The position numbers and the translations under genes are program-made. From Escherichia coli (GTDB taxonomy: Bacteria; Pseudomonadota; Gammaproteobacteria; Enterobacterales; Enterobacteriaceae): a DNA stretch of 64,000 nt. Below are positions 1 to 64,000 of this stretch, one piece after another (position 1 is the first letter of the stretch; each line of letters begins with the position of its first letter). A model generated the notes under the pieces. That model was given only the letters and a program-made list of their open reading frames with translations, had not been told where the DNA came from and did not search any database. Location of the stretch: assembly GCF_024223415.1 (NCBI RefSeq), contig NZ_CP100500.1; one strand, 5' to 3'.

Positions 1-496
1 AACATCAATCTATATACACTATCAGAATTTCTATCTGGAGAGAGTCTTCGAAACGGAAGGAGAAGCCCAGAAGTTTTTGATACACATAAAAGATTGCATA
101 GAAGGAAAAATAAGACCAGGGGATCAATAATGCGAAAACATTATTCACAACCATATATCCGTAACAGTGCGCCACGCAGCAATAACCGCTGGAGCCTGCG
201 CGAAACACACGCAACACCAGGCGGTCACGTTGTAAAACAAACTGGGGAACACACCTGGCTGATTGAGCAGGCTGGACTCGTGATCCACAGATGCAACCGC
301 AATCCGTTTACCGGAAACCGCATCTTTGCACTGAGCAGCGGCGACAACCAGTTCGGGCAGGGTTTCACGCTACACGAAGCCCTGCGAACTGCCGACCGCT
401 TAATCGCGGGGCGCAGCTTTCAGCACCCGGATTACTAAAGAAAAGTCGGCTTAATAAGCCCTGAGCCAGTCTTAATAAGACATGAGAGGCGATAAG

Positions 497-739
497 ATGA
501 AAAGAGCCTACAAAGAAATCGCTAACGACATACTTCAGAATTATCACCTAACCCTTGCGAGCAACGGTGTCGCCTATGATGAGCAATCGTTCCGCGCAAT
601 GCAGGGTGGGATTCTTGGGCTGTATATCGCCGCCACAGCCAGCGGCGACCTCGAAGCGCTGGCAGAATTAAAGGTTATCTATCCGAAAGAACTTGGCGAA
701 GACCTGATTAAACCCTATCTCATTGAGGAGCTAGCATGA
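497..739 (+). CDS. hypothetical prophage early-region protein (about 80 aa)
   Basis: ORF with GAGG Shine-Dalgarno 8 nt upstream of ATG at 497; no family recognised. Confidence 0.35.
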   Translation: MKRAYKEIANDILQNYHLTLASNGVAYDEQSFRAMQGGILGLYIAATASGDLEALAELKVIYPKELGEDLIKPYLIEELA

Positions 740-941
740 ATATTCTTATCTCGTGGTTAATTCTCATCCTCGCCATTATTTGCGCGGTGGGAATCATGCG
801 AATTATTAACGGCATTAAAACCATCGAATCATTATTTACTGGCGACAAGCGCCATAAATAAATAACCGGAAATTACCAGAAAGCAAGAAAACATCCGCAA
901 CGGCGGAGGGATTCCCTTACGCCTGAAATAAGGAGCAGCGA

Positions 942-1157
942 ATGAGTAAACCACTAACCAGCATTGAGCGAAAAATTGTTTTTATGAATGTGGCAGGCGT
1001 GCAGTTCGAAGTGGATAAGCAGGTCATCGTCTCCGAAACGAGATGCCCGGCAGCAGGTGAGCAATGCACCTACCTGACACTGGCAGACGGCACGCAAATA
1101 ACCGCCGTCACCGACACCATTCGCGAGCTTGTGATTATCAGAGGGGTTAAACGATGA
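942..1157 (+). CDS. hypothetical prophage early-region protein (71 aa)
   Basis: Strong AAGGAG Shine-Dalgarno before ATG; stop overlaps next ORF start (ATGA). Confidence 0.45.
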   Translation: MSKPLTSIERKIVFMNVAGVQFEVDKQVIVSETRCPAAGEQCTYLTLADGTQITAVTDTIRELVIIRGVKR

Positions 1158-1366
1158 CCAGCAAATACACCACCAACGCACGCAAGCCAGGCAAGGAGGC
1201 ACGTCATCACATTGCCGTTCTGCGCAATCTCATCATGTGCGAAATCGACGACTTTGTGGCGGGACTGGGCCAGCCGGGCGAGCCAGCAACACCGGGCGAA
1301 ATACACAAAGAACTACGCCGCCGCATAGAAAGCGCGGTGGATTACGTCATGAACCCGAACGACTGA
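1154..1366 (+). CDS. hypothetical prophage early-region protein (70 aa)
   Basis: Translationally coupled to upstream ORF; no family recognised. Confidence 0.45.
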   Translation: MTSKYTTNARKPGKEARHHIAVLRNLIMCEIDDFVAGLGQPGEPATPGEIHKELRRRIESAVDYVMNPND

Positions 1367-1406
1367 CCAGAACGCGAGCGCGCGCCGGATGACGCACGCA
1401 TAACGC

Positions 1407-1892
1407 TTAGCGGGAAGCGCCAACCGTAAGGCTGGCAATGATTTTTTCGGAGAGTGAGAGAGATTCGCGATGATTAAGACCAAGAGCAGCACAAGCTTTA
1501 TTGCGCGCCGGGTTGTCCATGCATTCAAGCACCGGAGAGTCCTGCTTCTCAATTTCCACCAGTCGCGCCAGCAACACCTCCGTGCTGAGACCGTCGCTTT
1601 CAGTAATCAGGACGTTATAGCGATGAGCCTGTTCTTTTGCAGCCTGAGCGCGTCGCCCAAATTTGCAGGCGATATTGCAGCCACTAAGCACAGCCACGAT
1701 ACCACCCAGCAACCAACTGAAATTGCTGCCTGCAAACACAGTAGCCCCAGACGTAAGGATGACAGCATTAATCACCGTATCCATACGGCGGTTAAACACC
1801 TCCGAAATATGTTCAATCCAGTAACTGTTCCAGAGACGAAACATGACCTCGTGTCGCCGTTCGGCATGATTTTCAGTTGGTTGTCTGTTCAT
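1407..1892 (-). CDS. small predicted two-transmembrane-helix membrane protein (161 aa), opposite strand to the early operon
   Basis: GGAGG Shine-Dalgarno upstream of ATG; central hydrophobic hairpin VINAVILTSGATVFAG...WLLGGIVAVLSGCNIA. Confidence 0.5.
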   Translation of the reverse strand: MNRQPTENHAERRHEVMFRLWNSYWIEHISEVFNRRMDTVINAVILTSGATVFAGSNFSWLLGGIVAVLSGCNIACKFGRRAQAAKEQAHRYNVLITESDGLSTEVLLARLVEIEKQDSPVLECMDNPARNKACAALGLNHRESLSLSEKIIASLTVGASR

Positions 1893-2135
1893 TGCGGTTT
1901 AACCCTCCTCATCATCTCGCCCCTGCCCTTTTTCAGGCGCGGGAGCCGGTTGCCGTGGCACATGAAATTTATCGCTATCAGACATTTATTTTTTCCCGTG
2001 TGTTGTTGAACAAAGTGCCCGCACAGTTTTGACGGAACGGCGGGCGCTTCAAGCGTAACACACCCTTCTTTTCCGGTTGAAGGCGAAAAAAACCGGACAG
2101 CTACCCGACACAAACCAGACCAGCGGAGAACTGCC

Positions 2136-2690
2136 ATGTACGCACTTAAACCTATGGGGATACCAGGCAAAGCCCCGGCGCATGTGAAAGCCTGGACACA
2201 GCAGGAAGATGATTTGCTGATCACCCTGTACCCGCAGCACACAGCACGAGATATCGCCGGACGTCTGGGGCGCAGCTACGAAGGAGTTTGCGGCCGCATT
2301 TCTCGTCTGCGTGAACAGGGCAGGATTGGCATCAAGCAGCAAAGACTAAGCGATGAGATGATCGCCACGCTCATCAGGAACCGCCACACCAGGTCCCTCA
2401 AGGAACTGGCACACATGGCGAAAGTTTCGACACGCACGGTAACCAACCGATTGAGGGCGCTGGGCTACAGCCTGATCAAATGCGGGGATCTGCATAAAAA
2501 CACCGTCTACAGCGACCGCATCGTTGAGATTATCAGACAGTTACACGACGAGGAGGGCCTGACGTTCAGGGAAATCGCACAGCGCCTTAGCCACGAACTA
2601 CAGCCGAACCCTACCCCGACACTGGCTCAACGTCTCTACTGGCGGCGCACAGCATCCGACGCCGTATTCCGTGAACTGTTACCAGATTGA
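2136..2690 (+). CDS. hypothetical prophage early protein (184 aa), helix-rich and basic
   Basis: ORF with GGAG Shine-Dalgarno; no family recognised. Confidence 0.5.
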   Translation: MYALKPMGIPGKAPAHVKAWTQQEDDLLITLYPQHTARDIAGRLGRSYEGVCGRISRLREQGRIGIKQQRLSDEMIATLIRNRHTRSLKELAHMAKVSTRTVTNRLRALGYSLIKCGDLHKNTVYSDRIVEIIRQLHDEEGLTFREIAQRLSHELQPNPTPTLAQRLYWRRTASDAVFRELLPD

Positions 2691-3013
2691 GCAATCACCA
2701 TGTACACACAAAAAAACCGCTTGCAACAACAAACCGGAACAGGGTACGCTTCCCATGCACCTCATAAAACGGGTGTCGGGATTCTCAACCTGCTGACAAA
2801 CGAAGCGCACAACCGCGCCAGCGGTTTTTTTGTGCGTACTGTATTGCCACGTCTTTTTCGCATCAGAATTATGGTGGGGCGTACGGGGCCGACTTCGGTC
2901 GGGCCGGTTTCTTCGTTTGCCGGTGTTGAGAACCCCGTACGTCTCGCCACCCCGAGATTCTCAACTCTGGTTGGTGAGTATCCAAAAACTCACAAACGAA
3001 GAGGCCAAACACC

Positions 3014-3232
3014 ATGGCAAACCGCAAACAGCGCCGCGCTATCGCTGCGCAGCGTCACATCCAGACCGAAATCAACCGCAGACTCTTCCGCGCCCACAAC
3101 ATCGCGCGAATCATGCACGCCAACATGCTGCATGAACGCAGTAACGCGTTATCAAACCTCTATTCCGCTTCCGTTTTCAGCTATCTGGCGGACGACCTGC
3201 GCGAGCTGCAAGACCTCATTAACCAGCACTGA
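3014..3232 (+). CDS. hypothetical small basic protein (72 aa)
   Basis: ORF with Shine-Dalgarno GAAGAGG upstream. Confidence 0.35.
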   Translation: MANRKQRRAIAAQRHIQTEINRRLFRAHNIARIMHANMLHERSNALSNLYSASVFSYLADDLRELQDLINQH

Positions 3233-3304
3233 TAAACAACCCGAAGCCATCCTGCGCCCGTTCGCGGGAGGCTTCCGCACATCTGTAGTCGGGAGGATTG
3301 CGCC

Positions 3305-3673
3305 ATGATTCTGGCTGACGATTTTCTGGAGTACCTGAACAACACCGAGCGCGACCTGTACGCGCGCGTTCTCACCCGTTACGAGAAATACAAACTTTCG
3401 CTGCCAGAACATCAACTCCGCGAAGGCGATATCGACATTGAAGGGCGCTACATCGTCAGGCACCTCATAGCGGGCTACGGCATCTGGCGTGTCACCGGAC
3501 GTGAGCATTCATTGCTGACCATCTGCCAGAGTCCGTCCGGCGTGATAACGGAGATCGTCGCTGATAGTCTGCGACTCACCCATCACAGCGCCACCCCGGA
3601 AGAAACGCTGGCAGAAACCCAGCGTCTGTGTCGCGTCATTGCCAACGCCGCCCTCCGCGCAGACAGGAGGTAA
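3305..3673 (+). CDS. hypothetical prophage early protein (122 aa) immediately upstream of replication gene
   Basis: GGGAGG Shine-Dalgarno; ends 3 nt before gene A start. Confidence 0.5.
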   Translation: MILADDFLEYLNNTERDLYARVLTRYEKYKLSLPEHQLREGDIDIEGRYIVRHLIAGYGIWRVTGREHSLLTICQSPSGVITEIVADSLRLTHHSATPEETLAETQRLCRVIANAALRADRR

Positions 3674-3676
3674 GCG

Positions 3677-6166
3677 ATGGAGTTCGTCAGAGACTGGCAA
3701 AAACCGCGCCCCGCTATCGGGCGCGAAGGCTTACCCGTACCTGAAACCGCACTGGATACCATCCTGAAGTGTTACCGCGCGGACGAAGAGCGCGCCCTGA
3801 ACGCTGAAGAGCAGGGTCATCCGCTTGCGGGCACAACCATCGGTAACGCGATCGACAAGTGGGAAGGCGCACAGGAGCGCCAGGAAGAGGCCATCACGCT
3901 CACACAGGAAGCGAAGAGACGCCCACCCACCCTCATTGAGGAAACCCTCAAAGAGCTGGACACCCTGCCAAAGTGGTTGAGGCTGCCACTGATTAAGCAC
4001 CTGAACTTCTTAAGGCGCAAACAGGAGGACGAACAGCAGAAAGGCAAACGCGGCAAGGACACCCGCAAATACGAGCGCTTCGTACAGAACGGGATCCCCG
4101 CACGTCTTTGCCGTATTCGTGAGATTAACGATCGCTTTGCACCGTTGAGTTTTCAGGCCGCTGCCATGCGCGAGAGTCTGGAAGAGTTAATCACACTGCC
4201 GAACCTGAGCCGTGAACGCATCCAGAAAATAGCCGTACTGCTTGCCAGCGCCGTTAAAATGCATCTTGCCGACGCAATGGACAAGGCCCGCGAAATAACA
4301 GGGAACGACAAAGACGACAACCTGAACAACTGGCTGATTGCCTACCAGTATATTGGTCGCCGTGTCCTGAAGCTGGGGATCACCCCACCATACTGGAGCG
4401 CCCTTGAACTCCGTCCCGACCGCAGAAGCCCCCCGGACCTGACACTGGTACCGGGCGCTGTTTTGCGCCTGAACGACGCCGAATGGTGGAATAAAAAACT
4501 TCGCCAGATGCACGACGTCTGGCGTGAGGAACTTTTACGTGCAGCGGGCCTTGTATCCCGCCAGACCTCCATTTATGTGAGCCGGGAAGCACTGGCAGAC
4601 TTCCGCGAGAAACAGGCCCGTACCCGCGATTTTCTCAAAGCGCACGACGTGGAGAACGAAGACGGCGAACGCATCAGCCTGGAAGATATCTACTACACCA
4701 GTACATCCAACCCGCATAACCGCCGCAACGAGATGATGGCGTGCGTCAAGGGAATGGAGCTTATCGCACAGGAACGTGGCGACGTGGCCTTCTTCGTCAC
4801 GGTCACAGCCCCGTCTCGTTTTCACAGCGTCACCGACGCCGGTACCCTTAACCCGAAATACAAAGGCACAACAGTAAAAGACGCCAGCGACTATCTGGTT
4901 TATAACTTCTTCGCCTCCGCCCGCAAACTCATCAAAAAAGAGAAGCGGGGCTGGTACGGCATTCGCACCGTTGAGCCTCACCACGACGGCACGCCCCACT
5001 GGCACATGCTGGTATTCACAAGCCCCGAGAACGAAGCGCGCATCACGGAAATCATGTGCAATGCCGCCATCCGTGAAGACCGTGCAGAGCTGGGCGACGA
5101 CATTACCCCGCGCTTCAAGTGCGAGAAGATAGACCCCGAAAAAGGTACGCCAACCAGCTACATCGCCACCTACATCGGCAAAGGCATTGACGCCGCCGCA
5201 TTCGGCGACACGGATCCCAAAACAGGCAAACCGCCCGTTGACCACGAAAGCGGAAAACCTATGGCGGACACCGTGGAAAACGCCGTCGCCTGGGCACGCC
5301 TGCATCGCATTCGCCAGTTCCAGTTCTTTGGCCTTCCCTCACGTCAGGTGTGGCGCGAGTTCCGCCGCCTTGCCGGACAAATGGCACGCAACCCGAAGGG
5401 GCCGCAGGCACTGACCAACCCCAAAGCCGACGCTCTGCTGGCCGCCGCCGACGTGGGGTGTTTTGCCAGCTACATTATGCATCAGGGCGGCGTGCTCATT
5501 CCCCGCAGTGAATATCTGGCCCGCACGGCCTACGTCACCGCAGAAGAGCCGAACAACTACGGCGAGTTCCCCGACCGTATTTACGGTGTACGGATGCCGG
5601 AACTGGGCGATGAGTTCACGTTATGTACCCACCCGGAAGAGTGGAAACTCGTCAGAAAAGAACCGGAATCAGACGACCGCACGGGCGAGGGTTTTGACCT
5701 TCAGGGCGACCCCGTCGCCCCTTGGACTCGTGGCAATAACTGTCACCCTGACGAAAAAACAACCAACAACAGCACACAAACCGGACAGTCAGAGTGGGCA
5801 AAACTGCCCCCCTTACCCCCATCGTCGGACGGTTTTGTGAGCTGGTTTAAGTCGCTTAAGAGGCCGGACAGGAAAAAACTACAAAGATTGCTCAAAAAAC
5901 GCACCGAAGAGAGTCGCCAGAACGCCAGCGGCGGCACCGACACACCCACCGACACCATTAACCTGGGCGTTGTGCTGCCGGAACTGCCGGAAATCGTGCA
6001 AGTCCGCCGCGATCTGGAAGCGCTGGGCGCGGACTTCCCCGAAGCAATGGCCCATTCCGTCTTTATGGGTGCCCGCGTTCGTCTGGGTAACGGTCGCACC
6101 GTTCACCGCGACGAGCAGACCGGGCGCATCACCGTCACCAGTCTGCAACCGGAGGCGAAACCATGA
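3677..6166 (+). CDS. rolling-circle replication initiator, P2 gpA-like (829 aa)
   Basis: Large ORF with AGGAGG Shine-Dalgarno; contains the HWHMLVF histidine-hydrophobic motif typical of P2 A-type endonucleases. Confidence 0.85.
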   Translation: MEFVRDWQKPRPAIGREGLPVPETALDTILKCYRADEERALNAEEQGHPLAGTTIGNAIDKWEGAQERQEEAITLTQEAKRRPPTLIEETLKELDTLPKWLRLPLIKHLNFLRRKQEDEQQKGKRGKDTRKYERFVQNGIPARLCRIREINDRFAPLSFQAAAMRESLEELITLPNLSRERIQKIAVLLASAVKMHLADAMDKAREITGNDKDDNLNNWLIAYQYIGRRVLKLGITPPYWSALELRPDRRSPPDLTLVPGAVLRLNDAEWWNKKLRQMHDVWREELLRAAGLVSRQTSIYVSREALADFREKQARTRDFLKAHDVENEDGERISLEDIYYTSTSNPHNRRNEMMACVKGMELIAQERGDVAFFVTVTAPSRFHSVTDAGTLNPKYKGTTVKDASDYLVYNFFASARKLIKKEKRGWYGIRTVEPHHDGTPHWHMLVFTSPENEARITEIMCNAAIREDRAELGDDITPRFKCEKIDPEKGTPTSYIATYIGKGIDAAAFGDTDPKTGKPPVDHESGKPMADTVENAVAWARLHRIRQFQFFGLPSRQVWREFRRLAGQMARNPKGPQALTNPKADALLAAADVGCFASYIMHQGGVLIPRSEYLARTAYVTAEEPNNYGEFPDRIYGVRMPELGDEFTLCTHPEEWKLVRKEPESDDRTGEGFDLQGDPVAPWTRGNNCHPDEKTTNNSTQTGQSEWAKLPPLPPSSDGFVSWFKSLKRPDRKKLQRLLKKRTEESRQNASGGTDTPTDTINLGVVLPELPEIVQVRRDLEALGADFPEAMAHSVFMGARVRLGNGRTVHRDEQTGRITVTSLQPEAKP

Positions 6167-6573
6167 ACCGTTATCATTGTGTACTGCCGCGCCACTACTT
6201 CGGTCAGATTATGCGCTCGCGTATTCCGGCGGTCACGCTGCGAAACCTGAGCACGGTACCGCAGCCGGGCGATGAGCTGGAAATCGCCGTAGCAGGCCCT
6301 GACCGTTCAGCCAGCTGCGTGACCGCCGACGTGCTGAACGCCGTGCCCGTAGGTGGTGACTGGCTGGTTGCCATCCGCTTCCGCCAAGACCCGTTCGCAC
6401 CTGAACCGCTCACCCCCGCAGGCCGCATCATGCAGAACTGGCGGGATGAAGGCGCGAAGGCGAACTGCGAAAAACTGATTAACAGGATTGCCACGACAAA
6501 CCGACATGCCGCGCTGGCGCGCCGGATATACCCCGCAAAACCGACACAACCAACAGGAGTAAAACGCCCATGA
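6163..6573 (+). CDS. hypothetical protein coupled to gene A (136 aa)
   Basis: Start ATG overlaps the gene A stop (ATGA); last gene before the cargo island. Confidence 0.5.
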   Translation: MNRYHCVLPRHYFGQIMRSRIPAVTLRNLSTVPQPGDELEIAVAGPDRSASCVTADVLNAVPVGGDWLVAIRFRQDPFAPEPLTPAGRIMQNWRDEGAKANCEKLINRIATTNRHAALARRIYPAKPTQPTGVKRP

Positions 6574-6709
6574 AAAGAATCGCCGGAACCCACAGAGACA
6601 CAAAAAGACACCAAAAGCAGCAAAGACACATTGAATAAACGAAAACTGGTGATATGATTTGTTCAAAGATGTTATGATTTATTCATAAGTAACCTTTCAG
6701 GCTTAAGTT

Positions 6710-7084
6710 ATGAATAAACAGGATTTTGGACTTGATACCCTTTTGAGTATGCATGGTTACCAGCATCACATGGATAACGGGTACTGGTGGAAAATTAAGG
6801 CTTACCGGGTAAGTCCAAGTCCGTTCAGACCTCACGGGATACGCTACAATCTGACGTTACATGACCGCTACAATTCGCGTGTGTTTGGTATGGACAACGC
6901 ACATGGAATAAAACCGCCAAAGAAGGGAAGATTTACAGGAAAGTTAACTGTTTATGATCATGTGCACCGTACCCCGGTGGATAAAGGTTATCCCTATGAG
7001 TTTGTATCCGCAGAACAATTGTTATCTGATTTCTTTGATAACGTTGATCGGCTCATTAACGAAGTTACAAAGGGGAAAGCATGA
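6710..7084 (+). CDS. uncharacterised His-rich small protein (124 aa), first gene of cargo operon
   Basis: ORF follows an AT-rich promoter-like region with direct repeats (6640-6705); stop overlaps downstream start; no recognisable family. Confidence 0.6.
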   Translation: MNKQDFGLDTLLSMHGYQHHMDNGYWWKIKAYRVSPSPFRPHGIRYNLTLHDRYNSRVFGMDNAHGIKPPKKGRFTGKLTVYDHVHRTPVDKGYPYEFVSAEQLLSDFFDNVDRLINEVTKGKA

Positions 7085-7467
7085 AAGCCCGCATCGGGAT
7101 CATCCCGGAAAAAGTCCTGCGTCAGCGCCTGATTGAAATTGCCAAGGGGGAGCGGAAACCACACCCCGACGAGCCAAGGGTATGGTTTTCATCCATCAAT
7201 GCGGCGGGTCAGGCGCTGAGCAATGAAAATATCTCCCTTCTTCGTCTTATGGATGAGGAGAAACCGCAGACCATGACCGAACTTGCGGAGTTATCCGGCA
7301 GAAAACTGAGTAACCTGTCTGTAACCCTGAAAATGCTGAGCAGCTACGGTTTTGTCAGTCTGGAAAAGAAAGGAAATACCGTACACCCGAAGGCACTTTT
7401 TACCGATTTTGAAATCATCGTTGATCCGTCCGTCGGTTCAGTACATCGCGCCACCGCCCGCCCCTGA
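7081..7467 (+). CDS. uncharacterised protein with predicted winged helix-turn-helix (128 aa), second gene of cargo operon
   Basis: ATGA overlap with upstream ORF; segment TMTELAELSGRKLSNLSVTLKMLSSYGFVSLEK resembles MarR/ArsR-type wHTH; followed by hairpin terminator. Confidence 0.6.
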   Translation: MKARIGIIPEKVLRQRLIEIAKGERKPHPDEPRVWFSSINAAGQALSNENISLLRLMDEEKPQTMTELAELSGRKLSNLSVTLKMLSSYGFVSLEKKGNTVHPKALFTDFEIIVDPSVGSVHRATARP

Positions 7468-7480
7468 AGTGTGCAATAAA

Positions 7481-7505
7481 CAGCCCCGGTCGGGGCTGTT
7501 TTTTA
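7481..7505. terminator. bidirectional intrinsic terminator between convergent cargo operons
   Basis: GC hairpin CAGCCCCGGTCGGGGCTG flanked by T-run on the + strand and A/T-run on the - strand. Confidence 0.6.
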
Positions 7506-7877
7506 TTCCAGAATCAGCTGTTCAGGTGTGCAGCCGTACAGTCTGGCAAGGCGCTCAATATTTGCCCTGCGCGGGCGTTCTGTTCTTTCGAATTCGGACA
7601 CGGTAGCCTGCCTGATACCCAGCGCATCCGCCACCTGCTTTTGCGTCATTCCGCGATAGATTCGCCACGCCGCCTGCATGGTGCAGCCACGTTCCGAGAG
7701 GATGTTGACCACCTCGTTGGGATACAGCGTATCAGGCGATGCACTCGGTTCGTTCTGGACGTCCTCGTAGAGTTCGTCAAGGTCGCTGTCTCCTGCCAGT
7801 TTTTCAAACAACGCCACTGGCAGAATGACGGATACCCTGTTACCCGCACCGTCAGTAATAAACTGAATCTGACTCAT
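7503..7877 (-). CDS. XRE-family HTH protein, HigA-like antitoxin candidate (124 aa)
   Basis: AGGAGG Shine-Dalgarno 6 nt upstream; C-terminal HTH MTQKQVADALGIRQATVSEFE; downstream of a RelE/ParE-like ORF. Confidence 0.65.
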   Translation of the reverse strand: MSQIQFITDGAGNRVSVILPVALFEKLAGDSDLDELYEDVQNEPSASPDTLYPNEVVNILSERGCTMQAAWRIYRGMTQKQVADALGIRQATVSEFERTERPRRANIERLARLYGCTPEQLILE

Positions 7878-7950
7878 TTGCCCCTCCTGCTAAACATCGG
7901 TTTATTTTTTAATTTGCTGCCGGTGATAAAAAACGGCGGGTCGCCCCGCC

Positions 7951-8223
7951 TTAGTATGTTGTCGAGGTTCTCCGCTGAATACGGAGGATCCTGATAACCA
8001 CTATCTGCCCTCCCTCAATCGTGAACCTGACACGGTAATGATTTACCCTGAGTCTGTACTCCCCGCCCGAGTCAGTGAGCTTTTTAATATCCAGATTCTG
8101 GAACTTCGGATAGCCATAAAGCGCGTTAACTTTCTCGCGTAAGGATTTCTGATCCCTCGCTGGCAAAACCCGTAAATCTTTGATTGCCCGAGGGGTCCAC
8201 ATGATTTCAGTCGTCATAAACAC
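7951..8223 (-). CDS. RelE/ParE-superfamily toxin-like protein (about 83-90 aa; start at 8223, 8217 or 8202)
   Basis: C-terminal EYRLRVNHYRVRFTIEGGQIVVIRILRIQRR matches the RelE/ParE pattern; toxin-first (HigB/HigA-like) order. Confidence 0.6.
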   Translation of the reverse strand: MFMTTEIMWTPRAIKDLRVLPARDQKSLREKVNALYGYPKFQNLDIKKLTDSGGEYRLRVNHYRVRFTIEGGQIVVIRILRIQRRTSTTY

Positions 8224-8268
8224 ACCGGAAGCAAATTATTAAAGAGCCGTGCCCGCTGGCACACCTTA

Positions 8269-8297
8269 AATATAGGTTTTAACCCCTATATTGTCAA
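8269..8297 (-). promoter_or_regulatory. sigma70 promoter (TTGACA-N17-TATATT) with overlapping inverted repeat, upstream of the toxin/HTH pair
   Basis: Near-consensus -35/-10 on the minus strand; ATATAGG/CCTATAT inverted repeats overlap the promoter, consistent with an autoregulatory operator. Confidence 0.5.
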
Positions 8298-8806
8298 ACA
8301 AAATCCCTATATCATGAAGTAAAAAAGCACCTCCCGCGACCTCCCTTTCCGGTGCACGAAAGTGCACAAATTTGCACAATTTTTTTGAACGACTTTTTGC
8401 CCTTCCGGCCCGTGTGGCGTCTGGATCCGTCGGGGATCCGTGCGTGCACGAAAAAAGGCCTTTTTCTGCGCGCAGGTGACGGGGGAACAGCCCGCGTTTC
8501 AGGGGGTAAATAGCATTCCCTGAACGATGTTGCAGTGACACAACAGAATGGCTGTATTTCTCACGCTGAGCGTGAAAAAGACGTAAGGGCTTTTGATTTG
8601 ATGGGGTGAAAGATAAGGCCGTCAAAATCGCACTGAGGCAGCGAGAATATGTCGTCAGAGTTGCGGGGTTGCGTAAGCATCCGCCCGGCGATGATGGCTA
8701 CAGGGCTGGAGATGTTGTGAAATTATCTGAAGGAATAACCAGCTTGCAGGAGAACCCGGGCAAAGTCAGAATAGCGGCAGGCATCAACTCAAAAGAGGAT
8801 AATGTC

Positions 8807-9310
8807 ATGAGCCACTTTAATGATTTATGCCAGATCAATCGTGAAGCTGAAGAAAAACGCGCTGAGGCAGCTCAAATTTTGCGGGATGAAGCGGCAAGGC
8901 TGATTGATTTCTATGAAGAATGGCTGGGGCTTCCATCCATGTACTGGGAAGACGATGATGGCGACCTGCACCGCTACGTGGAGACAGGCTTGCCATGTAA
9001 GACAGCGGCGGATTTTAGTCCTCTTTCAGTCCACAATATCGCATCTGCACCAGACAATATTTTCCGCATGGCCGTACGAACCTGGGTTAAGTCATCTGAC
9101 AGCAGCTACCCGGTAAGCGTGGTTATTGCACTTGAATTATATTCAGTAGATGCGGAACGGGTGTCTCTGAGAGTCCGGGTGGAAGACGATATTTCTGTTC
9201 GCGTATTTATCAATAAACCCAGCGAAGAAGCCTGGGGCGATGTTGTTATGCACATGAAAAAGCACATCGCTAATCACCTGAAAAAGCGAGCGCCATCAGC
9301 ACTTCGTTAA
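8807..9310 (+). CDS. hypothetical cargo protein (167 aa from the ATG with Shine-Dalgarno; track ORF begins at 8606)
   Basis: AGAGGA Shine-Dalgarno 7 nt before ATG at 8807; followed by hairpin terminator GGGGCATAAA/TTTATGCCCC. Confidence 0.5.
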   Translation: MSHFNDLCQINREAEEKRAEAAQILRDEAARLIDFYEEWLGLPSMYWEDDDGDLHRYVETGLPCKTAADFSPLSVHNIASAPDNIFRMAVRTWVKSSDSSYPVSVVIALELYSVDAERVSLRVRVEDDISVRVFINKPSEEAWGDVVMHMKKHIANHLKKRAPSALR

Positions 9311-9376
9311 GCAGAGCTGGAGAGTCGGGGCATAAATTTTTTATGCCCCGGCGAAGCAGCAGACAAGCGAAGCGCG

Positions 9377-10432
9377 TCAGGATATGGGCCGGGTGTCTAA
9401 CAGTGCGTAAGGGTTAAAACGGATCACCTCTTCGCCCAGCCAGTCGTTGACGTGTTTCATTGCTTCCATGACGGGCATCAGTTCGTTAATGGCAAACACA
9501 CGGGCTGCCTTCTCCACATCCCCGAATGACCCCTTCTCACCCGGCATGGCCCCCATCAGCTGAGGTGGCACGCGGTGCACAGCCAGCACGTCATCACGCG
9601 ATGCGGCCTTGACGTTCATGAACTCATCCTTTGCGGTGATTTGCTGAAACGGCAAAATCTGTACGCCATCCTTACCACCTCCCGCCGCGTGGATGAGCAG
9701 ATTTTTAAACGCCCCGCCACCACGCGCGCTTTGCAGCGTTTCCCGCAGTTTTTCCATGCTTTCACGGTCAACCTGCGCCGCACCGATGTAGACAATACAG
9801 CCCGCGTGTGAGCCGTTATCGTAGTAGAGCTTGCGGAAGATATCGGCGGAATGTGACAGGCTGGCAGACAGCAGGCCGCCCAGGTAATCCGGCATCCCGT
9901 AAATCTCCTGGTTGATATCAGGATTCATCAGGTGGCATATCGTCCCCTCACGAAAGCGGTACTCTTCCTGTCCTTCCTGTATATACCACCATGATTTCAT
10001 ATCGCTGCCACGTCGCATGTATTTCGCCAGCGCCCGGCGCAGGGCCAGCGGTTCGCCAAGCATGTTGCGCCGCAGCTCAAGACAGGCATTACCGAACACA
10101 AACCAGTCCATCGCCACCCCGGCGAACTCCTGGCGGGACAGCAGAGGATGTGGAATATAGCAGCCCAGCAGCACATTACGTTTGAAGCTGAGCGCCGACT
10201 GGTGCCAGGACGTCTGGCGGGCAGCCCGTGCCAGTCCGTACCAGTCAACGGGCGTTTCAAACCACCGCCCGTTGTCGGCGCAGTACATGCTGTCCAGCAG
10301 GTCGGCCCCTGACAGCCGGTAAGGTCCTTCAAACGTGAAGGCACTCAGTGTCGGGTCGCTTCGCAGGGAATCCGCAAGGCTGCCCTGCGCTGCGCGGGCG
10401 TTCGTACGTCGTTGTTTATTTTTTCTGCTCAT
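9377..10432 (-). CDS. portal protein (P2 gpQ-like, 351 aa)
   Basis: Size and position immediately downstream of the terminase ATPase gene on the same strand, as in the P2 PQ operon. Confidence 0.75.
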   Translation of the reverse strand: MSRKNKQRRTNARAAQGSLADSLRSDPTLSAFTFEGPYRLSGADLLDSMYCADNGRWFETPVDWYGLARAARQTSWHQSALSFKRNVLLGCYIPHPLLSRQEFAGVAMDWFVFGNACLELRRNMLGEPLALRRALAKYMRRGSDMKSWWYIQEGQEEYRFREGTICHLMNPDINQEIYGMPDYLGGLLSASLSHSADIFRKLYYDNGSHAGCIVYIGAAQVDRESMEKLRETLQSARGGGAFKNLLIHAAGGGKDGVQILPFQQITAKDEFMNVKAASRDDVLAVHRVPPQLMGAMPGEKGSFGDVEKAARVFAINELMPVMEAMKHVNDWLGEEVIRFNPYALLDTRPIS

Positions 10433-12183
10433 CAGAACTCCGTAACACTGAAGGGGGCGGCATCATGTTCACCGCCGACAGGTTCGTTGATAACGGCCAG
10501 CATGGTGGCCCATGCAAGATCGCCATGGCTTACGCCTCTTGCGCGATCTGTTTCGTAGGTGATAAATCCGGCCTGCGTTTTTGTTTTGCGTACCGCGTTA
10601 AAGGCGCTCACCAGTTCGCGCTCGCTGCGGTCGTACTCCCACCGCCCGGCGCGCATGAGCTGCAGCATCTTCAGAACCAGCGTGCGCTTTGATGACAGGG
10701 TGAAGGTGTAGGGAATGGCTGCCGGAAAAAAGCGCTTCACAATCTGATACACCGCATCCCCGTGACCGCCGGTTACGTCAATACCGATATGCTCAACGTT
10801 ATAGCGAAAGGTGAACTCTTCAATGACCTTCGCCTGCGCCTCAAACTCCAGCCCCTGCACCCGCCGCGTCTCCACGGTGCGAAAACGCCCGCCCGGTACG
10901 GCTGGCGGCACCACCACGACAACCGCCCCGCTGTCACCGTTCCCGCTACTGCCGTTGGCGTCGTACCCAATCCACACAGGGCGGTTCCCCATCGGACGCG
11001 GTGCAAACGGCTTCCAGTCCGGCCACTCGTCGTATCCGTCAACACCGCAGCCAATCAGGATATTCAGGTTAAATGCCGATTCCCCTTCGCGAGCAAATTC
11101 ACACATGTAGAGATTGCGGAACTCGTCTTCAGTGTTATTGCGCCGGATTTTGTCAATGTTGGTTAACGTCCATCCCTGACTGACCACATCTTCCAGCGTC
11201 ACAATTTGCCGCCAGATATAGTCAGGACAGATAAGGCCGTTATGAAGCGCATTCCAGCTCACATCAAAATGCTGACGTTTATGAGTACGAAGCCCTTCAT
11301 TCCAGTGATCGCCGTTCCAGTATGCATACGCCTCATGTGTTTCACTTGATGGCGTGGAAAAATAGGTACACCGCAAACCATCCAGCGTTGCCATAGCAGC
11401 AGCCACCTTGCGCAGCTCTGCGAAACGCCCCGTCCAGAAAAACTCATCAAAATACAGATTCCCTGTGTACGCTTGCGCGGTGGCCGCAGAAGTGCCGAGA
11501 AAATGCAGCTCTGCACCGTTGGAGAGGATGACTTTATCGCCCCCTTTCAGTTCCACATCAACTTCAGATGCAGCCTTCTGAATAATGCTTTTAAACTGGA
11601 GCGCCTGACGACGAGACGCAGACAAAAAAATCTGGTTACGCTGGTAAGGTTGTGCCACATCGTCACGCAGCGCCATCAGCAGCGCTTCCTGCGCAAAATA
11701 CCAGGTCGCCCCAATCTGGCGGGATTTCAGGATCATCCTGTCAGTAATTCCGGCACGCTCACAGGCACCGATAGCATCAAGCCATTTGCGCTGGTGTCCG
11801 GCCAGCCTGTCGGTAATTTTTTCCCGCAGCGCCGCGATCTGTTCCGGCGTGAAATGATTTTTGCGTTTTTTCGCCCGGCCTTTCTTTCCTGTTGCCGTCT
11901 CATCCGGCAGACCGTCATGCAGCTTTTTAAGCTGACGGGTCAGCAAATCAATTTCCTTAAAGTCCCCGCCTGTTTTATTCTGTTTTTCCGTGAGCTGAAT
12001 GAGTCGCGCATCCATGGACTGCGTGACACGCTGAACCGGGGGCGTCTCATCCCACTGGTCGCGTTTTTTCCACGAATGGATCGTGTTCTGGTTGATACCC
12101 ATAAGGCGGCAAATTTCCGCAACAGGGTAACCCTGCCAGTACAGCTGGCGTGCCCGCTGGCGAACAAATGTATCCTGAATCAT
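10432..12183 (-). CDS. terminase large (ATPase) subunit (P2 gpP-like, 583 aa)
   Basis: Walker-A-like LKSRQIGATWYFAQEAL and size; divergent from the scaffold/capsid operon. Confidence 0.85.
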   Translation of the reverse strand: MIQDTFVRQRARQLYWQGYPVAEICRLMGINQNTIHSWKKRDQWDETPPVQRVTQSMDARLIQLTEKQNKTGGDFKEIDLLTRQLKKLHDGLPDETATGKKGRAKKRKNHFTPEQIAALREKITDRLAGHQRKWLDAIGACERAGITDRMILKSRQIGATWYFAQEALLMALRDDVAQPYQRNQIFLSASRRQALQFKSIIQKAASEVDVELKGGDKVILSNGAELHFLGTSAATAQAYTGNLYFDEFFWTGRFAELRKVAAAMATLDGLRCTYFSTPSSETHEAYAYWNGDHWNEGLRTHKRQHFDVSWNALHNGLICPDYIWRQIVTLEDVVSQGWTLTNIDKIRRNNTEDEFRNLYMCEFAREGESAFNLNILIGCGVDGYDEWPDWKPFAPRPMGNRPVWIGYDANGSSGNGDSGAVVVVVPPAVPGGRFRTVETRRVQGLEFEAQAKVIEEFTFRYNVEHIGIDVTGGHGDAVYQIVKRFFPAAIPYTFTLSSKRTLVLKMLQLMRAGRWEYDRSERELVSAFNAVRKTKTQAGFITYETDRARGVSHGDLAWATMLAVINEPVGGEHDAAPFSVTEF

Positions 12184-12248
12184 TTCTCCCCCTCATGTGA
12201 TTCAGGCAGTTTACTCACCCCTTACAGGCCTCCTGCCATGCCCGGTGT

Positions 12249-12266
12249 TGTCGGCATTCGCTTACA
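12249..12266. promoter_or_regulatory. TGT-N12-ACA dyad (Ogr/Delta-type late activator site) between divergent P and O genes
   Basis: TGTcggcattcgcttACA lies between the terminase and scaffold genes, about 55 bp from plausible start sites on both strands. Confidence 0.4.
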
Positions 12267-12337
12267 ACAAACGCACTTTGTCTGTCCCTGCCCCGTTTTG
12301 CCATCATGAGACAAACGATCATCACGAGGGCCCGACA

Positions 12338-13174
12338 ATGCCTGAACAGAAAAAAACATCCCGTAAAACATTCCGCGTGGCCGTTTCCGGTCCCACCGCA
12401 GACGGTCGCGAAATCAGCGCCGCAGATTTGCGCGCGGCGGCCAGTAACTTCAACCCTGAGATTTACGGCGCACGCGTGAACGTGGAGCACTGGCTTTCAC
12501 CGGTTCCGTCCAGTGAATTTTCCGCCATGGGTGATGTGACGGCACTGAGCACAGAAGAAATCACCGAAGGTCCGCTGGCCGGTCGTACTGCGCTGTATGC
12601 GGAAATCGAACCCACCGACCGCATGAAAAATCTGGTCTCCCGGGGTAAGAAAATTTACTCCAGTATTGAGCTGGCACGAAATTTCACCCCTACGGGCACC
12701 CCGTATCTTATTGGCCTTGCCATGACAGACACCCCGGCAAGCATCGGCACGGAGCGTCTTCAGTTCGCCCTGCAGCAGCGCCGTTCGGTCATGACCTTCA
12801 ATAATCAGCAGACGGAAGCACCGATGTTCTCTGACGCCATTGAGGCTGAAGTGATCGAACTGACGGAGCGCCGCAGCGAGGAAGGTGCGCAGTGGTTTAA
12901 CCGCGTGATGAACATGATTGGGCGAGGACGCAGGGCTGACGACACCCGGTTCTCCCGCATTCATGACGCCGTTGAGGGGATAGCCTCATCGCATGCCGAC
13001 CTTCTCGACCGCTTCAGTGCACTGGAATCGCGCCATCAGGCAGACAGACAGAAAGTCGCCACCCTGTCCACTGAGCTGGCAGAGCTGAAAAACAGACTGC
13101 GCGGACTGGACGCTGATCAGCAAAGTCGTTTTACGGCAACCGGCGGGCAGTCCAGACAACTGGCTGACTACTGA
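12338..13174 (+). CDS. capsid scaffolding protein (P2 gpO-like)
   Basis: Position and size; start chosen at the ATG with upstream GAGGG. Confidence 0.7.
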   Translation: MPEQKKTSRKTFRVAVSGPTADGREISAADLRAAASNFNPEIYGARVNVEHWLSPVPSSEFSAMGDVTALSTEEITEGPLAGRTALYAEIEPTDRMKNLVSRGKKIYSSIELARNFTPTGTPYLIGLAMTDTPASIGTERLQFALQQRRSVMTFNNQQTEAPMFSDAIEAEVIELTERRSEEGAQWFNRVMNMIGRGRRADDTRFSRIHDAVEGIASSHADLLDRFSALESRHQADRQKVATLSTELAELKNRLRGLDADQQSRFTATGGQSRQLADY

Positions 13175-13202
13175 CAGAAATAACCACAAGAGGTGATAAC
13201 CG

Positions 13203-14342
13203 ATGAATCTGATCATGAGCGATGCCGCGCGGGCCGAGCTTTTTGCTTACCAGGCACAACAGGCGGAGATGAATAACATCACGATATCTGCGCTCTCCTC
13301 CCGCTTTTCGGTACAACCGGCAGTGCAGCAGAGATTTGAAAACGCATCAAAGGAAAGCCATGATTTTCTTCAGAAAGTCAACAGCATTGGTGTGACAGAG
13401 CAGAAAGGTGAAAAGGTACTCCTGGACACCACCGGGCCGGTTGCGCGCACGAACAGCAGTTATGACGGCACAAATCGTCGTAACCCGCTGAATGTGGTGG
13501 ACATGAAAGCGCGACGCTATGAGTGCGAGCAGGTGAACTACGACACCTTCATCTCCTACCCTCAGCTTGACATGTGGGCCGGACACCCTGACTTCCAGCT
13601 GCGTGTGAGTCGCCAGATTGCCAGACAGGTGGCACTTGATCGCATCATGACAGGTTTTAACGGTACGCACCATGCGGAAGTCTCGGATATAAAAAAACAC
13701 CCGCGACTTGAGGACGTCAATAAGGGGTGGCTGCAGGATATCAGGGACCAGGCCCCGCAACGCGTCATGAAAGACGTGATGCTGACTGCGCGCAATATGG
13801 ACAATTCGGTGGCATACACCGGCAGATACGCCAATCCCGATGCACTGATCCAGGATGCACGCTCATCCCTGCTTGACGAATGGCACAAGGACGCAGACGA
13901 CCTCGTTGTCATCATGGGGCGAAACCTCTTTAACTCCCTGCGCCTGCCGGTCCTGAACAGTATCAGCATGCAGAATCCGAATGCCGAACTGCTTGCCGGA
14001 CAGCTCATTGTGTCAACGCGGACCATTGGCGGCCTTGATGTGTACCTTGCGCCATTTTTCCCGGCTCAGTCAATACTCATCACCTCATTCAGCAACCTGT
14101 CGGTTTACTGGCAGAAGGGGTCCATGCGTCGTCTCATGAAGGATGAGCCCGAATACAACCGTATCGCCATCTATCAGTCCGTTAACGACTGCTATGTGGT
14201 TGAGGACCATGGTAAGTGCGCACTGATTGAGAATATCAGCTTTGCCGAATATGACCATGACGCGCCGGACTGGTACCGGGACGCCACAAAAGCACTGTCA
14301 GCGCAGGCTGAAGACAGGGATGCAGGGGAAGAGGAGGATTAA
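13203..14342 (+). CDS. major capsid protein (P2 gpN-like, 379 aa)
   Basis: Position after scaffold gene; AAGAGGTGA Shine-Dalgarno. Confidence 0.75.
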   Translation: MNLIMSDAARAELFAYQAQQAEMNNITISALSSRFSVQPAVQQRFENASKESHDFLQKVNSIGVTEQKGEKVLLDTTGPVARTNSSYDGTNRRNPLNVVDMKARRYECEQVNYDTFISYPQLDMWAGHPDFQLRVSRQIARQVALDRIMTGFNGTHHAEVSDIKKHPRLEDVNKGWLQDIRDQAPQRVMKDVMLTARNMDNSVAYTGRYANPDALIQDARSSLLDEWHKDADDLVVIMGRNLFNSLRLPVLNSISMQNPNAELLAGQLIVSTRTIGGLDVYLAPFFPAQSILITSFSNLSVYWQKGSMRRLMKDEPEYNRIAIYQSVNDCYVVEDHGKCALIENISFAEYDHDAPDWYRDATKALSAQAEDRDAGEEED

Positions 14343-14344
14343 CC

Positions 14345-15127
14345 ATGCTGACACCGGCACAGGCTCATTTCCAGCGCGTGATGGCTTTACGGGCAGGAAC
14401 GGCAGCAGAAAACGAGGATATCGTGGCCCGCACGGCTCATGAGCAGGTCCTTCACCGTCTGCGCCTGGCACAGCAACGCATAAAGGGCGTCCAGGCAAAA
14501 GCGGCAAAGGCCGCGCTCAAGCGTGAAATGCTGCCGGGTTTTGCAGGCTGGATAGACGGCACGCTGGAAGCCGACGGCGGACAGCAGGATGAGGTGATAG
14601 CCACACTCATGGTGTGGGCCGTGGACTGTGGCGACCTGGCGCTTGCACTGCGCATCGGGGATTATGTGGTTCGCCACAACCTCACGATGCCTGACAACTT
14701 CGGGCGTACGGCAGCCACGGTACTGACCGAGGAAATCTGCAACCCTGTTCTGACACAGGCCGGAACGGATGCACACGCCGATTTGTCCGGCTACATCGAA
14801 CCGCTGGACACCCTCTGGCAAATTGTCGCGAACCGGGACATGCCCGATGAGGTCCGCGCCAAGCTGTGCAAGGCATGCGCCTTTGCCCGTCGTGGCCTGA
14901 CCGATGCCGACAGCATGGCGGTGAGTCTGAAGCTGTTCCGTGAGGCAATGCACCTTAACCCGAATGCGGGGGTAAAACGTGAGATTGCCACGCTTTCACG
15001 GGCCCTGAAAAAGGCCGGACAGGATGAAGCCGCTGCCGCACAGGAGCCTGCGGCACAGAAAGATACAACCAGAGAACAGACCACGACGCCGAAGGCGAAA
15101 GCGAAAGCGAAGGCGAAACGTGGTTAA
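14345..15127 (+). CDS. terminase small/endonuclease subunit (P2 gpM-like, 260 aa)
   Basis: Position; GAGGAGG Shine-Dalgarno; Ala/Lys-rich C-terminus. Confidence 0.65.
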   Translation: MLTPAQAHFQRVMALRAGTAAENEDIVARTAHEQVLHRLRLAQQRIKGVQAKAAKAALKREMLPGFAGWIDGTLEADGGQQDEVIATLMVWAVDCGDLALALRIGDYVVRHNLTMPDNFGRTAATVLTEEICNPVLTQAGTDAHADLSGYIEPLDTLWQIVANRDMPDEVRAKLCKACAFARRGLTDADSMAVSLKLFREAMHLNPNAGVKREIATLSRALKKAGQDEAAAAQEPAAQKDTTREQTTTPKAKAKAKAKRG

Positions 15128-15229
15128 CGGCTGACCCCGTCAGAAGGCGGCGTGCCGGGCGTTCCGGTTACGGTTTTCCGTTCCCCTTACACCCGGCACC
15201 CACCGCTTTTTTTTCTGAAGGAGCGATTT

Positions 15230-15724
15230 ATGAGCATGGTCGCAAGACCGGAAGCCGCCCCTGCGCGGGACGACATCACCGACACCGACGACGGCGACGC
15301 CACCATCACCGCCGGGGCATTCTGGCCGGAGATTGTGCTGCGGGAGCTGCGCCTTGCAGTACGCCTGCCGGGCCGCATCACCTCCACACGTCTGGCGCAC
15401 GTTGCCACGGGAGCCGTGGCTCACGTCACGCGGGAGCTGGAAGAGTGGCAGCAGGCGCAAATCGCCGCAGGATTCAGCACGCTGACAGACGTACCTGCCG
15501 CCACCATCAACGGTGAGAGCGTCAACGCCTGGCATTACCGGCACGCCGTCTACAGCGCCACCCGTGCCCTGATTCTGGAGCGCTGGCGGGATGTGGACAC
15601 CACCGACAAGGGGGACCGCAGGGCTGACGCACTGGATGAGCAGGTGGAGGACCTGTGGCGCGACGTGCGCTGGGCGATTTCCGATATTCTCGGCTTTCCC
15701 CGTCTTTTTGTGGAGCTTGTGTGA
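15230..15724 (+). CDS. head completion/stabilisation protein (P2 gpL-like)
   Basis: Position; GAAGGAG Shine-Dalgarno before ATG at 15230. Confidence 0.6.
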   Translation: MSMVARPEAAPARDDITDTDDGDATITAGAFWPEIVLRELRLAVRLPGRITSTRLAHVATGAVAHVTRELEEWQQAQIAAGFSTLTDVPAATINGESVNAWHYRHAVYSATRALILERWRDVDTTDKGDRRADALDEQVEDLWRDVRWAISDILGFPRLFVELV

Positions 15725-15921
15725 TGAAAGTGAGGGCACTTCAGGGGGACACCGTGGATTTACTCTGTTTCCGGCACTACGGCACCACGCAGGGGGTGAC
15801 CGCACAGGTACTTGATGCCAATCCCGGGCTCTGCCGCCAGGTAATTCTGGAAGCGGGACAGGAGGTGGAGATGCCGGAGCCGGAAAGGAAACAGCAACGC
15901 GAAAAGGTAAAGCTATGGTGA
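15724..15921 (+). CDS. tail protein X (P2 gpX-like, 65 aa)
   Basis: MKVRALQGDTVDLLCFRHYG...ANPGL closely resembles the P2 gpX N-terminus; start overlaps the gpL stop. Confidence 0.7.
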   Translation: MKVRALQGDTVDLLCFRHYGTTQGVTAQVLDANPGLCRQVILEAGQEVEMPEPERKQQREKVKLW

Positions 15922-16205
15922 CGGGATTTTTTCAGCGCGTCAGTGACTGGATCACCTTCTGGGCGTCAGTGACGGCAACAACCATTGGTGTTATGACCAT
16001 CAGCGAAAAAATTGCGCTGGCCGGGCTGCTTCTGGGGTCACTTTCCGCCATCCATGCCTGGCGCCACCGCAGGCGTACGGAGCAGGCAATGAAGCGCCGC
16101 AATGACCTTATCGCCCGCATCCTGGCACGTTCAGAAAACCGCGAGCTTCACGACGGTGAGAGACGGGCACTGGACAGCGTGAGACAGGACGGAGAAGAGC
16201 GGTGA
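15915..16205 (+). CDS. holin candidate (96 aa)
   Basis: Hydrophobic segment WITFWASVTATTIGVMTISEKIALAGLLLGSL; immediately upstream of endolysin. Confidence 0.5.
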   Translation: MVTGFFQRVSDWITFWASVTATTIGVMTISEKIALAGLLLGSLSAIHAWRHRRRTEQAMKRRNDLIARILARSENRELHDGERRALDSVRQDGEER

Positions 16206-16747
16206 AGCTGCCGGTAAAACGTTATGCGGTGGCGGCCATTGTGGCGCTGGGCGTCTCCATGGCACCCGGTGAACTGAGAACCTCACGGGAAGCACAGATA
16301 AAAATCGCCACCCGGGAAGAGTGCCGGGCGACACCGTACCGTGATATTGCAGGAGTAATGACCGTGGGATGTGGTTCAACAGGGGGCGTGGAGAACCGGG
16401 TTTACGGAGAAAAGGAGGTGGCCCGCCGCTGGGTGAATGACCTGCGGCACGCGGAAAACTGTATCAACCAGAACTTCAGCGGTGCCGCCATGCCCCAGTC
16501 CGCCTTTGAGGCGATGACCGACGCGGCGTTCAACGTCGGCTGTACCGGCCTGATGTGGTACCGGGACAGGAGCGGCAACCGGCAGCGCACCACCATCTGG
16601 AAGCACGCACAGGCGCACCGCTGGGTGGCGATGTGCGGGAGACTGACCGATTTTGTCAACAGTGGCGGACGCCGCTCACAGGGGCTGGTTAACCGCCGGG
16701 AGGAGTTCAGACAGTGGTGTCTTCGCGACACGGGAGGCAGCACATGA
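16202..16747 (+). CDS. endolysin, lysozyme-like (P2 gpK-like, 181 aa, GTG start)
   Basis: Catalytic-region pattern EECRATPYRDIAGVMTVGCG typical of phage lysozymes; N-terminal hydrophobic anchor. Confidence 0.7.
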   Translation: MKLPVKRYAVAAIVALGVSMAPGELRTSREAQIKIATREECRATPYRDIAGVMTVGCGSTGGVENRVYGEKEVARRWVNDLRHAENCINQNFSGAAMPQSAFEAMTDAAFNVGCTGLMWYRDRSGNRQRTTIWKHAQAHRWVAMCGRLTDFVNSGGRRSQGLVNRREEFRQWCLRDTGGST

Positions 16748-17151
16748 GACCGGTTTACGCCGTGATTGTTGCCCTCATGGTGACCGCCCTGACGGCAGTG
16801 GCCATGTGGCAGTCATACCGGCTGGGGCGTGCCGGTGAGGCACGTGACGCCGCAGAGCAGCAGCTGGGCGAATACAGCCGTGCGCTGCGTGAATCCTCCG
16901 CCGTTATCAGCGATGCCTCCGCCGTACTGCATGAGGTGATGACGCAGCGACAGCAAAGGGCACAGGAAGGAGAAGTCAGACGTGAACAGCTTCGCGAAAT
17001 TACTGCGACGGATGAGTGCGCCCGCGCTCTTCCTGACCACCGTTTTACTGACCGGCTGCGCGAACACACGGAACGCGCCACTGCCCGCGCCCTCCTTCCG
17101 GTTCATTCCGGCGGGACTGACGACGGGAACACGGCCCCCGCCCTTCCCTGA
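16744..17151 (+). CDS. i-spanin (Rz/LysB-like)
   Basis: N-terminal TM helix (VYAVIVALMVTALTAVAMW) followed by helical charged region; start overlaps endolysin stop. Confidence 0.6.
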   Translation: MRPVYAVIVALMVTALTAVAMWQSYRLGRAGEARDAAEQQLGEYSRALRESSAVISDASAVLHEVMTQRQQRAQEGEVRREQLREITATDECARALPDHRFTDRLREHTERATARALLPVHSGGTDDGNTAPALP

Positions 17152-17296
17152 ACACCCCACCTGGGGAAATATCGGGATATGGAGCGACAGCCTCCTGGAT
17201 GCACTGGAAACCTGCAACGCAGACAAACAGGCCATTGAGGCGCTGGAGCGCCGGAGACTCAACCGACAGAACGGAGGGGGACATGCTGAAAAGTAA
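16982..17296 (+). CDS. o-spanin lipoprotein (Rz1/LysC-like, 104 aa)
   Basis: Signal peptide with lipobox LLTGC, Pro-rich; overlaps the i-spanin gene in another frame. Confidence 0.65.
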   Translation: MNSFAKLLRRMSAPALFLTTVLLTGCANTRNAPLPAPSFRFIPAGLTTGTRPPPFPEHPTWGNIGIWSDSLLDALETCNADKQAIEALERRRLNRQNGGGHAEK

Positions 17297-17747
17297 ATCC
17301 CTGAGCACACACATGAGTACAGCGTGCCGGTGGTGCAGGGCCAACCCGGAAAAGTTCACCGTGTTCATTGAACGTGGCGGGATAGAGACCACCGGCGAGA
17401 CGCCGACGTTCGTGTACAACTACCGGCTCGTGATGTTCGTCATGGACTACACGGGCGACCTGGACGACCTGACGCTGCCGCTGATTGTCTGGCTGGCAGA
17501 GAACCAGCCGCAGTTGCTGCTTAATCCTGAGCGCAACGGCGATATTCAGTTCACGGCGGCCATTAACGACGACGACAGTGCGGACGTGCTTTTTGAGGTG
17601 CCGCTGCGCGAGCGCGTGCGCGTCACCCGCAGGGATGACGGCACCCTCACAACGGAACATCTGCCGGAGCCGAAATCGCGCATCCCGCAGGACGGCGACT
17701 GGTCGCACATTCTGGAGGATGTGACGTGGGAGGTGACCGGTGACTGA
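17283..17747 (+). CDS. tail completion protein (P2 gpR-like)
   Basis: Position and size (about 154 aa). Confidence 0.55.
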   Translation: MLKSKSLSTHMSTACRWCRANPEKFTVFIERGGIETTGETPTFVYNYRLVMFVMDYTGDLDDLTLPLIVWLAENQPQLLLNPERNGDIQFTAAINDDDSADVLFEVPLRERVRVTRRDDGTLTTEHLPEPKSRIPQDGDWSHILEDVTWEVTGD

Positions 17748-18381
17748 CAGGGCTTTCACTGAACTGGACCGCACAATGCGGACCATCAGCAGCGGACTTT
17801 CCCCGCAGGCACTGAGCCGCATTGCCGGACAGCTTGCCAGAGAGCTTCGCCGCAGCCAGCAACAGCGTATGCGCGCACAGAAAGCGCCGGACGGTACACA
17901 GTGGGAGCCGCGCAGACGGCGCATCAGCCGCCTGCAGCAGCGTATCCGCTTCATCCGGAACAACGAAACCCGCACGCTGAAAAACTGGCATCACGACGTG
18001 AGCAGACACGGACGCACCATCACCGGCTGGGATGAGGATAAGGGAGGCCTGCGCACCTTCTACCGGGAGGATATCACCCGTTATCTTGAAATCAGCACCC
18101 GGCGCATCAGCCGCAACGCCACAAAGACCGTACCGATGTTTGCGAAGCTGCGCACGGCACGCTACCTGAAAGCCAGAGGCGATGCGGGCGGTCTGACCGT
18201 CGGTTATGACGGCGTGGCGGCACGCATTGCCCGCGTTCACCAGTTCGGGGAGCGCGACCGGGTGGCCGCAGGGGTGTATACGGATTATCCGGCCCGTGAA
18301 CTTCTTGGAATAACACCGGCAGATGAACGGCTGATTGCCGACAGGCTACTGAACCGCATTGCGGGAGAAATATCATCATGA
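17740..18381 (+). CDS. tail completion protein (P2 gpS-like)
   Basis: Position; overlapping start/stop with neighbours. Confidence 0.55.
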   Translation: MTDRAFTELDRTMRTISSGLSPQALSRIAGQLARELRRSQQQRMRAQKAPDGTQWEPRRRRISRLQQRIRFIRNNETRTLKNWHHDVSRHGRTITGWDEDKGGLRTFYREDITRYLEISTRRISRNATKTVPMFAKLRTARYLKARGDAGGLTVGYDGVAARIARVHQFGERDRVAAGVYTDYPARELLGITPADERLIADRLLNRIAGEISS

Positions 18382-18959
18382 ACGCGGAGCTTATGCGCCT
18401 TATCAGCAACATTATCAGAACCGGCGTGATTTTCGACGTGAACCCGCAGACCTGGGAGGTCCGGGTGCGCAGTGGCGGACTGGAGACAGGGTGGCTTCGC
18501 TGGAGCACCGCGCGGGCGGGCGCGTTCAGTGTCTGGGTGCCGCCAGCCACCGGTGAACAGGTGGCGTTCGTCTGTATCGGTGGTAATCCCGAAACCGCGA
18601 TAATCATCGGCAGCCTCTGGAGCGATGATATCCCGGCACCGGGCAGCACACTGAAGGAAATCATCATGACAGCACCGGACGGTGCGGTATTCCGCTACGA
18701 TGCAGACGCCGGTGCACTGGAGGTTAAGGGGATTAAAACAGCCAGCATTCAGGCCGACACGCGCATCACCCTGGACACGCCGGAGGTGGTGTGTACCCGC
18801 AAACTTATCACCGCCACCCTGGAGGTGCAGAACGGCGGCGAGATGCGCGGCAGCATATCCCACAGCGGCGGCAGCCTGACATCCAACGGTATCACCGTTC
18901 ATACGCACACCCACGGTGGCGTCAGGACGGGCCCGGGCACCACGGGAGGCCCGCAATGA
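18378..18959 (+). CDS. baseplate spike/assembly protein (P2 gpV-like, 193 aa)
   Basis: Position; Gly-rich C-terminus; ATGA overlaps. Confidence 0.65.
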   Translation: MNAELMRLISNIIRTGVIFDVNPQTWEVRVRSGGLETGWLRWSTARAGAFSVWVPPATGEQVAFVCIGGNPETAIIIGSLWSDDIPAPGSTLKEIIMTAPDGAVFRYDADAGALEVKGIKTASIQADTRITLDTPEVVCTRKLITATLEVQNGGEMRGSISHSGGSLTSNGITVHTHTHGGVRTGPGTTGGPQ

Positions 18960-19306
18960 CCGCTGTTTACAGGGGGATGAACCCGCAGGGAACCGGCACG
19001 CTGAGCGACAGCGAACACCTGAAAAACAGCGTGCGGGATATCCTGACCACACCGCCAGGCAGCCGGGTGATGCGCCGCGAATACGGCAGCCTGTTACCGG
19101 ACCTCATCGACGAGCCCATGAACGACACCACGCGTTTACAGTGCATGAGCGCCACGGTGACTGCGCTGGCGCGCCATGAACCCCGTATAGCACTGCAGAA
19201 CGTCGATGTGAACTGGCGGGCTGGCGGACGCGCCGTGGTGACGTTATCCGGCATCATCACCGAAACCATGCAGAACATCACATTCAGTATCACCATAAGG
19301 GAGTAA
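18956..19306 (+). CDS. baseplate protein (P2 gpW-like, 116 aa)
   Basis: Position and size. Confidence 0.65.
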   Translation: MTAVYRGMNPQGTGTLSDSEHLKNSVRDILTTPPGSRVMRREYGSLLPDLIDEPMNDTTRLQCMSATVTALARHEPRIALQNVDVNWRAGGRAVVTLSGIITETMQNITFSITIRE

Positions 19307-19309
19307 ATC

Positions 19310-20206
19310 ATGCCTTCCGTTGACCTGTCACAGTTACCGGAACCGGCCATCATCGCGCAGCCGGATTTTGAGTCCATCCTGGCAGACATTAAAACCATGA
19401 TGGTGAGCTCCTTCCCGGAAGAATACCGCGCCGCCGTCACCCGTGCCCTTACTCTGGAATCCGAGCCATTGAACATCATTTCCCAGGCCATGGCCTTTCG
19501 TGAAATGCTGCTTCGCCAGCGCATCAATGAAGCCGCCCGCGCCTGCATGCTCAGCCACAGCCGGGGCAGTGACCTGGACAATCTGGCCGCCAACAACAAC
19601 ACCCGCCGCCTGGTCATTCATCCGGCCACTGATACCACGGAAGCAGTGATGGAAAGCGACACATCGCTGCGTCTGCGTGCCCAGTCAGCCTGGGACGGCC
19701 TGAGTGTGGCCGGACCGTCCGGCGCGTATGAGTATTTTGCCCGGAGCGCAAGCGGTCTTGTCCGTGATGCGCGCGCCATCAGCCCTTCACCGGCCACAGT
19801 CACCGTCTCCATCCTGTCAGCAGACGGTGACGGCACCGCCGGTGAGGCGCTACTGAACACGGTGCGCACCGCCCTGAATGCCGAGAACGTGCGCCCGGTT
19901 GCCGACCGCCTGACTGTGCAGAGTGCTACCATCGTGAACTGGGTAATGGAAGCGAAGCTGTATTTTTATCCAGGGCCGGAGTCTGAACCCATGCTTGCGG
20001 CCGCTGACGCCGCTTTCCGTGCATGGCTGGCAGACCAGGGCCGTATCGGTCAGGACGTGGCCCTGTCAGCCATCACTGCAGCGCTGCATGTTCACGGTGT
20101 CCAGCGCGTTGAGGTCATAAAACCCACGCAGAACATCACCATCAGTGACACTCAGGCAGCCAGATGTACCACATTCAGCATCAGCGAAGGAGGACGCAAT
20201 GAGTGA
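19310..20206 (+). CDS. baseplate protein (P2 gpJ-like, 298 aa)
   Basis: Position and size. Confidence 0.7.
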   Translation: MPSVDLSQLPEPAIIAQPDFESILADIKTMMVSSFPEEYRAAVTRALTLESEPLNIISQAMAFREMLLRQRINEAARACMLSHSRGSDLDNLAANNNTRRLVIHPATDTTEAVMESDTSLRLRAQSAWDGLSVAGPSGAYEYFARSASGLVRDARAISPSPATVTVSILSADGDGTAGEALLNTVRTALNAENVRPVADRLTVQSATIVNWVMEAKLYFYPGPESEPMLAAADAAFRAWLADQGRIGQDVALSAITAALHVHGVQRVEVIKPTQNITISDTQAARCTTFSISEGGRNE

Positions 20207-20762
20207 CAGGAAAAAAACAGACAGCGCACAGCACAGTACATCACTGCTTCCACCGTCCGCAGGGCCATTCATGCGCGCCACAGAGGCGACAGGAGTACGC
20301 ATCAGTACCATACCGGTGGACGCCGACACCCTGTGGTCGCCGGACCGCTGCCCTGCTCACCTCCTGCCCTACCTTGCATGGGCATGTTCCGTTGACAGCT
20401 GGGACCGCAACTGGCCGGAAGAGACCAGGCGACAGGTGATTCGGGACGCATGGATGATACATCGCCACAAAGGGACCATCAGTGCACTCCGCCGCATCGT
20501 TGAACCACTGGGCTACCTCATCCGTGTATCAGAATGGTGGGAGTTTGACGGCTCGCCCGGGACCTTCACCATTGAGATTGGCACACTTGAAACCGGAGTA
20601 AGTGAAGAGCTGCATGAAGAAATGGAGCGTCTGATTGCCGATGCGCGCCCCGTCAGCCGCCACCTCGTGGGGCTTAGTATCATCCAGGAAATACACGGTG
20701 CCATTTACGCCGCTGCCGCAGGTTACGACGGCGACATCATCACCATTTACCCGGAAGACTGA
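20199..20762 (+). CDS. baseplate/tail-fibre-associated protein (P2 gpI-like)
   Basis: Position; start overlaps the gpJ stop. Confidence 0.65.
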   Translation: MSDRKKTDSAQHSTSLLPPSAGPFMRATEATGVRISTIPVDADTLWSPDRCPAHLLPYLAWACSVDSWDRNWPEETRRQVIRDAWMIHRHKGTISALRRIVEPLGYLIRVSEWWEFDGSPGTFTIEIGTLETGVSEELHEEMERLIADARPVSRHLVGLSIIQEIHGAIYAAAAGYDGDIITIYPED

Positions 20763-20765
20763 ACC

Positions 20766-22778
20766 ATGAGCACGAGAAAATTCAGAACCCTTATCACCGA
20801 CATCGGGCTGGCAAAGCTGGCCGCAACAACGGCGCCTGGCGGTAGACCTGTACGCCTTACGCACATGGCTGTAGGGGACGGCAATGGAGAGCTTCGTCAG
20901 CCGCAGAAAAACCAGACATCGCTTTACAATGAGGTTTGGCGCCAGTCTGTCAACCGCGTCTTCACCGACCCGGAGAACCCGAACCGCCTCATCGCCGAAC
21001 TGGTCATTCCTCCTGAAACCGGCGGATTCTGGGTGCGTGAAATTGGTGTGTTTGATGATACAGGTACAATGATTGCAGTAGGAAATACCGCTGAAAGTTA
21101 CAAGCCCACCAGAGAGGAAGGTTCAGGGCGGGCGCAGATATTCCGTGCAGTAATCACCGTCACCTCCGACGCCGTGGTGGAACTGGTCATGGACACAACA
21201 ACAATTCTGCCGACCACGGACTACATTGATGAGAAAATGGCGGAACACGCACGTTCCCGTAACCACCCTGACGCGACACTGACAGAAAAAGGATTCACCC
21301 AACTGAGCAGTGCCACAAACAGCAATTCCGAAACACTGGCGGCCACACCAAGAGCCGTCAAGGCTGCATATGACCTTGCAGCCGGTAAAGCACCCGCCAG
21401 CCACACCCACCCGTGGAATCAGATAACAGGTGTGCCATCAGCCTCGCTGACGGCAAAAGGCACCGTACAGCTGAGCAGTGCCACAAACAGTGAGTCAGAG
21501 ACTGAGGCCGCCACCCCCAAAGCGGTTAAAGCCTTACACGATATGCTGACGAGCAAGTATACAGGACAGGATGCAACCACCGGACGCAAAGGCATCGTGC
21601 AGCTGAGCAGCGCCACAAACAGCAATTCCGAAACGCTGGCGGCCACACCAAGAGCCGTCAAGGCTGCATATGACCTTGCAGCCGGTAAAGCACCCGCCAG
21701 CCACACCCACCCGTGGAATCAGATAACAGGTGTGCCATCAGCCTCGCTGACGGCAAAAGGCACCGTACAGCTGAGCAGTGCCACAAACAGTGAGTCAGAG
21801 ACTGAGGCCGCCACCCCCAAAGCGGTTAAAGCCTTACACGATATGCTGACGAGCAAGTATACAGGACAGGATGCAACCACCGGACGCAAAGGCATCGTGC
21901 AGCTGAGCAGCGCCACAAACAGCAATTCCGAAACGCTGGCGGCCACACCAAGAGCCGTCAAGGCTGCATATGACCTTGCAGCCGGTAAAGCACCCGCCAG
22001 CCACACCCATCCGTGGAATCAGATAACAGGTGTTCCATCAGCCTCGCTGACGGCAAAAGGTACCGTACAGCTTAGCAGTGCCACAAACAGCAATTCCGAA
22101 ACGCTGGCGGCCACACCAAGAGCTGTTAAAGCTGCGTATGACCTTGCCAACAGCAAAGCCGCGGCAGCCCACACTCATCGCTGGGCTCAGATCACAGACG
22201 CCCCTGTTTTTTCGTCTGTTGCCCGCGTCATCATGGGTAAACAAAGCATAAAAGATATTCTTGATTACCTTGGTTTAGGAGAAGGCTCGACGCTGCCAGT
22301 TGGCGTACCCGTTCCGTGGCCTTCGTCAAGACCACCTGAAGGGTGGTTACAGTGCAATGGTGCCGCATTCACGCGTACAAAATACCCAAAACTGGCAGTG
22401 GCCTACCCTGACCTAAGGCTACCAGATTTGCGCGGGGAATTTATTCGTGGATGGGATGACCTGCGAATGATTGACAGGGGACGCTTATTGTTATCCACAC
22501 AGGAAGCAACATATATTTGTACCGCCATACAGGCGTACCACGGCGTAGCGGGAGGTGCAGATATTCAGGCAGGGATTTCATTTGCATCACATGATAACGA
22601 CATCATAAACATAACCCCTGATCAACCCAGAACCGGTAACGGCATCCTGTACGGCAGAAAACCAGTTGACAGATGGGCAATAGCCAGAGCCGGTAAGCTG
22701 GTGAGTAATGAAAAAGACAGATGGATAGCGATCAGACCGCGCAATATCGCTTTTAATTATATTGTGAGGGCAGTTTAA
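20766..22778 (+). CDS. tail fibre protein (P2 gpH-like, 670 aa) with internally repeated shaft
   Basis: Repeated QLSSATNSxSETxAATPxAVKA motifs and a distinct C-terminal domain. Confidence 0.8.
   Translation: MSTRKFRTLITDIGLAKLAATTAPGGRPVRLTHMAVGDGNGELRQPQKNQTSLYNEVWRQSVNRVFTDPENPNRLIAELVIPPETGGFWVREIGVFDDTGTMIAVGNTAESYKPTREEGSGRAQIFRAVITVTSDAVVELVMDTTTILPTTDYIDEKMAEHARSRNHPDATLTEKGFTQLSSATNSNSETLAATPRAVKAAYDLAAGKAPASHTHPWNQITGVPSASLTAKGTVQLSSATNSESETEAATPKAVKALHDMLTSKYTGQDATTGRKGIVQLSSATNSNSETLAATPRAVKAAYDLAAGKAPASHTHPWNQITGVPSASLTAKGTVQLSSATNSESETEAATPKAVKALHDMLTSKYTGQDATTGRKGIVQLSSATNSNSETLAATPRAVKAAYDLAAGKAPASHTHPWNQITGVPSASLTAKGTVQLSSATNSNSETLAATPRAVKAAYDLANSKAAAAHTHRWAQITDAPVFSSVARVIMGKQSIKDILDYLGLGEGSTLPVGVPVPWPSSRPPEGWLQCNGAAFTRTKYPKLAVAYPDLRLPDLRGEFIRGWDDLRMIDRGRLLLSTQEATYICTAIQAYHGVAGGADIQAGISFASHDNDIINITPDQPRTGNGILYGRKPVDRWAIARAGKLVSNEKDRWIAIRPRNIAFNYIVRAV
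21296..22140 (+). repeat. near-perfect 300-bp tandem repeats (about 2.8 copies) inside tail-fibre gene H
   Basis: 21421-21600 is identical to 21721-21900 and 21601-21720 is identical to 21901-22020 as printed; in-frame (100 aa per unit). Confidence 0.85.
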
Positions 22779-23389
22779 TGAGTAACACTGCAGTTCTGGA
22801 TGAAAACGGTATCGCCACTTTCGCAGGCGATATCACTGTATATCACTATGATGAGGAAACCCGGGAATACACCTCATCCTCTGTGGAGTATCTGGCCCTG
22901 GGGGTGGGTACCCCGGCACATTCATGCGCCGATGCCCCGCCAGAGGCAATGCCGGGTTACGTGATTTGCCGGACGTCCACGCTGGACGGGTGGGAGTATG
23001 TCCCCGATCATCGTGGAGAGACGGTATACAGCACAGAGAACGGTAATCCGGTCCAGATTACCCAACCAGGTGACTACCCGGAAGGGACAACGACAAAACA
23101 GCCTGCCACACCATGGGATACCTGGAACGGTGAGGCGTGGGTAACCGATACAGAACGGCAGCAAGCCGAAGAGCTGGAGGTTACCAGACAGCAACGCCAG
23201 GAACGGGTGGATCAGGCGATGAAGTCCATCGACCTCATCAACCTTAAGTTGCGGGCAGGTCGCAGTCTGACACCAGAAGAAACGGCAAAACTGAATGCCG
23301 TGCTGGATTATATCGACGAGCTGAACGCACTGGATATCAGCACGGGGCCTGAAATAACCTGGCCGGAAACACCACCAGGAATGGAATGA
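22778..23389 (+). CDS. tail fibre assembly chaperone (P2 gpG-like, 203 aa)
   Basis: Position immediately after H with overlapping stop/start. Confidence 0.6.
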   Translation: MSNTAVLDENGIATFAGDITVYHYDEETREYTSSSVEYLALGVGTPAHSCADAPPEAMPGYVICRTSTLDGWEYVPDHRGETVYSTENGNPVQITQPGDYPEGTTTKQPATPWDTWNGEAWVTDTERQQAEELEVTRQQRQERVDQAMKSIDLINLKLRAGRSLTPEETAKLNAVLDYIDELNALDISTGPEITWPETPPGME

Positions 23390-23459
23390 GCGGGGAAAAG
23401 GAACGGGCATTCATAAATAATTCATCATGCAGGTGCCGCAAGAATGCGGCACATTACCT

Positions 23460-23948
23460 TCACATCAGATCATTTACGCCGCTTACTGTGGTATTCCAGA
23501 CCGAACTTAACTTCCCTTTCATTCCCGAAAGCATATCAGACACCGGCGACGAGGCCATACTCTCCCGCAAATCCTCATCACAGCGTTCCAGACTGACAGT
23601 GAACTCAATTTTTTTGGCCTTACCGTGGCGGTCAAGTTCGCTTCGCGTTGTGCGGACAGCCGTTATCACATACATGCCGTATATCTGCCCCACACCGTCA
23701 ATCAGCGGCCATGGGCGACCAGTGTAAGCCTGCGTCGTTAAAAGGCTGAGGGAAACCTCACCGCCGGTAATTTCGGGATAAAGCACACCGGACAACGTGA
23801 TCTGGTCGTCACCCGCCCCGATATACTGCCAGCTGGCCGAACGATTGATGCGTTCATTTTTAACGTGGCGCCAGGTTTTATTATGTTGCAGTTGTTGATG
23901 AGGCAGCGTACGCAACTCAAAAACAAACATGCCGTAAATCATCATCAT
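23460..23948 (-). CDS. tail protein U (P2 gpU-like, 162 aa)
   Basis: MMMIYGMFVFELRT...WRH...NRS...TLSGVL...TGG closely resembles the P2 gpU N-terminus. Confidence 0.75.
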   Translation of the reverse strand: MMMIYGMFVFELRTLPHQQLQHNKTWRHVKNERINRSASWQYIGAGDDQITLSGVLYPEITGGEVSLSLLTTQAYTGRPWPLIDGVGQIYGMYVITAVRTTRSELDRHGKAKKIEFTVSLERCDEDLRESMASSPVSDMLSGMKGKLSSVWNTTVSGVNDLM

Positions 23949-23959
23949 GCGAGGTACTC

Positions 23960-26900
23960 CTAATCTCTGTCACGGAAACTACCGACTGTCTGGCGGATAC
24001 GGCGTTCCATTTCCGCACGGACGGCATCACCCACCATTTTTGCCAGTTCGCGCGGGTTTTGCGTGTGAACATCATGCAGGTGAATATGCAGTTCGCCAGT
24101 TAATCCCCATGGTGCCGGATCACTCTGACGCGGTCGGGGCGATGCGGGGGATATGGGCTGGCGTACAGCCTCAACCACCGGACGGGATGTTGCCGTTACG
24201 ACGGGTGTCATTACCGGCGCAATATTGCCGGACACGACCGGTTTAATTACCGGGGAGAGCGTCGGTATAACATCGCCAGCCATAACCGGTTTGATCGCTG
24301 GCGAAATAACCGGAGCAACAGACTCAGCCATGACGGAACTGACAGGCTGAGGCGCTCTCACTATGCCAGCATCGATAACCAGCATGAGCTCGCGTACTGC
24401 CTCAAGGACAGGACGGGATATTGCCGCCATCACTGGTGTCATTAGCGGGGAGAACGTCGGCATGACATCGTGAGTCATAACCGGTTTGATCACCGGCGAA
24501 ACCACCGGCGTAATATTACCGGACAGTACCGGACGGACGACCGGAGGAATAACCGGCACATTATTCACGGACACCACCGGCTTCACGACCGGCGACACGT
24601 TCGCCGTGGTGGATATCAGCGGCGAAACACTGACAGGCGGTGGCGCTGGCAGCGGTGGCAACGAAGGCACACTGACCGACGGCACCTGCGGCAGTCTGAC
24701 AGGTGGCTCACTGACACTACCCGGTAACAGGGAAGCTGCGCGGTTAAAGCGTTCCTCCTTCCACTCACCACGAACGGCCAGCGCTTCCGGCAGGTTTTTA
24801 AAGATAATATCGCCGGGACCAGTGCGTTTTTTCGCCTGTTTCGCCTCATCCAGCAGACCACCGGTGTTATCGACGATTTTGTTCAGGCGGCGCATAGTGC
24901 CGGTATTCTCCCCCGTCAGGGGTGGTTGCCCCCCTTTGGGTTTTTCGCCGTCTTTTTTATCCTCGTCCTTTTTCGGCGGATTAATGACGTTAACATCCGC
25001 CAGAAGCATGGCAGCTTTCTCGTTCAGCAACTCCTTCTGTTTTAGTTCTTCCGCCTTTTTCCGGGCGCGCTCAACCGCCGACGGAATCAGCCCGAGTTTT
25101 TCCAGCACCCGGGTTAATGAGTCAATCAGCAGCGTAACCGGACCGGTCACCAGATTGCTGATAAACTCCCCGACCTTCTGCCCGAACGTACGCCCGGCTT
25201 CCGTGCACTTGTCCAGCTCATCCTTTGTTGTGCTTACCGGCGCGAACAAATCCACGAACCACTGCCACACACGCCCGATTGTCTGCCCGACATACTCAAA
25301 CAGCGGTCCCAGTGGTGCCACAGCCTCGCGCAGTGGCGTAAGCCCCTGCCACAGGCCGGACAAGAACCCGCCCACGACAGCCTTCAGCTGGTCCCAGTGC
25401 CGCCAGATAAGCACTGCCGCACCGACCAGTGTCGCCACCACAAGGCCCACCGGACTTAACAGAAAACCCAGCGCCCCGCCAAGTGCGCCCACCGCACCAC
25501 TCACCATCCCCCACAGTGCGGGCAGACCTGACAGTCTGAGCGCCAGTATTCCGATACCGCGCCCCAGTGAAATCAGTGCGCCGCCAGGTGAAGTGAACGC
25601 AGCCAGCAGACCACCACGCAGCGTACCGAGTAGTCCGCGCACGCCACGAAGCCGGACCGCAAGCCGTCCCGCACCGGTATCAAGACCGGCAAACAGCACA
25701 CGCCAGCCGCCAATACCACTCATCGACCCACCGAGTACGCCGCGCAGCTGCGTCAGTAACGGCAGCGCACGACCGAGGCCGGATGTGCCGGTCAGCAGGG
25801 CAAAACCAAGACGCAGTTTTGCCAGCGGCCCCAGCAACACGCCGGTAGCCAGTGACAGCGCCCCCGTGGCCGCAACCGCAGCCAGCAGTGCACCACCGGC
25901 AATCAGCAGTTGTTTTGTCAGTTCAGGGTGCGCCTGAGCCAGCGCGGTGACTTTCGCAATAACCCGGGTGAACGACTGCGTGACAGAACGCAGCGGCCCG
26001 TCAACGAGGTCAGCGACACGGATACGCAGCCCTTCCCATGCGCTGTTCAGTGATTTCAGGTCGCCGTCCAGGTTGTCCGCCATGATTCTGGCGTTTTCTT
26101 CCAGTTCGCCGTTGGCTGCCTGAATCTCACGCGTCAGGCGCGGCAGGTTTTTTTCGCCTGCCTGTTCAACCAGGCTCATCAGGGAGACATACGCCTCCTG
26201 ACCGGCAATATCTGAAAAGAACGAGACTTTTGCCGCGTTACCGTATTTACGGGTGGCCTGATACAGCTCATACAGGATATCTTCCATCGGGCGCATGTTC
26301 CCGTAAGCATCCTGCGTTTCCACGCCCAGCTGTTTCAGCGCCTTTGCTGCCGCTTTAGGCGGGTTCACAAGGCGGGACAGACTGGAGCGCAGCGCCGTAC
26401 CAGCATCACTGCCACGTATCCCCATCGACCCAAGCAACCCGGTCATGGCTGCGGTCTGTTCAAGAGACAGACCGAGTGAGGCGGCGACCGGTCCCGTATA
26501 TTTCATCGTCTCACCAAGCCCGCGCAGGTCGGTATTGGTGCGGGTGAACGTTGCGGCCAGCGTGTCACCCACGCGGTTCATCTGGTCGGCAGACAACCCG
26601 AACTGTGTAAGGATATTTGAGCTGATATCGGCCGTCTGACCGAGGTCCATGCCGCTGGCCGTTGCCAGATTCAGCACGCCGGGAAGAGCCGCCTGTATCG
26701 CCTGCGGCGTGAACCCCGCCATGGCAAGGAACGCCTGACCGCTGGCAGCATCACCTGCGGTAAACTGCGTTTCGGAGCCGAGTTTAAGCGCCTGTTCGCG
26801 CAGCGCCTTAAACTGCGGACTGTTTTTGTCAATACGGGTCAGCGCCTGGACGCGCGACATCTCCTTACCAAAACTGACCGCCGGTTGCAGGAAACGCCCG

Positions 26901-27517
26901 GCCGCATAGCCACCTGCCGCTGCCGTGCCGACTGCCGTAAATCCACCCGCTTTCAGTTTTCCCGCCATCTCCTGAGCGCGGAAATATTGCTGGCGTGCCT
27001 GCGTGACGCGTGCCAGAGTCTGCCGTTCACGTTCCAGCTGTTCGTTGTATTGCTGTGTTCGCCGTATGGCCTGTTGAATGGTGTTGTCACTGCCGGAAAG
27101 CGCAATACCGTGACGCCGCAGCTCACCACCCAGTTCGCGCATTCGCTGAACTTCACGCGCACGGACCTCATTGAGACGCTCAAGTTTGAGGCTCAAATCG
27201 TTCATCAGCTTTTTCTGTTTGTCAGACAGCACGGTTCCGGCGCGCTGAATTTGCTGAAGTGCGCTTAACTGGCGTTGTGCCCGGGCAATGCCGTTTCCGG
27301 CCTTGTTTGCAGCCTCGCGGGCGCGATCAAATGAACGGGCGTGGCGTTCCAGGTTTTTGATCGCACCCTGCGTTCTCTGTATGGAGTCGCCAAGCTGGCC
27401 CATCATGCGACGGGCGTTTTCGGTGGGACGGGTCAGCCTGTCAACAGCGCTGAAGGCGACCCGTATATCAAGCGTTTTCATGCTCTGCGTTCCCGCTGCG
27501 AAGGGCCGCCCGCTCAC
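23960..27517 (-). CDS. tail tape measure protein (P2 gpT-like, 1185 aa) with C-terminal Pro/Val-rich repeat extension
   Basis: Long helical/Gly-rich ORF between E and U; C-terminal about 200 aa made of PVxxP-type repeats. Confidence 0.85.
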   Translation of the reverse strand: MSGRPFAAGTQSMKTLDIRVAFSAVDRLTRPTENARRMMGQLGDSIQRTQGAIKNLERHARSFDRAREAANKAGNGIARAQRQLSALQQIQRAGTVLSDKQKKLMNDLSLKLERLNEVRAREVQRMRELGGELRRHGIALSGSDNTIQQAIRRTQQYNEQLERERQTLARVTQARQQYFRAQEMAGKLKAGGFTAVGTAAAGGYAAGRFLQPAVSFGKEMSRVQALTRIDKNSPQFKALREQALKLGSETQFTAGDAASGQAFLAMAGFTPQAIQAALPGVLNLATASGMDLGQTADISSNILTQFGLSADQMNRVGDTLAATFTRTNTDLRGLGETMKYTGPVAASLGLSLEQTAAMTGLLGSMGIRGSDAGTALRSSLSRLVNPPKAAAKALKQLGVETQDAYGNMRPMEDILYELYQATRKYGNAAKVSFFSDIAGQEAYVSLMSLVEQAGEKNLPRLTREIQAANGELEENARIMADNLDGDLKSLNSAWEGLRIRVADLVDGPLRSVTQSFTRVIAKVTALAQAHPELTKQLLIAGGALLAAVAATGALSLATGVLLGPLAKLRLGFALLTGTSGLGRALPLLTQLRGVLGGSMSGIGGWRVLFAGLDTGAGRLAVRLRGVRGLLGTLRGGLLAAFTSPGGALISLGRGIGILALRLSGLPALWGMVSGAVGALGGALGFLLSPVGLVVATLVGAAVLIWRHWDQLKAVVGGFLSGLWQGLTPLREAVAPLGPLFEYVGQTIGRVWQWFVDLFAPVSTTKDELDKCTEAGRTFGQKVGEFISNLVTGPVTLLIDSLTRVLEKLGLIPSAVERARKKAEELKQKELLNEKAAMLLADVNVINPPKKDEDKKDGEKPKGGQPPLTGENTGTMRRLNKIVDNTGGLLDEAKQAKKRTGPGDIIFKNLPEALAVRGEWKEERFNRAASLLPGSVSEPPVRLPQVPSVSVPSLPPLPAPPPVSVSPLISTTANVSPVVKPVVSVNNVPVIPPVVRPVLSGNITPVVSPVIKPVMTHDVMPTFSPLMTPVMAAISRPVLEAVRELMLVIDAGIVRAPQPVSSVMAESVAPVISPAIKPVMAGDVIPTLSPVIKPVVSGNIAPVMTPVVTATSRPVVEAVRQPISPASPRPRQSDPAPWGLTGELHIHLHDVHTQNPRELAKMVGDAVRAEMERRIRQTVGSFRDRD

Positions 27518-27631
27518 GCCAGGCGACCACCTCGCCGGGATCCATCAGGAAGATTTCAGCGGGAGACCAGTTGAAAATAACGGCGATATCCGCCACAAAG
27601 TCTTCAATATGCTCAAAGGGCACGACGGTTA

Positions 27632-27994
27632 TCAGCCTGCCGTCGCCGCCACGCTCTTCCCGCCAGAGTCCTGACCGGCCAAAAAATTAACCGCCACCCC
27701 GCACAGCTGAATAAAATCAGCGGACCCCATGCGCTTAAGCAGAACCTCGTCCAGTCGCGGCGAAGTGACGCGCGGGAGTAACTCAAACATCGCGTCCGTT
27801 TTCATGTTCAGCACGTCAAGCAGTGACAGCCCGCGCAGTGAACCGGCCTGCTGTACAGCAGGCGTGATTTCCACATACGTGATTTTTTTGTTACCGAGCA
27901 CAAGGGGCGTTTTCAGCGTCACGCCGCGCTCACTGGTCACGTCCGCCGCATCAGCACCGTCAGTAACAGGGGCAACAACCGGATTTTCTTTCAT
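27632..27994 (-). CDS. tail assembly chaperone (P2 gpE-like); E' presumably made by -1 frameshift
   Basis: Position between tail tube and tape measure genes; TTTTTTG heptamer near the 3' end. Confidence 0.65.
   Translation of the reverse strand: MKENPVVAPVTDGADAADVTSERGVTLKTPLVLGNKKITYVEITPAVQQAGSLRGLSLLDVLNMKTDAMFELLPRVTSPRLDEVLLKRMGSADFIQLCGVAVNFLAGQDSGGKSVAATAG
27680..27686 (-). other. slippery heptamer T_TTT_TTG for programmed -1 frameshift (E/E' chaperone)
   Basis: Reverse complement of CAAAAAA at 27680-27686 lies in-frame at ...NFLAGQ... near the end of gpE. Confidence 0.55.
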
Positions 27995-28044
27995 GCATAA
28001 AACCTCAAATCAGGGGGCGACGCCACGCGCCGCCGTGGAAAACA

Positions 28045-28563
28045 TTAACCACCAAGACCAATCGCCGAGCGCACGCGGTCCGGGAAGACGCTTTTGCCGT
28101 CCTTGCGTTCGATGTGGTTCAGTAAATCAATCTCCAGCACCGGACGGTCGTTAATGCTGAGTTTGTAGTAGGTACTTTTGACCGCATAGGTGTGAGACGT
28201 GACCTCACCCTGTTTGGCCTCCCCGGTATCAATTTCCGTCACGCGACCGCGAAGCTCAATCTCGTACAGGTCACTCTGTTCTTCATCGTTGTAGTACTCA
28301 CCGACAAAGCGCAGCAGCGTACCGTCAATCGTTCCGCCGTACTTGAGGAACAGTTCGCGGGTCGGCCCGCCCATGGTGAAACTCGCATCCAGCGCGCCGT
28401 CATCCAGGCCAAGGTCGATATTTACTGCACCGGCCATACCACCACCGCGATAGGCTTCCGTTTTACGGGTCAGTTTGGGGGCCGTGAAGCCGGTCACTCT
28501 GCCAATCTGGTTCACCCCGTCAGTAAACAGCGTGAACACCCTGAGATTTTTTGGTACGGCCAT
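28045..28563 (-). CDS. tail tube protein (P2 gpFII-like, 172 aa)
   Basis: Position and size downstream of sheath gene. Confidence 0.75.
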   Translation of the reverse strand: MAVPKNLRVFTLFTDGVNQIGRVTGFTAPKLTRKTEAYRGGGMAGAVNIDLGLDDGALDASFTMGGPTRELFLKYGGTIDGTLLRFVGEYYNDEEQSDLYEIELRGRVTEIDTGEAKQGEVTSHTYAVKSTYYKLSINDRPVLEIDLLNHIERKDGKSVFPDRVRSAIGLGG

Positions 28564-29846
28564 TAAGCACCTCCAAGCGTCGCAAATGCAGGACCAAAGA
28601 ATTCATCAGTAAACGTCTGGTAAAGTTCCATATCCTCAAGCGGCGGAACGGGCGTGTACTTGTAGCGGATACGCACGCGTCCCTGACGAAGTTCCGTGGT
28701 GCTGTTATCCACCACGTCATACCAGCACTCCGCACCAACGAGACGTCCTGACGTAACCAGCGCATCCAGTTTTGCGCGAATTGCGCTTAACACGTCTTTC
28801 ACATTAGCAGGGGTCAGCGGGGCATCAATCGTTTCAAACTGCGCTTCCGCAACAGAATCAGCCAGCACCTGAGCGGTTCGCGTGTACACCTCAAAGATAT
28901 ACGCCTTCGTTTCCGGCGTACGGTTGCCCCAGAAGCGGAAACCGTTACGGCGAATGATGGTGGTGATTTCCTTGTTGTTGAGATTGTTGGCATCGCTGTC
29001 TTCGGACTGAAGGGACCAGAACACCGGGCTGGAAATACCCAGCACATTTCTTACCGGCACGTTGGACAGCGATTTATGCCAGCCCTGTTCGTGGTCAATA
29101 CGTGCACGTAAACCGCAGGCGTACGCCGCAGCCGGGAAGACCTCATTAGCGCCGGATTTCGGGTTATGGGCGATGAAGTCAGGCCAGAGCAGCATAAGTT
29201 CGCGCTCGTTAAATCTGGCGCGGTAGCTGATTGCATCAGCGGGCTTCTTGCAGTTGTGACAGCCCGCGTAGACAAATGCGCGAAGTTTTTCTGCAATTAC
29301 ACACAGGGATTTTGTGACAGCTTCAGTATCCAGTCCGGGAGCTGCGATGATGCGCGGACGGTAACCGATGGCATCATCCTGTTCAGCTATCAGAAGTGCA
29401 TACATACCGGTATAATTACCGTCGCCATCCGTGCCACCAATGACATACTGGTCCTGCGTTTTGTGTGGGTATACAGGATGTGCATCTTCAGACTCATCAA
29501 TACCAAAAAATGCCCTGTCTTCAGGATCCAGATGACCGAATGATGTAACTCCTGTATCCGGGGCGCCCTGAGAACTGGCATCAGGAACGCGCACCACAAT
29601 CACCTTCGTGCTCACCTGGTCGGCGACAGCCTTAAGCGATTTGTAAAGCGTCCCCTTTGTGCCGGCCTTACCCAGCACATCACTGACGCGGGTCAGCAGT
29701 GTGGGTTTGTTCAGCGGGAACAGAGTTTCATCCGCGTCATCTGCCGTAGCCACAATACCAATAACACTGGAATCCACATCATTAATGGCGGTGGCAAGGC
29801 CGGTACTTTCCCTTACGCGCGCACCATGAAAGCGTGTTTCACTCAT
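28563..29846 (-). CDS. tail sheath protein (P2 gpFI-like; start at MSETRFHGARV)
   Basis: N-terminal region resembles the P2 FI N-terminus (HG..V.E...G......A.VG...TA.DAD...FPLNKP). Confidence 0.8.
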   Translation of the reverse strand: MSETRFHGARVRESTGLATAINDVDSSVIGIVATADDADETLFPLNKPTLLTRVSDVLGKAGTKGTLYKSLKAVADQVSTKVIVVRVPDASSQGAPDTGVTSFGHLDPEDRAFFGIDESEDAHPVYPHKTQDQYVIGGTDGDGNYTGMYALLIAEQDDAIGYRPRIIAAPGLDTEAVTKSLCVIAEKLRAFVYAGCHNCKKPADAISYRARFNERELMLLWPDFIAHNPKSGANEVFPAAAYACGLRARIDHEQGWHKSLSNVPVRNVLGISSPVFWSLQSEDSDANNLNNKEITTIIRRNGFRFWGNRTPETKAYIFEVYTRTAQVLADSVAEAQFETIDAPLTPANVKDVLSAIRAKLDALVTSGRLVGAECWYDVVDNSTTELRQGRVRIRYKYTPVPPLEDMELYQTFTDEFFGPAFATLGGA

Positions 29847-29922
29847 ATGTTTCACCCTTGTCTGGCTGGTTGATTTTGCGTAATCATTACCCACACACGC
29901 GGTAATCTCACCCCTTTGATGT

Positions 29923-29940
29923 TGTCTCCTGACAGCGACA
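29923..29940. promoter_or_regulatory. TGT-N12-ACA dyad (candidate Ogr site) between divergent FI and D genes
   Basis: TGTctcctgacagcgACA lies about 55 bp from plausible start sites for both FI (minus) and D (plus). Confidence 0.4.
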
Positions 29941-30007
29941 ACAAAACAGCCATTCAACGCCGCTACGGTGCATGAAACCATTACAGAACGCACCAGGAGA
30001 GAACACC

Positions 30008-31099
30008 ATGAAAGAGCTGTCAGTTACCGTTCCGTCACCGGATATCGACATCACCATCAACAACAACACACTGGCAAACCTCACAGAGCGACTCATGACG
30101 CTGTCACTGACCGACAACCGGGGCTTTGAGGCGGACCGCGTCACCCTGACCATTGACGACGCGGACGGGCAGCTTCAGCTGCCACAGCGCGGCGCACGCC
30201 TGAACGTGATGATTGGCTGGCGCGGGGAGGCGCTGGTTAACAAGGGTGTCTACATCGTTGATGAAGTGACGTGGGAAGGCCCGCCGGACAAACTGACCAT
30301 CACCGCCAGCAGCGCCGATTTTCGCGAAGAGTTCAACGTGAAGCGTGAAGTCTCCTGGCACGACGTGACGGTAAAACAGGTTGTGTCAGCCATCGCGCAC
30401 CGCTACGGCCTGAAAGCACAGATAAGCGATATCCTCATGGATATCGAAATTGACCACGCAGACCAGACCGAAGAGAGTGATATATCCTTCCTGACCCGCA
30501 TGGCTGAAATGCTGGGTGCGATTGCCACCGTAAAAAACGGCAGCCTGTTATTCATTCTGCCGGGTGGCGGAACCGGGCCGGACGGAAAAGCCCTGCCTTC
30601 GTTCGCCATTACCCGCAGCAGCGGCGACAGTCACCGCTTTCGCATTGCTGACCGTGATGCGTATACGGGGGTCCGGGCGCACTGGCTCGATCTGAAGTTC
30701 GGGCAAAAGAAAAAAGTGAACGTGAAGCGACGCAGGGAAGCCGGGAAACAGAAACAGGAGAAGAGCAGCAGCCGGGAAGGTGATTACATGGAAGGCGCGG
30801 AAGGTAACGTCTACGTTCTGCGCAGGACTTACCAGAATGAAGAAACCGCACGACGTGCAGCAGCTGCAAAGTGGCAGGAACTACAGCGGGGCGCGGCATC
30901 ATTCTCCATCACGCTGGCGCGCGGTCGTGCCGACCTGTACCCTGAAATGCACGGCAGGGTAACAGGTTTTAAAAGCGAGGTGGACAATCAGGACTGGATT
31001 ATTGCCAGGGTGGAGCACAGCATAGATGAAAGCGGCTTCACCACACAACTGGAGCTGGAAGCGAAAATCCCCGAATGGATAGCAGATTCAGGCGGATAA
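30008..31099 (+). CDS. tail/late control protein D (P2 gpD-like, 363 aa)
   Basis: AGGAGA Shine-Dalgarno; size and position just before ogr. Confidence 0.75.
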   Translation: MKELSVTVPSPDIDITINNNTLANLTERLMTLSLTDNRGFEADRVTLTIDDADGQLQLPQRGARLNVMIGWRGEALVNKGVYIVDEVTWEGPPDKLTITASSADFREEFNVKREVSWHDVTVKQVVSAIAHRYGLKAQISDILMDIEIDHADQTEESDISFLTRMAEMLGAIATVKNGSLLFILPGGGTGPDGKALPSFAITRSSGDSHRFRIADRDAYTGVRAHWLDLKFGQKKKVNVKRRREAGKQKQEKSSSREGDYMEGAEGNVYVLRRTYQNEETARRAAAAKWQELQRGAASFSITLARGRADLYPEMHGRVTGFKSEVDNQDWIIARVEHSIDESGFTTQLELEAKIPEWIADSGG

Positions 31100-31142
31100 A
31101 ATTAAAATGAGCCATCTCCACTCAGCCAGATAAGGAGAAGCC

Positions 31143-31394
31143 ATGTTCCGTTGTCCCCTGTGCGGTGCATCCGCACGTATCCGCACCAGTCGCAATGAAA
31201 ATGATTCAGGCACAGTTCGCCTGAAGTACTACCAGTGCAATAACCTCGAATGCGGGATCGGCTTTACCACACTGGAGGGTTTTAACAAATTCACATCAAA
31301 ACGCGCCCCGTCGCCGCAGGGTACAGAGCGGATACCGTGGGAAGATTTTCCGGGATCTCACAGGGGGAATGCTCAGATGAATCTTGATATTTAA
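31143..31394 (+). CDS. ogr: Ogr/Delta-family zinc-finger late transcription activator
   Basis: MFRCPLCGASARIRTSR...YYQCNNLECGIGF carries the CxxC...CxxC finger and N-terminal similarity to P2 Ogr. Confidence 0.85.
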   Translation: MFRCPLCGASARIRTSRNENDSGTVRLKYYQCNNLECGIGFTTLEGFNKFTSKRAPSPQGTERIPWEDFPGSHRGNAQMNLDI

Positions 31395-31399
31395 GAACA

Positions 31400-32405
31400 A
31401 TAATCAGGTTGAGAGGACATCATAAGGCAAGTAGATTAACGGCAGATACTTTCCCGCAACCACGGGCAAGTATTTAATTATCCATGATGAAATATGACCT
31501 AAATTGTTTTTTGCCCGCCGGAAAGCGGGCATTTTTTTATTCTTTTGTGGTTATGGGGTCATCAGGAACCACGTGCAGATTATATTTTTGTTTTTTTGGC
31601 GTTCCTCCGGCAGCAACGAGTTCATCAATAAGACACTGACACGCCTGAACATCCCGGGCATGTCTTAGTTTCACCTTTATTGATTTAACCTTATCCTCAC
31701 CGGAGGAGAAATGCAGTTCAATCTCAATATCGTTTCTTCGGAACAATCTCATACGCCCCCCTGAATATATCAGAAATGCTAGTATCGAAAAATGAGAAAA
31801 CAGTTAGACAGGAGAAACATATTAACACAAATCATTTATACCTATAGATGAAATTATAATTTCATTCATGAATATGATAGATAACTATATTGTGAACAAA
31901 ATGAAAAATGGCTAAATTAAAAATGGGCATGGAGGAATGCCTCGTAATCAGTAATACATGATCCATACTTCCTTGTTTTGCCCGCCGGAAAGCGGGCATT
32001 TTTTTGGCGGTTACCATCGCCTCACCTTCCTGGTTCACACAAAGCAACCCTGATTTTCCATGAAAACTTCAGGGTTGAGCCAAAAGCACAAAGACAGTAG
32101 ATTAACCAAGGGTACCCGCCACCTGCCAACAGGAACGGTATCCAGTACGTATTAATGACTGACAATTCACATTGCTGTTTTGCCCGCCAGAAGGTGGGCA
32201 TTTTTTTGGCAGTTATCATGGACGCACCTTCATGACACATATTAAGCAGACCTGATTTTTCCATGAAAAATTCATGGTTGAGACAAAAGCACAAAAACAG
32301 TAGATTAACCACGGGTGCCTGCCACCTGACAACAGGAAGGGGTGTCCATTATCCATGATATACAAACGAAAAGTCTTGTCTTTTGCCCGCCGTTGCGCGG
32401 GCTTT
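31400..32405 (+). repeat. array of four related modules, each a promoter-like TTGAGA/TTGTGA-N17-TAGATT/TAAATT plus an intrinsic terminator (GCCCGCC...GCGGGC + T-run)
   Basis: Terminator hairpins at about 31512, 31978, 32181 and 32384; units 32000-32200 and 32200-32405 are about 200-bp paralogues sharing sequence with the unit just after ogr. Confidence 0.6.
31537..31752 (-). CDS. hypothetical small protein (71 aa) inside the repeat/att region
   Basis: ORF with weak G-rich Shine-Dalgarno; may be a remnant. Confidence 0.25.
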   Translation of the reverse strand: MRLFRRNDIEIELHFSSGEDKVKSIKVKLRHARDVQACQCLIDELVAAGGTPKKQKYNLHVVPDDPITTKE

Positions 32406-32440
32406 TTTTTTGCCACCCTCACCAGTGAGGGTACCATCAT

Positions 32441-32659
32441 TCAGAGGCGCGTAAGCCACCCGGCGTTAACATCCTGCCCGTCAACCCTGACCGCAGAGTC
32501 TGAACGGCAGGCACCGGAAGCAGTACCAAAAACACCTCTGACAAGTTCCGCCACCTTCCCGATATCATCAGGCGCCACATTCCTCACCTCGACAGTGATC
32601 CGTGGCGTACCATCATCGTTAACAAGCGTGGCTTTAAGGCTGGTACGACGGGCAAATAA
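32441..32659 (-). CDS. hypothetical small protein (72 aa)
   Basis: GGGAGGGGG Shine-Dalgarno before ATG; followed by a bidirectional terminator around 32722-32755. Confidence 0.35.
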   Translation of the reverse strand, partial: LFARRTSLKATLVNDDGTPRITVEVRNVAPDDIGKVAELVRGVFGTASGACRSDSAVRVDGQDVNAGWLTRL

Positions 32660-32819
32660 CATCAACACCCCCTCCCTTCGGTTCGTTGCACTGGCAGCAC
32701 GATACCACCAGGAAAAAGAAAAGCCCACAACGTCAGGATTGCGGGCTTTTTTTCTTCAAAAATGGACACTACGTGGACACTGATTAAATAATCCTTTCTT
32801 AATCAGACTGTTAAAATGC

Positions 32820-32850
32820 TTGACCTTCCCCTTGCTGGAAGGTTTAACCT
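32820..32850 (+). promoter_or_regulatory. copA promoter with CueR (MerR-type) operator dyad
   Basis: CTTGACCTTCCCCTTGCTGGAAGGTTTAACC: -35 TTGACC, inverted repeat CCTTCC...GGAAGG in a long spacer, as known for PcopA. Confidence 0.7.
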
Positions 32851-32889
32851 TTATCACAGCCAGTCAAAACTGTCTTAAAGGAGTGTTTT

Positions 32890-35394
32890 ATGTCACAAAC
32901 TATCGACCTGACCCTGGACGGCCTGTCCTGCGGTCACTGCGTTAAACGCGTGAAAGAAAGTCTCGAACAGCGCCCGGATGTGGAACAAGCGGATGTGTCT
33001 ATCACTGAAGCGCACGTTACCGGGACTGCCAGTGCAGAACAGCTGATCGAAACCATCAAACAAGCGGGTTATGACGCATCTGTAAGCCACCCAAAGGCTA
33101 AACCGCTGGCGGAGTCATCAATCCCGTCGGAAGCACTGACAGCGGTTTCTGAGGCGCTTCCGGCAGCGACCGCCGATGACGATGACAGCCAGCAGTTGCT
33201 GCTGAGCGGCATGAGCTGCGCCAGCTGTGTCACCCGCGTACAAAATGCGTTGCAAAGCGTACCGGGCGTCACTCAGGCACGGGTAAACCTGGCGGAGCGT
33301 ACTGCGCTGGTGATGGGCAGTGCCTCCCCACAAGATTTAGTGCAGGCGGTGGAAAAAGCGGGCTACGGTGCGGAAGCGATTGAAGATGACGCGAAACGCC
33401 GCGAGCGCCAGCAAGAAACCGCCGTCGCTACGATGAAGCGCTTCCGCTGGCAGGCAATTGTTGCATTGGCTGTGGGTATCCCGGTAATGGTCTGGGGGAT
33501 GATCGGCGATAACATGATGGTCACCGCTGACAACCGCAGCCTGTGGTTGGTTATCGGCCTGATAACCCTGGCAGTGATGGTTTTCGCCGGCGGCCATTTT
33601 TACCGCAGTGCATGGAAAAGCCTGCTGAACGGTGCAGCGACGATGGATACGCTGGTGGCGCTGGGTACTGGCGTGGCGTGGCTCTATTCGATGAGCGTCA
33701 ACCTGTGGCCGCAATGGTTCCCGATGGAAGCGCGACATCTTTATTACGAAGCCAGCGCGATGATTATCGGTCTGATTAATCTCGGCCATATGCTGGAAGC
33801 GCGCGCACGTCAGCGTTCTTCAAAGGCGCTGGAGAAATTACTCGATTTAACTCCGCCGACGGCGCGCCTGGTTACTGACGAAGGTGAAAAAAGCGTGCCG
33901 CTGGCGGAAGTTCAGCCAGGCATGCTACTGCGCCTGACGACGGGCGACCGCGTGCCAGTAGATGGCGAGATTACCCAGGGCGAAGCATGGCTGGATGAAG
34001 CGATGCTGACGGGCGAACCTATTCCGCAGCAAAAAGGCGAAGGCGATAGCGTCCATGCCGGTACAGTGGTACAGGACGGTAGCGTGCTGTTTCGCGCCAG
34101 TGCGGTTGGTAGCCATACCACGCTATCAAGGATCATTCGTATGGTGCGCCAGGCCCAGAGCAGTAAGCCAGAAATCGGTCAGCTGGCGGATAAAATCTCA
34201 GCCGTATTTGTGCCGGTAGTAGTGGTTATTGCGCTTGTCAGTGCGGCAATCTGGTATTTCTTTGGTCCGGCACCGCAGATTGTCTATACCCTGGTGATTG
34301 CCACCACGGTGCTGATTATTGCCTGCCCGTGTGCGCTGGGGCTGGCGACGCCGATGTCGATTATTTCCGGCGTCGGGCGGGCGGCTGAGTTTGGCGTGCT
34401 GGTGCGGGACGCCGACGCGCTGCAACGCGCCAGTACACTCGATACCGTCGTGTTCGATAAAACCGGGACGCTGACCGAAGGGAAGCCGCAGGTTGTCGCA
34501 GTGAAAACATTTGCTGATTTTGACGAAGCGCAGGCGCTGCGTCTGGCGGCGGCACTGGAACAAGGTTCCAGCCATCCGCTGGCACGGGCGATCCTCGATA
34601 AAGCAAGCGATATGCAGCTGCCGCAGGTCAACGGTTTCCGCACATTGCGCGGGCTGGGCGTGAGCGGTGAAGCTGAAGGTCATGCGTTATTGCTGGGCAA
34701 TCAGGCGCTGTTAAATGACCAGCAAGTTGATACTAAAGCGATTGAAGCAGATATTTCAGCTCAGGCATCGCAAGGGGCAACGCCTGTGCTGCTGGCGGTT
34801 GACGGGAAAGCGGTAGCCCTGCTGGCTGTACGCGATCCGTTGCGTAGTGATAGCGTGGCGGCGCTGCAACGTCTGCATAAAGCGGGATATCGTCTGGTGA
34901 TGTTGACCGGGGATAACCCAACCACCGCCAATGCGATCGCCAAAGAAGCAGGGATTGATGAGGTGATCGCCGGGGTGCTGCCGGACGGTAAAGCCGAAGC
35001 GATTAAACGCCTGCAAAGTGAAGGACGTCAGGTGGCAATGGTGGGCGACGGCATTAACGACGCGCCAGCGCTGGCTCAGGCGGATGTCGGCATTGCGATG
35101 GGTGGCGGCAGTGATGTTGCTATTGAAACCGCGGCGATTACCCTGATGCGCCATAGCCTGATGGGTGTTGCGGATGCGCTCGCTATTTCCCGCGCAACGC
35201 TGCGCAACATGAAGCAGAACCTGCTCGGCGCGTTTATCTACAACAGTATCGGTATTCCGGTTGCCGCCGGTATTTTGTGGCCGTTTACTGGAACACTGCT
35301 TAACCCGGTGGTTGCCGGAGCGGCAATGGCGCTCTCGTCGATTACCGTAGTGAGTAACGCCAACCGGTTGCTGCGGTTTAAACCGAAGGAATAA
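32890..35394 (+). CDS. copA: Cu(I)-translocating P-type ATPase
   Basis: 834-aa ORF with two N-terminal CxxC metal-binding motifs (GLSCGHC, GMSCASC), CPC and DKTGT motifs. Confidence 0.95.
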
Positions 35395-35440
35395 GTACGT
35401 CATTGCGGATGCGCTGCTTTAGGGCGGCGCATTTGGCATC

Positions 35441-35524
<84 letters not shown>

Positions 35525-35772
35525 TGAACTGCACCCCAAATGTTGGACATAATCTGACATCTGAAGGTGCAGTTTATGAAACATTCATTTGAAGTAAAAC
35601 TGCCGCTGTAAATCATTACCTGGCCGGTCATGCAGGCATCATTTCTACGGCAAAACTCTTTCAACTTTCTCACACCAGCCTCTCACACTGGATTAATCTT
35701 TTTCTTCTTCACGGTCCTCAGGCACTGGATTGCAGACACAAGCGTAGCTATTCTCCTGAAGATAAACTTTGC

Positions 35773-36096
35773 GTGGTTCTTTATGCTCTCGGGCATTCTG
35801 AGTCTCTACCCCGGGTAGCTGCCCGGTTTAACATTCCCAGCCACAACATGGTTAAAAACTGGATAAAAGGCTACCGCAAATCTGGTAATGAGGCCTTTAT
35901 CAGGCGCAGGAAGGAGAAAAGCATGACCCGTTCTGATGATACCCATGAAAACGAGGCAAACATGACGCCGGAAGAGATGAAGAATGAGCTGCGTTATCTT
36001 CGCGCAGAAAATGCATATCTGAAAGCCATGCAGGAGCATCTCCTGGAAAAAAAGCGCCAGGAGCTGGAGAAAAAACGAAAGTCATCCAGAGCCTGA
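35773..36096 (+). pseudogene. IS3-family orfA (HTH/leucine-zipper part); N-terminus out of frame
   Basis: MKHSFEVKLPL (35586) stops before ...HYLAGHAGI... continues in another frame, consistent with a frameshift. Confidence 0.45.
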
Positions 36097-36200
36097 AGTG
36101 CGGACACTGCCAGTCTGACCTGTTAAAGGCTGCAGGGCTGGCCAGAAGCACGCTGTACTACCAGCTGTCACTGCAGAAGGCTAAGGACAAGTATGCTGAT

Positions 36201-36955
<755 letters not shown>

Positions 36956-37125
36956 GTAAGCGTCGCATCAGGCAATGGTACTCGGATGCCGGATGCGGCG
37001 TGAACGCCTTATCCGGCCTACGGTTCAGGCACAGGTTTGTAGGCCTGATAAGACGCGTAAGCGTCGCATCAGGCAATGGTGCTCGGATGCCGGATGCGGC
37101 GTGAACGCCTTATCCGGCCTACGAG
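36956..37125. repeat. REP (BIME) cluster, right side of IS insertion
   Basis: Repeated GCCGGATGCGGCGTGAACGCCTTATCCGGCCTAC units. Confidence 0.6.
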
Positions 37126-37144
37126 ATGAAGCGATGTTTTGGCC

Positions 37145-37486
37145 TTACGCGACCTTTTTTGCACGCTCTTCACGGCGTGCCAAATATTCAGCCACTGTTT
37201 CAATCCGTCCCAATTCTTCCTGGGTACGCATGTTGTTTTCAACTTCCCAAAGATCAACTGCCGCCTGGAGGTTTAGCCAAAAATCGACTGTGGTATCAAA
37301 AACTTTCGCCAGACGGAATGCCATTTCAGTGGTGAGTTTACGATTATTATTGATCAGTGTACTGACGCTATTACGATGAACATGCAGCAACTCTGCTAAC
37401 TCATTGATTTTCAAAGAGAGCGGTTCCAGATATTCATAGAGAAGAATATCTCCGGGTGTCGTCGGTTTTCTTGTTGCCTGTTTCAT
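37145..37486 (-). CDS. ybaQ: HTH-type transcriptional regulator (HigA-like)
   Basis: Matches recalled K-12 YbaQ (MKQATRKPTTPGDILLYEYLEPL...); conserved synteny next to copA. Confidence 0.8.
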   Translation of the reverse strand: MKQATRKPTTPGDILLYEYLEPLSLKINELAELLHVHRNSVSTLINNNRKLTTEMAFRLAKVFDTTVDFWLNLQAAVDLWEVENNMRTQEELGRIETVAEYLARREERAKKVA

Positions 37487-37623
37487 AGTTTTTAACTGTT
37501 GCTTCCCTGTGAATAGCGATACAAGAACATACTGAATCATACAAACACATTAAACAAGTCCCCAACTCCATTTGCGCCATCCCTCCCCGCGCGCTAGCAT
37601 GATATTTCACAAAGGGAGGTCGT

Positions 37624-38418
37624 ATGGATCTGTTGTACCGGGTAAAAACGCTTTGGGCCGCGCTGCGCGGTAATCATTACTCCTGGCCTGCCATCGATAT
37701 CACCCTCCCCGGCAATCGCCATTTTCATCTGATTGGCAGTATTCATATGGGTAGCCACGATATGGCTCCCCTGCCCGCCCGTTTGCTCAAAAAGCTCAAA
37801 AACGCCGATGCGCTGATCGTCGAGGCGGATGTTTCCACCAACGATACGCCTTTTGCTAATTTGCCTGCCTGCGAGGCGCTGGAAGAGCGCATTAGCGAGG
37901 AGCAACTCCAAAAACTGCAGCACATTAGCCAGGAGATGGGCATTTCTCCCTCACTCTTTTCTACCCAACCGCTGTGGCAAATCGCGATGGTTCTTCAGGC
38001 GACGCAGGCACAAAAACTGGGGCTGCGGGCAGAATACGGTATCGATTACCAGCTATTGCAGGCGGCGAAGCAACAACATAAACCCGTGATTGAACTGGAA
38101 GGGGCGGAAAACCAGATTGCCATGTTGCTCCAGCTCCCTGACAAAGGACTGGCGCTGCTGGACGATACGCTGACCCACTGGCATACCAACGCACGGTTGC
38201 TGCAACAAATGATGAGCTGGTGGCTGAATGCGCCGCCGCAAAATAATGAAATAACGCTGCCCAATACGTTCAGTCAGTCGCTGTACGATGTGCTGATGCA
38301 TCAGCGAAATCTCGCCTGGCGGGATAAATTACGCGCCATGCCGCCGGGGCGATATGTGGTCGCGGTCGGTGCACTACACCTGTATGGAGAAGGGAATTTG
38401 CCGCAAATGTTGCGCTAA
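37624..38418 (+). CDS. ybaP: TraB-family protein
   Basis: 264-aa ORF in conserved K-12 position. Confidence 0.85.
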   Translation: MDLLYRVKTLWAALRGNHYSWPAIDITLPGNRHFHLIGSIHMGSHDMAPLPARLLKKLKNADALIVEADVSTNDTPFANLPACEALEERISEEQLQKLQHISQEMGISPSLFSTQPLWQIAMVLQATQAQKLGLRAEYGIDYQLLQAAKQQHKPVIELEGAENQIAMLLQLPDKGLALLDDTLTHWHTNARLLQQMMSWWLNAPPQNNEITLPNTFSQSLYDVLMHQRNLAWRDKLRAMPPGRYVVAVGALHLYGEGNLPQMLR

Positions 38419-38500
38419 AAAAATGGCCAATATCGCTATTGGCCCGTCAAAGAGGAATTTCATTTTTTTATTATTATGCCGTCACTTTAAGCGACGGTGT
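38417..38500 (-). ncRNA. chiX: ChiX (MicM/SroB) small RNA
   Basis: Minus-strand sequence ACACCGTCGCTTAAAGTGACGGCATAATAATAAAAAAATGAAATTCCTCTTTGACGGGCCAATAGCGATATTGGCCATTTTTTT in the ybaP-ybaK intergenic region matches recalled ChiX with terminator. Confidence 0.65.
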
Positions 38501-38606
38501 AACTCGATTGTCGCTCAATCTCACCATCCTGCCAATACTCTTAGGCAAGATGACTCTTTTTTTTGGACCGCCATCAGGCGTATGCTTGCTTCGTTTTTTT
38601 GTTTAA

Positions 38607-39101
<495 letters not shown>

Positions 39102-39137
39102 GCATTGTGCCGGATGCGAACATCCGGCACTTTCGGA

Positions 39138-40790
39138 TTACTGCCAGCTCACCTCACCTTTCGGTTCATAAACACTCACATCCAGCGGCGAGCTTTTCTG
39201 GATATACGCTTTCAGCACTTCGGCATCAATAAAGCCGGTATTCACATAGCCCGGTTTGTTATCAAGGCGCGGATATCCATCACCGCCGGTGGCATTGAAG
39301 TTTAATGTCGCCATACGGTAAGTTTTCGCTGGATCGACCGGTTCGCCTTTGATTTTAAGGTCGTTCAGTTTGCCGTCTTTCGCCACAAAGCTAACGTTGG
39401 CAAATTGCGGGTAGGCACCTGAATCTGGCTTCATTTGTGCGACGGCTGTCAGGTAATCAATCACCTCTTTACCGGTCATGTCGGCATACACCACCACATT
39501 GCCGAATGGCTGCACTTTCAGCACGTTTTTATAGCTGATATCGCCAGCTTCGATAGAATCACGAATTCCTCCTCCGCTCATCACCGCAAAGTCGGCACCA
39601 GTGCGATCCATTTGTGCTGCCAGAATCAACCGCCCCATATTGGTCTGTACAAAACGCACTTTGTCACGATCGCCTTCCAGACGACCATTGGTTTCGCCTA
39701 TTTTCACTTCCAGCTGCGCTTTGCCTTTGTTCTGGAACGGTGATAACAGCGAGATCATTTGCTGGTTTTCAGCGATTTCCGGGGTGTACAGCACGCGCTC
39801 GCTTTTCCCGTCTTCCCAGGTCACTTTCTTCTTCAGGTTCACCGGAATCAGCTGGTAGTTAACCATTTTCATTTCGCCGTTGCGAAACTCAAAGTCGGCC
39901 CGTCCCACGTATTTGCCCCACTCATGCGCCTGTACAATCCAGATGCCGTTTTGTTGATCCGGTTTGCATGGCGTACCTGGAACGTAATCTACCTGCTTTT
40001 TATTTTCCGCTGCCATACAGACTGGATCTTGCGAGTGACCGCCGACAATCATCGCCAGCGATCCGGCAGGCAACGCGCGTGCCATCTCCACATCGCCCGG
40101 TGCGTTAGAACCGTGATCGCCGTTATCGTAATGCCCCATATGTGTCGCCGCGATAATAATGTCTGGCTTTTCTGTCTGTTGCAGCTCCTGAATCACCAGC
40201 TTCGCTTCATCGGCGGGCTTACGGAACTCAATATCGGTGAAGTTTTCTGGGTTGCCTAACTTCGCTGTGTCATCCGTCGTCAGACCAATAACGGCAATTT
40301 TCAGATCCTGACGCTTAAACAGCGCCCATGGTTTAAACAGGCGCTCGCCGGTACTTTTCTGGTAGATATTGGCAGAAAGTAACGGGAACTTTGCCCACTT
40401 TTCCTGCTGGCGTAATACGGTGAGCGGGTTATCAAATTCATGATTACCGATCGCCATCGCGTCATAGCCCACCAGATTCATACCGCGAAAATCAGGTTCG
40501 GCATCCTGTAAGTCAGACTCGGGCACGCCAGTGTTAATGTCGCCACCGGAAAGTAGCAGCACGCTACCGCCTTCAGCCGCAACCTCTTTGCGGATACCAT
40601 CCACCAGCGTTTTTTGCGCCGCCAGACCATATTCGCCATATTCATTGCGCCAAAAATGCCCATGATGATCATTGGTATGCAGAACTGTAATTTTGTAGGT
40701 TTTATCCTGCTCATACGCCAGAGCAGCTTCACTCGCCAGTGTAAATGTGGTTAACAGTGCTAACGCCACGCCCCGCTGCAATAATTTCAT
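39138..40790 (-). CDS. ushA: UDP-sugar hydrolase / 5'-nucleotidase
   Basis: 550-aa ORF with signal peptide and metallophosphatase motifs (GNHEFD). Confidence 0.95.
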   Translation of the reverse strand: MKLLQRGVALALLTTFTLASEAALAYEQDKTYKITVLHTNDHHGHFWRNEYGEYGLAAQKTLVDGIRKEVAAEGGSVLLLSGGDINTGVPESDLQDAEPDFRGMNLVGYDAMAIGNHEFDNPLTVLRQQEKWAKFPLLSANIYQKSTGERLFKPWALFKRQDLKIAVIGLTTDDTAKLGNPENFTDIEFRKPADEAKLVIQELQQTEKPDIIIAATHMGHYDNGDHGSNAPGDVEMARALPAGSLAMIVGGHSQDPVCMAAENKKQVDYVPGTPCKPDQQNGIWIVQAHEWGKYVGRADFEFRNGEMKMVNYQLIPVNLKKKVTWEDGKSERVLYTPEIAENQQMISLLSPFQNKGKAQLEVKIGETNGRLEGDRDKVRFVQTNMGRLILAAQMDRTGADFAVMSGGGIRDSIEAGDISYKNVLKVQPFGNVVVYADMTGKEVIDYLTAVAQMKPDSGAYPQFANVSFVAKDGKLNDLKIKGEPVDPAKTYRMATLNFNATGGDGYPRLDNKPGYVNTGFIDAEVLKAYIQKSSPLDVSVYEPKGEVSWQ

Positions 40791-41007
40791 ACTTCTCTCC
40801 CTGACCTGATTTCAACGTGTTGAAAAATAGTATGACGCGACATCATAGACAAGTCTGCGTCCGGTGAAGATAAATCTGCATCCAGATTAGAAATTCTGTA
40901 TTCAGCGTTGAGACTTCCTTCAGGCGGCGCATACAGGTATGTTAGTCGGGTAATAATCACAAATAAGATCATTCTTTACATCGCAACCCTGAAAAAGTGA
41001 CTTTCCT

Positions 41008-42228
41008 ATGGCAATGAGTGAACAAACCCAGCCTGTGGCGGGCGCGGCTGCGTCAACGACCAAGGCCCGAACATCGTTTGGTATTTTAGGTGCTATCAGC
41101 CTCTCACATCTGCTGAACGACATGATCCAATCGCTGATTCTGGCGATTTATCCTCTGCTTCAGTCAGAATTTTCTCTGACATTTATGCAGATTGGCATGA
41201 TAACCCTCACCTTCCAGCTCGCCTCTTCGCTACTGCAACCAGTGGTCGGCTACTGGACCGATAAATATCCGATGCCGTGGTCGTTGCCAATTGGCATGTG
41301 CTTTACCTTAAGTGGTCTGGTGCTGCTTGCGCTGGCTGGCAGTTTTGGCGCAGTTCTGCTGGCGGCGGCGCTGGTCGGTACCGGTTCATCGGTCTTTCAT
41401 CCGGAATCTTCTCGCGTGGCCCGTATGGCTTCTGGCGGGCGGCATGGCCTGGCGCAATCAATCTTTCAGGTCGGCGGCAACTTTGGCAGTTCCCTGGGAC
41501 CCTTGCTGGCGGCGGTGATTATCGCGCCTTATGGCAAAGGCAACGTTGCCTGGTTTGTGCTTGCGGCACTGCTGGCGATCGTGGTGTTGGCGCAAATCAG
41601 CCGTTGGTACTCGGCACAGCACCGAATGAATAAAGGAAAACCCAAAGCGACGATTATCAATCCACTGCCGCGCAACAAAGTGGTTCTGGCGGTCAGCATT
41701 CTGTTAATCCTCATTTTCTCGAAATATTTCTATATGGCGAGCATCAGCAGCTATTACACCTTTTATCTGATGCAAAAATTCGGATTATCTATCCAGAATG
41801 CCCAGCTTCATCTGTTTGCCTTCCTGTTTGCCGTTGCGGCAGGTACGGTGATCGGCGGGCCTGTAGGGGATAAAATTGGGCGGAAATATGTGATTTGGGG
41901 CTCTATCCTCGGCGTTGCGCCGTTTACGCTGATTTTACCCTACGCCAGCCTGCACTGGACGGGGGTTTTAACGGTGATTATTGGATTTATCCTCGCTTCG
42001 GCATTCTCTGCCATTCTGGTTTACGCTCAGGAGCTGCTTCCGGGACGTATCGGTATGGTTTCTGGACTCTTTTTCGGTTTTGCTTTCGGCATGGGAGGTC
42101 TGGGAGCGGCAGTTCTGGGGCTTATCGCCGATCACACCAGCATCGAGTTAGTCTATAAAATCTGTGCTTTCCTGCCACTATTGGGGATGTTGACCATATT
42201 CCTGCCTGATAACCGGCATAAAGACTGA
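41008..42228 (+). CDS. fsr: fosmidomycin resistance MFS transporter
   Basis: 406-aa polytopic membrane ORF in K-12 synteny. Confidence 0.9.
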   Translation: MAMSEQTQPVAGAAASTTKARTSFGILGAISLSHLLNDMIQSLILAIYPLLQSEFSLTFMQIGMITLTFQLASSLLQPVVGYWTDKYPMPWSLPIGMCFTLSGLVLLALAGSFGAVLLAAALVGTGSSVFHPESSRVARMASGGRHGLAQSIFQVGGNFGSSLGPLLAAVIIAPYGKGNVAWFVLAALLAIVVLAQISRWYSAQHRMNKGKPKATIINPLPRNKVVLAVSILLILIFSKYFYMASISSYYTFYLMQKFGLSIQNAQLHLFAFLFAVAAGTVIGGPVGDKIGRKYVIWGSILGVAPFTLILPYASLHWTGVLTVIIGFILASAFSAILVYAQELLPGRIGMVSGLFFGFAFGMGGLGAAVLGLIADHTSIELVYKICAFLPLLGMLTIFLPDNRHKD

Positions 42229-42465
42229 TTTCATTGCAGCCAAAGGCAAACTTTGGCTGCATCGTTTTACAGTCGCCATAAGCCTTTCCTCTGTTAAACC
42301 GCCTTCTGTTTTCCGATCCGTGCTTTTTTTGCAGCTAATTCCATTTTTCTGCAAAATTCAATAATTATTCATGAACATCATCAATGAAATTGTCATAAAC
42401 TATTACCTGTAATTTTGGTTTTCCCGGCCAAAAATGGACAATAACCACCAGGAAAAGGAGACGGA

Positions 42466-44142
42466 ATGCATCACGCCACCCCGCTTATCACCACCATTGT
42501 TGGCGGCCTTGTGCTCGCCTTTATCCTCGGCATGCTGGCCAATAAACTACGTATTTCTCCTCTGGTGGGATATCTGTTAGCGGGTGTGCTGGCAGGACCA
42601 TTCACTCCGGGCTTTGTTGCCGATACCAAGCTTGCGCCGGAACTGGCTGAACTGGGCGTTATTTTGCTGATGTTTGGCGTGGGTCTGCACTTTTCGCTGA
42701 AGGATTTGATGGCGGTAAAGGCCATCGCCATTCCCGGTGCGATCGCCCAGATAGCCGTGGCGACGCTGCTGGGTATGGCGCTCTCTGCCGTGCTGGGCTG
42801 GTCGTTAATGACCGGTATCGTGTTCGGTTTATGTCTTTCCACCGCCAGTACCGTGGTGTTACTGCGCGCACTTGAAGAACGGCAATTAATTGACAGTCAG
42901 CGTGGGCAAATCGCCATCGGTTGGTTGATTGTGGAAGACCTGGTAATGGTTCTGACGCTGGTGTTGTTGCCCGCAGTGGCAGGAATGATGGAACAGGGCG
43001 ATGTGGGCTTTGCCACTCTTGCAGTCGATATGGGGATCACCATCGGCAAAGTGATCGCGTTTATCGCCATTATGATGCTGGTAGGTCGCCGTCTGGTGCC
43101 GTGGATTATGGCACGCAGCGCGGCAACCGGTTCTCGCGAGCTGTTTACCCTGTCGGTGCTGGCGCTGGCGTTAGGGATTGCCTTTGGTGCGGTGGAGCTG
43201 TTTGATGTCTCCTTTGCACTCGGTGCGTTCTTTGCCGGGATGGTACTGAACGAGTCTGAACTGAGTCACCGTGCCGCCCACGATACGCTGCCATTGCGCG
43301 ACGCGTTTGCGGTGCTGTTTTTTGTCTCCGTCGGGATGTTGTTTGATCCGTTAATTCTGATTCAGCAACCGCTGGCAGTGCTGGCGACGCTGGCGATTAT
43401 TCTGTTTGGTAAGTCGTTAGCCGCATTTTTCCTGGTGCGACTGTTTGGTCACTCCCAACGTACGGCATTAACTATCGCCGCCAGCCTGGCGCAAATTGGT
43501 GAGTTCGCGTTTATCCTGGCGGGACTGGGCATGGCGCTGGATCTGTTGCCGCAAGCCGGGCAGAACCTGGTACTGGCAGGTGCGATTTTGTCGATTATGC
43601 TCAACCCGGTCCTGTTTGCGCTGCTGGAGAAATATCTGGCGAAGACCGAAACGCTGGAAGAGCAGACGCTGGAAGAGGCAATCGAAGAAGAGAAGCAGAT
43701 CCCAGTGGATATTTGCAACCATGCGCTACTGGTTGGTTACGGTCGTGTAGGCAGCCTGCTGGGGGAGAAATTGCTCGCCTCTGATATTCCGCTGGTGGTG
43801 ATTGAGACGTCACGAACCCGTGTTGATGAGCTGCGAGAGCGCGGTGTCCGCGCAGTATTGGGCAATGCAGCGAACGAAGAAATTATGCAACTGGCGCATC
43901 TGGAATGTGCAAAATGGCTGATCCTGACGATCCCCAACGGTTATGAAGCGGGTGAGATTGTGGCATCTGCCCGCGCGAAAAATCCGGATATTGAGATTAT
44001 TGCCCGCGCCCATTATGACGATGAAGTGGCGTATATCACCGAACGTGGTGCGAATCAGGTAGTGATGGGCGAGCGTGAAATTGCCCGTACTATGCTGGAA
44101 CTGCTGGAAACGCCACCGGCGGGTGAGGTGGTGACGGGGTAA
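42466..44142 (+). CDS. ybaL: CPA2-family cation:proton antiporter with TrkA-N domain
   Basis: 558-aa ORF; membrane domain plus C-terminal NAD-binding domain (LLVGYGRVG). Confidence 0.9.
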   Translation: MHHATPLITTIVGGLVLAFILGMLANKLRISPLVGYLLAGVLAGPFTPGFVADTKLAPELAELGVILLMFGVGLHFSLKDLMAVKAIAIPGAIAQIAVATLLGMALSAVLGWSLMTGIVFGLCLSTASTVVLLRALEERQLIDSQRGQIAIGWLIVEDLVMVLTLVLLPAVAGMMEQGDVGFATLAVDMGITIGKVIAFIAIMMLVGRRLVPWIMARSAATGSRELFTLSVLALALGIAFGAVELFDVSFALGAFFAGMVLNESELSHRAAHDTLPLRDAFAVLFFVSVGMLFDPLILIQQPLAVLATLAIILFGKSLAAFFLVRLFGHSQRTALTIAASLAQIGEFAFILAGLGMALDLLPQAGQNLVLAGAILSIMLNPVLFALLEKYLAKTETLEEQTLEEAIEEEKQIPVDICNHALLVGYGRVGSLLGEKLLASDIPLVVIETSRTRVDELRERGVRAVLGNAANEEIMQLAHLECAKWLILTIPNGYEAGEIVASARAKNPDIEIIARAHYDDEVAYITERGANQVVMGEREIARTMLELLETPPAGEVVTG

Positions 44143-44180
44143 ACGGTGGTTGCCGGATGTAAAATATGAAAAATATGTAG

Positions 44181-44265
44181 GCATGATAAGACGCGCCAGC
44201 GTCGCATCAGGCATCGAGATGCCAAATGCCAGATGCGGCGTGAACGCCTTATCTGGCCTACGAAC
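44181..44265. repeat. REP (BIME) element
   Basis: GCCAGATGCGGCGTGAACGCCTTATCTGGCCTAC REP consensus. Confidence 0.6.
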
Positions 44266-44275
44266 CGACGATAAC

Positions 44276-45580
44276 TTAACGATCCCAGTAAGACTCTTCC
44301 AGGCTGTCTTCACGCTCCGGCAAGCCGCGCGTTAAACGAGGTGAATGCTGGTTCAGTACCTGATAGCTCACACGGTTAGCATATTTACACACCTGCGCTA
44401 ACGATGAATAAGTTAACCAGGTGAATTTATGTTTGCTGGAGTTTGGTACGTTGCTACGGTGGTAGCTGTTGGCGGTAATGTCATGCAGCAACGCTGCCAG
44501 TGCGCCATCCCCTGCTCCGTTGGTGTTCATGATTTTTTCCGGCCCGCCCATGTACGGCGCAATGTGCGAATAGACGCGCAGCGGATTCTGGCAATCCTTG
44601 TGGCGCATGGCGCGGCTAAACTCATACTGGTTGAATTCGGCTATAGCGCCCGGCAGCAACGGATGCTGGGTTTTACGTTTCGCTTCGTCTTCGGTAAAGC
44701 CCGCCATATACAAGCCGATTGGCCCGGCGGTGCACAGCACCAGATCAACCCAGTCCAGTGCCTTGTCAGATGCTAACAACGGATCGCTTTCTCCGGTCAA
44801 CGCTTCGGCTTCATCTTCGTTCATCGCAAGGATAGAGACGTGGTCTTTGAGGAATTGCTGCCACCACTGCGGATTCTCGGCAATGACAAACTTAGTTCCC
44901 AGCGTCAGCACCACCGGTACGTTATATTTCTTCGCGTACTCAATGGCTTTCATGGTTGCTTCCGGCATGGGTTCACCCGGCTTGCAACGCACCAGATAAG
45001 AGGTGAGAACCAGAGCCGAGGCTCCGGCAATCACATCTTCCGGAATACTTTCAGCCCGCAGCTGGTTCATGTGGCCAGGGCTGATAGCAAAGGTACGTTC
45101 CCCGGACTCGCCAATCAGCGTAAAGCAACGACCAATCGGGCCATCCACGCCTTGTAGATAGTTAAGATCGGTACGGCTGGAGGTGTTACACAGGTAACGA
45201 TAGGCATAGCTGCCAATTTCAATATTGCTGCACATGACGCCCAGCAGCACCGAACGGTCGTCCGCGAGCACCGAGTAGTTATGCATGGTGTTACCAATGG
45301 TGCCACCCGCAAACTGATGGGTAATCAGGTTTTTCTGTTTTAGTTCCTGATAAAGCGCTTCGGCTACATCATCCTCAATCACCAGTGAATGCCCGGCGCT
45401 TAATCCATAACGCTCAATGAATTCATCATCCACTTTCGCTTCAATATCGACCAGCGTTTGATCGATACCCACTACCCAGGCGGCGCTGGTTTCGTTTTCT
45501 GGCTGGAATTGCTGAAGCAGCGGATCGCGTGCATTTACGGGGAAGTAATGTTTGGATTTACGTTTACCGGGAAATTTCAT
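44276..45580 (-). CDS. gsk: inosine-guanosine kinase
   Basis: 434-aa ORF in K-12 synteny. Confidence 0.9.
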   Translation of the reverse strand: MKFPGKRKSKHYFPVNARDPLLQQFQPENETSAAWVVGIDQTLVDIEAKVDDEFIERYGLSAGHSLVIEDDVAEALYQELKQKNLITHQFAGGTIGNTMHNYSVLADDRSVLLGVMCSNIEIGSYAYRYLCNTSSRTDLNYLQGVDGPIGRCFTLIGESGERTFAISPGHMNQLRAESIPEDVIAGASALVLTSYLVRCKPGEPMPEATMKAIEYAKKYNVPVVLTLGTKFVIAENPQWWQQFLKDHVSILAMNEDEAEALTGESDPLLASDKALDWVDLVLCTAGPIGLYMAGFTEDEAKRKTQHPLLPGAIAEFNQYEFSRAMRHKDCQNPLRVYSHIAPYMGGPEKIMNTNGAGDGALAALLHDITANSYHRSNVPNSSKHKFTWLTYSSLAQVCKYANRVSYQVLNQHSPRLTRGLPEREDSLEESYWDR

Positions 45581-45731
45581 GGTTGTTTTTACGGGTGGTT
45601 AACTGAGCGGCGAATGTTAACACAATCTGACGGGAGCGCGCGAGACGCAGCCAGTTTCAATATCAGCAGGCGGGATCGCATTTTCATGGCAGTGGTTCCT
45701 TACAATGACGTAATTTGAAAGGAGTTTTTGT

Positions 45732-46691
45732 ATGAAGCCGGAAAACAAATTACCTGTTCTGGACCTTATTTCTGCTGAAATGAAGACCGTTGTGAATACT
45801 CTTCAGCCGGATTTACCGCCCTGGCCCGCAACGGGAACGATTGCTGAGCAACGACAGTATTACACGCTTGAGCGCCGATTCTGGAATGCGGGCGCTCCAG
45901 AAATGGCAACCAGAGCTTACATGGTTCCAACAAAATATGGGCAGGTGGAAACACGTCTCTTTTGTCCGCAGCCAGATAGCCCAGCGACGCTATTTTATTT
46001 GCATGGAGGCGGTTTTATTCTCGGCAATCTCGATACCCACGATCGCATCATGCGCCTGCTGGCAAGCTACAGCCAATGTACGGTGATTGGTATTGATTAC
46101 ACCCTTTCACCTGAAGCGCGTTTTCCGCAAGCGATAGAGGAAATTGTGGCTGCTTGTTGTTATTTCCACCAGCAGGCGGAGGATTATCAAATCAATATGT
46201 CCCGCATTGGCTTTGCCGGTGATTCCGCAGGTGCCATGCTGGCGCTCGCCAGTGCGTTGTGGTTGCGTGATAAACAGATCGATTGCGGTAAAATTGCGGG
46301 TGTTTTGCTGTGGTATGGTCTTTACGGATTACGGGATTCCGTGACTCGTCGTCTGTTGGGCGGTGTCTGGGATGGCTTAACGCAACAGGATTTGCAGATG
46401 TATGAAGAGGCGTATTTAAGCAACGACGCGGACCGCGAGTCGCCGTATTACTGTCTGTTTAATAATGATCTCACTCGCGAAGTTCCGCCCTGTTTTATTG
46501 CCGGGGCGGAGTTCGATCCGCTGCTGGATGACAGCCGTCTGCTTTACCAGACGTTAGCGGCGCATCAGCAGCCCTGTGAGTTCAAACTCTACCCAGGCAC
46601 GCTGCACGCCTTTTTGCATTATTCACGGATGATGAAAACCGCGGACGATGCTCTTCACGACGGCGCTCAGTTCTTTACCGCTCAGCTTTAG
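45732..46691 (+). CDS. aes: acetyl esterase
   Basis: 319-aa ORF with HGGG and GDSAG esterase motifs. Confidence 0.9.
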
Positions 46692-47650
46692 CGATACGCG
46701 GCAACAAGATTAGCCATCATTTCGATATGTTCCGGCGTGGCATTAAGCGCCGGAATATATTCATATTTTTTCCCGCCGGCACCGAGGAAGACCTCACGGT
46801 TTTGCTCGGCAATCTCTTCCAGCGTCTCCAGACAATCCGCAGCAAAGCCCGGGCACATCACCTGAATATGACCTACGCCTTTTTCTCCGAGCATTTTCAG
46901 CGTTTCGTCGGTATAAGGCATCAGCCAGGGTTCCCGACCAAAGCGCGACTGAAAGGTCATCATCACTTTTTCCGGTGCCATCCCCAGTGCGGAAGCCAGT
47001 TCGCGAGTCGTTGTGCGGCAACGTTGCGGGTAATCATCGCCTTCATCTGCATAACGCTGGGGAATGCCATGATAAGAGAGCAGCAGCAGATCCGGTTCGC
47101 CATGTTTGGCAAAAGAAGCGCGTACGCTGTTCGCCAGTGCATTAATGTAATCGTGGTTATCGGCGTAATCACGTATAAACGATATCCCCGGAATGCTACG
47201 TTTGCGCGCCAGAATGCGTGCAAGTTCATCCCATACCGCACCGACCGTAGAACAGGAGAATTGCGGATAAAGCGGCAGCACCACAATATGATCTACATGC
47301 TCTGCCAGGAGTTCATCTACGGCGCTTTCCAGTGATGGCGAGCCGTAGCTCATTCCCAGCGCTACGGGCGTCTCCGGTAAACGTTGTGCCAGCGCCTGCT
47401 GTTGCTGGCGGCTGTAAACCATCAGCGGCGAGCCACCTTCCATCCAGACAGAGGCATACAGCTTCGCCACACGCGGCGAGCGCAGCGGCAAAATCACGCC
47501 ACGCAGCAACGGCCACCATAACAACCGTGAGGTATCAACCACGCGTCTGTCGCTTAAAAATTGTTTCAGATAGCGTTTTACCGCTTCAGGTGTGGGGGCA
47601 TCGGGCGTACCCAGGTTTGCCAGCAGGATACCGGTTTTAGTCTGACGCAT
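46688..47650 (-). CDS. hemH: ferrochelatase
   Basis: 320-aa ORF in K-12 synteny. Confidence 0.9.
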
Positions 47651-47781
47651 TACCGCCTCTTATCGATTCAACTTGTTGATAATTGTAGCGGAAAAGTGAG
47701 GAAGAAGAACTAATTGCTGTGAGAGGTATTGCCTGAGGTGGATGAGCAGACCTGCCCGAAAGCAGATCTGCTGCGGCTTGA

Positions 47782-48498
<717 letters not shown>

Positions 48499-48606
48499 TC
48501 AAGAAAGGCACCAGGGGCTAAAACGGTTAATGGCGAGATAATTTGCGGAAAGTGCAGATAATGAAAAGAAAAATGCCGGATGACACGAAGGTCATCCGGC
48601 ATTACA

Positions 48607-50481
48607 TCAGGAAAGCAGCAGCTGGTTCATACGACGAATAAACAGGTTCGGATCTTCCAGCGTGCCGCGTTCTGCCAGCAGCGCCTGATCCAGCAGCAGT
48701 TCTACCCACTCGCTGAACTTCGCTTCATCTTCAGTATCTGCCGCACGTTTCACCAGTACGTGATCCGGGTTCAGTTCGAAGATGTATTTCACTTCCGGCA
48801 CTTTCTGGCCCGCTGCGGCAAACAGTTTCGCCATCTGAGTGCTCATTTCGTCCGCATCAGTAGAGACAATCGCTGGCGTATCGGTCAGACGGTGAGTCAG
48901 ACGGACATCTTTCACGCGCTCGCCGAGCAGGGCTTTCACACGGTCGATGAACGGAGTCAGTGCTTTCTCCGCTTCTTTCGCGCTCTCATCAACTTCGTCA
49001 GCCAGTTTTTCCAGCGACTCGTCAACTTTAGACACCGACTGGAACGGTTTACCGTCGAACTCAGTCAGATAGTTCATCATCCACTCATCGATGCGGTCGG
49101 AAAGCAGCAGAACTTCGATGCCTTTCTTACGCAGCAGTTCCAGGTGCGGGCTGCTCTTCGCTGCCGCATAGCTGTCTGCAGTGATGTAGTAGATTTTCTC
49201 CTGCCCTTCTTTCATGCGGGAAACGTAGTCTTCCAGAGACACGGTCTGCGCAGAAGAATCGGTATGAGTAGAAGCAAAACGCAGCAGTTTGGCGATCGCT
49301 TCCTGGTTAGCGAAATCTTCCGCCGGACCTTCTTTCAGTACCAGGCCAAACTGTTGCCAGAAGGTCTGGTATTTTTCCGCGTCGTCTTTCGCCAGTTTTT
49401 CCAGCATTTGCAGCACACGCTTGGTCAGCGCATTGCGCAGGTTACGCGTTACCGTGCTGTCCTGGAGGATTTCACGGGAAACGTTCAGCGGCAGATCGCT
49501 GGAGTCAATCAGACCACGCACGAAGCGCAGATAGTTCGGCATGAACTGTTCTGCGTCGTCCATGATGAACACACGCTGAACATACAGTTTCAGACCGTGT
49601 TTATGATCACGGTTCCACATATCCCACGGAGCCTGGGACGGGATGTACAGCAGGCTGGTGTACTCCTGCTTACCTTCAACACGGTTGTGGCTCCAGGTCA
49701 GCGGATCGTTAAAGTCGTGGGCGATGTGTTTGTAGAACTCTTTGTACTCTTCATCGGTGATTTCCGACTTGTTACGAGTCCACAGCGCCTGCGCTTTGTT
49801 GATTTTTTCCCAGGAGATAACGGTTTCGCCGTCTTTCTCTTCGCGTTTTTCGATCTCTACCGGCAGCGCGATATGGTCGGAGTATTTGCTGATGATGGAA
49901 CGCACGCGCCAGTCATCGAGGAACTCGTCTTCGCCTTCACGCAGATGCAGGGTGATTTCAGTACCACGATCTTCTTTGGTGATGTCGGCAACGGTGTATT
50001 CACCTTCGCCAGCCGATTCCCAGAAGACGCCATTTTCTGGTTTTTCGCCTGCCGCGCGAGTACGCACGGTCACTTTGTCGGCCACGATAAACGCAGAGTA
50101 GAAACCAACACCAAACTGACCGATCAGCTGGCTGTCTTTCGCCTGGTCAGAACCCAGGGATTCGAGGAATGATTTGGTACCGGATTTAGCGATAGTCCCC
50201 AGATGGTCAATCACTTCGTCGCGGGTCATCCCCACGCCGTTATCGGAGATGGTCAGCGTGCGCTTGTCTTTATCGAAAGAGACACGAACGCGCAGTTCGC
50301 CATCACCTTCGTACAGGTCCGGGTTAGAGAGCGCACGGAAACGCAGCTTGTCCGCCGCATCGGAGGCGTTAGAGATAAGCTCACGCAGGAAGATTTCTTT
50401 ATTGGAATAGAGAGAATGGATCATCAGGTGCAGAAGCTGTTTCACTTCTGACTGAAAACCACGAGTTTCTTGTCCTTTCAT
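48607..50481 (-). CDS. htpG: Hsp90-family chaperone
   Basis: 624-aa ORF starting [42 protein letters not shown]. Confidence 0.95.
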
Positions 50482-50590
50482 GTAGGTCTACCTCAATAAT
50501 GCCATTTTAAGGTTAAAAACAGGATGAGGGAGAGATGGGGACAAGGGAGAATAATTTCAAGCGAGAGCAGGTGATCCTGCTCTCGTTTGC

Positions 50591-51195
50591 TTAAAAACGA
50601 ATCTTATGACGCCCGGCAAGGGAGTGTGACAGCGTGGTGCCATCGACCATTTCCAGTTCGCCGCCAACCGGTACGCCATGAGCGATTCGGCTGGCTTCCA
50701 CGTCATATTGCGCGCAAAGCTCGGCAATGTAGTTAGCGGTAGCTTCACCTTCAACCGTGGGATTGGTGGCGAGGATCACTTCAGTGATTTTTTCCTCTGC
50801 CAGACGCTGTTCCAGACGATCAAGCCCGATATCATCCGGACCGATGCCGTCCAGCGGTGACAGATGTCCCATCAACACAAAATAACGACCTGAAAACTGC
50901 CCCGTCTGCTCAATGGCGTAAATGTCCGCCGGACTCTCCACCACGCAGATTTGACCGTTTTCCTGACGACGCGGATTCGAACAGATGTTACAGACTTCCT
51001 GTTCGGTGAAGGTGCGGCAATCGGCGCAGTGGCCGATTTCCGACATCGCCCGGGTGAGCGCCTGCGCCAGACGCATCCCGCCGCTACGATCGCGCTGAAG
51101 CAGCGTGAACGCCATACGCTGCGCCGACTTCGGGCCAACGCCCGGCAGACAGCGCAGTGCTTCCATAAGCTGTGTTAACAGCGGGCTGGTTTGCA

Positions 51196-51196
<1 letters not shown>
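50591..51196 (-). CDS. recR: recombination protein RecR
   Basis: 201-aa ORF with C4 zinc finger and Toprim domain. Confidence 0.9.
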
Positions 51197-51540
<344 letters not shown>

Positions 51541-51577
51541 TCACGTTAAGGATGACGAACGTAAGCTGTGCTTACGA

Positions 51578-53515
51578 TCAAATGGGGCGGATACTTTCTT
51601 CATCCAGCTCCGCATCGAAAAACCGACGCAGGGTCTGAATATTATTATCCGCAATAATGGACTCGCGCGCCTGCGCAAGTTTTTCTTCGTATATCGCCTG
51701 ACGCCACTCCAGCGGCGTACGCACCGCGGGATTATCATCTTCAACGATAGTCAGTTCAACCGTTGAACCTTTTAACATGCTCAACGCTTCAGCCAGTTTT
51801 TGCTGTGCACCGCGGTTGTTCAAATGCCGCTGAGAGGAGCGCAAATGCAGACATACTGCGTTGTCGCTCTCCTCTTTCCAGGCATTTAACGCCACCTGTT
51901 CGACCAGTTTTGGTAGCGAAAGTTGGCTCACCTGTGCCGCCCACGGGTCGCGCTCAATGGCTTCTGCCGCTAGCTTCGCCGCCAGTTCCGGCGTTTTTTC
52001 ATGTTCCAGCGCTTTTTTCAGCGCCTTCGGCGTGGCGACCACTTCTTTTTGCTGTATCACCGGAGTGGTCGCCTTCCAGCGATACGCTTCTTTTTTGGCT
52101 GGCGCTTTTTCCAGCGCCGATGGCACCGGACGCGCCTGAACGCGATCGGTGACCGAAGCCAGTCTTTCCAGCGCAGCGTTATTCACCGGCCGCGCGCGGG
52201 TAGCGGCTGCCGGTTCACTCTTTTTTGCTTTGGTTGCTCCCTGCACGCGCTGCAACTGCTGGCGCGCCGCCAGCACCTGGCTGGTGGTTTCCGGGAGCGG
52301 TACAGTCGGTGCCTGCTGCGGCGCTGATTGCGGTTGCGGTTGCGGCGGCACCTGGGTTGGCGTCATTACTGCCGTTGGCGCGACGGGTGCAAAGGACTGG
52401 CGTGGCACTTCTGGCTCAGGCAGCGGCATACGCGGATGGAACGCCAGCGCGCGCAGCAGCGTCATCTCAACGCCCATGCGGCGGTCCGGCGCATACGGTA
52501 ATTCTTTGCGACCAATCAACAGCGTCTGATAGTAAAGCTGAATATCCGTCGGCGGTATGGTGCGCGCCAGTTCACGCATCCGCAGCTCGATGGCGGCCAT
52601 GTCGTTGCCAAGTGCAGCAGGCGAAAGTTGTACCATCGCAATACGATGCAACAGGCCGAGCATTTCCACCAGCAACGCTTCCCACTCGATACCACGGGCA
52701 GCGGCTTCATTAATCAGCGCCATTACGCGCTCGCCGTTGGCCTCGACCATCGCTTCAACCAGCGACAGCGCCTGATCGTCGTCAAGCGTACCCAGCATCG
52801 CACTGACCGCCTGGGTTGAAACCTGGCCGTCACCGCTGGCAATCGCCTGGTCGGTCAGACTTAAGGCATCTCGCAGGCTGCCTTCAGCGGCGCGCGCCAG
52901 CAATTGCAGCGCCCGCGGCTCGTGAGCGATATGTTCTTCATTGAGGATGTGCTCAAGTTGATGGCGAATTTGCTCGACATCCAGCGCCTTGAGATGAAAT
53001 TGCAAACAGCGCGACAAAATCGTCACCGGCAATTTCTGTGGATCGGTCGTCGCCAGCAGAAACTTAACGTGCTCCGGCGGCTCTTCAAGAGTTTTTAACA
53101 GTGCGTTAAAGCTGTGGCGCGACAGCATATGCACTTCGTCGATGAGATAAACTTTGAAACGACCACGCGCCGGAGCGTACTGGACGTTATCCAGCAGGTC
53201 GCGAGTGTCTTCAACTTTGGTGCGCGAGGCGGCGTCGATTTCAATCAGATCGACAAAGCGCCCCTGCTCGATTTCACGACAGTTATCGCACACGCCGCAC
53301 GGCGTCGCGGTAATGCCGGTTTCGCAGTTTAGCCCCTTCGCCAGCAGTCGGGCGATAGAGGTTTTTCCGACGCCACGGGTACCGGAAAAAAGATAAGCAT
53401 GATGAATACGCCCTAACGACAAGCCGTTCGCCAGTGCGGTCAGCACATGTTCCTGGCCGACGACGTCAGCAAAGGTTTGTGGGCGCCATTTTCGGGCTAA
53501 GACCTGATAACTCAT
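51578..53515 (-). CDS. dnaX: DNA polymerase III subunits tau/gamma
   Basis: AAA+ ATPase N-terminus (GTRGVGKTS); contains the A_AAA_AAG frameshift site. Confidence 0.95.
   Translation of the reverse strand: MSYQVLARKWRPQTFADVVGQEHVLTALANGLSLGRIHHAYLFSGTRGVGKTSIARLLAKGLNCETGITATPCGVCDNCREIEQGRFVDLIEIDAASRTKVEDTRDLLDNVQYAPARGRFKVYLIDEVHMLSRHSFNALLKTLEEPPEHVKFLLATTDPQKLPVTILSRCLQFHLKALDVEQIRHQLEHILNEEHIAHEPRALQLLARAAEGSLRDALSLTDQAIASGDGQVSTQAVSAMLGTLDDDQALSLVEAMVEANGERVMALINEAAARGIEWEALLVEMLGLLHRIAMVQLSPAALGNDMAAIELRMRELARTIPPTDIQLYYQTLLIGRKELPYAPDRRMGVEMTLLRALAFHPRMPLPEPEVPRQSFAPVAPTAVMTPTQVPPQPQPQSAPQQAPTVPLPETTSQVLAARQQLQRVQGATKAKKSEPAAATRARPVNNAALERLASVTDRVQARPVPSALEKAPAKKEAYRWKATTPVIQQKEVVATPKALKKALEHEKTPELAAKLAAEAIERDPWAAQVSQLSLPKLVEQVALNAWKEESDNAVCLHLRSSQRHLNNRGAQQKLAEALSMLKGSTVELTIVEDDNPAVRTPLEWRQAIYEEKLAQARESIIADNNIQTLRRFFDAELDEESIRPI
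52220..52226 (-). other. dnaX: dnaX programmed -1 ribosomal frameshift heptamer (A_AAA_AAG) producing gamma
   Basis: Plus-strand CTTTTTT at 52220-52226 corresponds to mRNA A AAA AAG at ...ATKAKKSEP... Confidence 0.7.
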
Positions 53516-53643
53516 TGGCAGGCTCTGAAACGCTGGAAGGTGGATTCACGAAGGGGTAATGCTAACACAGCCCCGTCAGAACGGCGAGGCTGAATGCACA
53601 TCTTGTGCTGTCCGTAGCGTGGGCAGCACAAGACTGGCGATAA

Positions 53644-54195
53644 TTAATGGCCCGGGAACGGGACAAGGCTGTAGCTGGTAATGCCCTGTTTTTCGAGACG
53701 CTGTTCGCCGCCGAGATCGAACAGGTTGATAATGAACGCAGCGTCAGCCACTTCACCACCCAGACGACGGATCAGTTTAACGGTCGCTTCGATAGTGCCG
53801 CCGGTTGCCAGCAGATCGTCCACCACCAGAACTTTGTCGCCCGGTTTGATGGCATCAACGTGGATCTCCAGCTGATCGGTGCCGTATTCCAGATCGTAAG
53901 TTTCACTGATAGTTTCACGCGGCAGTTTGCCCGGTTTACGGACCGGTACAAAGCCAACGCCCAGACCCAGAGCTACCGGAGCGCCAAACAAGAAGCCACG
54001 CGCTTCGGTGCCGACAACTTTGGTAATGCCCGCATTTTTGTAACGCTCAACCAGCAAGTCGATGCTGAGAGCGTAAGCTTTCGGGTCTTCCAGTAAGCTG
54101 GTGACATCGCGGAAAAGAATGCCGGGTTTTGGGTAGTCCTGAATGCTTTTGATGCTATTTTTGAGATACTCAAGCTGCTGTGCAGTCGCGGTCAT
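53644..54195 (-). CDS. apt: adenine phosphoribosyltransferase
   Basis: 183-aa ORF starting [30 protein letters not shown]. Confidence 0.9.
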
Positions 54196-54347
54196 AAGTG
54201 TATGCCTGCTTGTTACGGTGGTACTCACGGCGCGTTTTAAACGTATCAAAAGTAACAGTTGTTTAACCTTTGACCGCCTGCGCCTGTGCTCGAAAACGCC
54301 AGAATGTACTGGCTGTACGCAATAATTGCAACTGCGATTGTTGTGCT

Positions 54348-54725
54348 TCAGTGCTTTTCTTGCTTTTCATCAATCACCGGAATTCGCCACATATAGAAAA
54401 GCAAACAGGCGAGAATTACCAGCAACATGATGCGCACCCATGGCATCTGGACGAACCACAGAGAAATGGCAAACGTGAGCAAAATAAGCAAAATCGCCCG
54501 CGGTTTGACGCCGCGCGGCATCGCATGATGTTTCTGCCAGAAACGTAGATAGCTGCCAAACCATGAGCGGTACAGCAACCAGGCGTGAAAGCGCGGGGAA
54601 GAACGGGCAAAGCACCAGGCCGCTAGCAGGATAAACGGCGTCGTCGGTAATACCGGTAATACCACGCCCAGCGTACCCAGCACTACCGCCAGCCAGCCAA
54701 TGATGATTAAAATGATTCGTTGCAT
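54348..54725 (-). CDS. ybaN: DUF454 inner membrane protein
   Basis: 125-aa hydrophobic ORF in K-12 synteny. Confidence 0.8.
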
Positions 54726-54794
54726 ATTGAGTGTTGTCAGCTTACAGAGTGGCTACTTTAGCATAACAATTATCATTTTCATTGAGGTCTTATC

Positions 54795-55322
54795 GTGAAA
54801 ACCGCCCTGCTGCTGGAAAAACTGGAAGGACAGCTCGCCACGCTGCGCCAGCGTTGTGCCCCGGTGTCACAGTTCGCCACGCTAAGTGCTCGTTTCGACA
54901 GGCATCTTTTTCAGACTCGTGCGACAACACTACAGGCTTGTCTCGACGAGGCGGGCGATAATCTGGCTGCGCTTCGTCATGCAGTTGAGCAGCAACAGCT
55001 GCCGCAAGTGGCCTGGCTGGCGGAACATCTGGCGGCACAACTGGAGGCTATAGCGCGTGAAGCCACAGCCTGGTCGCTACGCGAGTGGGATAGCGCACCA
55101 CCCAAAATTGCCCGCTGGCAGCGTAAACGTATTCAGCATCAGGATTTTGAGCGGCGGCTACGTGAGATGGTTGCCGAACGCAGAGCCCGCCTGGCGCAGG
55201 TAACCGATCTCGTGGAACAGCAAACGCTGCATCGTGAAGTGGAAGCCTATGAAGCGCGCCTGGCACGCTGCCGCCATGCGCTGGAAAAAATCGAAAACAG
55301 GTTAGCGCGTTTAACCCGCTAG
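54795..55322 (+). CDS. priC: primosomal replication protein N''
   Basis: 175-aa ORF in K-12 synteny. Confidence 0.85.
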
Positions 55323-55335
55323 CAATGGAGAGAGT

Positions 55336-55497
55336 ATGTCACTGGAAAATGCCCCCGACGATGTCAAACTGGCCGTCGATTTAATTGTGCTGCTGGAAGA
55401 AAATCAGATCCCAGCCCGCACCGTGCTGCGCGCGCTGGATATTGTAAAGCGTGATTATGAAAAGAAATTAACGCGCGATGATGAGGCGGAAAAGTGA
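55336..55497 (+). CDS. ybaM: DUF2496 small protein (53 aa)
   Basis: Short [40 protein letters not shown]... directly after priC. Confidence 0.7.
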
Positions 55498-55549
55498 GAA
55501 ATAAATGGGGTGGCTAAATGTCCCCTAAGGTTGCGGGCAAACGCAAAAC

Positions 55550-55655
55550 TGCCTGATGCGCTACGCTTATCAGGCCTACACCGATCCTGCAATATATTGA
55601 ATTTTTGCGGTTTCGTAGGCCGGATAAGGCGGTCACGCCGCATCCGGCATGAACA
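55550..55655. repeat. REP (BIME) element
   Basis: GCCTGATGCG...GTAGGCCGGATAAGGCGGTCACGCCGCATCCGGCA. Confidence 0.55.
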
Positions 55656-55708
55656 ACGCGCACTTTGTTAGCAATCTCGGGGCAACAAAATGTCGCCCCC
55701 TTTCGTTA

Positions 55709-58700
55709 TTACCCTACCGCTGGCGTCGGGTCGTCGCCTTTGTAGTCGCGTTTTACTTCCGTCACCTCATCGCCCTTCTCGTTGTGCAGATGCACTTCAA
55801 GCTGGTTAAAGGCAATGTTGATGTCGTTTTCACGGCACAGCTGATCGATAGTACGGTTCAGCTCATCGACAGTACGGCTACGGTCACGCAGTTCACGCAC
55901 ATACAGACGCAGCTCATGATCCAACGTGCTGGCACCAAATGCCGTAAAGAAGACTTCCGGCATTGGTTCGTGCATCACCCTTGGGTGCTCAGTCGCCGCC
56001 TTCAGTAACACTTTACGCACTTTTTCCAGATCGGAGCCATAGGCCACGCCGAGACGGATCACCAGACGCGTAGTAGTGTCAGTCAACGACCAGTTGATCA
56101 GACGCTCGGTAACAAACGCTTTGTTCGGGATGATCACTTCTTTGCGATCGAAATCGGTAATCGTTGTCGCACGAATACGGATCTTACTTACCGTCCCCGA
56201 GAAGCTACCAATGGTTACCGTATCGCCAATACGCACCGGACGTTCGAATAGAATGATCAAACCGGAGACGAAGTTACCGAAAATTTCTTGTAAACCAAAA
56301 CCAAGACCTACGGATAATGCTGCTGCCAGCCACTGGAGTTTATCCCAAGAGACGCCCAGCGATCCGAACACCGTCATCGCACCAACAGCAATAATGATGT
56401 AGTTAAGGATGGTAGTAATGGCATACGACGCGCCCTGGCGCATATTCAGTCGCGAGAGCACCAGCACTTCTAGTAAACCAGGCAGGTTGCGAATCAACGC
56501 CCAGGCCACCATTGAGGCGATAATCGCAAACAACAGACTGCCCATGGTGACGTTTTTCACCACCGCAGCGCCAGCTTCAGTGCCGTTGTAATGCCAGAGC
56601 GTGATGCTGTCGAGATAGCTGAACACGGTGATCAAATCGGACCAAATTGCCCAGAACATGACACCGAACAGCGCAAACATCAGCAACATGGTAATACGCA
56701 GCGTCTGCTGGTTAACCTGTTCCAGTGCAATGGTGGGTTCTTCCGGCGGTTCGGCACCTTCTGCGCCCTCTTTCACCAGATTCTGCCGACGCGCCAGCGC
56801 ACGACGCCAGGCGATACGCCGCGCCGCTACGCTTAAGCCGCGCAATACCGTCTGGTAGAGCAAGTTCCAGATGATCACCAGATAAACGGTTTCAATCCAA
56901 CGCCCGGAGAGGCGCAGCGTGGTGTAGAAATAACCCGTGGCAGTCAGCACCATCAATGCAATCGGGATAATCGACAGCACGGTAATGGTGACCAGTCGCA
57001 TGGTGTGCGACTCTTTATCACGCCAGCTTTCGCGGCACATTGGCCATACCAGGAAGGCAATCAGCAGCAGGTTGAAGAAAATCATCGCCTGCCCCAGCAC
57101 ATCATCCATCAGATGCAGCGGGGAAAGTTCTGCCACCACAGACCAGAAATGGATAGGCAGCAACGCGAGACTGATGCGGACAATTTGCCGACGCCAGTGG
57201 CTGGTCTGCTGCTCCGGCATGCCGAAGTGACGCACGGCAACGCCATTTTTCTCCAGTACCTTCCAGCACAGGCCAAACACCAGCCAGAAAATCGCCAGTT
57301 TTTTACTGAACGACCATAGCAGTTCGCTGATGTTGAGCTGCATGGTCAACAGAATCAGGCCAACCGCGAGAATAATCAGGCACACCGGCAGTGCACGGAT
57401 CAGGTCGATAAGGATCGCTTTTGGTGTGTTGAGCTGGCTGTCGTTACGCAGGGAACCCACAGCGGAAGCCAGTTTTTGTTGATACGCTTTCAGCCACCCC
57501 AGACGCCAGTGGATCAGCCCGGCAATCAACAGCAGCGGCAAACCAGCGAGGAAAGCGATAAAAACGGCGGGCCAGGCTTTTTCCCAGTTCACCGTAATTT
57601 TCATCGACTTAAATTCATCTTTCAGGCTTTGCGGGAACGCTTTGATCCAGTCCCAGTCCATTGGACGGTTACTGTTCACCCAAAAGATTTGCTGAGTCAG
57701 GATGGATTTCAGGTTTTTCGACACACTCATTAACTGCTGCTGGTTGATTTGCAGGTTAATGGCCATCATCAGCTGGTTACCCAACTGTTTGTTGAGTTGA
57801 TCCAGCAATTCGCGACGCATATCAACCACTTGCAATAACGCATCGTGAACTTCGCTGTTGACTTCGTTGGTGTGACCTTCTTCCAGTTTGTTGACGAACG
57901 CATCGCTCTGGAAGAGTGCATCACGCTGCTGGTTAACTTCAAACTGTTCGAGACGCAAATCCGCGATGCGGTTGGTCATGTTTTCCAGTTCATCCGCCGA
58001 GGGCAGCGTTTGTTGTTGCTGGTAAAGGATACGAGACAACAGCAGGCTGCCCTTCAGGACGGCAATCTGCTCTTTAATATTGCGTTCCGATTGCAGCGCC
58101 CGCTCCAGCCAGTTTTTGACTTTAATGTTTTGCTGCATCAACTGATTACCGTTTTCAGTCGCGGTAATCAGACGCTGACTTAACTGCTGGTTAATTTCCA
58201 GTTCCTGCTTCACCAGCGGATTAGCCTGAATACGCGCGGCTTCATCCGGGGAGACGGCTTCCTGCGCCGTTTTTTCGGTTAAAGTCAGGCGCTTGCTGTT
58301 TACCGCTTCTTGCAACAGTTGCAACTGGTGCTCCAGACGGGCGCTGTTCGCCGTCACGTAATCACGTTGCTTTTGCAAGGTATCCTGCAAGACGGTATTC
58401 CCTTCCAGGCTTTTACGCTGCTGGTCAATCTCCGCATTCAGCAACGCCTGCTGAGCCTGCATTAACACTTTCTGGCTGGGACGTAAGGCAGTCTCGCCGA
58501 CATCAGTCCCATCCAGACGACTGCGAATTTGTTGCAGCTGCTGCGAAGCGTTATACATCGCATTTTGCACGCGTTCGGGCTGCGTCTGTAACGAAACCAG
58601 CTGGCTGTTATAAGACGCCAGATCGTTTTGTGCGTTTTGCAAATCGTCCAGCGCCTGGGCAACGCGAGTTTCCAGCTGGCGCAACGAAAGCGTGCTCAGA

Positions 58701-59071
58701 ATTTTGCGCGTTTCTTCGTCGTTATCGACATCGCTAAGTGCTGTTAACGCCGCGGTCGCCTGGCGCATTTTTTCCGGCGCTTCAGCGACTTTTTGCCGTA
58801 GCTGAACGGTCTCTTCTTTTACGCGATCGATTTTATCGAGGGTGGCTAATGTATCTGTCAGATCCTGCTGCACCAGTTTGTCCTGAGCAGAAAGATCTTT
58901 TTGTTTATTTAATGAGTCAAGTTGCGCCTGCAGGTCCGCTTTTGTCGGCAGATCACCATTCGATGACGCCCGCGCAAACGCCGTGTTCTGGCATAACAAG
59001 ACAAAAACAAAAGCAATAAATGCTGAAAAAACAAAATGCCGTGATCGTTTGTAATACTGGAACATAGTCAT
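55709..59071 (-). CDS. mscK: mechanosensitive channel MscK (KefA)
   Basis: 1120-aa ORF with signal peptide, long coiled-coil periplasmic region and C-terminal MscS-like domain. Confidence 0.9.
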   Translation of the reverse strand: MTMFQYYKRSRHFVFSAFIAFVFVLLCQNTAFARASSNGDLPTKADLQAQLDSLNKQKDLSAQDKLVQQDLTDTLATLDKIDRVKEETVQLRQKVAEAPEKMRQATAALTALSDVDNDEETRKILSTLSLRQLETRVAQALDDLQNAQNDLASYNSQLVSLQTQPERVQNAMYNASQQLQQIRSRLDGTDVGETALRPSQKVLMQAQQALLNAEIDQQRKSLEGNTVLQDTLQKQRDYVTANSARLEHQLQLLQEAVNSKRLTLTEKTAQEAVSPDEAARIQANPLVKQELEINQQLSQRLITATENGNQLMQQNIKVKNWLERALQSERNIKEQIAVLKGSLLLSRILYQQQQTLPSADELENMTNRIADLRLEQFEVNQQRDALFQSDAFVNKLEEGHTNEVNSEVHDALLQVVDMRRELLDQLNKQLGNQLMMAINLQINQQQLMSVSKNLKSILTQQIFWVNSNRPMDWDWIKAFPQSLKDEFKSMKITVNWEKAWPAVFIAFLAGLPLLLIAGLIHWRLGWLKAYQQKLASAVGSLRNDSQLNTPKAILIDLIRALPVCLIILAVGLILLTMQLNISELLWSFSKKLAIFWLVFGLCWKVLEKNGVAVRHFGMPEQQTSHWRRQIVRISLALLPIHFWSVVAELSPLHLMDDVLGQAMIFFNLLLIAFLVWPMCRESWRDKESHTMRLVTITVLSIIPIALMVLTATGYFYTTLRLSGRWIETVYLVIIWNLLYQTVLRGLSVAARRIAWRRALARRQNLVKEGAEGAEPPEEPTIALEQVNQQTLRITMLLMFALFGVMFWAIWSDLITVFSYLDSITLWHYNGTEAGAAVVKNVTMGSLLFAIIASMVAWALIRNLPGLLEVLVLSRLNMRQGASYAITTILNYIIIAVGAMTVFGSLGVSWDKLQWLAAALSVGLGFGLQEIFGNFVSGLIILFERPVRIGDTVTIGSFSGTVSKIRIRATTITDFDRKEVIIPNKAFVTERLINWSLTDTTTRLVIRLGVAYGSDLEKVRKVLLKAATEHPRVMHEPMPEVFFTAFGASTLDHELRLYVRELRDRSRTVDELNRTIDQLCRENDINIAFNQLEVHLHNEKGDEVTEVKRDYKGDDPTPAVG

Positions 59072-59198
59072 GATGAATGAAGGTTTCTGAACCTGAAGAA
59101 CGACCTGAAAAAGTCAAACCGCAAGAATATCACGACGCAGTGAACCAGAATAGCAACGACGAAAATGTCCAGGAAAAATCCTGGAGTCAGATTCAGGG

Positions 59199-59846
59199 TT
59201 ATTCGTTAGTGGCAGGATTACGAAGCGTGGGGCACAGGAGATACATCTCCAGTAAGATGGCAACGTAATCGCGGGCTTCTTTTTTAAGATCAAAAGATTG
59301 CGGGGCAAAGAGCCAGTTTTCCATCAGGCCGGAAATATAGCCGCGCATAATAATTGCTGCGCGACGCGTCATTAAATCCGCAGGCAACATTTTCGCTTCA
59401 ATACAATGTTTTAACGTTTGTTCTATACGGTCATAACTTTCCAGACAGAGATTACGTTGTGCCTGTTGCACAACAGCCATTTCTCCGACAAATTCGCATT
59501 TGTGGAATATAATCTCCATCAATAATCGACGCCGTTCTTCTGTCACCGTGGATTCAAGAACATGAATTAATATCTCTCTTAATACTGAGAGTGGATCGCC
59601 AGGGAATTTTGCCTGATACTCAAGCTCTAGTTCACCAATATTGGATTCTGACAGTTCCCAGATCTCACTGAACAAATCCGACTTATCTTTAAAATGCCAG
59701 TAGATTGCACCGCGCGTAACGCCAGCTGCTTTTGCAATCTCGCCCAGCGAGGTGGATGATACCCCCTGCTGTGAGAAAAGACGTAGAGCCACATCGAGGA
59801 TGTGTTGGCGCGTTTCTTGCGCTTCTTGTTTGGTTTTTCGTGCCAT
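59199..59846 (-). CDS. acrR: TetR-family repressor of acrAB
   Basis: 215-aa ORF with N-terminal TetR HTH; divergent from acrA. Confidence 0.9.
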
Positions 59847-59987
59847 ATGTTCGTGAATTTACAGGCGTTAGATTTACATACATTTGTGAATGTATGTACC
59901 ATAGCACGACGATAATATAAACGCAGCAATGGGTTTATTAACTTTTGACCATTGACCAATTTGAAATCGGACACTCGAGGTTTACAT

Positions 59988-61181
59988 ATGAACAAAAACA
60001 GAGGGTTTACGCCTCTGGCGGTCGTTCTGATGCTCTCAGGCAGCTTAGCCCTAACAGGATGTGACGACAAACAGGCCCAACAAGGTGGCCAGCAGATGCC
60101 CGCCGTTGGCGTAGTAACAGTCAAAACTGAACCTCTGCAGATCACAACCGAGCTTCCGGGTCGCACCAGTGCCTACCGGATCGCAGAAGTTCGTCCTCAA
60201 GTTAGCGGGATTATCCTGAAGCGTAATTTCAAAGAAGGTAGCGACATCGAAGCAGGTGTCTCTCTCTATCAGATTGATCCTGCGACCTATCAGGCGACAT
60301 ACGACAGTGCGAAAGGTGATCTGGCGAAAGCCCAGGCTGCAGCCAATATCGCGCAATTGACGGTGAATCGTTATCAGAAACTGCTCGGTACTCAGTACAT
60401 CAGTAAGCAAGAGTACGATCAGGCTCTGGCTGATGCGCAACAGGCGAATGCTGCGGTAACTGCGGCGAAAGCTGCTGTTGAAACTGCGCGGATCAATCTG
60501 GCTTACACCAAAGTCACCTCTCCGATTAGCGGTCGCATTGGTAAGTCGAACGTGACGGAAGGCGCATTGGTACAGAACGGTCAGGCGACTGCGCTGGCAA
60601 CCGTGCAGCAACTTGATCCGATCTACGTTGATGTGACCCAGTCCAGCAACGACTTCCTGCGCCTGAAACAGGAACTGGCGAATGGCACGCTGAAACAAGA
60701 GAACGGCAAAGCCAAAGTGTCGCTGATCACCAGTGACGGCATTAAGTTCCCGCAGGACGGTACGCTGGAATTCTCTGACGTTACCGTTGATCAGACCACT
60801 GGGTCTATCACACTACGCGCTATCTTCCCGAACCCGGATCACACTCTGCTGCCGGGTATGTTCGTGCGCGCACGTCTGGAAGAAGGGCTTAATCCAAACG
60901 CTATTTTAGTCCCGCAACAGGGCGTAACCCGTACGCCGCGTGGCGATGCCACCGTACTGGTAGTTGGCGCGGATGACAAAGTGGAAACCCGTCCGATCGT
61001 TGCAAGCCAGGCTATTGGCGATAAGTGGCTGGTGACAGAAGGTCTGAAAGCAGGCGATCGCGTAGTAATAAGTGGGCTGCAGAAAGTGCGTCCTGGTGTC
61101 CAGGTAAAAGCACAAGAAGTTACCGCTGATAATAACCAGCAAGCCGCAAGCGGTGCTCAGCCTGAACAGTCCAAGTCTTAA
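59988..61181 (+). CDS. acrA: multidrug efflux periplasmic adaptor subunit
   Basis: Starts MNKNRGFTPLAVVLMLSGSLALTGC (lipobox); 397 aa. Confidence 0.9.
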   Translation: MNKNRGFTPLAVVLMLSGSLALTGCDDKQAQQGGQQMPAVGVVTVKTEPLQITTELPGRTSAYRIAEVRPQVSGIILKRNFKEGSDIEAGVSLYQIDPATYQATYDSAKGDLAKAQAAANIAQLTVNRYQKLLGTQYISKQEYDQALADAQQANAAVTAAKAAVETARINLAYTKVTSPISGRIGKSNVTEGALVQNGQATALATVQQLDPIYVDVTQSSNDFLRLKQELANGTLKQENGKAKVSLITSDGIKFPQDGTLEFSDVTVDQTTGSITLRAIFPNPDHTLLPGMFVRARLEEGLNPNAILVPQQGVTRTPRGDATVLVVGADDKVETRPIVASQAIGDKWLVTEGLKAGDRVVISGLQKVRPGVQVKAQEVTADNNQQAASGAQPEQSKS

Positions 61182-61200
61182 CTTAAACAGGAGCCGTTAA

Positions 61201-64000
<2,800 letters not shown>

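Follow-up and report, generated by a model that had tools for sequence, protein, structure and literature searches.

The first 32,838 positions of the window, i.e. the 64-kb stretch of Escherichia coli DNA analysed as a whole, hold the attR site and most of a temperate P2-family phage of ~35 kb that is site-specifically integrated at the promoter of copA (PcopA), a reading given a probability of about 0.9. The phage would have entered by tyrosine-integrase recombination between attP and attB, with the copA promoter itself serving as attB. A complete PcopA is regenerated at attR because attP carries the 20 bp shared with the host and strand exchange falls inside them; a truncated copy of PcopA would be left at attL next to glsA, outside the window. 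This integration site is rare and apparently undescribed; no paper describing a glsA-copA or PcopA integration site was found in the full-text literature, in which most subscription journals lie outside coverage.

The junction with copA and the empty site

The core of the attachment site and the host promoter share most of their sequence:

32819..32838, plus strand: att core (common core, O) CTTGACCTTCCCCTTGCTGG, 20 bp, with a copy at attL of GF60
32820..32850, plus strand: PcopA, with -35 TTGACC (32820-32825), a 19-bp spacer and -10 TAACCT (32845-32850)
32824-32842, plus strand: CueR box CCTTCC-N7-GGAAGG in the PcopA spacer, identical to K-12
32890..35394, plus strand: copA, with its ATG at 32890

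The CueR box and the 19-bp spacer are defined as in PMC8169799. The promoter is intact, as the earlier note had stated: 32820-32850 is base-for-base identical to K-12, and identity with K-12 runs from 32819 to the ATG of copA. The phage had also been placed 'directly upstream' of this promoter; more precisely, the insertion lies inside the promoter and the core overlaps it. Within the core fall the -35 hexamer and, of the CueR operator, the left half-site, the 7-bp centre, and the first GG of the right half-site, so that the promoter at attR may be phage-derived in part. At attR, all sequence upstream of position -36 belongs to the phage.

In K-12 and in 5402 of 5422 complete E. coli genomes (99.6%), the site is empty and glsA is divergent from copA. 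NCTC10444, likewise with an empty site, shows 0 mismatches to the window over the 643 bases compared from 32819 onwards. Similarity to the empty site breaks precisely at 32818/32819, where phage DNA replaces the glsA-side sequence. The same prophage-copA junction is found in complete E. coli genomes at a frequency of 5/5426, and in these five, with prophages ~98.5-99% identical to that of the window, the core is repeated at attL beside glsA. One of them, GF60, shows the order ybaT-glsA-attL-int-repressor...D-ogr-attR-copA; the displacement of the K-12 neighbour glsA, claimed before from the window, is thereby accounted for, as glsA adjoins attL at the far end of the prophage. The attL of GF60 reads ...ATTAATTT, followed by CTTGACCTTCCCCTTGCTGG and, beyond the boundary, GGACAAAG; attR reads ...GTTAAAATG, the boundary, CTTGACCTTCCCCTTGCTGG, and AAGGTTTAACC. 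The host sequence at attL stops after ...TGG. The core CTTGACCTTCCCCTTGCTGG is thus present at both prophage ends in GF60 and in single copy in the empty sites of K-12 and NCTC10444; within the 64-kb window it occurs once, with up to 3 mismatches allowed. As attL and attR are identical over these 20 bp, the position of strand exchange cannot be placed within them. In the source strain, attL is expected as ...TTTCTTGACCTTCCCCTTGCTGGGGACAAAG, ~2.3 kb to the left of window position 1.

No free-phage attP, expected as GTTAAAATG-core-GGACAAAG, was found, since both matches in IMG/VR are prophage ends still joined to copA. Exact 26-mers of attR/attP gave 0 matches in IMG/VR and in species-representative genomes; attR-type junctions elsewhere were recovered with a gapped pattern.

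Gene content and relatives of the prophage

The assignment to the P2 family, proposed in the earlier note, is confirmed by Pfam hallmarks, all of them within 1-31394. Replication and head functions are represented by gpA, portal, terminase, GPO scaffold, P2-family capsid, small terminase, and GPL, tail and control functions by GpR, S, V, J, tail fibre, GpU, tape measure, tube FII, sheath, GPD, and Ogr/Delta. The features are as follows:

1..32818, no strand: phage-specific DNA, the right ~32.8 kb of a ~35-kb Peduoviridae prophage, 98.5-98.9% identical to the GF60 prophage
130..438, plus strand: early-operon gene, DUF4761 (Pfam PF15958, E=3e-45)
2757-2831, plus strand: isrK-like RNA, early region (Rfam, 59.8 bits, above gathering score)
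2867-2954, plus strand: C4 antisense RNA, early region (Rfam, 79.2 bits, above gathering score)
3677..6166, plus strand: gpA replication endonuclease (PF05840 Phage_GPA, E=2e-100)
6710-7467, plus strand: accessory module, DUF6516 and winged-helix regulator (GF60 annotation; Pfam HVO_A0114)
7503-8223, minus strand: accessory module, HTH antitoxin-like gene and ParE toxin (Pfam HTH_3, ParE_toxin; GF60 annotation)
9377-10432, minus strand: portal, Q-like (PF04860)
10432-12183, minus strand: large terminase, P-like (PF03237, PF17289, PF06056)
12338..15724, plus strand: scaffold GPO, P2-family major capsid, small terminase, head completion GPL (PF05929, PF05125 with E=1e-115, PF05944, PF05926)
15724..23389, plus strand: tail protein X, holin-like gene, lysozyme, GpR, S, V, W, J, I, H, G (Pfam and GF60 annotation)
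20766-22778, plus strand: tail fibre H, in the same block as fibre assembly G (15724..23389)
23460..29993, minus strand: GpU, tape measure (1185 aa), E-like gene, tube FII, sheath FI (PF06995, PF10145, PF04985, PF04984)
29972-31099, plus strand: GPD late-control/tail protein (PF05954)
31143-31394, plus strand: Ogr/Delta zinc-finger late activator (PF04606)

The GF60 prophage, flanked by glsA and copA, matches the phage DNA of the window over its full length. The left ~2.3 kb of the prophage (attL, int, repressor, and first early gene) lie outside the window, and this end is reconstructed from the ~99% identical prophages of other strains, which it presumably resembles. In the head module, Q-P is divergent from O-N-M-L, with order and orientation as in P2. 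The contractile tail/baseplate set has Pfam matches for GpR, S, V, J, fibre, TAP, GpU, tape measure, tube, sheath, and GPD; the GpU-to-sheath block (23460..29993) lies on the strand opposite to its P2 counterpart, an inversion also seen in Gemsvirus. Every hallmark gene tested in the window is an uninterrupted ORF, including the one for the 1185-aa tape measure. In GF60 the tape-measure gene is disrupted (pseudogene), and some prophage copies may therefore be defective.

Deposited phages show a DNA identity of at most 77% and cover at most about a third of the genome. By nucleotide identity the prophage belongs to neither Peduovirus (P2) nor Eganvirus (186), no deposited phage covering at least 80% of the query. 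The nearest one is Escherichia phage 500465-2 (Gemsvirus), with 77% identity over 34% of the query; it and the P88-like Xuanwuvirus (Peduoviridae), together the closest phages on deposit, have a gene order like that of the prophage, tail-block inversion included. In contrast, the right end/integration region of 500465-2 is different, and its record continues into unrelated host genes.

The right end of the prophage consists of a repeat array at 31407-32410, correctly recognised as such before, and an attachment module:

31509-31538, 31976-32005, 32178-32207, 32381-32410, plus strand: four intrinsic terminators TTTTGCCCGCC..GGGCATTTTTTT of the repeat array
31537-31752, minus strand: 71-aa ORF inside the repeat array
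32411..32818, no strand: site-specific att module (P arm of attP), missing from ihfA-integrated relatives
32441-32662, minus strand: 73-aa ORF in the att module, function unassigned, no Pfam or PHROG match
32719..32753, no strand: G+C-rich hairpin between A and T runs, a terminator (minus-strand score in terminator scan)
32761..32780, plus strand: two direct arm-type Int repeats (predicted), AATGGACAC and CGTGGACAC
32781..32805, no strand: A/T-rich IHF-like box TGATTAAATAATCCTTTCTTAATCA, aligning with the annotated P2 IHF site AAATAAATCCTTTTATTTCAA

A promoter-like TTGAGA-17-TAGATT box and about 70 nt lie ahead of three of the four array terminators; these units are candidate tandem sRNA genes, with transcripts of ~95 nt predicted at 31444-31538, 32110-32207, and 32313-32410. 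The repeat units match no curated RNA family (Rfam, E-value mode, 31000-32900), giving sub-threshold, terminator-driven matches only, and the array has no match among 50,697 phage records. Neither of the two minus-strand ORFs (71 and 73 aa) has a Pfam match; one small minus-strand ORF matches the C-terminal half of a PHROG of unknown function. Sibling prophages adjacent to ihfA carry D, ogr, and the repeat array at 99-100% identity up to window position ~32410, where similarity stops, which identifies the array as phage cargo and not as an att site. At their ends these siblings have a HicAB module, and their att site, beside ihfA-pheT, is a different one. As the same backbone is found next to ihfA with another end module, the int/att module has been exchanged and sets the site.

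Integrase, attachment arm, and competing explanations

The earlier note had supposed a different integrase specificity, with int beyond the window, and both parts are borne out. Taken from the ~98.9% identical GF60 prophage, int lies 1229-2242 bp to the left of window position 1. It encodes a protein of 337 aa with Int_N and Phage_integrase domains, at most 53% identical to the top-listed matches in the phage collection. P2 (Peduovirus P2) Int has the same length (337 aa) and the same N-terminal arm-binding region, and the two are 47% identical. Near attL, GF60 has int and a gene for an HTH repressor of 99 aa; one Enterobacter relative weakly suggests a Cox-like first early gene.

The attachment arm is built as in P2, whose attP likewise comprises ogr, a terminator, two arm-type TGTGGACA-like repeats, an IHF box, and the core. 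The order of the attR arm is that of P2 attP/attR, i.e. terminator, TGGACAC arm repeats, IHF-like box, and core, at P2-like spacing. The hairpin occupies the place of the ogr/F-operon terminator of P2 attP, and the arm repeats match the TGTGGACAC repeats found in both arms (P and P') of P2; in the alignment they fall on the annotated Int site in the P arm. Binding of Int and IHF at these sites is predicted from the alignment with P2 attP. The recombination machinery is P2-like, with int just inside attL and P' arm repeats in its 3' end, where P2 has them as well; the prophage order attL-int-C...D-ogr-attR is also that of P2. Unlike P2, the phage uses the copA promoter as attB, carries the sheath-tube-E-T-U block inverted, and has ogr separated from the arm by about 1.4 kb of cargo. 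The P2 core, within AAAAAATAAGCCCGTGTAAGGGAGATT, is unrelated to the copA-site core CTTGACCTTCCCCTTGCTGG.

The same core is used by related integrases of 65-82% identity in E. coli, Enterobacter, Yersinia, and Kosakonia. In E. coli, 12 further genomes carry a second Int allele (82% identical), which adjoins glsA in both of the two examined, with attL ending at the same base; one carrier, strain 2-1, has a longer core of 28 bp. In Enterobacter, Yersinia, and Kosakonia, Ints of 65-66% identity lie beside cueR, with attL ending in CTTGACCTTCCCCTTG(C/A)TGG. Kosakonia sacchari shows an attR-type arm, core, and copA together with sheath FI, tube FII, D, and Ogr; the combination of attR-type arm, core, and copA recurs in Pantoea stewartii and Citrobacter amalonaticus. 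A gapped-pattern match in Atlantibacter is probably a chance GTGGACAC near the native promoter, lacking the terminator/arm layout and phage genes. A target defined as 'next to cueR' was rejected, glsA-ybaT separating cueR from the insertion point in E. coli. Ints of 61-65% identity from Salmonella (P0035), E. coli (P0017), and Citrobacter (P0020) have neither copA nor cueR as a neighbour, and the core is absent at the P0017 loci; percent identity alone is therefore no predictor of the site.

That the phage-copA arrangement is ancestral and was lost in K-12 is extremely improbable, and no evidence in its favour was found: glsA and copA are contiguous in nearly all genomes (5402/5422), the site is empty even where the host flank is 100% identical to that of the window, and the insert has an integrase and a direct repeat of the core at its two ends. 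The window by itself is unable to exclude an assembly chimera at 32818/32819, but the identical junction, with the 20-bp core at both prophage ends, is common to five independent complete genomes, and equivalent junctions with the second Int allele exist in a further E. coli genome and in two contigs of IMG/VR, plus in three other genera, which leaves a chimera hardly conceivable. On both points the earlier view of an inserted prophage stands. Although a direct repeat flanks the element, its interpretation as a transposition-like target-site duplication or a chance match is very improbable, considering the P2-type tyrosine integrase, the P2-type arm with its repeats, IHF box, and spacing, and the single occurrence of the core in the window at 3 mismatches. 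Moreover, the repeat measures 20 or 28 bp depending on the allele with a constant right boundary, as predicted by attP-attB homology.

An unlikely, though appreciable, alternative is a fixed defective remnant that no longer excises and goes back to one old, vertically inherited event. The tape-measure pseudogene of GF60, clear remnants at the copA site in H1827/12 and Citrobacter amalonaticus, and the failure to recover the attP form speak for it. Against it stand the uninterrupted ORFs of all hallmark genes tested in the window, lysogens from differing strains and countries, and empty sites in strains whose flank is 100% identical to the window. Diverged Int alleles and different phage backbones share the same core in several genera, and such divergence at one core requires repeated independent integrations.

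Regulation at the occupied promoter

In K-12 and NCTC10444 a CpxR-type box, GTAAAAGTCCGTAAA (GTAAA-N5-GTAAA), lies 20-34 bp upstream of the core, and in GF60 it remains at attL. Window positions 32500-32900 contain no such box, even with one mismatch allowed. From the arrangement of these motifs it is predicted that CueR-dependent control of copA is kept after integration, and that copA loses the CpxR-type box, which stays with glsA, and with it the CpxR input.

The CCTTCC-N7-GGAAGG geometry is that of a tyrosine-recombinase core, with inverted binding sites about a 7-bp overlap, and in every attL examined the host sequence stops two bases beyond the 7-bp centre. The crossover is predicted to lie within the CCTTGCT centre. 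It is conceivable, though unlikely, that a clade of P2-type integrases has adopted a MerR-type operator as its recombination site. If Int cleaves either side of CCTTGCT, CueR on the same DNA would compete with or gate integration/excision. Lysogeny would then rewire metal and envelope-stress regulation: copA would be without its CpxR box, the constitutively transcribed C-int operon would have glsA-ybaT as its direct downstream neighbour, and cueR in Enterobacter and Yersinia, with its start codon ~8 bp from the core, would be the gene immediately downstream of int.

A temperate phage that integrates and rebuilds its target is an ordinary kind of event. Phage 21 and e14, both in icd, and phages in the 3' ends of tRNA genes rebuild theirs from a copy of host sequence in attP, and function is thereby restored once they have integrated; in contrast to these coding or tRNA 3' ends, a promoter and MerR-type operator are rebuilt here. 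The P2-family repertoire gains a precisely mapped attB, the -35 region of PcopA plus the CueR operator, which is in use in at least four genera and has left traces of the junction in a further two, and a demonstrated case of int/att module exchange within one phage lineage. For the host, a testable prediction follows, i.e. CueR control of copA kept and CpxR input lost; read-through into glsA (cueR in other genera) is possible. Competition between a resident transcription factor and a phage integrase for one DNA site could be studied here in a natural setting, and the system may provide a new orthogonal integrase/att pair for enterobacterial genome engineering.

The copA promoter and the prophage ends

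The CueR-dependent copA promoter (PcopA) is intact at exactly 32820-32850, as the earlier note had it, with complete identity to K-12 over 32819-32892; its CueR box and spacer match the description in PMC8169799.

Elements of PcopA in the window
32820-32825: -35 hexamer TTGACC
32824-32842: CueR box CCTTCC-N7-GGAAGG, contained in a 19-bp spacer
32845-32850: -10 hexamer TAACCT
32890: copA ATG

K-12 and 5402 of 5422 matching complete E. coli genomes have glsA 262 bp from copA, in divergent orientation. In the window this neighbour is displaced by phage DNA, a junction common to only five of 5426 E. coli genomes. One of these, strain GF60, harbors a prophage with 98.5-98.9% identity to that of the window over its entire length, in the order ybaT-glsA-attL-int-HTH repressor-...-D-ogr-attR-copA. 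Int had been expected outside the window, and both int and attL are found beside glsA in GF60; synteny would place attL ~2.3 kb and int 1.2-2.2 kb left of position 1, in a prophage of ~35 kb. A 20-bp core is present as a direct repeat at both prophage ends and as a single copy in the empty site.

Prophage junctions (slash, junction)
attL (GF60): ...GGTTTATTAATTT CTTGACCTTCCCCTTGCTGG / GGACAAAGAACTG...
attR (window): ...CAGACTGTTAAAATG / CTTGACCTTCCCCTTGCTGG AAGGTTTAACC...

Strain NCTC10444 shares the host flank of the window and has an empty site; comparison rightward from 32819 gave 0 mismatches over 643 bases, and no similarity was seen leftward. Since the core is repeated at both ends and identity to the empty site starts at 32819, the phage sits inside PcopA. 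Within the core fall the entire -35 hexamer, the left half-site of the CueR box and its 7-bp center, along with the two bases that open the right half-site. AttP brings these bases with it, so integration rebuilds the promoter. The earlier observation of a prophage directly upstream of the promoter holds up, as does its interpretation, with the refinement that the core is itself part of the promoter/operator. The phage-copA arrangement is not ancestral, as the site is empty in 5402/5422 genomes, including the identically flanked NCTC10444.

The region 32890-64000 is E. coli chromosome with the gene order reversed relative to K-12 (copA, IS3-family element, ybaQ, ybaP, ybaK, ushA, fsr, ybaL, gsk, aes, hemH, adk, htpG, recR, ybaB, dnaX, apt ... 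mscK, acrR), and several complete E. coli genomes, e.g. NCTC10444 and KV7, are 100% identical to 39000-63900. Between copA and ybaQ sits the IS3-family element (HTH_28 orfA and rve orfB; 35773-36923); GF60 lacks it, and there ybaP follows copA after ~430 bp. Ordinary host RNA features (naRNA4/REP-type elements, sroB, dnaX frameshift element) are located at 37042-37119, 38417-38500, 44180-44258, and 52181-52245.

Prophage gene content and the repeat array

The claim of a P2-family prophage holds, with the full gene set encoded in 1-31394 (Pfam for hallmark genes).

P2-family genes and accessory pairs
Left half: gpA replication endonuclease
Minus strand: portal and large terminase, facing GPO scaffold, P2-family capsid, small terminase, and GPL
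Left half: lysis genes
Left half: R, S, V, W, J, I, tail fibre and its assembly protein
23460-29993, minus strand: GpU, tape measure (1185 aa), E-like gene, tube, sheath; strand opposite to the P2 counterpart
Left half: GPD and Ogr/Delta zinc-finger protein
Within 6710-8223, plus strand: DUF6516 and HVO_A0114-type winged-helix regulator
Within 6710-8223, minus strand: ParE-family toxin and HTH protein

Unlike in P2, the sheath-tube-E-tape measure-U block is inverted, as it also is in Gemsvirus 500465-2. Of the deposited phages this one is nearest, at only 77% identity over 34% of the query. Gene set, inverted tail block, and this low similarity together assign the element to the Peduoviridae outside the P2 and 186 genera. 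The tape-measure gene, long in the window, is a pseudogene in GF60. The two accessory pairs are bracketed by gpA on one side and the portal gene on the other. In the early operon upstream of gpA, an isrK-like RNA and a C4 antisense RNA are adjacent (2757-2954, plus strand), both above the Rfam gathering score, which points to an antisense immunity or anti-repressor module of the P1/P7 type within this P2-family phage.

Downstream, 31407-32410 contains a strong terminator in four copies; a promoter-like TTGAGA-17-TAGATT box and ~70 nt stand ahead of three of them. Predicted folding of the ~70 nt gives a 5' stem-loop and an A/U-rich linker before the terminator, a layout shared with Hfq-type sRNAs. 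The units match no Rfam family, are absent from 50,697 deposited phage records, and are present in just 30 of 5426 E. coli genomes. The array is probably phage cargo, with three or four candidate tandem sRNA genes.

Integrase, attachment arm, and choice of site

The GF60 integrase (Int_N and Phage_integrase domains) shares 47% identity with P2 Int, the resemblance being very close in the N-terminal region, and reaches up to 53% identity among the top matches listed from the 50,697 phage records. This identity, with a core within PcopA, bears out the different integrase specificity proposed earlier.

The attR arm, from the core into the phage
32781-32805: A/T-rich box TGATTAAATAATCCTTTCTTAATCA; aligns with the annotated IHF site of P2 attP
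32761-32780: two direct repeats, AATGGACAC and CGTGGACAC; align with the Int P-arm site of P2 (TGTGGTCA/TGTGGAC)
32719-32753: G+C hairpin between A and T runs; aligns with the P2 attP terminator; scored on the minus strand only

In GF60, TGTGGACACTCAATGGACA falls within the 3' end of int, the position that the P' arm has in P2. Homology to P2 attP predicts Int and IHF binding at the arm sites. The 32719-32753 terminator lies across attP from int (compare the attL locus L002, 16277-16346), a geometry similar to lambda sib; it would stop int transcripts in the circular phage only, those of the prophage facing glsA. A hairpin after the int stop codon is kept in all alleles.

The D-ogr-array backbone recurs, 99-100% identical, in four E. 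coli genomes. In the one examined, Br_112_kylling (L028, 4513-5644), it lies beside ihfA-pheT and ends in a HicAB module. As a near-identical backbone is integrated there with a different end module, the int/att module is exchangeable within one phage lineage and sets the integration site.

A second Int allele (82% identical) occurs in 12 further E. coli genomes and adjoins glsA in both examined (2-1, H1827/12), inside another P2-like prophage or remnant; the attL of this allele has the same end base, and in strain 2-1 the core is longer, at 28 bp (ATTAATTTCTTGACCTTCCCCTTGCTGG). Ints of 65-66% identity lie beside cueR-ybbJ-qmcA in Enterobacter, Yersinia enterocolitica, and Kosakonia, where no glsA-ybaT separates copA from cueR and the attL end reads CTTGACCTTCCCCTTG(C/A)TGG. 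In three more species, a gapped scan for arm repeat and core turned up attR-type junctions leading into copA.

Further attR-type junctions
Kosakonia sacchari: sheath FI, tube FII, D, and Ogr upstream
Pantoea stewartii: contig begins at the junction
Citrobacter amalonaticus: int remnant and acyltransferase

Because the same core is used beside glsA in E. coli and beside cueR in other genera, the target is the conserved PcopA/CueR-box sequence, not any one neighboring gene. In Enterobacter (L009, 5020-5115) and Yersinia (L016, 4020-4115), the cueR start codon is only ~8 bp from the core; the cueR upstream region is replaced by prophage, and int, in the same orientation, immediately precedes cueR. 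Transcription of cueR there may rely on phage C-int operon transcripts reading through.

Predicted consequences for copA and glsA

Nothing is changed between -36 and the copA ATG; CueR-dependent activation should therefore be intact. Four plus-strand terminators of the array and the 32719-32753 hairpin, the latter scored on the minus strand only, lie between the phage late genes and copA (terminator scan) and probably shield copA from late phage transcription. Int and glsA share a strand at attL, where transcription of the C-int operon might continue into glsA-ybaT.

The empty site holds a perfect CpxR-consensus box, GTAAAAGTCCGTAAA, 20-34 bp upstream of the core. In lysogens it is retained at attL with glsA, and none is found in 32500-32900 with one mismatch allowed. 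Cpx regulation is reported for both copA and glsA (PMC11005409, PMC9600279). This box presumably mediates that regulation.

No publication describing the PcopA integration site was found in literature that the search covered incompletely. The event is of an ordinary kind: a temperate phage has a new site specificity, and its target is rebuilt. The testable twist is that the att core overlaps a MerR-type operator and that copA loses its CpxR box.

Follow-up and report, generated by a model that had tools for sequence, protein, structure and literature searches.

A SLATT-like gene and its upstream micro-ORF form a counter-oriented cassette in the early operon of a P2-like Escherichia coli prophage

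The cassette and its setting

The window, the whole 64,000-nucleotide stretch of Escherichia coli DNA that was analysed, contains a P2-like (P88/Xuanwuvirus-type) E. coli prophage whose early operon carries a ~ 0.6 kb cassette, made up of a 28-codon micro-ORF and a SLATT-like gene. The cassette is optional cargo and lies antisense in a variable site of this operon. The original prediction placed all neighbouring early genes on the plus strand, and this is the case for every flanking early gene (482-739, 736-861, 942-1157, 1154-1366, 2136-2690, 3014-3232, 3305-3673, and gpA at 3677-6166). The features of the locus are listed here by window position.

1407..1892, minus strand: SLATT-like gene, ATG start, 161 aa (evidence: ORF, PGAP, phrog_6315, pN/pS, AF2)
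1470..2009, plus strand: antisense open frame of 179 codons, which is codon-aligned with the SLATT-like gene, follows the direction of the early operon, and spans the cassette
1659..1781, minus strand: codons of the hydrophobic hairpin, residues ~38-78, with predicted TM1 ~38-55, an uncharged turn ~56-59, and predicted TM2 ~60-78 (hydropathy, AF2)
1899..1985, minus strand: conserved micro-ORF of 28 aa (MSDSDKFHVPRQPAPAPEKGQGRDDEEG), the first gene of the cassette, with its stop 6 nt before the SLATT-like ATG
1903..1910, minus strand: Shine-Dalgarno sequence GAGGAGGG, 11-18 nt upstream of the ATG, inside the acidic-tail codons of the micro-ORF
2012..2051, minus strand: conserved stem-loop between the invariant motif and the micro-ORF ribosome-binding site
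2052..2061, minus strand: invariant motif GTGnTAnnnT (here GTGTTACGCT), which fits the extended -10 sigma-70 element TGnTAnnnT
2064..2096, minus strand: two inverted repeats that interleave just upstream of the motif, X pairing 2091-2096 with 2073-2078 and Y pairing 2079-2083 with 2064-2068

The 161-aa minus-strand gene that had been proposed was recovered as an ORF with an ATG start at exactly 1407..1892 (-). An E. coli prophage of 98.9% identity has the same gene annotated by RefSeq/PGAP as WP_032353759.1, a hypothetical protein. It matches phrog_6315 with an E of 2e-49, a family whose annotation is unknown function, and its homologues form 95 colinear clusters of ~ 150–170 aa, with identity reaching down to ~ 21%. 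The sense frame showed a pN/pS of 0.18, indicating purifying selection, while four of the other frames at these positions gave ~ 1.0–1.4 and the antisense frame sharing third positions gave 0.51. Diversity at the three codon positions was 0.40/0.30/0.62, so that third positions vary most. The minus-strand gene is genuine, since the sense pN/pS and the 95 colinear homologue clusters together place it beyond chance.

No match above threshold was returned by Pfam, PADLOC, or NCBIfam with the 161-aa query alone, and the protein matched 0 families at E <= 1 in PADLOC-DB v2. Two profile searches of a large protein database returned only members of the gene's own family, and a literature search on the accessions, the PHROG identifier, and descriptions of a gene of this kind was equally negative. 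The original prediction had named homology to a core P2/186 early gene as evidence against itself; no such homology was found, phrog_6315 is a family of unknown function, and the gene is rare in P2-like prophages.

The proposal that this is a moron was borne out as far as its accessory nature is concerned. Only 33 of 5426 complete E. coli genomes carry the cassette, compared to 1098 with related early-region DNA, and homologues were identified by tblastn in just 3 of 50,697 phage records. P88 lacks the cassette at the same site and has different genes there. Three contexts were observed: the P2-like early operon, the cI/pL side of lambdoid phages, and the interval between Q and the holin gene. 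The cassette is shared by P2-like and unrelated lambdoid backbones, always in phages or prophages and always opposite to the flanking genes. The lambdoid cI/pL side is the usual seat of exclusion genes. We considered the 184-aa HTH gene (2136-2690) as a partner of the cassette and rejected it because it is missing from most cassette-bearing loci. Cargo of the same prophage also includes a RelE/HTH toxin-antitoxin (TA)-like pair at 7503-8223, and its lysis cassette lies elsewhere.

The distribution bears on whether the gene could serve the lytic cycle, instead of being lysogen-expressed, either through holin/antiholin-like lysis timing or through a depolarisation that aids replication or blocks superinfection. 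The product is a small predicted 2TM protein, and one lambdoid relative has the gene beside its holin-lysozyme cassette. There, however, gene and holin lie on opposite strands; in every context the gene is oriented against the early or late operons, and the window's prophage has a separate lysis cassette. Presence in a small minority of related phages means that the gene is dispensable for lytic growth, and we regard a lytic-cycle role as very unlikely.

The open antisense frame

The strand opposite the SLATT-like gene is unusually free of stops in P2-like phages. The antisense frame is open for 139–163 codons in 14 of 15 P2-like lineages and for 101 codons in the remaining one. The codons that would place a stop in this frame, TTA, CTA, and TCA, make up 13 of 439 Leu and Ser codons in the cassette gene (3.0%), compared to 376 of 2462 (15.3%) in neighbouring genes (p = 2e-15), while control A-ending codons occur at nearly identical rates (20.3% in the cassette gene and 20.2% in neighbouring genes). 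Homologues in lambdoid contexts use TTA, CTA, or TCA in 60 of 164 cases. At the protein level, the open frame at 1470-2009 (+) had a pN/pS of 1.03, its synonymous-codon identity showed no excess relative to a gpA control, and its product had no PHROG or Pfam match. We conclude that the antisense frame in P2-like phages is held open by specific stop avoidance, while the protein it would encode is not conserved. The frame may well be translated, though not as a conserved protein.

The open frame also accounts for a wrong-strand call in some phage annotations: in Yersinia phage vB_YenM_42.18, the equivalent plus-strand ORF is annotated (gp08) and the SLATT-like gene is omitted. The choice of those annotators corresponds to an alternative in which the true early gene is the plus-strand ORF at 1470-2009, with the minus-strand ORF as a shadow of it, an arrangement in keeping with the direction of the operon, with an open frame in nearly all P2-like lineages, and with the specific avoidance of stops. 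Against this, pN/pS is 0.18 in the minus frame and 1.03 in the plus frame, there is no surplus of synonymous-codon identity over the gpA control, and the lambdoid minus-strand homologues have 6–19 antisense stops, so the plus ORF is absent there. Furthermore, the minus product has a confident predicted fold with PHROG and SLATT matches, while the plus product has no matches, and it is the minus gene that PGAP annotates. The plus strand as the sole real gene was rejected on pN/pS, synonymous-codon identity, and the lambdoid antisense stops, and we consider it extremely improbable.

The micro-ORF and the region upstream of it

The SLATT-like gene is the distal gene of the two-gene cassette; the micro-ORF ahead of it was overlooked by the original prediction and is left unannotated by PGAP. 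A micro-ORF precedes the homologue in 27 of the 28 loci examined, lambdoid contexts included, and is frameshifted in one further locus, L021. The distance from its stop to the SLATT-like ATG is 3–16 nt in 27 of 28 loci. Pooled pN/pS for the micro-ORF was 0.26, with pS saturated at 0.70, and the other frames exceeded 1.2. Between the window and locus L005, 7 synonymous and 0 non-synonymous differences were observed over 19 codons. No PHROG or Pfam match was found for the peptide. Its Pro-rich core, located 8–15 codons before the stop, is conserved and its N-terminus is variable; PPP is not universal among the micro-ORFs, and the window version reads PAPAP. The tail is acidic in P2-like phages and basic in lambdoid phages.

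The last codons of the micro-ORF, GAT GAT GAG GAG GGT TAA, contain the Shine-Dalgarno of the SLATT-like gene. The gene had been credited with a strong Shine-Dalgarno of its own; GAGGAGGG is indeed present, although it sits within the coding sequence of the micro-ORF and not in a free-standing leader. An equivalent purine-rich tail or Shine-Dalgarno was found in all P2-like lineages. This layout suggests translational coupling of the micro-ORF to the SLATT-like gene. Sequestration of the Shine-Dalgarno or AUG by the Pro-codon region was not conserved across loci, and no conserved structure sequestering the Shine-Dalgarno was found. Two modes of action are conceivable for the micro-ORF: its peptide could gate the protein or serve as its antitoxin, or its translation could work as a Pro-rich sensor.

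A small upstream gene tightly paired with a downstream gene for a predicted membrane protein is a feature of TA-like modules. The cassette could accordingly be read as an addiction module, in which a SLATT-like toxin and a labile micro-ORF antitoxin stabilise the prophage or spread selfishly, with no anti-phage role. The layout is the classic one, the same prophage has other TA-like pairs, such as RelE/HTH, and the cassette is highly mobile across unrelated phage backbones. However, conservation of only the Pro-rich core, next to a tail that changes from acidic to basic, would be unusual for a binding antitoxin. When we modelled the micro-ORF fused to the protein as micro-ORF-(GGGGS)5-protein, AF2 gave a mean pLDDT of 71.6, with the peptide at 56 or below and no confident docking. 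Moreover, every occurrence of the cassette was in a phage, at a position typical of lysogenic conversion or exclusion. TA and abortive-infection roles are compatible and may coexist; addiction as the whole explanation appears unlikely.

Upstream of the micro-ORF, the motif GTGnTAnnnT was present in 15 of 15 P2-type upstream regions searched, and its GTG, TA, and final T columns were invariant in a 14-sequence alignment. It lies 60–69 nt upstream of the micro-ORF ATG in 13 of the 15 regions and 39 nt upstream in L027; for L021, the distance was taken to the gene start, since the micro-ORF is frameshifted. The match to TGnTAnnnT makes this motif a candidate for the cassette's own promoter. A generic consensus promoter scan did not flag it and found no canonical cassette promoter, and a terminator scan found none convincing downstream of the SLATT-like gene. 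A conserved stem-loop starts 1–3 nt past the putative -10, which is a poor fit with a transcript start there.

This stem-loop has a stem of 6–13 bp and a loop of 15–22 nt in 12 of 14 lineages, with compensatory changes seen in arms such as GCCCGC/GCGGGC, GTTATGCCGC/GCGGCATAAC, and TTACGCCC/GGGCGTAA, and further in TTTTTCGCCC/GGGCGAAAAA and GTTTGCGCCCG/CGGGCGCAAAC. The repeats upstream of the motif also differ between lineages in a compensatory manner. The X arms, taken from a stem-finding script, include TCCGGTT/AACCGGA, GTGCCGGGT/GCCCGGCGC, and GTGCCGGACG/CGTCCGGCGT; the Y arms, identified by eye from aligned sequences because the script recovered them inconsistently, include CCTTC/GAAGG, CCATG/CATGG, CCCTG/CAGGG, and CCACG/CGTGG. 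The X and Y repeats may represent a terminator or insulator, an operator, or a leader switch. Three MAFFT alignments of the upstream block yielded no pairs in RNAalifold, a null result attributable to variable loop lengths that misalign the arms, and the stems were therefore tabulated sequence by sequence. Single-sequence folding of the upstream region gave z = -0.42. Rfam had no match in the cassette or leader, conserved stem-loops included, and no LexA box (CTGT-N8-ACAG) was found within the window.

Predicted fold, SLATT affinities, and proposed function

The 161-aa protein has a hydrophobic stretch at ~38-79 with charged helices on either side. Residues 43-66 contain no K, R, D, or E, and KFGRR follows immediately C-terminal to the stretch. 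Kyte-Doolittle windows in the hairpin reach a maximum of 1.74. Averaged over 81 homologues, the profile resembles that of the query, with mean hydropathy of 1.30 and 1.55 and a net charge of +1.6 in the 14 residues following TM2. The AF2 model is all-helical and confident (pLDDT 94.7, pTM 0.87), with helices at 8-52, 58-75, 77-100, 103-114, 122-135, and 146-155, and the chain doubles back between the two hairpin helices through a turn of 5 residues. Both hydropathy and the AlphaFold model thus agree, as predictions, with the two-TM hairpin between charged helices that was originally proposed. The protein is predicted to insert in the inner membrane with an N-in/C-in topology, its hairpin at ~38-78 crossing the membrane twice, and the N-terminal helix and C-terminal helices are predicted to pack into one cytoplasmic bundle. 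Given the moderate hydrophobicity (maximum 1.74) and short segments, the hairpin might instead be re-entrant or peripheral.

We then compared the family with SLATT proteins, described as highly mobile defence-system effectors that have 2–3 TM segments and are predicted to form pores (bioRxiv 10.1101/2021.12.02.470933). The NCBIfam model SLATT_4 was matched by 42 of 81 family members, with a best E of 8.6e-7 and all under the curated cutoff. SLATT_1 was matched by 15 of 81 and SLATT_fungal by 3 of 81, again colinear and sub-threshold, while any non-SLATT family was matched by at most 4 of the 81. Alignments consistently placed family residues ~30-98 on model positions ~35-100. The query itself scored 12.7 bits against SLATT_4 (E 0.085) and the inspected members 12.8–23 bits; none reached the curated cutoff of 55 bits for SLATT_4 (NF033632), that for SLATT_1 (NF033634) being 41 bits. 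Among the Pfam SLATT models, only SLATT_fungal was matched, by 2 members. In a Foldseek search of viral structures (BFVD), annotated SLATT proteins occupied ranks 1, 3, 5, 10, 11, 13–15, and more, with probabilities of 0.96–1.0, TMq of 0.37–0.67, and modest E values of 8e-3 to 8e-2; the best of the viral matches, nearly all of them annotated as SLATT, had a probability of 1.0 and TM of 0.57–0.67. No solved SLATT structure was found for comparison.

This pattern of sub-threshold matches points to remote homology and not to membership. With all scores under the curated cutoffs, the protein belongs at most to a new, divergent SLATT-like family. No SMODS/CD-NTase, SLOG, TIR, or reverse-transcriptase partner was found in over a dozen distinct contexts. 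The original comparison with SLATT proteins therefore stands as a remote relationship, carried by the SLATT_4 and Foldseek matches, and fails as formal membership (12.7 against 55 bits) and in the expected SMODS, SLOG, TIR, or RT neighbourhood. The evidence supports the 161-aa protein being distantly related to the SLATT predicted pore-forming effectors and standing alone.

Our main reading, which we hold at a probability of roughly 0.5, is that the cassette is a SLATT-like, micro-ORF-controlled moron that is expressed in the lysogen and aborts or excludes other phages via membrane depolarisation. With the early promoter repressed in the lysogen, transcription of the cassette would start from a promoter of its own. 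The SLATT-like protein would be held closed in the membrane under control of the micro-ORF, which might work as a peptide, by gating or as an antitoxin, or through its translation as a Pro-rich sensor. Infection by another phage would cause the protein to open or oligomerise, forming a pore, and the resulting depolarisation would abort or exclude the infection. Once the resident prophage turns lytic, early transcription would run convergently over the cassette and switch it off.

Non-lethal superinfection exclusion, for which T4 Imm, P22 SieA, and HK97 gp15 are models, would differ in that DNA entry or receptor function is blocked, with no pore and no killing. A small predicted inner-membrane hairpin protein of a prophage, encoded next to cI in lambdoid phages at a classical exclusion-gene position and lacking the signalling partner needed to activate a suicide pore, would suit such a role. 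The affinities in fold and sequence, however, are to SLATT effectors and to no Sie or Imm family. About 115 of the 161 residues belong to the conserved predicted cytoplasmic bundle, which resembles a regulated effector more than a plug, and having an obligate micro-ORF upstream is reminiscent of toxin control. Simple exclusion is in our judgement improbable, to about the same degree as the addiction module.

A bolder extension of the main reading, which we put forward tentatively and consider doubtful, is that the cassette is an undescribed two-gene anti-phage system, in which a micro-ORF sensor or gate is paired with a stand-alone SLATT-like pore, and that it comes with antisense translation shielding. 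The micro-ORF would serve as sensor or gate through its translation or a labile peptide, without a nucleotide-signalling or RT partner. P2-like hosts would be under selection for a translatable reverse strand, so that Rho-dependent polarity would not keep the early transcript from reaching replication gene A; Rho sensitivity is known for the late operons of P2 (PMC3821671). If true, stop avoidance would be an evolutionary signature of this 'translation shielding' over an inverted gene.

SLATT proteins, widespread as predicted pore-forming effectors, have so far been studied as accessories to signalling or reverse-transcriptase systems. A SLATT-like protein with a ~ 30-residue peptide as its sole constant companion would offer a minimal system for the question of pore gating, and the cassette would be a compact candidate for a new prophage-encoded module for defence or exclusion in Enterobacteriaceae. 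The stop-free antisense strand of the inverted gene additionally hints at how an essential phage operon can accommodate counter-oriented cargo.

Several known systems share parts of this arrangement. Pro-rich or arrest leader peptides (mgtP of the Salmonella mgtCBR leader, SecM) and small type II antitoxins are likewise short ORFs ending just before a regulated gene, although no conserved structure sequestering the Shine-Dalgarno was found in the micro-ORF region and PPP is not universal. Lambda RexB, P22 SieB and SieA, and T4 Imm are small inner-membrane proteins with which a resident phage stops other phages. They resemble the cassette in its immunity-region position in lambdoid phages and differ in having no sequence or family match to the 161-aa protein; RexB, in addition, has four TM segments and is RexA-dependent. 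The DRT10/UG17 RT-SLATT system (SLATT-5), found in P4-like satellites and prophages, also places a SLATT-type effector in a variable cargo site of an E. coli mobile element, and that effector is required for defence (bioRxiv 10.64898/2026.04.29.721553) and toxic when deregulated. DRT10, however, depends on a reverse transcriptase together with a structured ncRNA, both absent here, and the SLATT subfamily differs. [quoted passage not shown] What sets the present gene apart is that its scores fall under the cutoffs, that it has no CD-NTase/SMODS, SLOG, TIR, or RT neighbour, and that it is preceded by a Pro-rich micro-ORF and resides within temperate phages.

The minus-strand gene and its coding frame

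The window begins within a P2-like E. coli prophage of the P88/Xuanwuvirus type, and its first 4 kb are 98.9% identical to a prophage of E. coli strain CS5L, which is inserted with glsA/ybaT/cueR on one side and copA on the other. The original prediction of a counter-oriented 161-aa gene was borne out, as coordinates, strand, and ATG start all match the ORF found, and all neighbouring early genes are on the plus strand. PGAP calls the same minus-strand gene in the CS5L prophage a 'hypothetical protein' (WP_032353759.1). We put the probability that this SLATT-like membrane-protein gene is real, and lies within an accessory two-gene cassette, at about 0.9. The features concerned are:

[quoted passage not shown]
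1470-2009, plus: antisense ORF, 179 aa, overlapping the SLATT-like gene codon for codon
3677-6166: gpA replication endonuclease

Selection was measured frame by frame on a set of 24 distinct homologues collected from prophages and viral contigs. The sense frame had a pN/pS of 0.18, with codon-position diversity of 0.40/0.30/0.62, whereas pN/pS was 1.03 in the codon-aligned antisense frame of the same genes. Synonymous-codon identity between diverged lineages was not above that of gpA (excess 0.035 vs 0.07 for gpA), and the antisense frame of the lambdoid-phage homologues carries 6–19 stops. It is thus the minus-strand gene that encodes the conserved protein, and the plus-strand ORF was rejected in that role on these three grounds. 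The equivalent antisense open frame has been annotated as gp08 (221 aa) in Yersinia phage vB_YenM_42.18 (L001 4812-5477, NC_070913.1 2950-3615), where the SLATT-like gene and the micro-ORF preceding it, both on the opposite strand, are unannotated. The gp08 annotation is probably a strand mis-call.

The upstream micro-ORF and non-coding block

Upstream of the gene, the following elements were found:

1899-1985, minus: proline-rich micro-ORF of 28 codons encoding MSDSDKFHVPRQPAPAPEKGQGRDDEEG, with its stop 6 nt before the SLATT-like ATG
2012-2096, minus: conserved block of non-coding sequence ahead of the micro-ORF
2052-2061, minus: invariant GTGnTAnnnT, a candidate extended -10

The gene had been credited with a strong Shine-Dalgarno of its own. 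The Shine-Dalgarno sequence GAGGAGGG is present, 11–18 nt upstream of the ATG, but is formed by the final codons of the micro-ORF. In 27 of the 28 loci examined, a homologous micro-ORF of 26–52 codons precedes the gene by 3–16 nt; another locus carries a frameshifted copy. The micro-ORF is also found in very distant lambdoid contexts, with endings such as ...QAPPPPPPKQKK and ...RPVPPPKPQRKS. What is conserved is a His/basic-Pro-rich core, (D)FH.(P/L)(R/H)KPAPxPE in P2-like phages; the N-terminus varies in length, and the tail, acidic in P2-like phages, is basic in their lambdoid counterparts. Over 19 gap-free codons from eight lineages, pooled pS was 0.70 and pN 0.18 (ratio 0.26), with all other frames above 1.2; between the window and the related locus L005, 7 changes were synonymous and none non-synonymous. 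The micro-ORF is missing from the PGAP annotation and has no PHROG or Pfam match. These substitution patterns mark it as a translated, constrained element under purifying selection, and its position indicates coupling to the SLATT-like gene. It may act either as a peptide or by being translated. An AF2 fusion model did not dock its peptide on the SLATT-like protein, and no conserved structure sequestering the gene's Shine-Dalgarno was found.

Every P2-type region searched has GTGnTAnnnT upstream of the micro-ORF ATG, at 60–69 nt in 13 of 15, compatible with an extended -10 element. Two interleaved inverted repeats, one of them recovered only by eye from aligned sequences, precede it, and their arms change compensatorily between lineages. 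A stem-loop with many compensatory changes follows, starting only 1–3 nt past the putative -10, a spacing that sits awkwardly with a transcript start at that point. RNAalifold on MAFFT alignments of the block recovered no structure because of the varying loop lengths, and Rfam gave no match to it. Promoter, insulator, or leader are the candidate roles.

Avoidance of antisense stop codons

In 15 P2-like lineages, most of whose synonymous sites are saturated, the antisense frame aligned with the gene's codons is open for 101–163 codons, reaching 139 or more in 14 of them, and covers both cassette genes. Codon usage was compared with that of neighbouring early genes.

Codon usage in the SLATT-like gene and comparison sets
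TTA/CTA/TCA among Leu+Ser codons: gene in P2-like lineages, 13/439 (3.0%); neighbouring early genes, 376/2462 (15.3%); Fisher p = 2e-15
TTA/CTA/TCA, lambdoid-context homologues: 60/164
TTA/CTA/TCA, atypical P2-like locus L013: 8/39
A-ending Val/Thr/Ala/Pro/Gly codons: gene, 20.3%; comparison, 20.2%; p = 0.96
Rare ATA and AGA/CGA codons: no avoidance in the gene

These codon-avoidance statistics are solid. The three depleted codons match precisely the set that would be stops on the opposite strand, and the signature is shared by loci L001, L005, L009, L011, L016-L021, and L027-L034 besides the window. The antisense frame is thus kept open, with no constraint on the amino acids it would encode. 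Our best guess, offered as a hypothesis, is that ribosomes must follow the early transcript through the inverted cassette if it is to reach gene A without Rho-dependent polarity. N antitermination protects lambdoid early transcripts, and this would account for the missing signature in lambdoid-context homologues. In P2 late operons Rho polarity is known to act, and P4 Psu relieves it (PMC3821671).

Cargo status, proposed role, and relation to SLATT proteins

The accessory part of the suggestion that the gene is a moron held up. Only 33 of 5426 complete E. coli genomes carry the cassette, versus 1098 with related early-region DNA, and in the contexts examined it was found only in temperate phages, always opposite in strand to its neighbours. 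It occurs inside the P2-like early operon (phages of Escherichia, Citrobacter, Salmonella, Pantoea, and Yersinia), on the cI/pL side of lambdoid phages, and between Q and holin. At this site phage P88 carries Ead/Ea22-like, membrane protein, and lipoprotein genes instead (L043, NC_026014.1 3573-5221); the matching stretch of the window (1367-2700) holds the SLATT-like cassette. Rare, phage-borne, on several backbones, and replaced by other genes in P88, the cassette has the profile of a mobile moron. Because different P2-like phages hold different genes here, just upstream of the isrK/C4-derepression block, the site looks like a cargo hotspot within the early operon, separate from the tin/old hotspot already known. 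Nearby features are:

2136-2690, plus: multi-HTH protein, 184 aa, phrog_323 'transcriptional regulator, D5-like'
2757-2831, plus: isrK Hfq-binding RNA (Rfam, above gathering score, 59.8 bits)
2867-2954, plus: C4 antisense RNA (Rfam, above gathering score, 79.2 bits)
6710-7467, plus: DUF6516 (TumE-like) gene and wHTH regulator
7503-8223, minus: HTH-antitoxin/RelE-family toxin pair

The lineage-specific HTH gene, which separates the isrK/C4 block from the region upstream of the cassette, is replaced by a different 205-aa ORF in locus L008; it is absent from most cassette-bearing loci and was thus rejected as a cassette partner. The isrK and C4 matches lie immediately upstream of the 'derepression protein' gene (3014-3232), an arrangement suggesting that this prophage has an antirepressor under RNA control of the P1/Gifsy type, placed before gene A. 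The last two features are further accessory TA-like modules; they occupy the classical P2 variable region, which runs from gene A to the portal gene.

The SLATT-like protein matches phrog_6315 (unknown function, E 2e-49), with no Pfam or PADLOC family match. An exhaustive HMMER search gave 95 homologue clusters (50% identity), down to ~21% identity, nearly all 150–170 aa and colinear. Conserved in their alignment are an N-terminal helix (YSYxLE...R) and the motifs QA..Y, DS, and A..RA, together with two hydrophobic segments; residues ~38–79 of the 161-aa protein are uncharged and hydrophobic, followed by KFGRR. The predicted central hydrophobic hairpin was upheld by family-average hydropathy (1.30 and 1.55 for the two segments) and by an AlphaFold2 model built on the family alignment (pLDDT 94.7, pTM 0.87), in which a long helix (8–52) extends into the first segment and, after a 5-residue turn, reverses into helices 58–75 and 77–100, then three more. 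Together with the uncharged turn and net +1.6 over the 14 residues after segment two (family averages), hydropathy predicts a hairpin of N-in/C-in topology whose two soluble parts face the cytoplasm.

The constant opposition to lytic transcription suggests that the cassette is expressed in the lysogen and silenced by convergent transcription on induction. There it may act in abortive infection or exclusion, with the stand-alone SLATT-like protein as a membrane pore effector that the Pro-rich micro-ORF would control. We hold this anti-phage pore mechanism tentatively, at even odds or slightly less; the alternatives are a block on injection that spares the cell, a module serving addiction alone, and a function in lysis by the phage itself. 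Interest would rise if micro-ORF gating or an antisense 'translation shield' proved true.

The suggested SLATT resemblance stands for the family, although the query itself matched NCBIfam SLATT_4 (NF033632) only weakly (12.7 bits, E 0.085; cutoff 55). When 81 aligned members were scanned separately, 42 matched SLATT_4 (best E 8.6e-7), 15 SLATT_1 (NF033634), and 3 SLATT_fungal, with any unrelated family matched by at most 4. The SLATT matches are colinear, placing residues ~30–98 on model positions ~35–100 (in one case 30–126 on 29–133). Foldseek against predicted viral structures returned annotated giant-virus SLATT proteins as the dominant top matches (prob ~1.0, TMq 0.57–0.67, E 8e-3 to 6e-2), while solved structures gave no specific fold match. 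A literature search found no description of the family. It is a divergent SLATT-like lineage, outside SLATT_4 by curated thresholds.

More than 12 contexts examined had no CD-NTase/SMODS, SLOG, TIR, or RT gene nearby, so the gene differs from SLATT systems in missing their defining neighbourhood. In defence systems, SLATT proteins are considered to be mobile effectors that form pores (bioRxiv 10.1101/2021.12.02.470933); DRT10 requires a SLATT effector (bioRxiv 10.64898/2026.04.29.721553), and SLATT_4 is the type I CBASS effector family (PMC11381338).

Follow-up and report, generated by a model that had tools for sequence, protein, structure and literature searches.

The 184-aa open reading frame (ORF) of the early region ends at position 2690 of the window (the whole 64-kb stretch of Escherichia coli DNA that was analysed), and the 72-aa ORF starts at 3014, which leaves a gap of exactly 2691–3013. 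The initial annotation had described this gap as containing two strong hairpins and had suggested that it might be an internal attenuator/terminator or encode an early-region small RNA. Both hairpins were found: AACCGCGCCAGCGGTT lies at 2811–2826 and runs into a T7 tract ending at 2831, and GGCCGACTTCGGTCGGGCC lies at 2887–2905, where the true stem is 2889–2893/2898–2902 with a UUCG loop. The window was scanned against Rfam at the gathering thresholds, and the two families matched in the gap were both full length and on the plus strand. Hairpin 1 is the intrinsic terminator closing an IsrK-family small RNA, and the UUCG stem-loop inside a C4-family antisense RNA corresponds to hairpin 2. Both suggestions were borne out; one point missed was that the two hairpins belong to two separate RNA genes. 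The informative features are not the hairpins; they are the unpaired a' and b' segments of the C4-type RNA and two sets of complementary target sites.

RNA structure prediction, proposed earlier as a check, gave −125.5 kcal/mol for the plus strand of the 323-nt gap (z = −6.6), and none of 100 shuffled sequences was equally stable. The minus strand was less exceptional (z = −3.9), and an RNA encoded on it was rejected on the basis of this value and the lack of any Rfam match on that strand. A permissive scan of 2600–3100 detected C4 and isrK only, with no other Rfam family, and ARAGORN found no tRNA or tmRNA in the 64-kb window. The leader part of the gap contains the following features.

2702–2724, plus strand: left arm of a 23-nt inverted repeat, GTACACACAAAAAAACCGCTTGC, found by repeat search and 91% complementary to its partner at 2817–2839
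2721–2750, plus strand: putative internal promoter (−35 TTGCAA at 2721–2726, 18-nt spacer, −10 TACGCT at 2745–2750, start at about 2757)
2757–2831, plus strand: IsrK / P4 SeqA-like leader small RNA (Rfam RF01394 isrK, 59.8 bits, gathering score 50, model positions 1–77 of 77)
2757–2776, plus strand: 5' hairpin of the IsrK-like RNA, part of the RF01394 match
2782–2789, plus strand: a1 site TTCTCAAC, inside the IsrK-like RNA and complementary to a'
2797–2805, plus strand: b1 site CAAACGAAG, inside the IsrK-like RNA and complementary to b'
2811–2826 with a U-run to 2831, plus strand: intrinsic terminator, found by terminator scan

The IsrK part alone has an ordinary folding energy (z = −1.0), though it scores above the Rfam gathering threshold, and its second hairpin includes non-canonical pairs. 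The putative internal promoter is weak in this copy, matching 7 of 12 consensus positions, and was not reported by a consensus scan. A side-by-side reading showed that its geometry is that of the annotated P1 promoter and of the P4 and P88 sequences. The relatives possess a better pair of elements (TTGCCA/TACATT), and the spacer here is unlike that of all relatives. We regard 2721–2750 as the putative positional equivalent of P4 PLE and P1 P1c4/P51b. Another promoter-like site, at 2844–2872 (TTGCCA-17-AATTAT), was rejected: it would start transcription inside the C4 stem, its −35 element is TCGCCA in many relatives, and it was treated as a chance occurrence because 0.7 sites are expected by chance.

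The partner of the inverted-repeat left arm (2817–2839) comprises the loop, the 3' half, and the U-tract of the IsrK terminator. Both arms are invariant across all relatives, and the left arm marks the left edge of the conserved cassette, as homology begins from about 2706 in relatives with four different left flanks. The repeat is also present in P88 and is absent from P4, P1, and the Stx phage PA2.

Downstream of the terminator lies the C4-type RNA, the features of which are as follows.

2867–2954, plus strand: C4 / P4 CI-type antisense RNA (Rfam RF01695, 79.2 bits, gathering score 45, E = 7.5e-14, model positions 1–87 of 87)
2872–2888 / 2933–2949, plus strand: outer stem of 17 bp, the same in the minimum free energy (MFE) fold and the Rfam structure
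2889–2902, plus strand: UUCG hairpin (hairpin 2 above)
2903–2924, plus strand: second hairpin, with a 12-nt loop (2908–2919) that holds b'
2911–2919, plus strand: b' core CTTCGTTTG, in the loop of the second hairpin
2925–2932, plus strand: a' GTTGAGAA, in the unpaired junction

The C4 part alone (88 nt) folds with −48.6 kcal/mol (z = −4.7; 0 of 200 shuffles), and its MFE structure is identical to the Rfam structure. Across 33 distinct relatives, the 27 pairs of the C4 stems hold without exception (100% paired), and 4 of them show compensatory changes. The architecture of the family, a long outer stem around two hairpins, is present here with the support of covariation. RNAs of the C4 type are stable molecules of approximately 70–80 nt, which are freed by RNase P from a longer transcript, repress in trans, and set the specificity of immunity. 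Rfam places C4 and c4-a1b1 in the same clan.

The complements of a' and b' occur twice with the order unchanged: as a1/b1 in the IsrK-like RNA and as a2/b2 just before the 72-aa ORF, where the features below were identified.

2958–2965, plus strand: a2 site TTCTCAAC, an exact 8-mer complementary to a'
2965–3003, plus strand: local hairpin between a2 and b2 (stem 2974–2979 / 2988–2993; MFE fold of 2950–3020, z = −2.6)
2993–3004, plus strand: b2 site CAAACGAAGAGG, complementary to the b' loop and containing the Shine-Dalgarno (SD) sequence of the 72-aa ORF

The SD sequence AAGAGG (2999–3004) sits in b2, 9 nt before the ATG at 3014, and overlap of the ribosome-binding site (RBS) by the downstream target site is also seen in P1, P4, P88, and PA2. 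In the predicted fold, the anti-SD sequence CUCU (2965–2968) is able to pair with AGAG (3000–3003) of the SD; CTCTGG and AGAGG are kept in the relatives, and we read a similar CTCC...GGAGG arrangement in the P4 sequence. The b 9-mer CAAACGAAG occurs three times in the 64-kb window (0.66 expected), each time inside the cassette, and the a 8-mer TTCTCAAC occurs four times, three of them in the cassette; these cassette copies cluster in approximately 220 nt. No extra C4 target was found elsewhere in the window, and the prophage part contains no other candidate target.

In order to describe the variation of these segments, we aligned the 340 nt upstream of the start codon from 80 viral contigs encoding a homologue of the 72-aa protein (77–85% identity), and covariation was counted over 40 relatives comprising 33 distinct sequences. 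The scaffold, which consists of the IsrK 5' hairpin, the terminator, and the C4 stems, is almost invariant in the aligned relatives, and six short segments vary in concert among the 33 distinct ones while it stays fixed. The six cores have a nucleotide diversity of 0.33, compared with 0.068 in the C4 stems and 0.096 in the remainder of the cassette. In the 33 distinct relatives, b'-b1 forms 9 pairs, of which 7 show compensatory changes and which are 100% paired, and b'-b2 forms 12 pairs, again with 7 compensatory. The a'-a1 and a'-a2 helices have 8 pairs each, with 4 compensatory in each and up to 4 pair types per position. The a1 helix is 92% paired, and a1/b1 together with a'/b' account for 11 compensatory pairs.

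Shuffle controls are inflated here because the relatives are close (the epsilon-like proteins being 77–85% identical). When the partner was moved by 1–3 columns, the pairing fell from 97–99% to approximately 40%, and this slide control, together with the many independent pair types, argues against an artefact. The 33 distinct relatives contain 5 a-types and 10 b-types in 12 combinations, some of which are clear reassortants; one joins the a-type of relative L016 to the b-type of relative L004. The duplex energies averaged −10 to −14 kcal/mol for cognate and −4 to −6 kcal/mol for non-cognate combinations. These patterns are strong evidence that the C4-type RNA pairs with both site pairs and that diversifying pressure acts on its specificity. 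The idea of cross-talk with other types of element that use the same code was also considered and rejected: nine viral contigs have exactly this b'/a' code, and all nine carry the same epsilon-like cargo, so that they give no evidence of a satellite or lambdoid partner using the code.

The genes following the cassette are listed below.

3014–3232, plus strand: 72-aa epsilon-like ORF (Pfam PF25738 'Derepression', 34.4 bits, gathering score 27)
3305–3673, plus strand: 122-aa ORF (orf122), downstream of the epsilon-like gene
3677–6166, plus strand: 829-aa P2 gpA-type replication endonuclease (phrog_91 'nicking at origin of replication', E = 4.5e-218)

On PF25738, P4 epsilon itself reaches 170 bits, and in BLASTP it is 29% identical to the 72-aa ORF (E = 6e-10); the ORF also matches phrog_3688 (E = 2e-38) and is named 'derepression protein' in RefSeq. 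These matches make the 72-aa ORF a homologue of epsilon, the derepression protein of P4, and we presume that it is the gene controlled by the RNA switch. BLASTP showed no similarity between the 72-aa ORF and P1 Icd. Against P2 A, the 829-aa endonuclease shows 31% identity (E = 7e-72). The cassette is carried by a P2-like myovirus prophage that is complete, having genes for portal, terminase, capsid, sheath, tape measure, tail, and fibre; the chromosomal E. coli markers sroB and the dnaX frameshift element are found beyond it. An E. coli locus of 99.9% identity has genes for an integrase and a repressor just left of the stretch equivalent to the window, and this repressor is 38% identical to P2 C (E = 2e-23). 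Among 5,426 complete E. coli genomes, 1,097 contain DNA similar to the locus, each at one to five places, and the similar DNA is mostly the cassette plus the epsilon-like gene at 80–90% identity.

The family membership of the RNAs, their structure and complementarity, the three-way covariation, the homology to epsilon, and the phage context of the gap were established by the analysis, and we consider it probable that the gap is an antisense-RNA immunity cassette of the P1 c4 / P4 cI type in the early region of a P2-like prophage, gating an epsilon-like anti-repressor and the replication genes. Promoter use, RNA processing, the sign and outcome of regulation, and the target of the epsilon-like protein are what we infer in the following scheme. 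The weak internal promoter (around 2721–2750), possibly together with read-through from upstream, would start transcripts at about 2757. Most transcripts would end at the terminator (2811–2831) and yield a leader RNA of the IsrK/SeqA type with the target copies a1 and b1. Those that read through would hold the C4-like RNA (about 2872–2950), which may be released by RNase P cleavage and 3' trimming by analogy with P1 and P4. The b' loop and the a' junction of this RNA would then pair with b2 (2993–3004) and a2 (2958–2965), and since b2 includes the SD of the epsilon-like gene, translation of that gene should be blocked by C4 pairing. As in P1 and P4, the effect should extend to orf122 and A (3305–6166), which would be silenced through Rho-dependent polarity or premature termination; both genes are likely targets of polarity. 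Within the leader, a1/b1 may either aid termination, as in the P4 seqA model, or titrate C4, as in the Gifsy-1 IsrK model. Overall, this would amount to a second, RNA-based layer of immunity by which replication and the anti-repressor of the P2 C-type repressor are kept off in the lysogen, the specificity of the cassette probably being set by two short exchangeable sequence codes. As a pure conjecture, the epsilon-like protein might target the phage's own C repressor.

A plain intra-operon attenuator, with one intrinsic terminator, incidental GC-rich hairpins, and no trans-acting RNA, would account for the canonical terminator at 2811–2831 between early genes; we consider it highly improbable, as it leaves unexplained the two Rfam matches above the gathering score, the three-way compensatory covariation of the six segments, and the conservation of the cassette in P1, P4, P88, and Stx phages. 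A protein-coding gene of the 'Ash family' is, in our view, equally improbable, even though an ATG-initiated ORF of 202 aa (2700–3308), or 145 aa in a version from the ATG at 2871, crosses the entire gap. The initial annotation saw no convincing coding frame and would have been contradicted by a continuous ORF after correction of sequencing errors; this ORF exists without any sequence correction, yet the noncoding verdict on the gap stands, because we judge the ORF to be non-coding. It shows a weak match to Pfam Phage_ASH (PF10554, E = 0.0019), some records annotate an 'ash family protein' at the same place, and the frame from ATG 2871 is open for approximately 148 codons in 73 of 81 relatives. 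The Pfam match, however, is sub-threshold (19.1 bits, gathering score 26), and the same model gives 59.7 bits on the obsolete 'cI protein' CDS of P4, which lies across CI RNA and seqC. The product of P4 cI is an RNA, as is established knowledge (cited in PMC4825925). 'Ash family protein' calls at the cassette position very probably annotate RNA genes. In addition, the variable columns are flat by codon position (31/35/38, versus 24/17/37 in the epsilon-like gene), revealing no codon periodicity, and frameshifting indels in five variant types cut the ATG 2871 frame to 16–64 codons with all RNA pairings kept. The 202-aa ORF also overlaps the conserved, Pfam-supported 72-aa gene out of frame, and RefSeq does not call it in near-identical genomes.

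Positive control of the kind described for Gifsy-1 of Salmonella is a more serious alternative, though we still think it somewhat unlikely as the main mode of action. In Gifsy-1, IsrK, a processed RNA of approximately 80 nt (STnc1160, in 'orf45'), and the anti-repressor AnrP control induction (Hershko-Shalev et al. 2016, PMC4825925). IsrK binds Hfq, has a short isoform and a read-through isoform, and acts positively through a translated 45-codon leader ORF, orf45; constitutive STnc1160 did not counteract it (PMC4825925). Applied here, the region would be mainly an mRNA leader, with a free C4 repressor secondary: in the read-through RNA, a1/b1 would pair in cis with a'/b' ('structure A') and hide the leader-ORF start at ATG 2871, and the short IsrK would open the leader ORF in trans, so that its ribosomes switch on the epsilon-like gene. 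The MFE structure of 2757–3020 forms exactly this long a1b1:a'b' cis helix, and the conserved ATG sits at the 5' base of the C4 stem and opens the long frame mentioned above; in Gifsy-1, the model is backed by genetics, native gels, and 30S footprinting (PMC4825925). However, a2/b2 co-vary with a'/b' as tightly as a1/b1 do, which is needed by the P1/P4 operator model but not by the cis-structure model. The leader frame overlaps the entire epsilon-like gene out of frame, with no stop near its start; it lacks codon periodicity, and the five natural variants shorten it while keeping the RNA pairing. In our reading of the sequence, no obvious SD precedes ATG 2871, and the epsilon-like gene has its own SD inside b2. 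Activation of the Gifsy-1 type and repression of the P1/P4 type may coexist. The positive action of IsrK in Gifsy-1 means that a purely P4-like repressor role can only be proposed for this subfamily.

Returning to the immunity cassette as the preferred reading, the kind of element is already known: it is an unannotated member of the C4/CI–IsrK antisense immunity family in a P2-like prophage. What goes beyond the literature searched is the combinatorial diversity of the a/b code, the pairing of the cassette with an epsilon homologue in a helper-type phage, and the lineage-specific 23-nt inverted repeat around the leader. The cassette suggests that bipartite immunity in the style of P1, with a protein repressor and an antisense RNA gating an anti-repressor, exists in many P2-like prophages, and it connects a helper phage with the immunity/derepression module found in its satellite, P4. 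A stretch that is blank in RefSeq and elsewhere labelled 'Ash family' or hypothetical holds two genes for regulatory RNAs together with their operator sites. Furthermore, at least 12 natural orthogonal two-site RNA codes on one invariant scaffold offer a test bed for RNA–RNA specificity and heteroimmunity. Phage P88 was recovered after mitomycin C treatment (PMC5285337), and the cassette may bear on the reason for this recovery.

A wider reading would join these points, although we doubt that it holds as a whole and regard it as unlikely. According to it, P2-like phages of the P88 group would carry a second, RNA-based immunity layer gating replication and an epsilon-type anti-repressor of their own P2 C-type repressor. 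The specificity of this layer would lie in a two-part code, with recombination reshuffling at least 5 a-types and 10 b-types into at least 12 combinations. The immunity-plus-epsilon module of the satellite P4 would be a borrowed copy of the helper-phage module, or the reverse. The 23-nt inverted repeat (2702–2724 / 2817–2839) would be an antiterminator dependent on the promoter of origin: early transcripts started upstream would pass the IsrK terminator, and those started internally would stop at it. If this wider reading is true, helpers, satellites, and co-resident prophages could cross-regulate one another via shared RNA codes.

The initial annotation proposed the early region of phage 186 for comparison. 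Neither RNA was found in the early region of P2 itself, and since P2 lacks such a cassette, the P2/186 early region is not an informative comparison; the fitting ones are P4, P1, and Gifsy-1. In P4 (NC_001609), isrK matches the PLE leader with 60.8 bits and C4 matches the CI RNA with 74.9 bits. The order and strand logic of P4 (PLE - seqA leader/timm - cI RNA - seqC ... epsilon ... alpha) resemble those of the present locus, including a target pair of the a/b type that occurs both upstream and at the RBS of the ORF that follows, and an epsilon-family derepression gene followed by a replication gene. The recognition codes differ, P4 having a = GTGAGAA and b = TTCACAGG. P4 contains another reading frame between the target site and epsilon, whereas the epsilon-like gene here directly follows the target; P4 epsilon has 95 aa compared with 72 aa here, and the spacing between the leader and C4 is approximately 110 nt in P4 and 35 nt here. 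P4 is a satellite with the alpha primase as its replication gene, whereas the present cassette lies in a full P2-like myovirus with a P2 A-type nickase and virion genes in place of a P4-type satellite gene set. The element therefore resembles P4 immunity in its working but is not a P4-like satellite.

The geometry is near-identical to that of P1 (NC_005856), in which a1, b1, c4, a2, and b2 are annotated and the start codon follows b2 by approximately 10 nt; the order of the P1/P7 immI operon is P51 - a1 b1 - c4 - a2 b2 - icd - ant. P1 and the window share direct sequence similarity around the string GAATTATGGTGGGGCGT, and P1 likewise has a terminator-like hairpin after b1 and an antisense RNA that gates an anti-repressor function. 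The C4 match in P1 scores 68.8 bits, and the P1 leader scores 35.1 bits on isrK and 51 bits on Rfam c4-a1b1. The difference lies in the controlled genes: the first one here is not Icd and Ant is missing, with the epsilon-like gene, orf122, and A located downstream instead.

Judging from the published description, Gifsy-1 shares the order of IsrK, an RNA of approximately 80 nt complementary to it, and an anti-repressor-like gene. The authors of that study called IsrK a structural homologue of P4 SeqA and likened STnc1160 to CI (PMC4825925). Gifsy-1 differs in being a lambdoid prophage with AnrP, not an epsilon-like protein, as its cargo, and its published model is activation via the leader ORF without an operator role for a2/b2. 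The lambdoid Stx phage PA2 carries both RNAs, unannotated in its record, with its own a/b code and a different cargo, a 215-aa hypothetical protein encoded downstream. P88, a P2-like Xuanwuvirus, also has a code that differs from the one here, and its record leaves the two RNAs (isrK 63.6 bits, C4 80.5 bits) unannotated; its downstream order of derepression protein, hypothetical ORF, and replication protein matches that of the present prophage.

In the window, the C4 region carries an alternative reading frame (2871-3308), which shares its frame with a longer ORF (2700-3308). The shorter version begins at the C4 stem's 5' base and extends over the entire epsilon-like gene; this frame is open in 73 of the 81 relatives. 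The Pfam family Phage_ASH (PF10554) matches translations spanning the C4/CI RNA region, scoring 59.7 bits on the obsolete 'cI protein' CDS of the P4 locus (L084 8168-8584) and matching the window ORF weakly. From these matches, therefore, annotations of an 'Ash family protein' have probably been placed on RNA genes.

Immediately upstream of the cassette, the early operon is broken up by the first two of the following ORFs, which look like a moron-type insertion.

Within 1407-2690, minus strand: 161-aa ORF, phrog_6315, with a faint SLATT-like match (E = 0.085)
Within 1407-2690, plus strand: 184-aa multi-HTH protein, phrog_323, 'D5-like transcriptional regulator'
7081-7467: HVO_A0114-type winged-helix protein, adjoining the next two genes
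7503-7877, minus strand: HTH_3 protein, following the ParE-family toxin ORF
7951-8223, minus strand: ParE-family toxin ORF (Pfam ParE_toxin, E = 4e-9)

The last two (7503-8223, minus strand) are likely a toxin-antitoxin pair within the prophage. The prophage seems to stop near 31-32 kb, ahead of an 834-aa ORF, and ordinary E. coli markers are present in the chromosomal flank (32000-64000).

32890-35394: 834-aa ORF, beyond the apparent prophage end
37042-37119 and 44180-44258: REP/naRNA4 elements
38417-38500, minus strand: sroB sRNA
52181-52245, minus strand: dnaX frameshift element

The putative IsrK promoter of this copy is atypical. Its 18-nt spacer (2727-2744) reads CAACAAACCGGAACAGGG in the window and TGCCGCAATCAGTCAGGT in the relatives, differing from all 40 other distinct relatives; its -10 element is likewise unlike theirs (TACATT), and the flanking sequence is conserved. 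The internal promoter may be weakened or under different regulation in this copy.

In one relative (L037), a 17-nt insertion within 270-320 yields a C4 RNA with two b' loops of differing specificity, CTTTGCTCT (first) and CTTGTGTAG (second). The b1 and b2 sites of this locus complement only the second loop, and the CCGG stems on either side are palindromic. This arrangement resembles a naturally arisen intermediate of recombination.

The arms of an inverted repeat enclose the IsrK body together with the internal promoter.

2702-2724 and 2817-2839: arms of the 23-nt inverted repeat, 91% complementary

Both arms are invariant among the relatives, and the right arm comprises the loop, the 3' half, and the U-tract of the IsrK terminator. 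In the MFE structure of the whole gap, pairing of the repeat takes the place of the IsrK terminator hairpin, and because of this predicted displacement the repeat could act as an antiterminator for transcripts started upstream. The repeat is present in the cassette of the P2-like phage P88, as in the window, whereas the versions of P4, P1, and the Stx phage PA2 are without it.

What the first reader, a model, noticed from the sequence alone, without database searches (positions are those of the whole stretch)
6710..7467. Translationally coupled two-gene operon of unknown family (His-rich 124-aa protein plus 128-aa wHTH protein)
ORF1 (MNKQDFGLDTLLSMHGYQHHMDNGYWWKIKAYRV...) overlaps ORF2 by ATGA. 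ORF2 has a clear winged-HTH-like segment. The pair follows an AT-rich, repeat-containing promoter-like region and ends at a strong bidirectional terminator. A small effector with a DNA-binding partner is the typical shape of toxin-antitoxin or abortive-infection modules, yet neither protein shows a motif I can assign (no RelE, HEPN Rx4-6H, nucleotidyltransferase, PIN or zinc-finger signature). ORF1 is notably rich in His and aromatic residues, which could indicate metal or nucleic-acid binding.
Basis: partly seen in the sequence, partly recalled or inferred. Interest (0 to 1): 0.85.

Follow-up and report, generated by a model that had tools for sequence, protein, structure and literature searches.

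The report
TumE-family toxin–antitoxin pair in prophage
The two overlapping genes are real, but they are not an unknown family: they are a divergent member of the TumE toxin–antitoxin family described in 2023, paired with a DNA-binding partner that probably shuts off their own promoter, and they sit in the variable cargo slot of a P2-like prophage.

Summary
ORF1 (6710-7084, 124 aa) and ORF2 (7081-7467, 128 aa) overlap by ATGA. A promoter-like region with repeats lies upstream and a strong hairpin terminator downstream.

The "unknown family" reading does not hold. RefSeq names the near-identical E. coli ORF1 (99% identical in translation) "toxin-antitoxin system TumE family protein" (DUF6516, PF20126). 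It names the identical ORF2 "HVO_A0114 family putative DNA-binding protein" (PF25212). TumE toxins were shown to be toxic, neutralised by their partners and translation-inhibiting (Durairaj et al. 2023, PMC10584680). Those tests used a different sub-branch with different antitoxins.

New findings here:
- All 32 loci fetched with an ORF1 relative (37-100% identity) have an ORF2 relative immediately downstream.
- A 15-bp palindrome, TAT[G/C]A-N5-T[C/G]ATA, lies within 100 nt upstream of the toxin gene in 21 of 21 non-redundant loci. It occurs once elsewhere in 251 kb. It overlaps the -10 hexamer in the window.
- The palindrome's G/C class tracks one residue of ORF2's recognition helix.
- Toxin-deleted, antitoxin-retaining variants exist; the reverse was not seen.
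- The pair recurs between gpA and portal genes in at least three P2-like lineages.

No anti-phage role has been tested. Verdict: new member of a known kind, modest interest.

The parts
6631..6678 (+). Promoter region with two overlapping sigma-70-like matches: TTGAAT-16-TATGAT at 6631-6658 and GTGATA-18-TATGAT at 6649-6678. Both have TG before the -10 hexamer.
   Evidence: The region holds 6 promoter-like sites against 2.0 +/- 1.4 in shuffles. Each -10 hexamer is the left arm of one palindrome (sequence read).
6653..6667 (.). Imperfect upstream copy of the operator palindrome, TATGA-TTTGT-TCAAA (4 of 5 arm pairs). It lies 20 bp upstream of the perfect copy.
   Evidence: This second copy was seen only in the window-type allele.
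6673..6687 (.). Predicted operator: perfect palindrome TATGA-TTTAT-TCATA (TTATGA...TCATAA with flanks), 37 nt upstream of the ORF1 ATG. It overlaps the -10 hexamer at 6673-6678.
   Evidence: The same TAT[GC]A-N5-T[GC]ATA motif lies within 100 nt upstream of the toxin gene in 21 of 21 non-redundant loci. It occurs once elsewhere in 251 kb and nowhere else in the 64-kb window.
6710..7084 (+). ORF1: TumE/DUF6516-family protein, the predicted toxin (124 aa). Conserved motifs are PHG (41-43), TLH (49-51), N55, R57, DNAH (62-65) and DHxH (83-86).
7070..7084 (+). Translational coupling junction. The ORF2 Shine-Dalgarno sequence (AAGGGGAAAG, 7070-7079) lies inside the ORF1 3' end, next to the ATGA stop/start overlap.
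   Evidence: Spacing between ORF1 stop and ORF2 start is -4 to +6 nt in the homologous loci with gene calls. The 3' stub carrying this SD is kept in toxin-deleted variants.
7081..7467 (+). ORF2: HVO_A0114-family winged-HTH protein, the predicted antitoxin and autorepressor (128 aa). It has an N-terminal beta-alpha-beta extension (1-45), a wHTH (48-105, recognition helix 76-89 with V81) and a C-terminal strand (109-114).
7478..7508 (+). Intrinsic terminator: 10-bp stem, 4-nt loop and T-run. It is shared with the convergent HTH gene that ends at 7503.
6590..7018 (.). Swappable cassette holding the promoter, operator and the first ~103 codons of ORF1. Sister prophages carry two unrelated ORFs plus a terminator here instead.

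Best explanation
This is a type II toxin-antitoxin operon of the TumE (DUF6516) superfamily. It is carried as accessory cargo in the gpA-gpQ variable slot of a P2-like prophage.

Proposed mechanism:
1. The operon is transcribed from a sigma-70 promoter at about 6631-6678 and ends at the hairpin at 7478-7501.
2. ORF1 is the toxin. By homology it arrests growth by inhibiting translation. The likely catalytic site is a conserved His/Asp/Asn/Arg cluster (H42, H51, N55, R57, D62, N63, H65, D83, H84, H86) on a fold with no solved structural analogue. The biochemical activity is unknown; RNase activity has been proposed only in the literature.
3. ORF2 is translationally coupled to ORF1 and is the antitoxin. 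It probably neutralises ORF1 by direct binding, perhaps through its conserved N-terminal extension.
4. As a dimer, ORF2's winged HTH probably binds the palindrome TATGA-N5-TCATA, which overlaps the -10 hexamer, and so represses its own operon.

Shown here: gene structure, family assignment, strict conservation of the pair and its order, the conserved operator motif and its position, and asymmetric loss (toxin lost, antitoxin kept).

Inferred: toxicity, neutralisation, DNA binding, and any role in prophage maintenance or phage exclusion.
For: Family:
- RefSeq names both genes as TumE family and HVO_A0114 family.
- Nearly all of the 120 listed ORF1 homologues carry a precomputed PF20126.5 hit (114 of 120), including one 86% identical.
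- 19 of 40 aligned homologues hit Pfam TumE on a fresh scan, best 2.7e-11.
- The AF2 model (pLDDT 83) is alpha+beta, with an N-terminal and a C-terminal helix flanking a beta-sheet, as described for TumE.
- The AFDB50 matches listed (top 50 of 114 with E <= 0.001; the listed ones reach E about 7e-08) are uncharacterised or DUF6516 proteins.
- TumE toxicity, neutralisation and translation inhibition were shown experimentally for six pairs (PMC10584680).

Module:
- 32 of 32 loci with an ORF1 relative have an ORF2 relative directly downstream on the same strand. The identities co-vary, from 89/82% down to 37/39%.
- These loci include Pectobacterium, Legionella and Desulfobacter islands and plasmids of Enterobacter and Cupriavidus.
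- dN/dS is 0.03-0.04 for both genes.

Autoregulation:
- The palindrome is present in 21 of 21 upstream regions against one hit in 251 kb elsewhere.
- It overlaps the -10 hexamer.
- The arm class covaries with recognition-helix residue 81. TATGA/TCATA goes with V/A/S in 12 loci. TATCA/TGATA or hybrid arms go with R in 9 loci.
- That position aligns with a residue in the SmtB recognition helix.

Toxin/antitoxin asymmetry:
- Among 5,426 complete E. coli genomes, 12 hold the pair, 3 hold ORF2 plus only a 3' stub of ORF1, and none holds ORF1 alone.
- An independent metagenomic lineage shows the same stub-plus-intact-ORF2 arrangement.

Context: low-GC cargo next to a RelE/HTH pair, in the gpA-gpQ hotspot defined by Rousset et al. 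2022 (PMC9122126).
Against: - The window protein itself gives no Pfam hit, even at E <= 10, with PF20126.4. It also has no NCBIfam hit. Membership therefore rests on transitive homology and on other people's annotation.
- The experimentally validated TumE pairs come from subcluster 1a, with small non-wHTH antitoxins. The paper states that DUF6516 mostly lies downstream of its partner. Here the order is reversed and the partner is a different family.
- I could not retrieve a validated TumE sequence for direct comparison.
- No experiment addresses this sub-branch.
- The operator/recognition-helix covariation may reflect a single evolutionary switch, so it is confounded by phylogeny.
- The orphan ORF2 copies sit behind a terminator with no obvious promoter. 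Their retention could be passive.
Confidence: 0.7

Rival explanations
1. The pair is primarily an anti-phage abortive-infection or exclusion system. Infection by a competing phage would free or activate ORF1, which shuts down translation and aborts the infection, to the benefit of the resident P2-like prophage. This extends the TA model rather than excluding it.
For: - The pair lies in the gpA-gpQ slot, where old, tin and many validated defence systems reside (PMC9122126).
- It recurs in that slot in at least three diverged P2-like lineages, with portal identities of 100%, 68% and 30-33%.
- Elsewhere it neighbours AbiE, restriction-modification genes, integrases and other TA modules.
- A 2026 preprint predicts an antiviral role for a sizeable minority of the unannotated P2 hotspot proteins and confirmed several in P4 satellites.
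Against: - ORF1 has no PADLOC match. ORF2 matches only through generic wHTH similarity to Csa3/CasR.
- There is no hit in 50,697 deposited phage genomes.
- No paper links TumE or DUF6516 to defence.
- The pair also sits between housekeeping genes in Serratia and on plasmids, where addiction or selfish persistence explains it equally well.
- It is rare: 15 of 5,426 E. coli genomes.
Confidence: 0.3
2. The pair is not a toxin-antitoxin system. ORF1 would be a non-toxic metal-dependent enzyme or metal-binding protein, and ORF2 an ArsR/SmtB-like regulator that controls it in response to a ligand.
For: - ORF2's best NCBIfam match is the ArsR/SmtB metalloregulator model (6e-06), and SmtB is its best PDB sequence match.
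- ORF1 is His-rich with five invariant His.
- DeepFRI predictions in the TumE paper include transition-metal binding.
Against: - The ArsR match scores 26 bits against a curated cut-off of 55.
- ORF2 has no Cys. None of its His residues is among the invariant or near-invariant columns of the family alignment.
- No transporter or resistance gene is linked. The contexts are mobile elements and TA/defence islands.
- Six family members were directly shown to be toxic.
- Asymmetric loss of ORF1, never of ORF2, is what a toxin predicts.
Confidence: 0.08
3. ORF2 is a prophage regulator with targets beyond its own operon, for example other hotspot cargo. ORF1 would be just one of several interchangeable upstream passengers.
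For: In sister prophages the same ORF2 (91-99% identical) follows two unrelated ORFs instead of ORF1.
Against: - Those variants keep a 65-nt non-coding stub of the ORF1 3' end. They are therefore deletions or replacements of the toxin, not alternative native partners.
- The palindrome occurs only once in the 64-kb window, at the pair's own promoter.
- In 32 of 32 other loci the upstream gene is a TumE homologue.
Confidence: 0.05

Closest known systems
TumE-TumA toxin-antitoxin superfamily (DUF6516, Pfam PF20126; Durairaj et al., Nature 2023, PMC10584680)
   Same: - ORF1's homologues match PF20126.
- Size is similar (about 120 aa).
- The predicted alpha+beta fold has two helices and an antiparallel sheet, with no PDB analogue.
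- The arrangement is bicistronic with a DNA-binding partner.
- RefSeq already applies the TumE name to a protein 99% identical to ORF1.
   Different: - The validated pairs are subcluster 1a from sulfur- and methane-oxidising Gammaproteobacteria. Their antitoxins are small (constructs of 289-388 bp) and RelB-like or hypothetical, and the toxin is reported as mostly downstream of its partner.
- Here the toxin gene comes first, and the partner is a 128-aa HVO_A0114 winged-HTH protein.
- The window protein is divergent enough to miss PF20126.4 entirely.
- No member of this sub-branch has been tested.
Toxin-first type II TA systems with an HTH antitoxin downstream (HigBA, MqsRA, HicAB). This comparison is from my own general knowledge.
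   Same: - The gene order is toxin then antitoxin.
- The two genes overlap or are tightly coupled.
- The antitoxin carries a DNA-binding domain.
- A palindromic operator overlaps the promoter.
P2 gpA-gpQ hotspot cargo (old, tin and other anti-phage systems; Rousset et al. 2022, PMC9122126)
   Same: - It occupies the same genomic slot, between the replication endonuclease gene and the portal gene.
- It has low GC.
- It shows cassette-like swapping with flanking homology.
   Different: No anti-phage activity has been shown for this pair, and it is absent from PADLOC 2.0.
ArsR/SmtB and Csa3 winged-HTH regulators
   Same: ORF2's wHTH (residues 38-105) aligns with SmtB and Csa3 (E about 2e-3).
   Different: - ORF2 scores below the family cut-off.
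- It lacks metal-ligand residues and a CARF domain.
- It has a distinctive conserved N-terminal extension (IGI..P...R..IA.GE.KP..EPKVWF).

Membership tests
TumE / DUF6516 (Pfam PF20126) | The protein itself matches the Pfam TumE model | tested here: not met
   hmmscan of ORF1 against Pfam-A (PF20126.4) gave no hit even at E <= 10. There was no NCBIfam hit either.
TumE / DUF6516 (Pfam PF20126) | Unambiguous homology to proteins that match the model (transitive membership) | tested here: met
   phmmer gave 131 homologues at E from 1e-72 to below 1e-3. Nearly all carry a precomputed PF20126.5 hit, including P0001 at 86% identity. 19 of 40 aligned homologues hit PF20126.4 at E <= 1e-3, best 2.7e-11. 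RefSeq names WP_029490435.1 (99% identical to ORF1 in translation) TumE family.
TumE / DUF6516 (Pfam PF20126) | Alpha+beta fold: two helices packed against an antiparallel sheet of about seven strands, with no PDB analogue | tested here: met
TumE-TumA TA system | Conserved bicistronic arrangement with a cognate partner | tested here: met
   32 of 32 loci have the partner directly downstream on the same strand, and identities co-vary. Spacing is -4 to +6 nt in the loci with gene calls.
TumE-TumA TA system | Toxin arrests growth and the cognate antitoxin neutralises it | not testable with these tools
   Indirect evidence only. The toxin is lost and the antitoxin kept in 3 E. coli genomes and in one independent metagenomic lineage. 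The reverse was never seen.
TumE-TumA TA system | Toxin inhibits translation | not testable with these tools
   Shown only for Allochromatium tepidum TumE (PMC10584680).
Validated TumE subcluster 1a | Same gene order and same antitoxin type as the six tested pairs | tested here: not met
   The paper reports DUF6516 mostly downstream of its partner, with small RelB-like or hypothetical antitoxins. Here the toxin is upstream and the partner is a 128-aa HVO_A0114 wHTH. No direct sequence comparison was possible because I could not obtain the validated sequences.
HVO_A0114 family (Pfam PF25212) | Match to the family model | tested here: met
   ORF2 residues 30-105 match PF25212 at 3.8e-16. phrog_11214 matches at 3e-20. 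All 120 listed relatives carry PF25212.
ArsR/SmtB metalloregulators | Score above the curated cut-off, and metal-ligand residues present | tested here: not met
   NF033788 scores 26 bits against a cut-off of 55. ORF2 has no Cys and no conserved His in the family alignment.
Known or candidate anti-phage systems (PADLOC-DB 2.0) | Effector matches a defence-system model | tested here: not met
   ORF1 has no hits. ORF2 has only wHTH-level matches to CasR/Csa3.
RelE/HigB, HEPN, PIN and other classical type II toxins | Sequence or fold match | tested here: not met
   There is no Pfam or NCBIfam hit and no PDB fold match.
P2-like gpA-gpQ hotspot cargo | Located between the replication endonuclease gene and the portal gene of a P2-like prophage | tested here: met
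   gpA-like gene at 3677-6166 and portal at 9377-10432. The pair occupies the same position in L014 and L018-L020, and in L015-L017. The hotspot is defined in PMC9122126.

The most novel reading that the evidence does not exclude
The TumE/HVO_A0114 sub-branch is a previously unrecognised anti-phage abortive-infection module that P2-like prophages trade in their cos-proximal hotspot. Its toxin would be a new-fold, His-dependent nuclease acting on the translation apparatus. Its wHTH partner would both neutralise the toxin and set expression through the TATSA-N5-TSATA operator.
Probability: 0.25. Interest if true: 0.55.

Novelty: new member of a known kind. Interest (0 to 1): 0.3.

Why it matters
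The finding closes an apparent "unknown family" by assigning it to TumE-TumA, one of the few TA superfamilies discovered through AlphaFold-era dark-matter mining.

It also adds concrete, testable detail for a branch that nobody has tested:
- a strictly conserved toxin-first pairing with an HVO_A0114 winged-HTH partner;
- a family-wide operator, TAT[G/C]A-N5-T[C/G]ATA, overlapping the promoter;
- a candidate specificity residue (V81 versus Arg) in the recognition helix;
- a short list of invariant His/Asp residues to mutate in a toxin whose biochemistry and fold remain unsolved.

Its recurrence in the P2 defence hotspot makes it a reasonable, though unproven, candidate for phage-exclusion testing.

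Tried and rejected
- Direct family scans of ORF1 (Pfam, NCBIfam, PADLOC) gave no hit, and PHROGs gave only a chance-level one. The family emerged only from RefSeq annotation and homologue searches.
- A PDB sequence-profile search with the ORF1 alignment gave only chance-level hits.
- tblastn against 50,697 phage genomes found no match.
- I tried to reach the experimentally validated TumE proteins for a direct comparison. The paper's supplement gives accessions but no sequences. A walk from a 37%-identical relative landed in a Burkholderiales clade, not the validated species. The genome-contig scan was not spent, because motif-based patterns from this sub-branch are unlikely to hit proteins at about 25-30% identity.
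- The subcluster number in the paper's network could not be determined from the text or the supplements.
- Rfam gave no RNA family in 6000-9500 apart from one sub-threshold gyrA-RNA hit, so there is no sign of an RNA antitoxin.
- The ArsR-type metal-sensor reading of ORF2 was rejected. It scores below the cut-off and has no ligand residues.
- The 'ORF2 pairs with alternative upstream effectors' reading was rejected, because the variants keep a stub of ORF1.
- Spatial clustering of the invariant His/Asp residues could not be checked, because model coordinates are not exposed.

Full report
**Observation**

The window holds ORF1 at 6710-7084 (+, 124 aa) and ORF2 at 7081-7467 (+, 128 aa). They overlap by ATGA. 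A Shine-Dalgarno-like AAGGGGAAAG (7070-7079) for ORF2 lies inside the end of ORF1.

Upstream, GC falls to 0.43-0.45, against 0.58-0.63 in the neighbouring phage core genes. A 16-nt direct repeat sits at 6650-6665 and 6670-6685, spaced 20 nt. Two overlapping sigma-70-like promoter matches sit at 6631-6658 and 6649-6678.

Downstream, a 10-bp GC-rich hairpin at 7478-7501 folds at about -20 kcal/mol on either strand, with z about -3. It is followed by a strong U-run on the + strand and a weaker one on the - strand. It therefore clearly terminates the pair and may also serve the convergent gene that ends at 7503.

Both ORFs are under strong purifying selection. dN/dS is 0.03-0.04 against copies 80-89% identical.

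**Genomic context**

The pair sits in a P2-like prophage. On one side is the replication endonuclease gene (3677-6166), followed by a conserved 136-aa ORF (6163-6573). On the other side is the portal gene (9377-10432, -). Also in this interval are a RelE-like/HTH pair on the minus strand (7503-8223) and a 213-aa ORF of unknown function. Rousset et al. 2022 defined this gpA-gpQ interval as the P2 hotspot for accessory, often anti-phage, cargo (PMC9122126).

**Family assignment**

Direct scans of ORF1 found nothing in Pfam (even at E <= 10), NCBIfam or PADLOC, and only a chance-level hit in PHROGs.

Megablast against complete E. coli genomes found the same DNA in six genomes. There RefSeq names the genes "DUF6516 family / toxin-antitoxin system TumE family protein" and "HVO_A0114 family putative DNA-binding protein".

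A homologue search gave 131 relatives. Nearly all carry a precomputed PF20126.5 hit, including one at 86% identity. On a fresh scan, 19 of 40 aligned relatives matched Pfam TumE (PF20126.4), best 2.7e-11, although the window protein did not. ORF1 is therefore a peripheral but genuine member of the family.

An exhaustive profile search of 1.84 billion cluster representatives found 1,117 clusters at E <= 1e-3 and 552 at E <= 1e-10.

ORF2 matches Pfam HVO_A0114 at 3.8e-16 and phrog_11214 at 3e-20. Its model (pLDDT 86.5) is a winged HTH, with a recognition helix at 76-89 and a wing at 92-105. It has a conserved N-terminal beta-alpha-beta extension and an extra C-terminal strand. Its nearest solved relatives by sequence are the wHTH domains of SmtB/ArsR and Csa3, at E about 2e-3.

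**What is known about the family**

Durairaj et al. (Nature 2023, PMC10584680) named DUF6516 "TumE". They showed that six gammaproteobacterial TumE proteins are toxic in E. coli and are neutralised by their neighbours ("TumA"). One of them inhibits translation. RNase activity was proposed but not proven.

All the tested pairs came from subcluster 1a. Their antitoxins are small, and the paper says DUF6516 mostly lies downstream of its partner. The paper states that different subclusters use unrelated antitoxins. I found no later mechanistic or defence literature on TumE, DUF6516 or HVO_A0114.

**New findings from this analysis**

(a) The pairing is strict. In all 32 loci fetched with an ORF1 relative, an ORF2 relative lies immediately downstream on the same strand. 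The loci come from E. coli, Pectobacterium, Legionella, Desulfobacter, plasmids and 21 IMG/VR contigs, with ORF1 identities from 100% down to 37%. The two identities fall together, from 89/82% to 37/39%. Where gene calls are available, stop-to-start spacing is -4 to +6 nt.

(b) There is a conserved operator. The perfect palindrome TATGA-TTTAT-TCATA (6673-6687) lies 37 nt upstream of the ORF1 ATG. Its left arm is the -10 hexamer TATGAT of one promoter match. An imperfect copy (6653-6667), 20 bp upstream, supplies the -10 of the other.

The same architecture, TAT[G/C]A-N5-T[C/G]ATA, lies 17-71 nt upstream of the toxin gene in 21 of 21 non-redundant loci. It occurs only once elsewhere in 251 kb, and nowhere else in the 64-kb window.

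(c) The operator tracks the protein. In 12 loci with TATGA/TCATA arms, ORF2's recognition helix reads SNLS[V/A/S]TLK. In 7 loci with TATCA/TGATA arms, and in 2 with hybrid arms, it reads NLSRTLK/R. The varying residue is V81 in the window. It aligns with a residue in SmtB's recognition helix. This covariation may reflect a single evolutionary switch, so it is supportive rather than conclusive.

(d) Loss is asymmetric. Among 5,426 complete E. coli genomes, 12 hold the whole pair: 6 near-identical copies and 6 at about 74% nucleotide identity. Three hold an intact ORF2 preceded by only a 65-nt non-coding stub of the ORF1 3' end. None holds ORF1 alone.

In those three genomes, window 6590-7018 is replaced by two unrelated ORFs plus a terminator. 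An independent metagenomic lineage shows the same stub-plus-intact-ORF2 arrangement.

In one orphan copy (L002; L003 stays 99% identical), all 11 amino-acid changes fall in residues 1-67, including the otherwise invariant R16. Its dN/dS rises to 0.23. This fits relaxed constraint on a toxin-binding N-terminus, or a mosaic allele.

(e) The hotspot placement recurs. The pair lies between gpA and portal homologues in at least three diverged P2-like lineages, with portal identities of 100%, 68% and 30-33%. It is also found on 30 plasmids, in genomic islands next to AbiE, ParE/RelB, HipAB and restriction-modification genes, and between housekeeping genes in Serratia. It is absent from 50,697 deposited phage genomes.

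**Most likely mechanism**

The pair is most likely a type II TA operon.

- ORF1 is the toxin. By homology it targets translation. Its probable active site is built from the invariant residues H42, H51, N55, R57, D62, N63, H65, D83, H84 and H86, which persist in relatives down to 37% identity.
- ORF2 is translationally coupled to ORF1 and neutralises it, plausibly through the conserved N-terminal extension.
- ORF2 also binds the palindrome over the -10 hexamer as a dimer and represses the operon.

The gene anatomy, the family assignment, conservation of the pair, the operator and the asymmetric loss are shown. Toxicity, binding and DNA recognition are inferred. I put about 0.7 on this model.

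**Rivals**

- An abortive-infection or phage-exclusion role is compatible with the TA model. It rests only on location, so I give it about 0.3.
- A non-toxic enzyme with an ArsR-like metal regulator is unlikely. The ArsR match is below the cut-off, there are no ligand residues and the contexts are mobile elements.
- ORF2 as a general prophage regulator with swappable partners is contradicted by the retained ORF1 stub and by the single operator in the window.

**Membership and novelty**

The pair belongs to the TumE superfamily by transitive homology, fold and architecture. It is not of the validated subcluster-1a type: the gene order and the antitoxin family both differ. I could not compare it directly with a validated sequence.

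RefSeq already applies the TumE name to a near-identical protein. The finding is therefore a new member of a known kind rather than a new system.

The conserved operator, the candidate recognition residue, the invariant catalytic candidates and the recurrence in the P2 hotspot are modest, testable additions. Overall interest is 0.3.

Noticed in passing
window 7503-8223 (- strand): A second TA-like pair lies in the same hotspot. It consists of a RelE/StbE-like ORF (7951-8223; TIGR02385 at 1e-4, below cut-off; RefSeq names it 'RelE family toxin') followed by an Xre-type HTH ORF (7503-7877). A terminator-like hairpin at 7950-7935 sits between the two genes, and a near-consensus promoter (TTGACA-17-TATATT) lies at 8297-8269.
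   Followed up: partly
window 6590-7018, compared with L002 and L003 at 3144-4000: This is a cassette swap. Sister P2-like prophages replace the promoter and the first ~103 codons of ORF1 with a 50-aa ORF, a 193-aa ORF (no PADLOC hit; weak PHROG hits only) and a terminator. Each version keeps a stub of the other. The window has a 22-codon stub (6571-6639) of the sister's 48-aa ORF, and the sister has the 65-nt 3' stub of ORF1.
   Followed up: yes
window 6163-6573 (+): A 136-aa ORF overlaps the stop of the replication endonuclease gene. It is conserved in related prophages (phrog_14984, 3.9e-40). Its function is unknown, and it has no NCBIfam or PADLOC hit.
   Followed up: partly
window 8669-9310 (+): A 213-aa ORF (an alternative GTG start at 8606 would give 234 aa) lies in the hotspot next to the portal gene. 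It matches phrog_5091 (3e-52), of unknown function, and has no PADLOC or NCBIfam hit. It is another unannotated cargo gene and a possible defence candidate.
   Followed up: partly
L039 2394-2911 and L040 4-509: An independent metagenomic lineage has an intact 136-aa HVO_A0114 gene preceded by only a C-terminal stub of tumE of about 30 codons. A ParE-family toxin gene lies nearby.
   Followed up: partly
L002 4063-4449 (orphan ORF2): All 11 amino-acid differences from the window's ORF2 lie in residues 1-67, including R16H at a family-invariant position. The C-terminal 61 residues are identical. dN/dS is 0.23, against 0.04 for paired copies. The cause is either relaxed selection after toxin loss or a recombinant allele.
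   Followed up: partly
window 9318-9371 (+): A weak Rfam gyrA-RNA match (22 bits against a gathering score of 45, E = 0.034) lies between the 213-aa ORF and the portal gene, near where the P2 cos region would be expected. It is probably chance.
   Followed up: no
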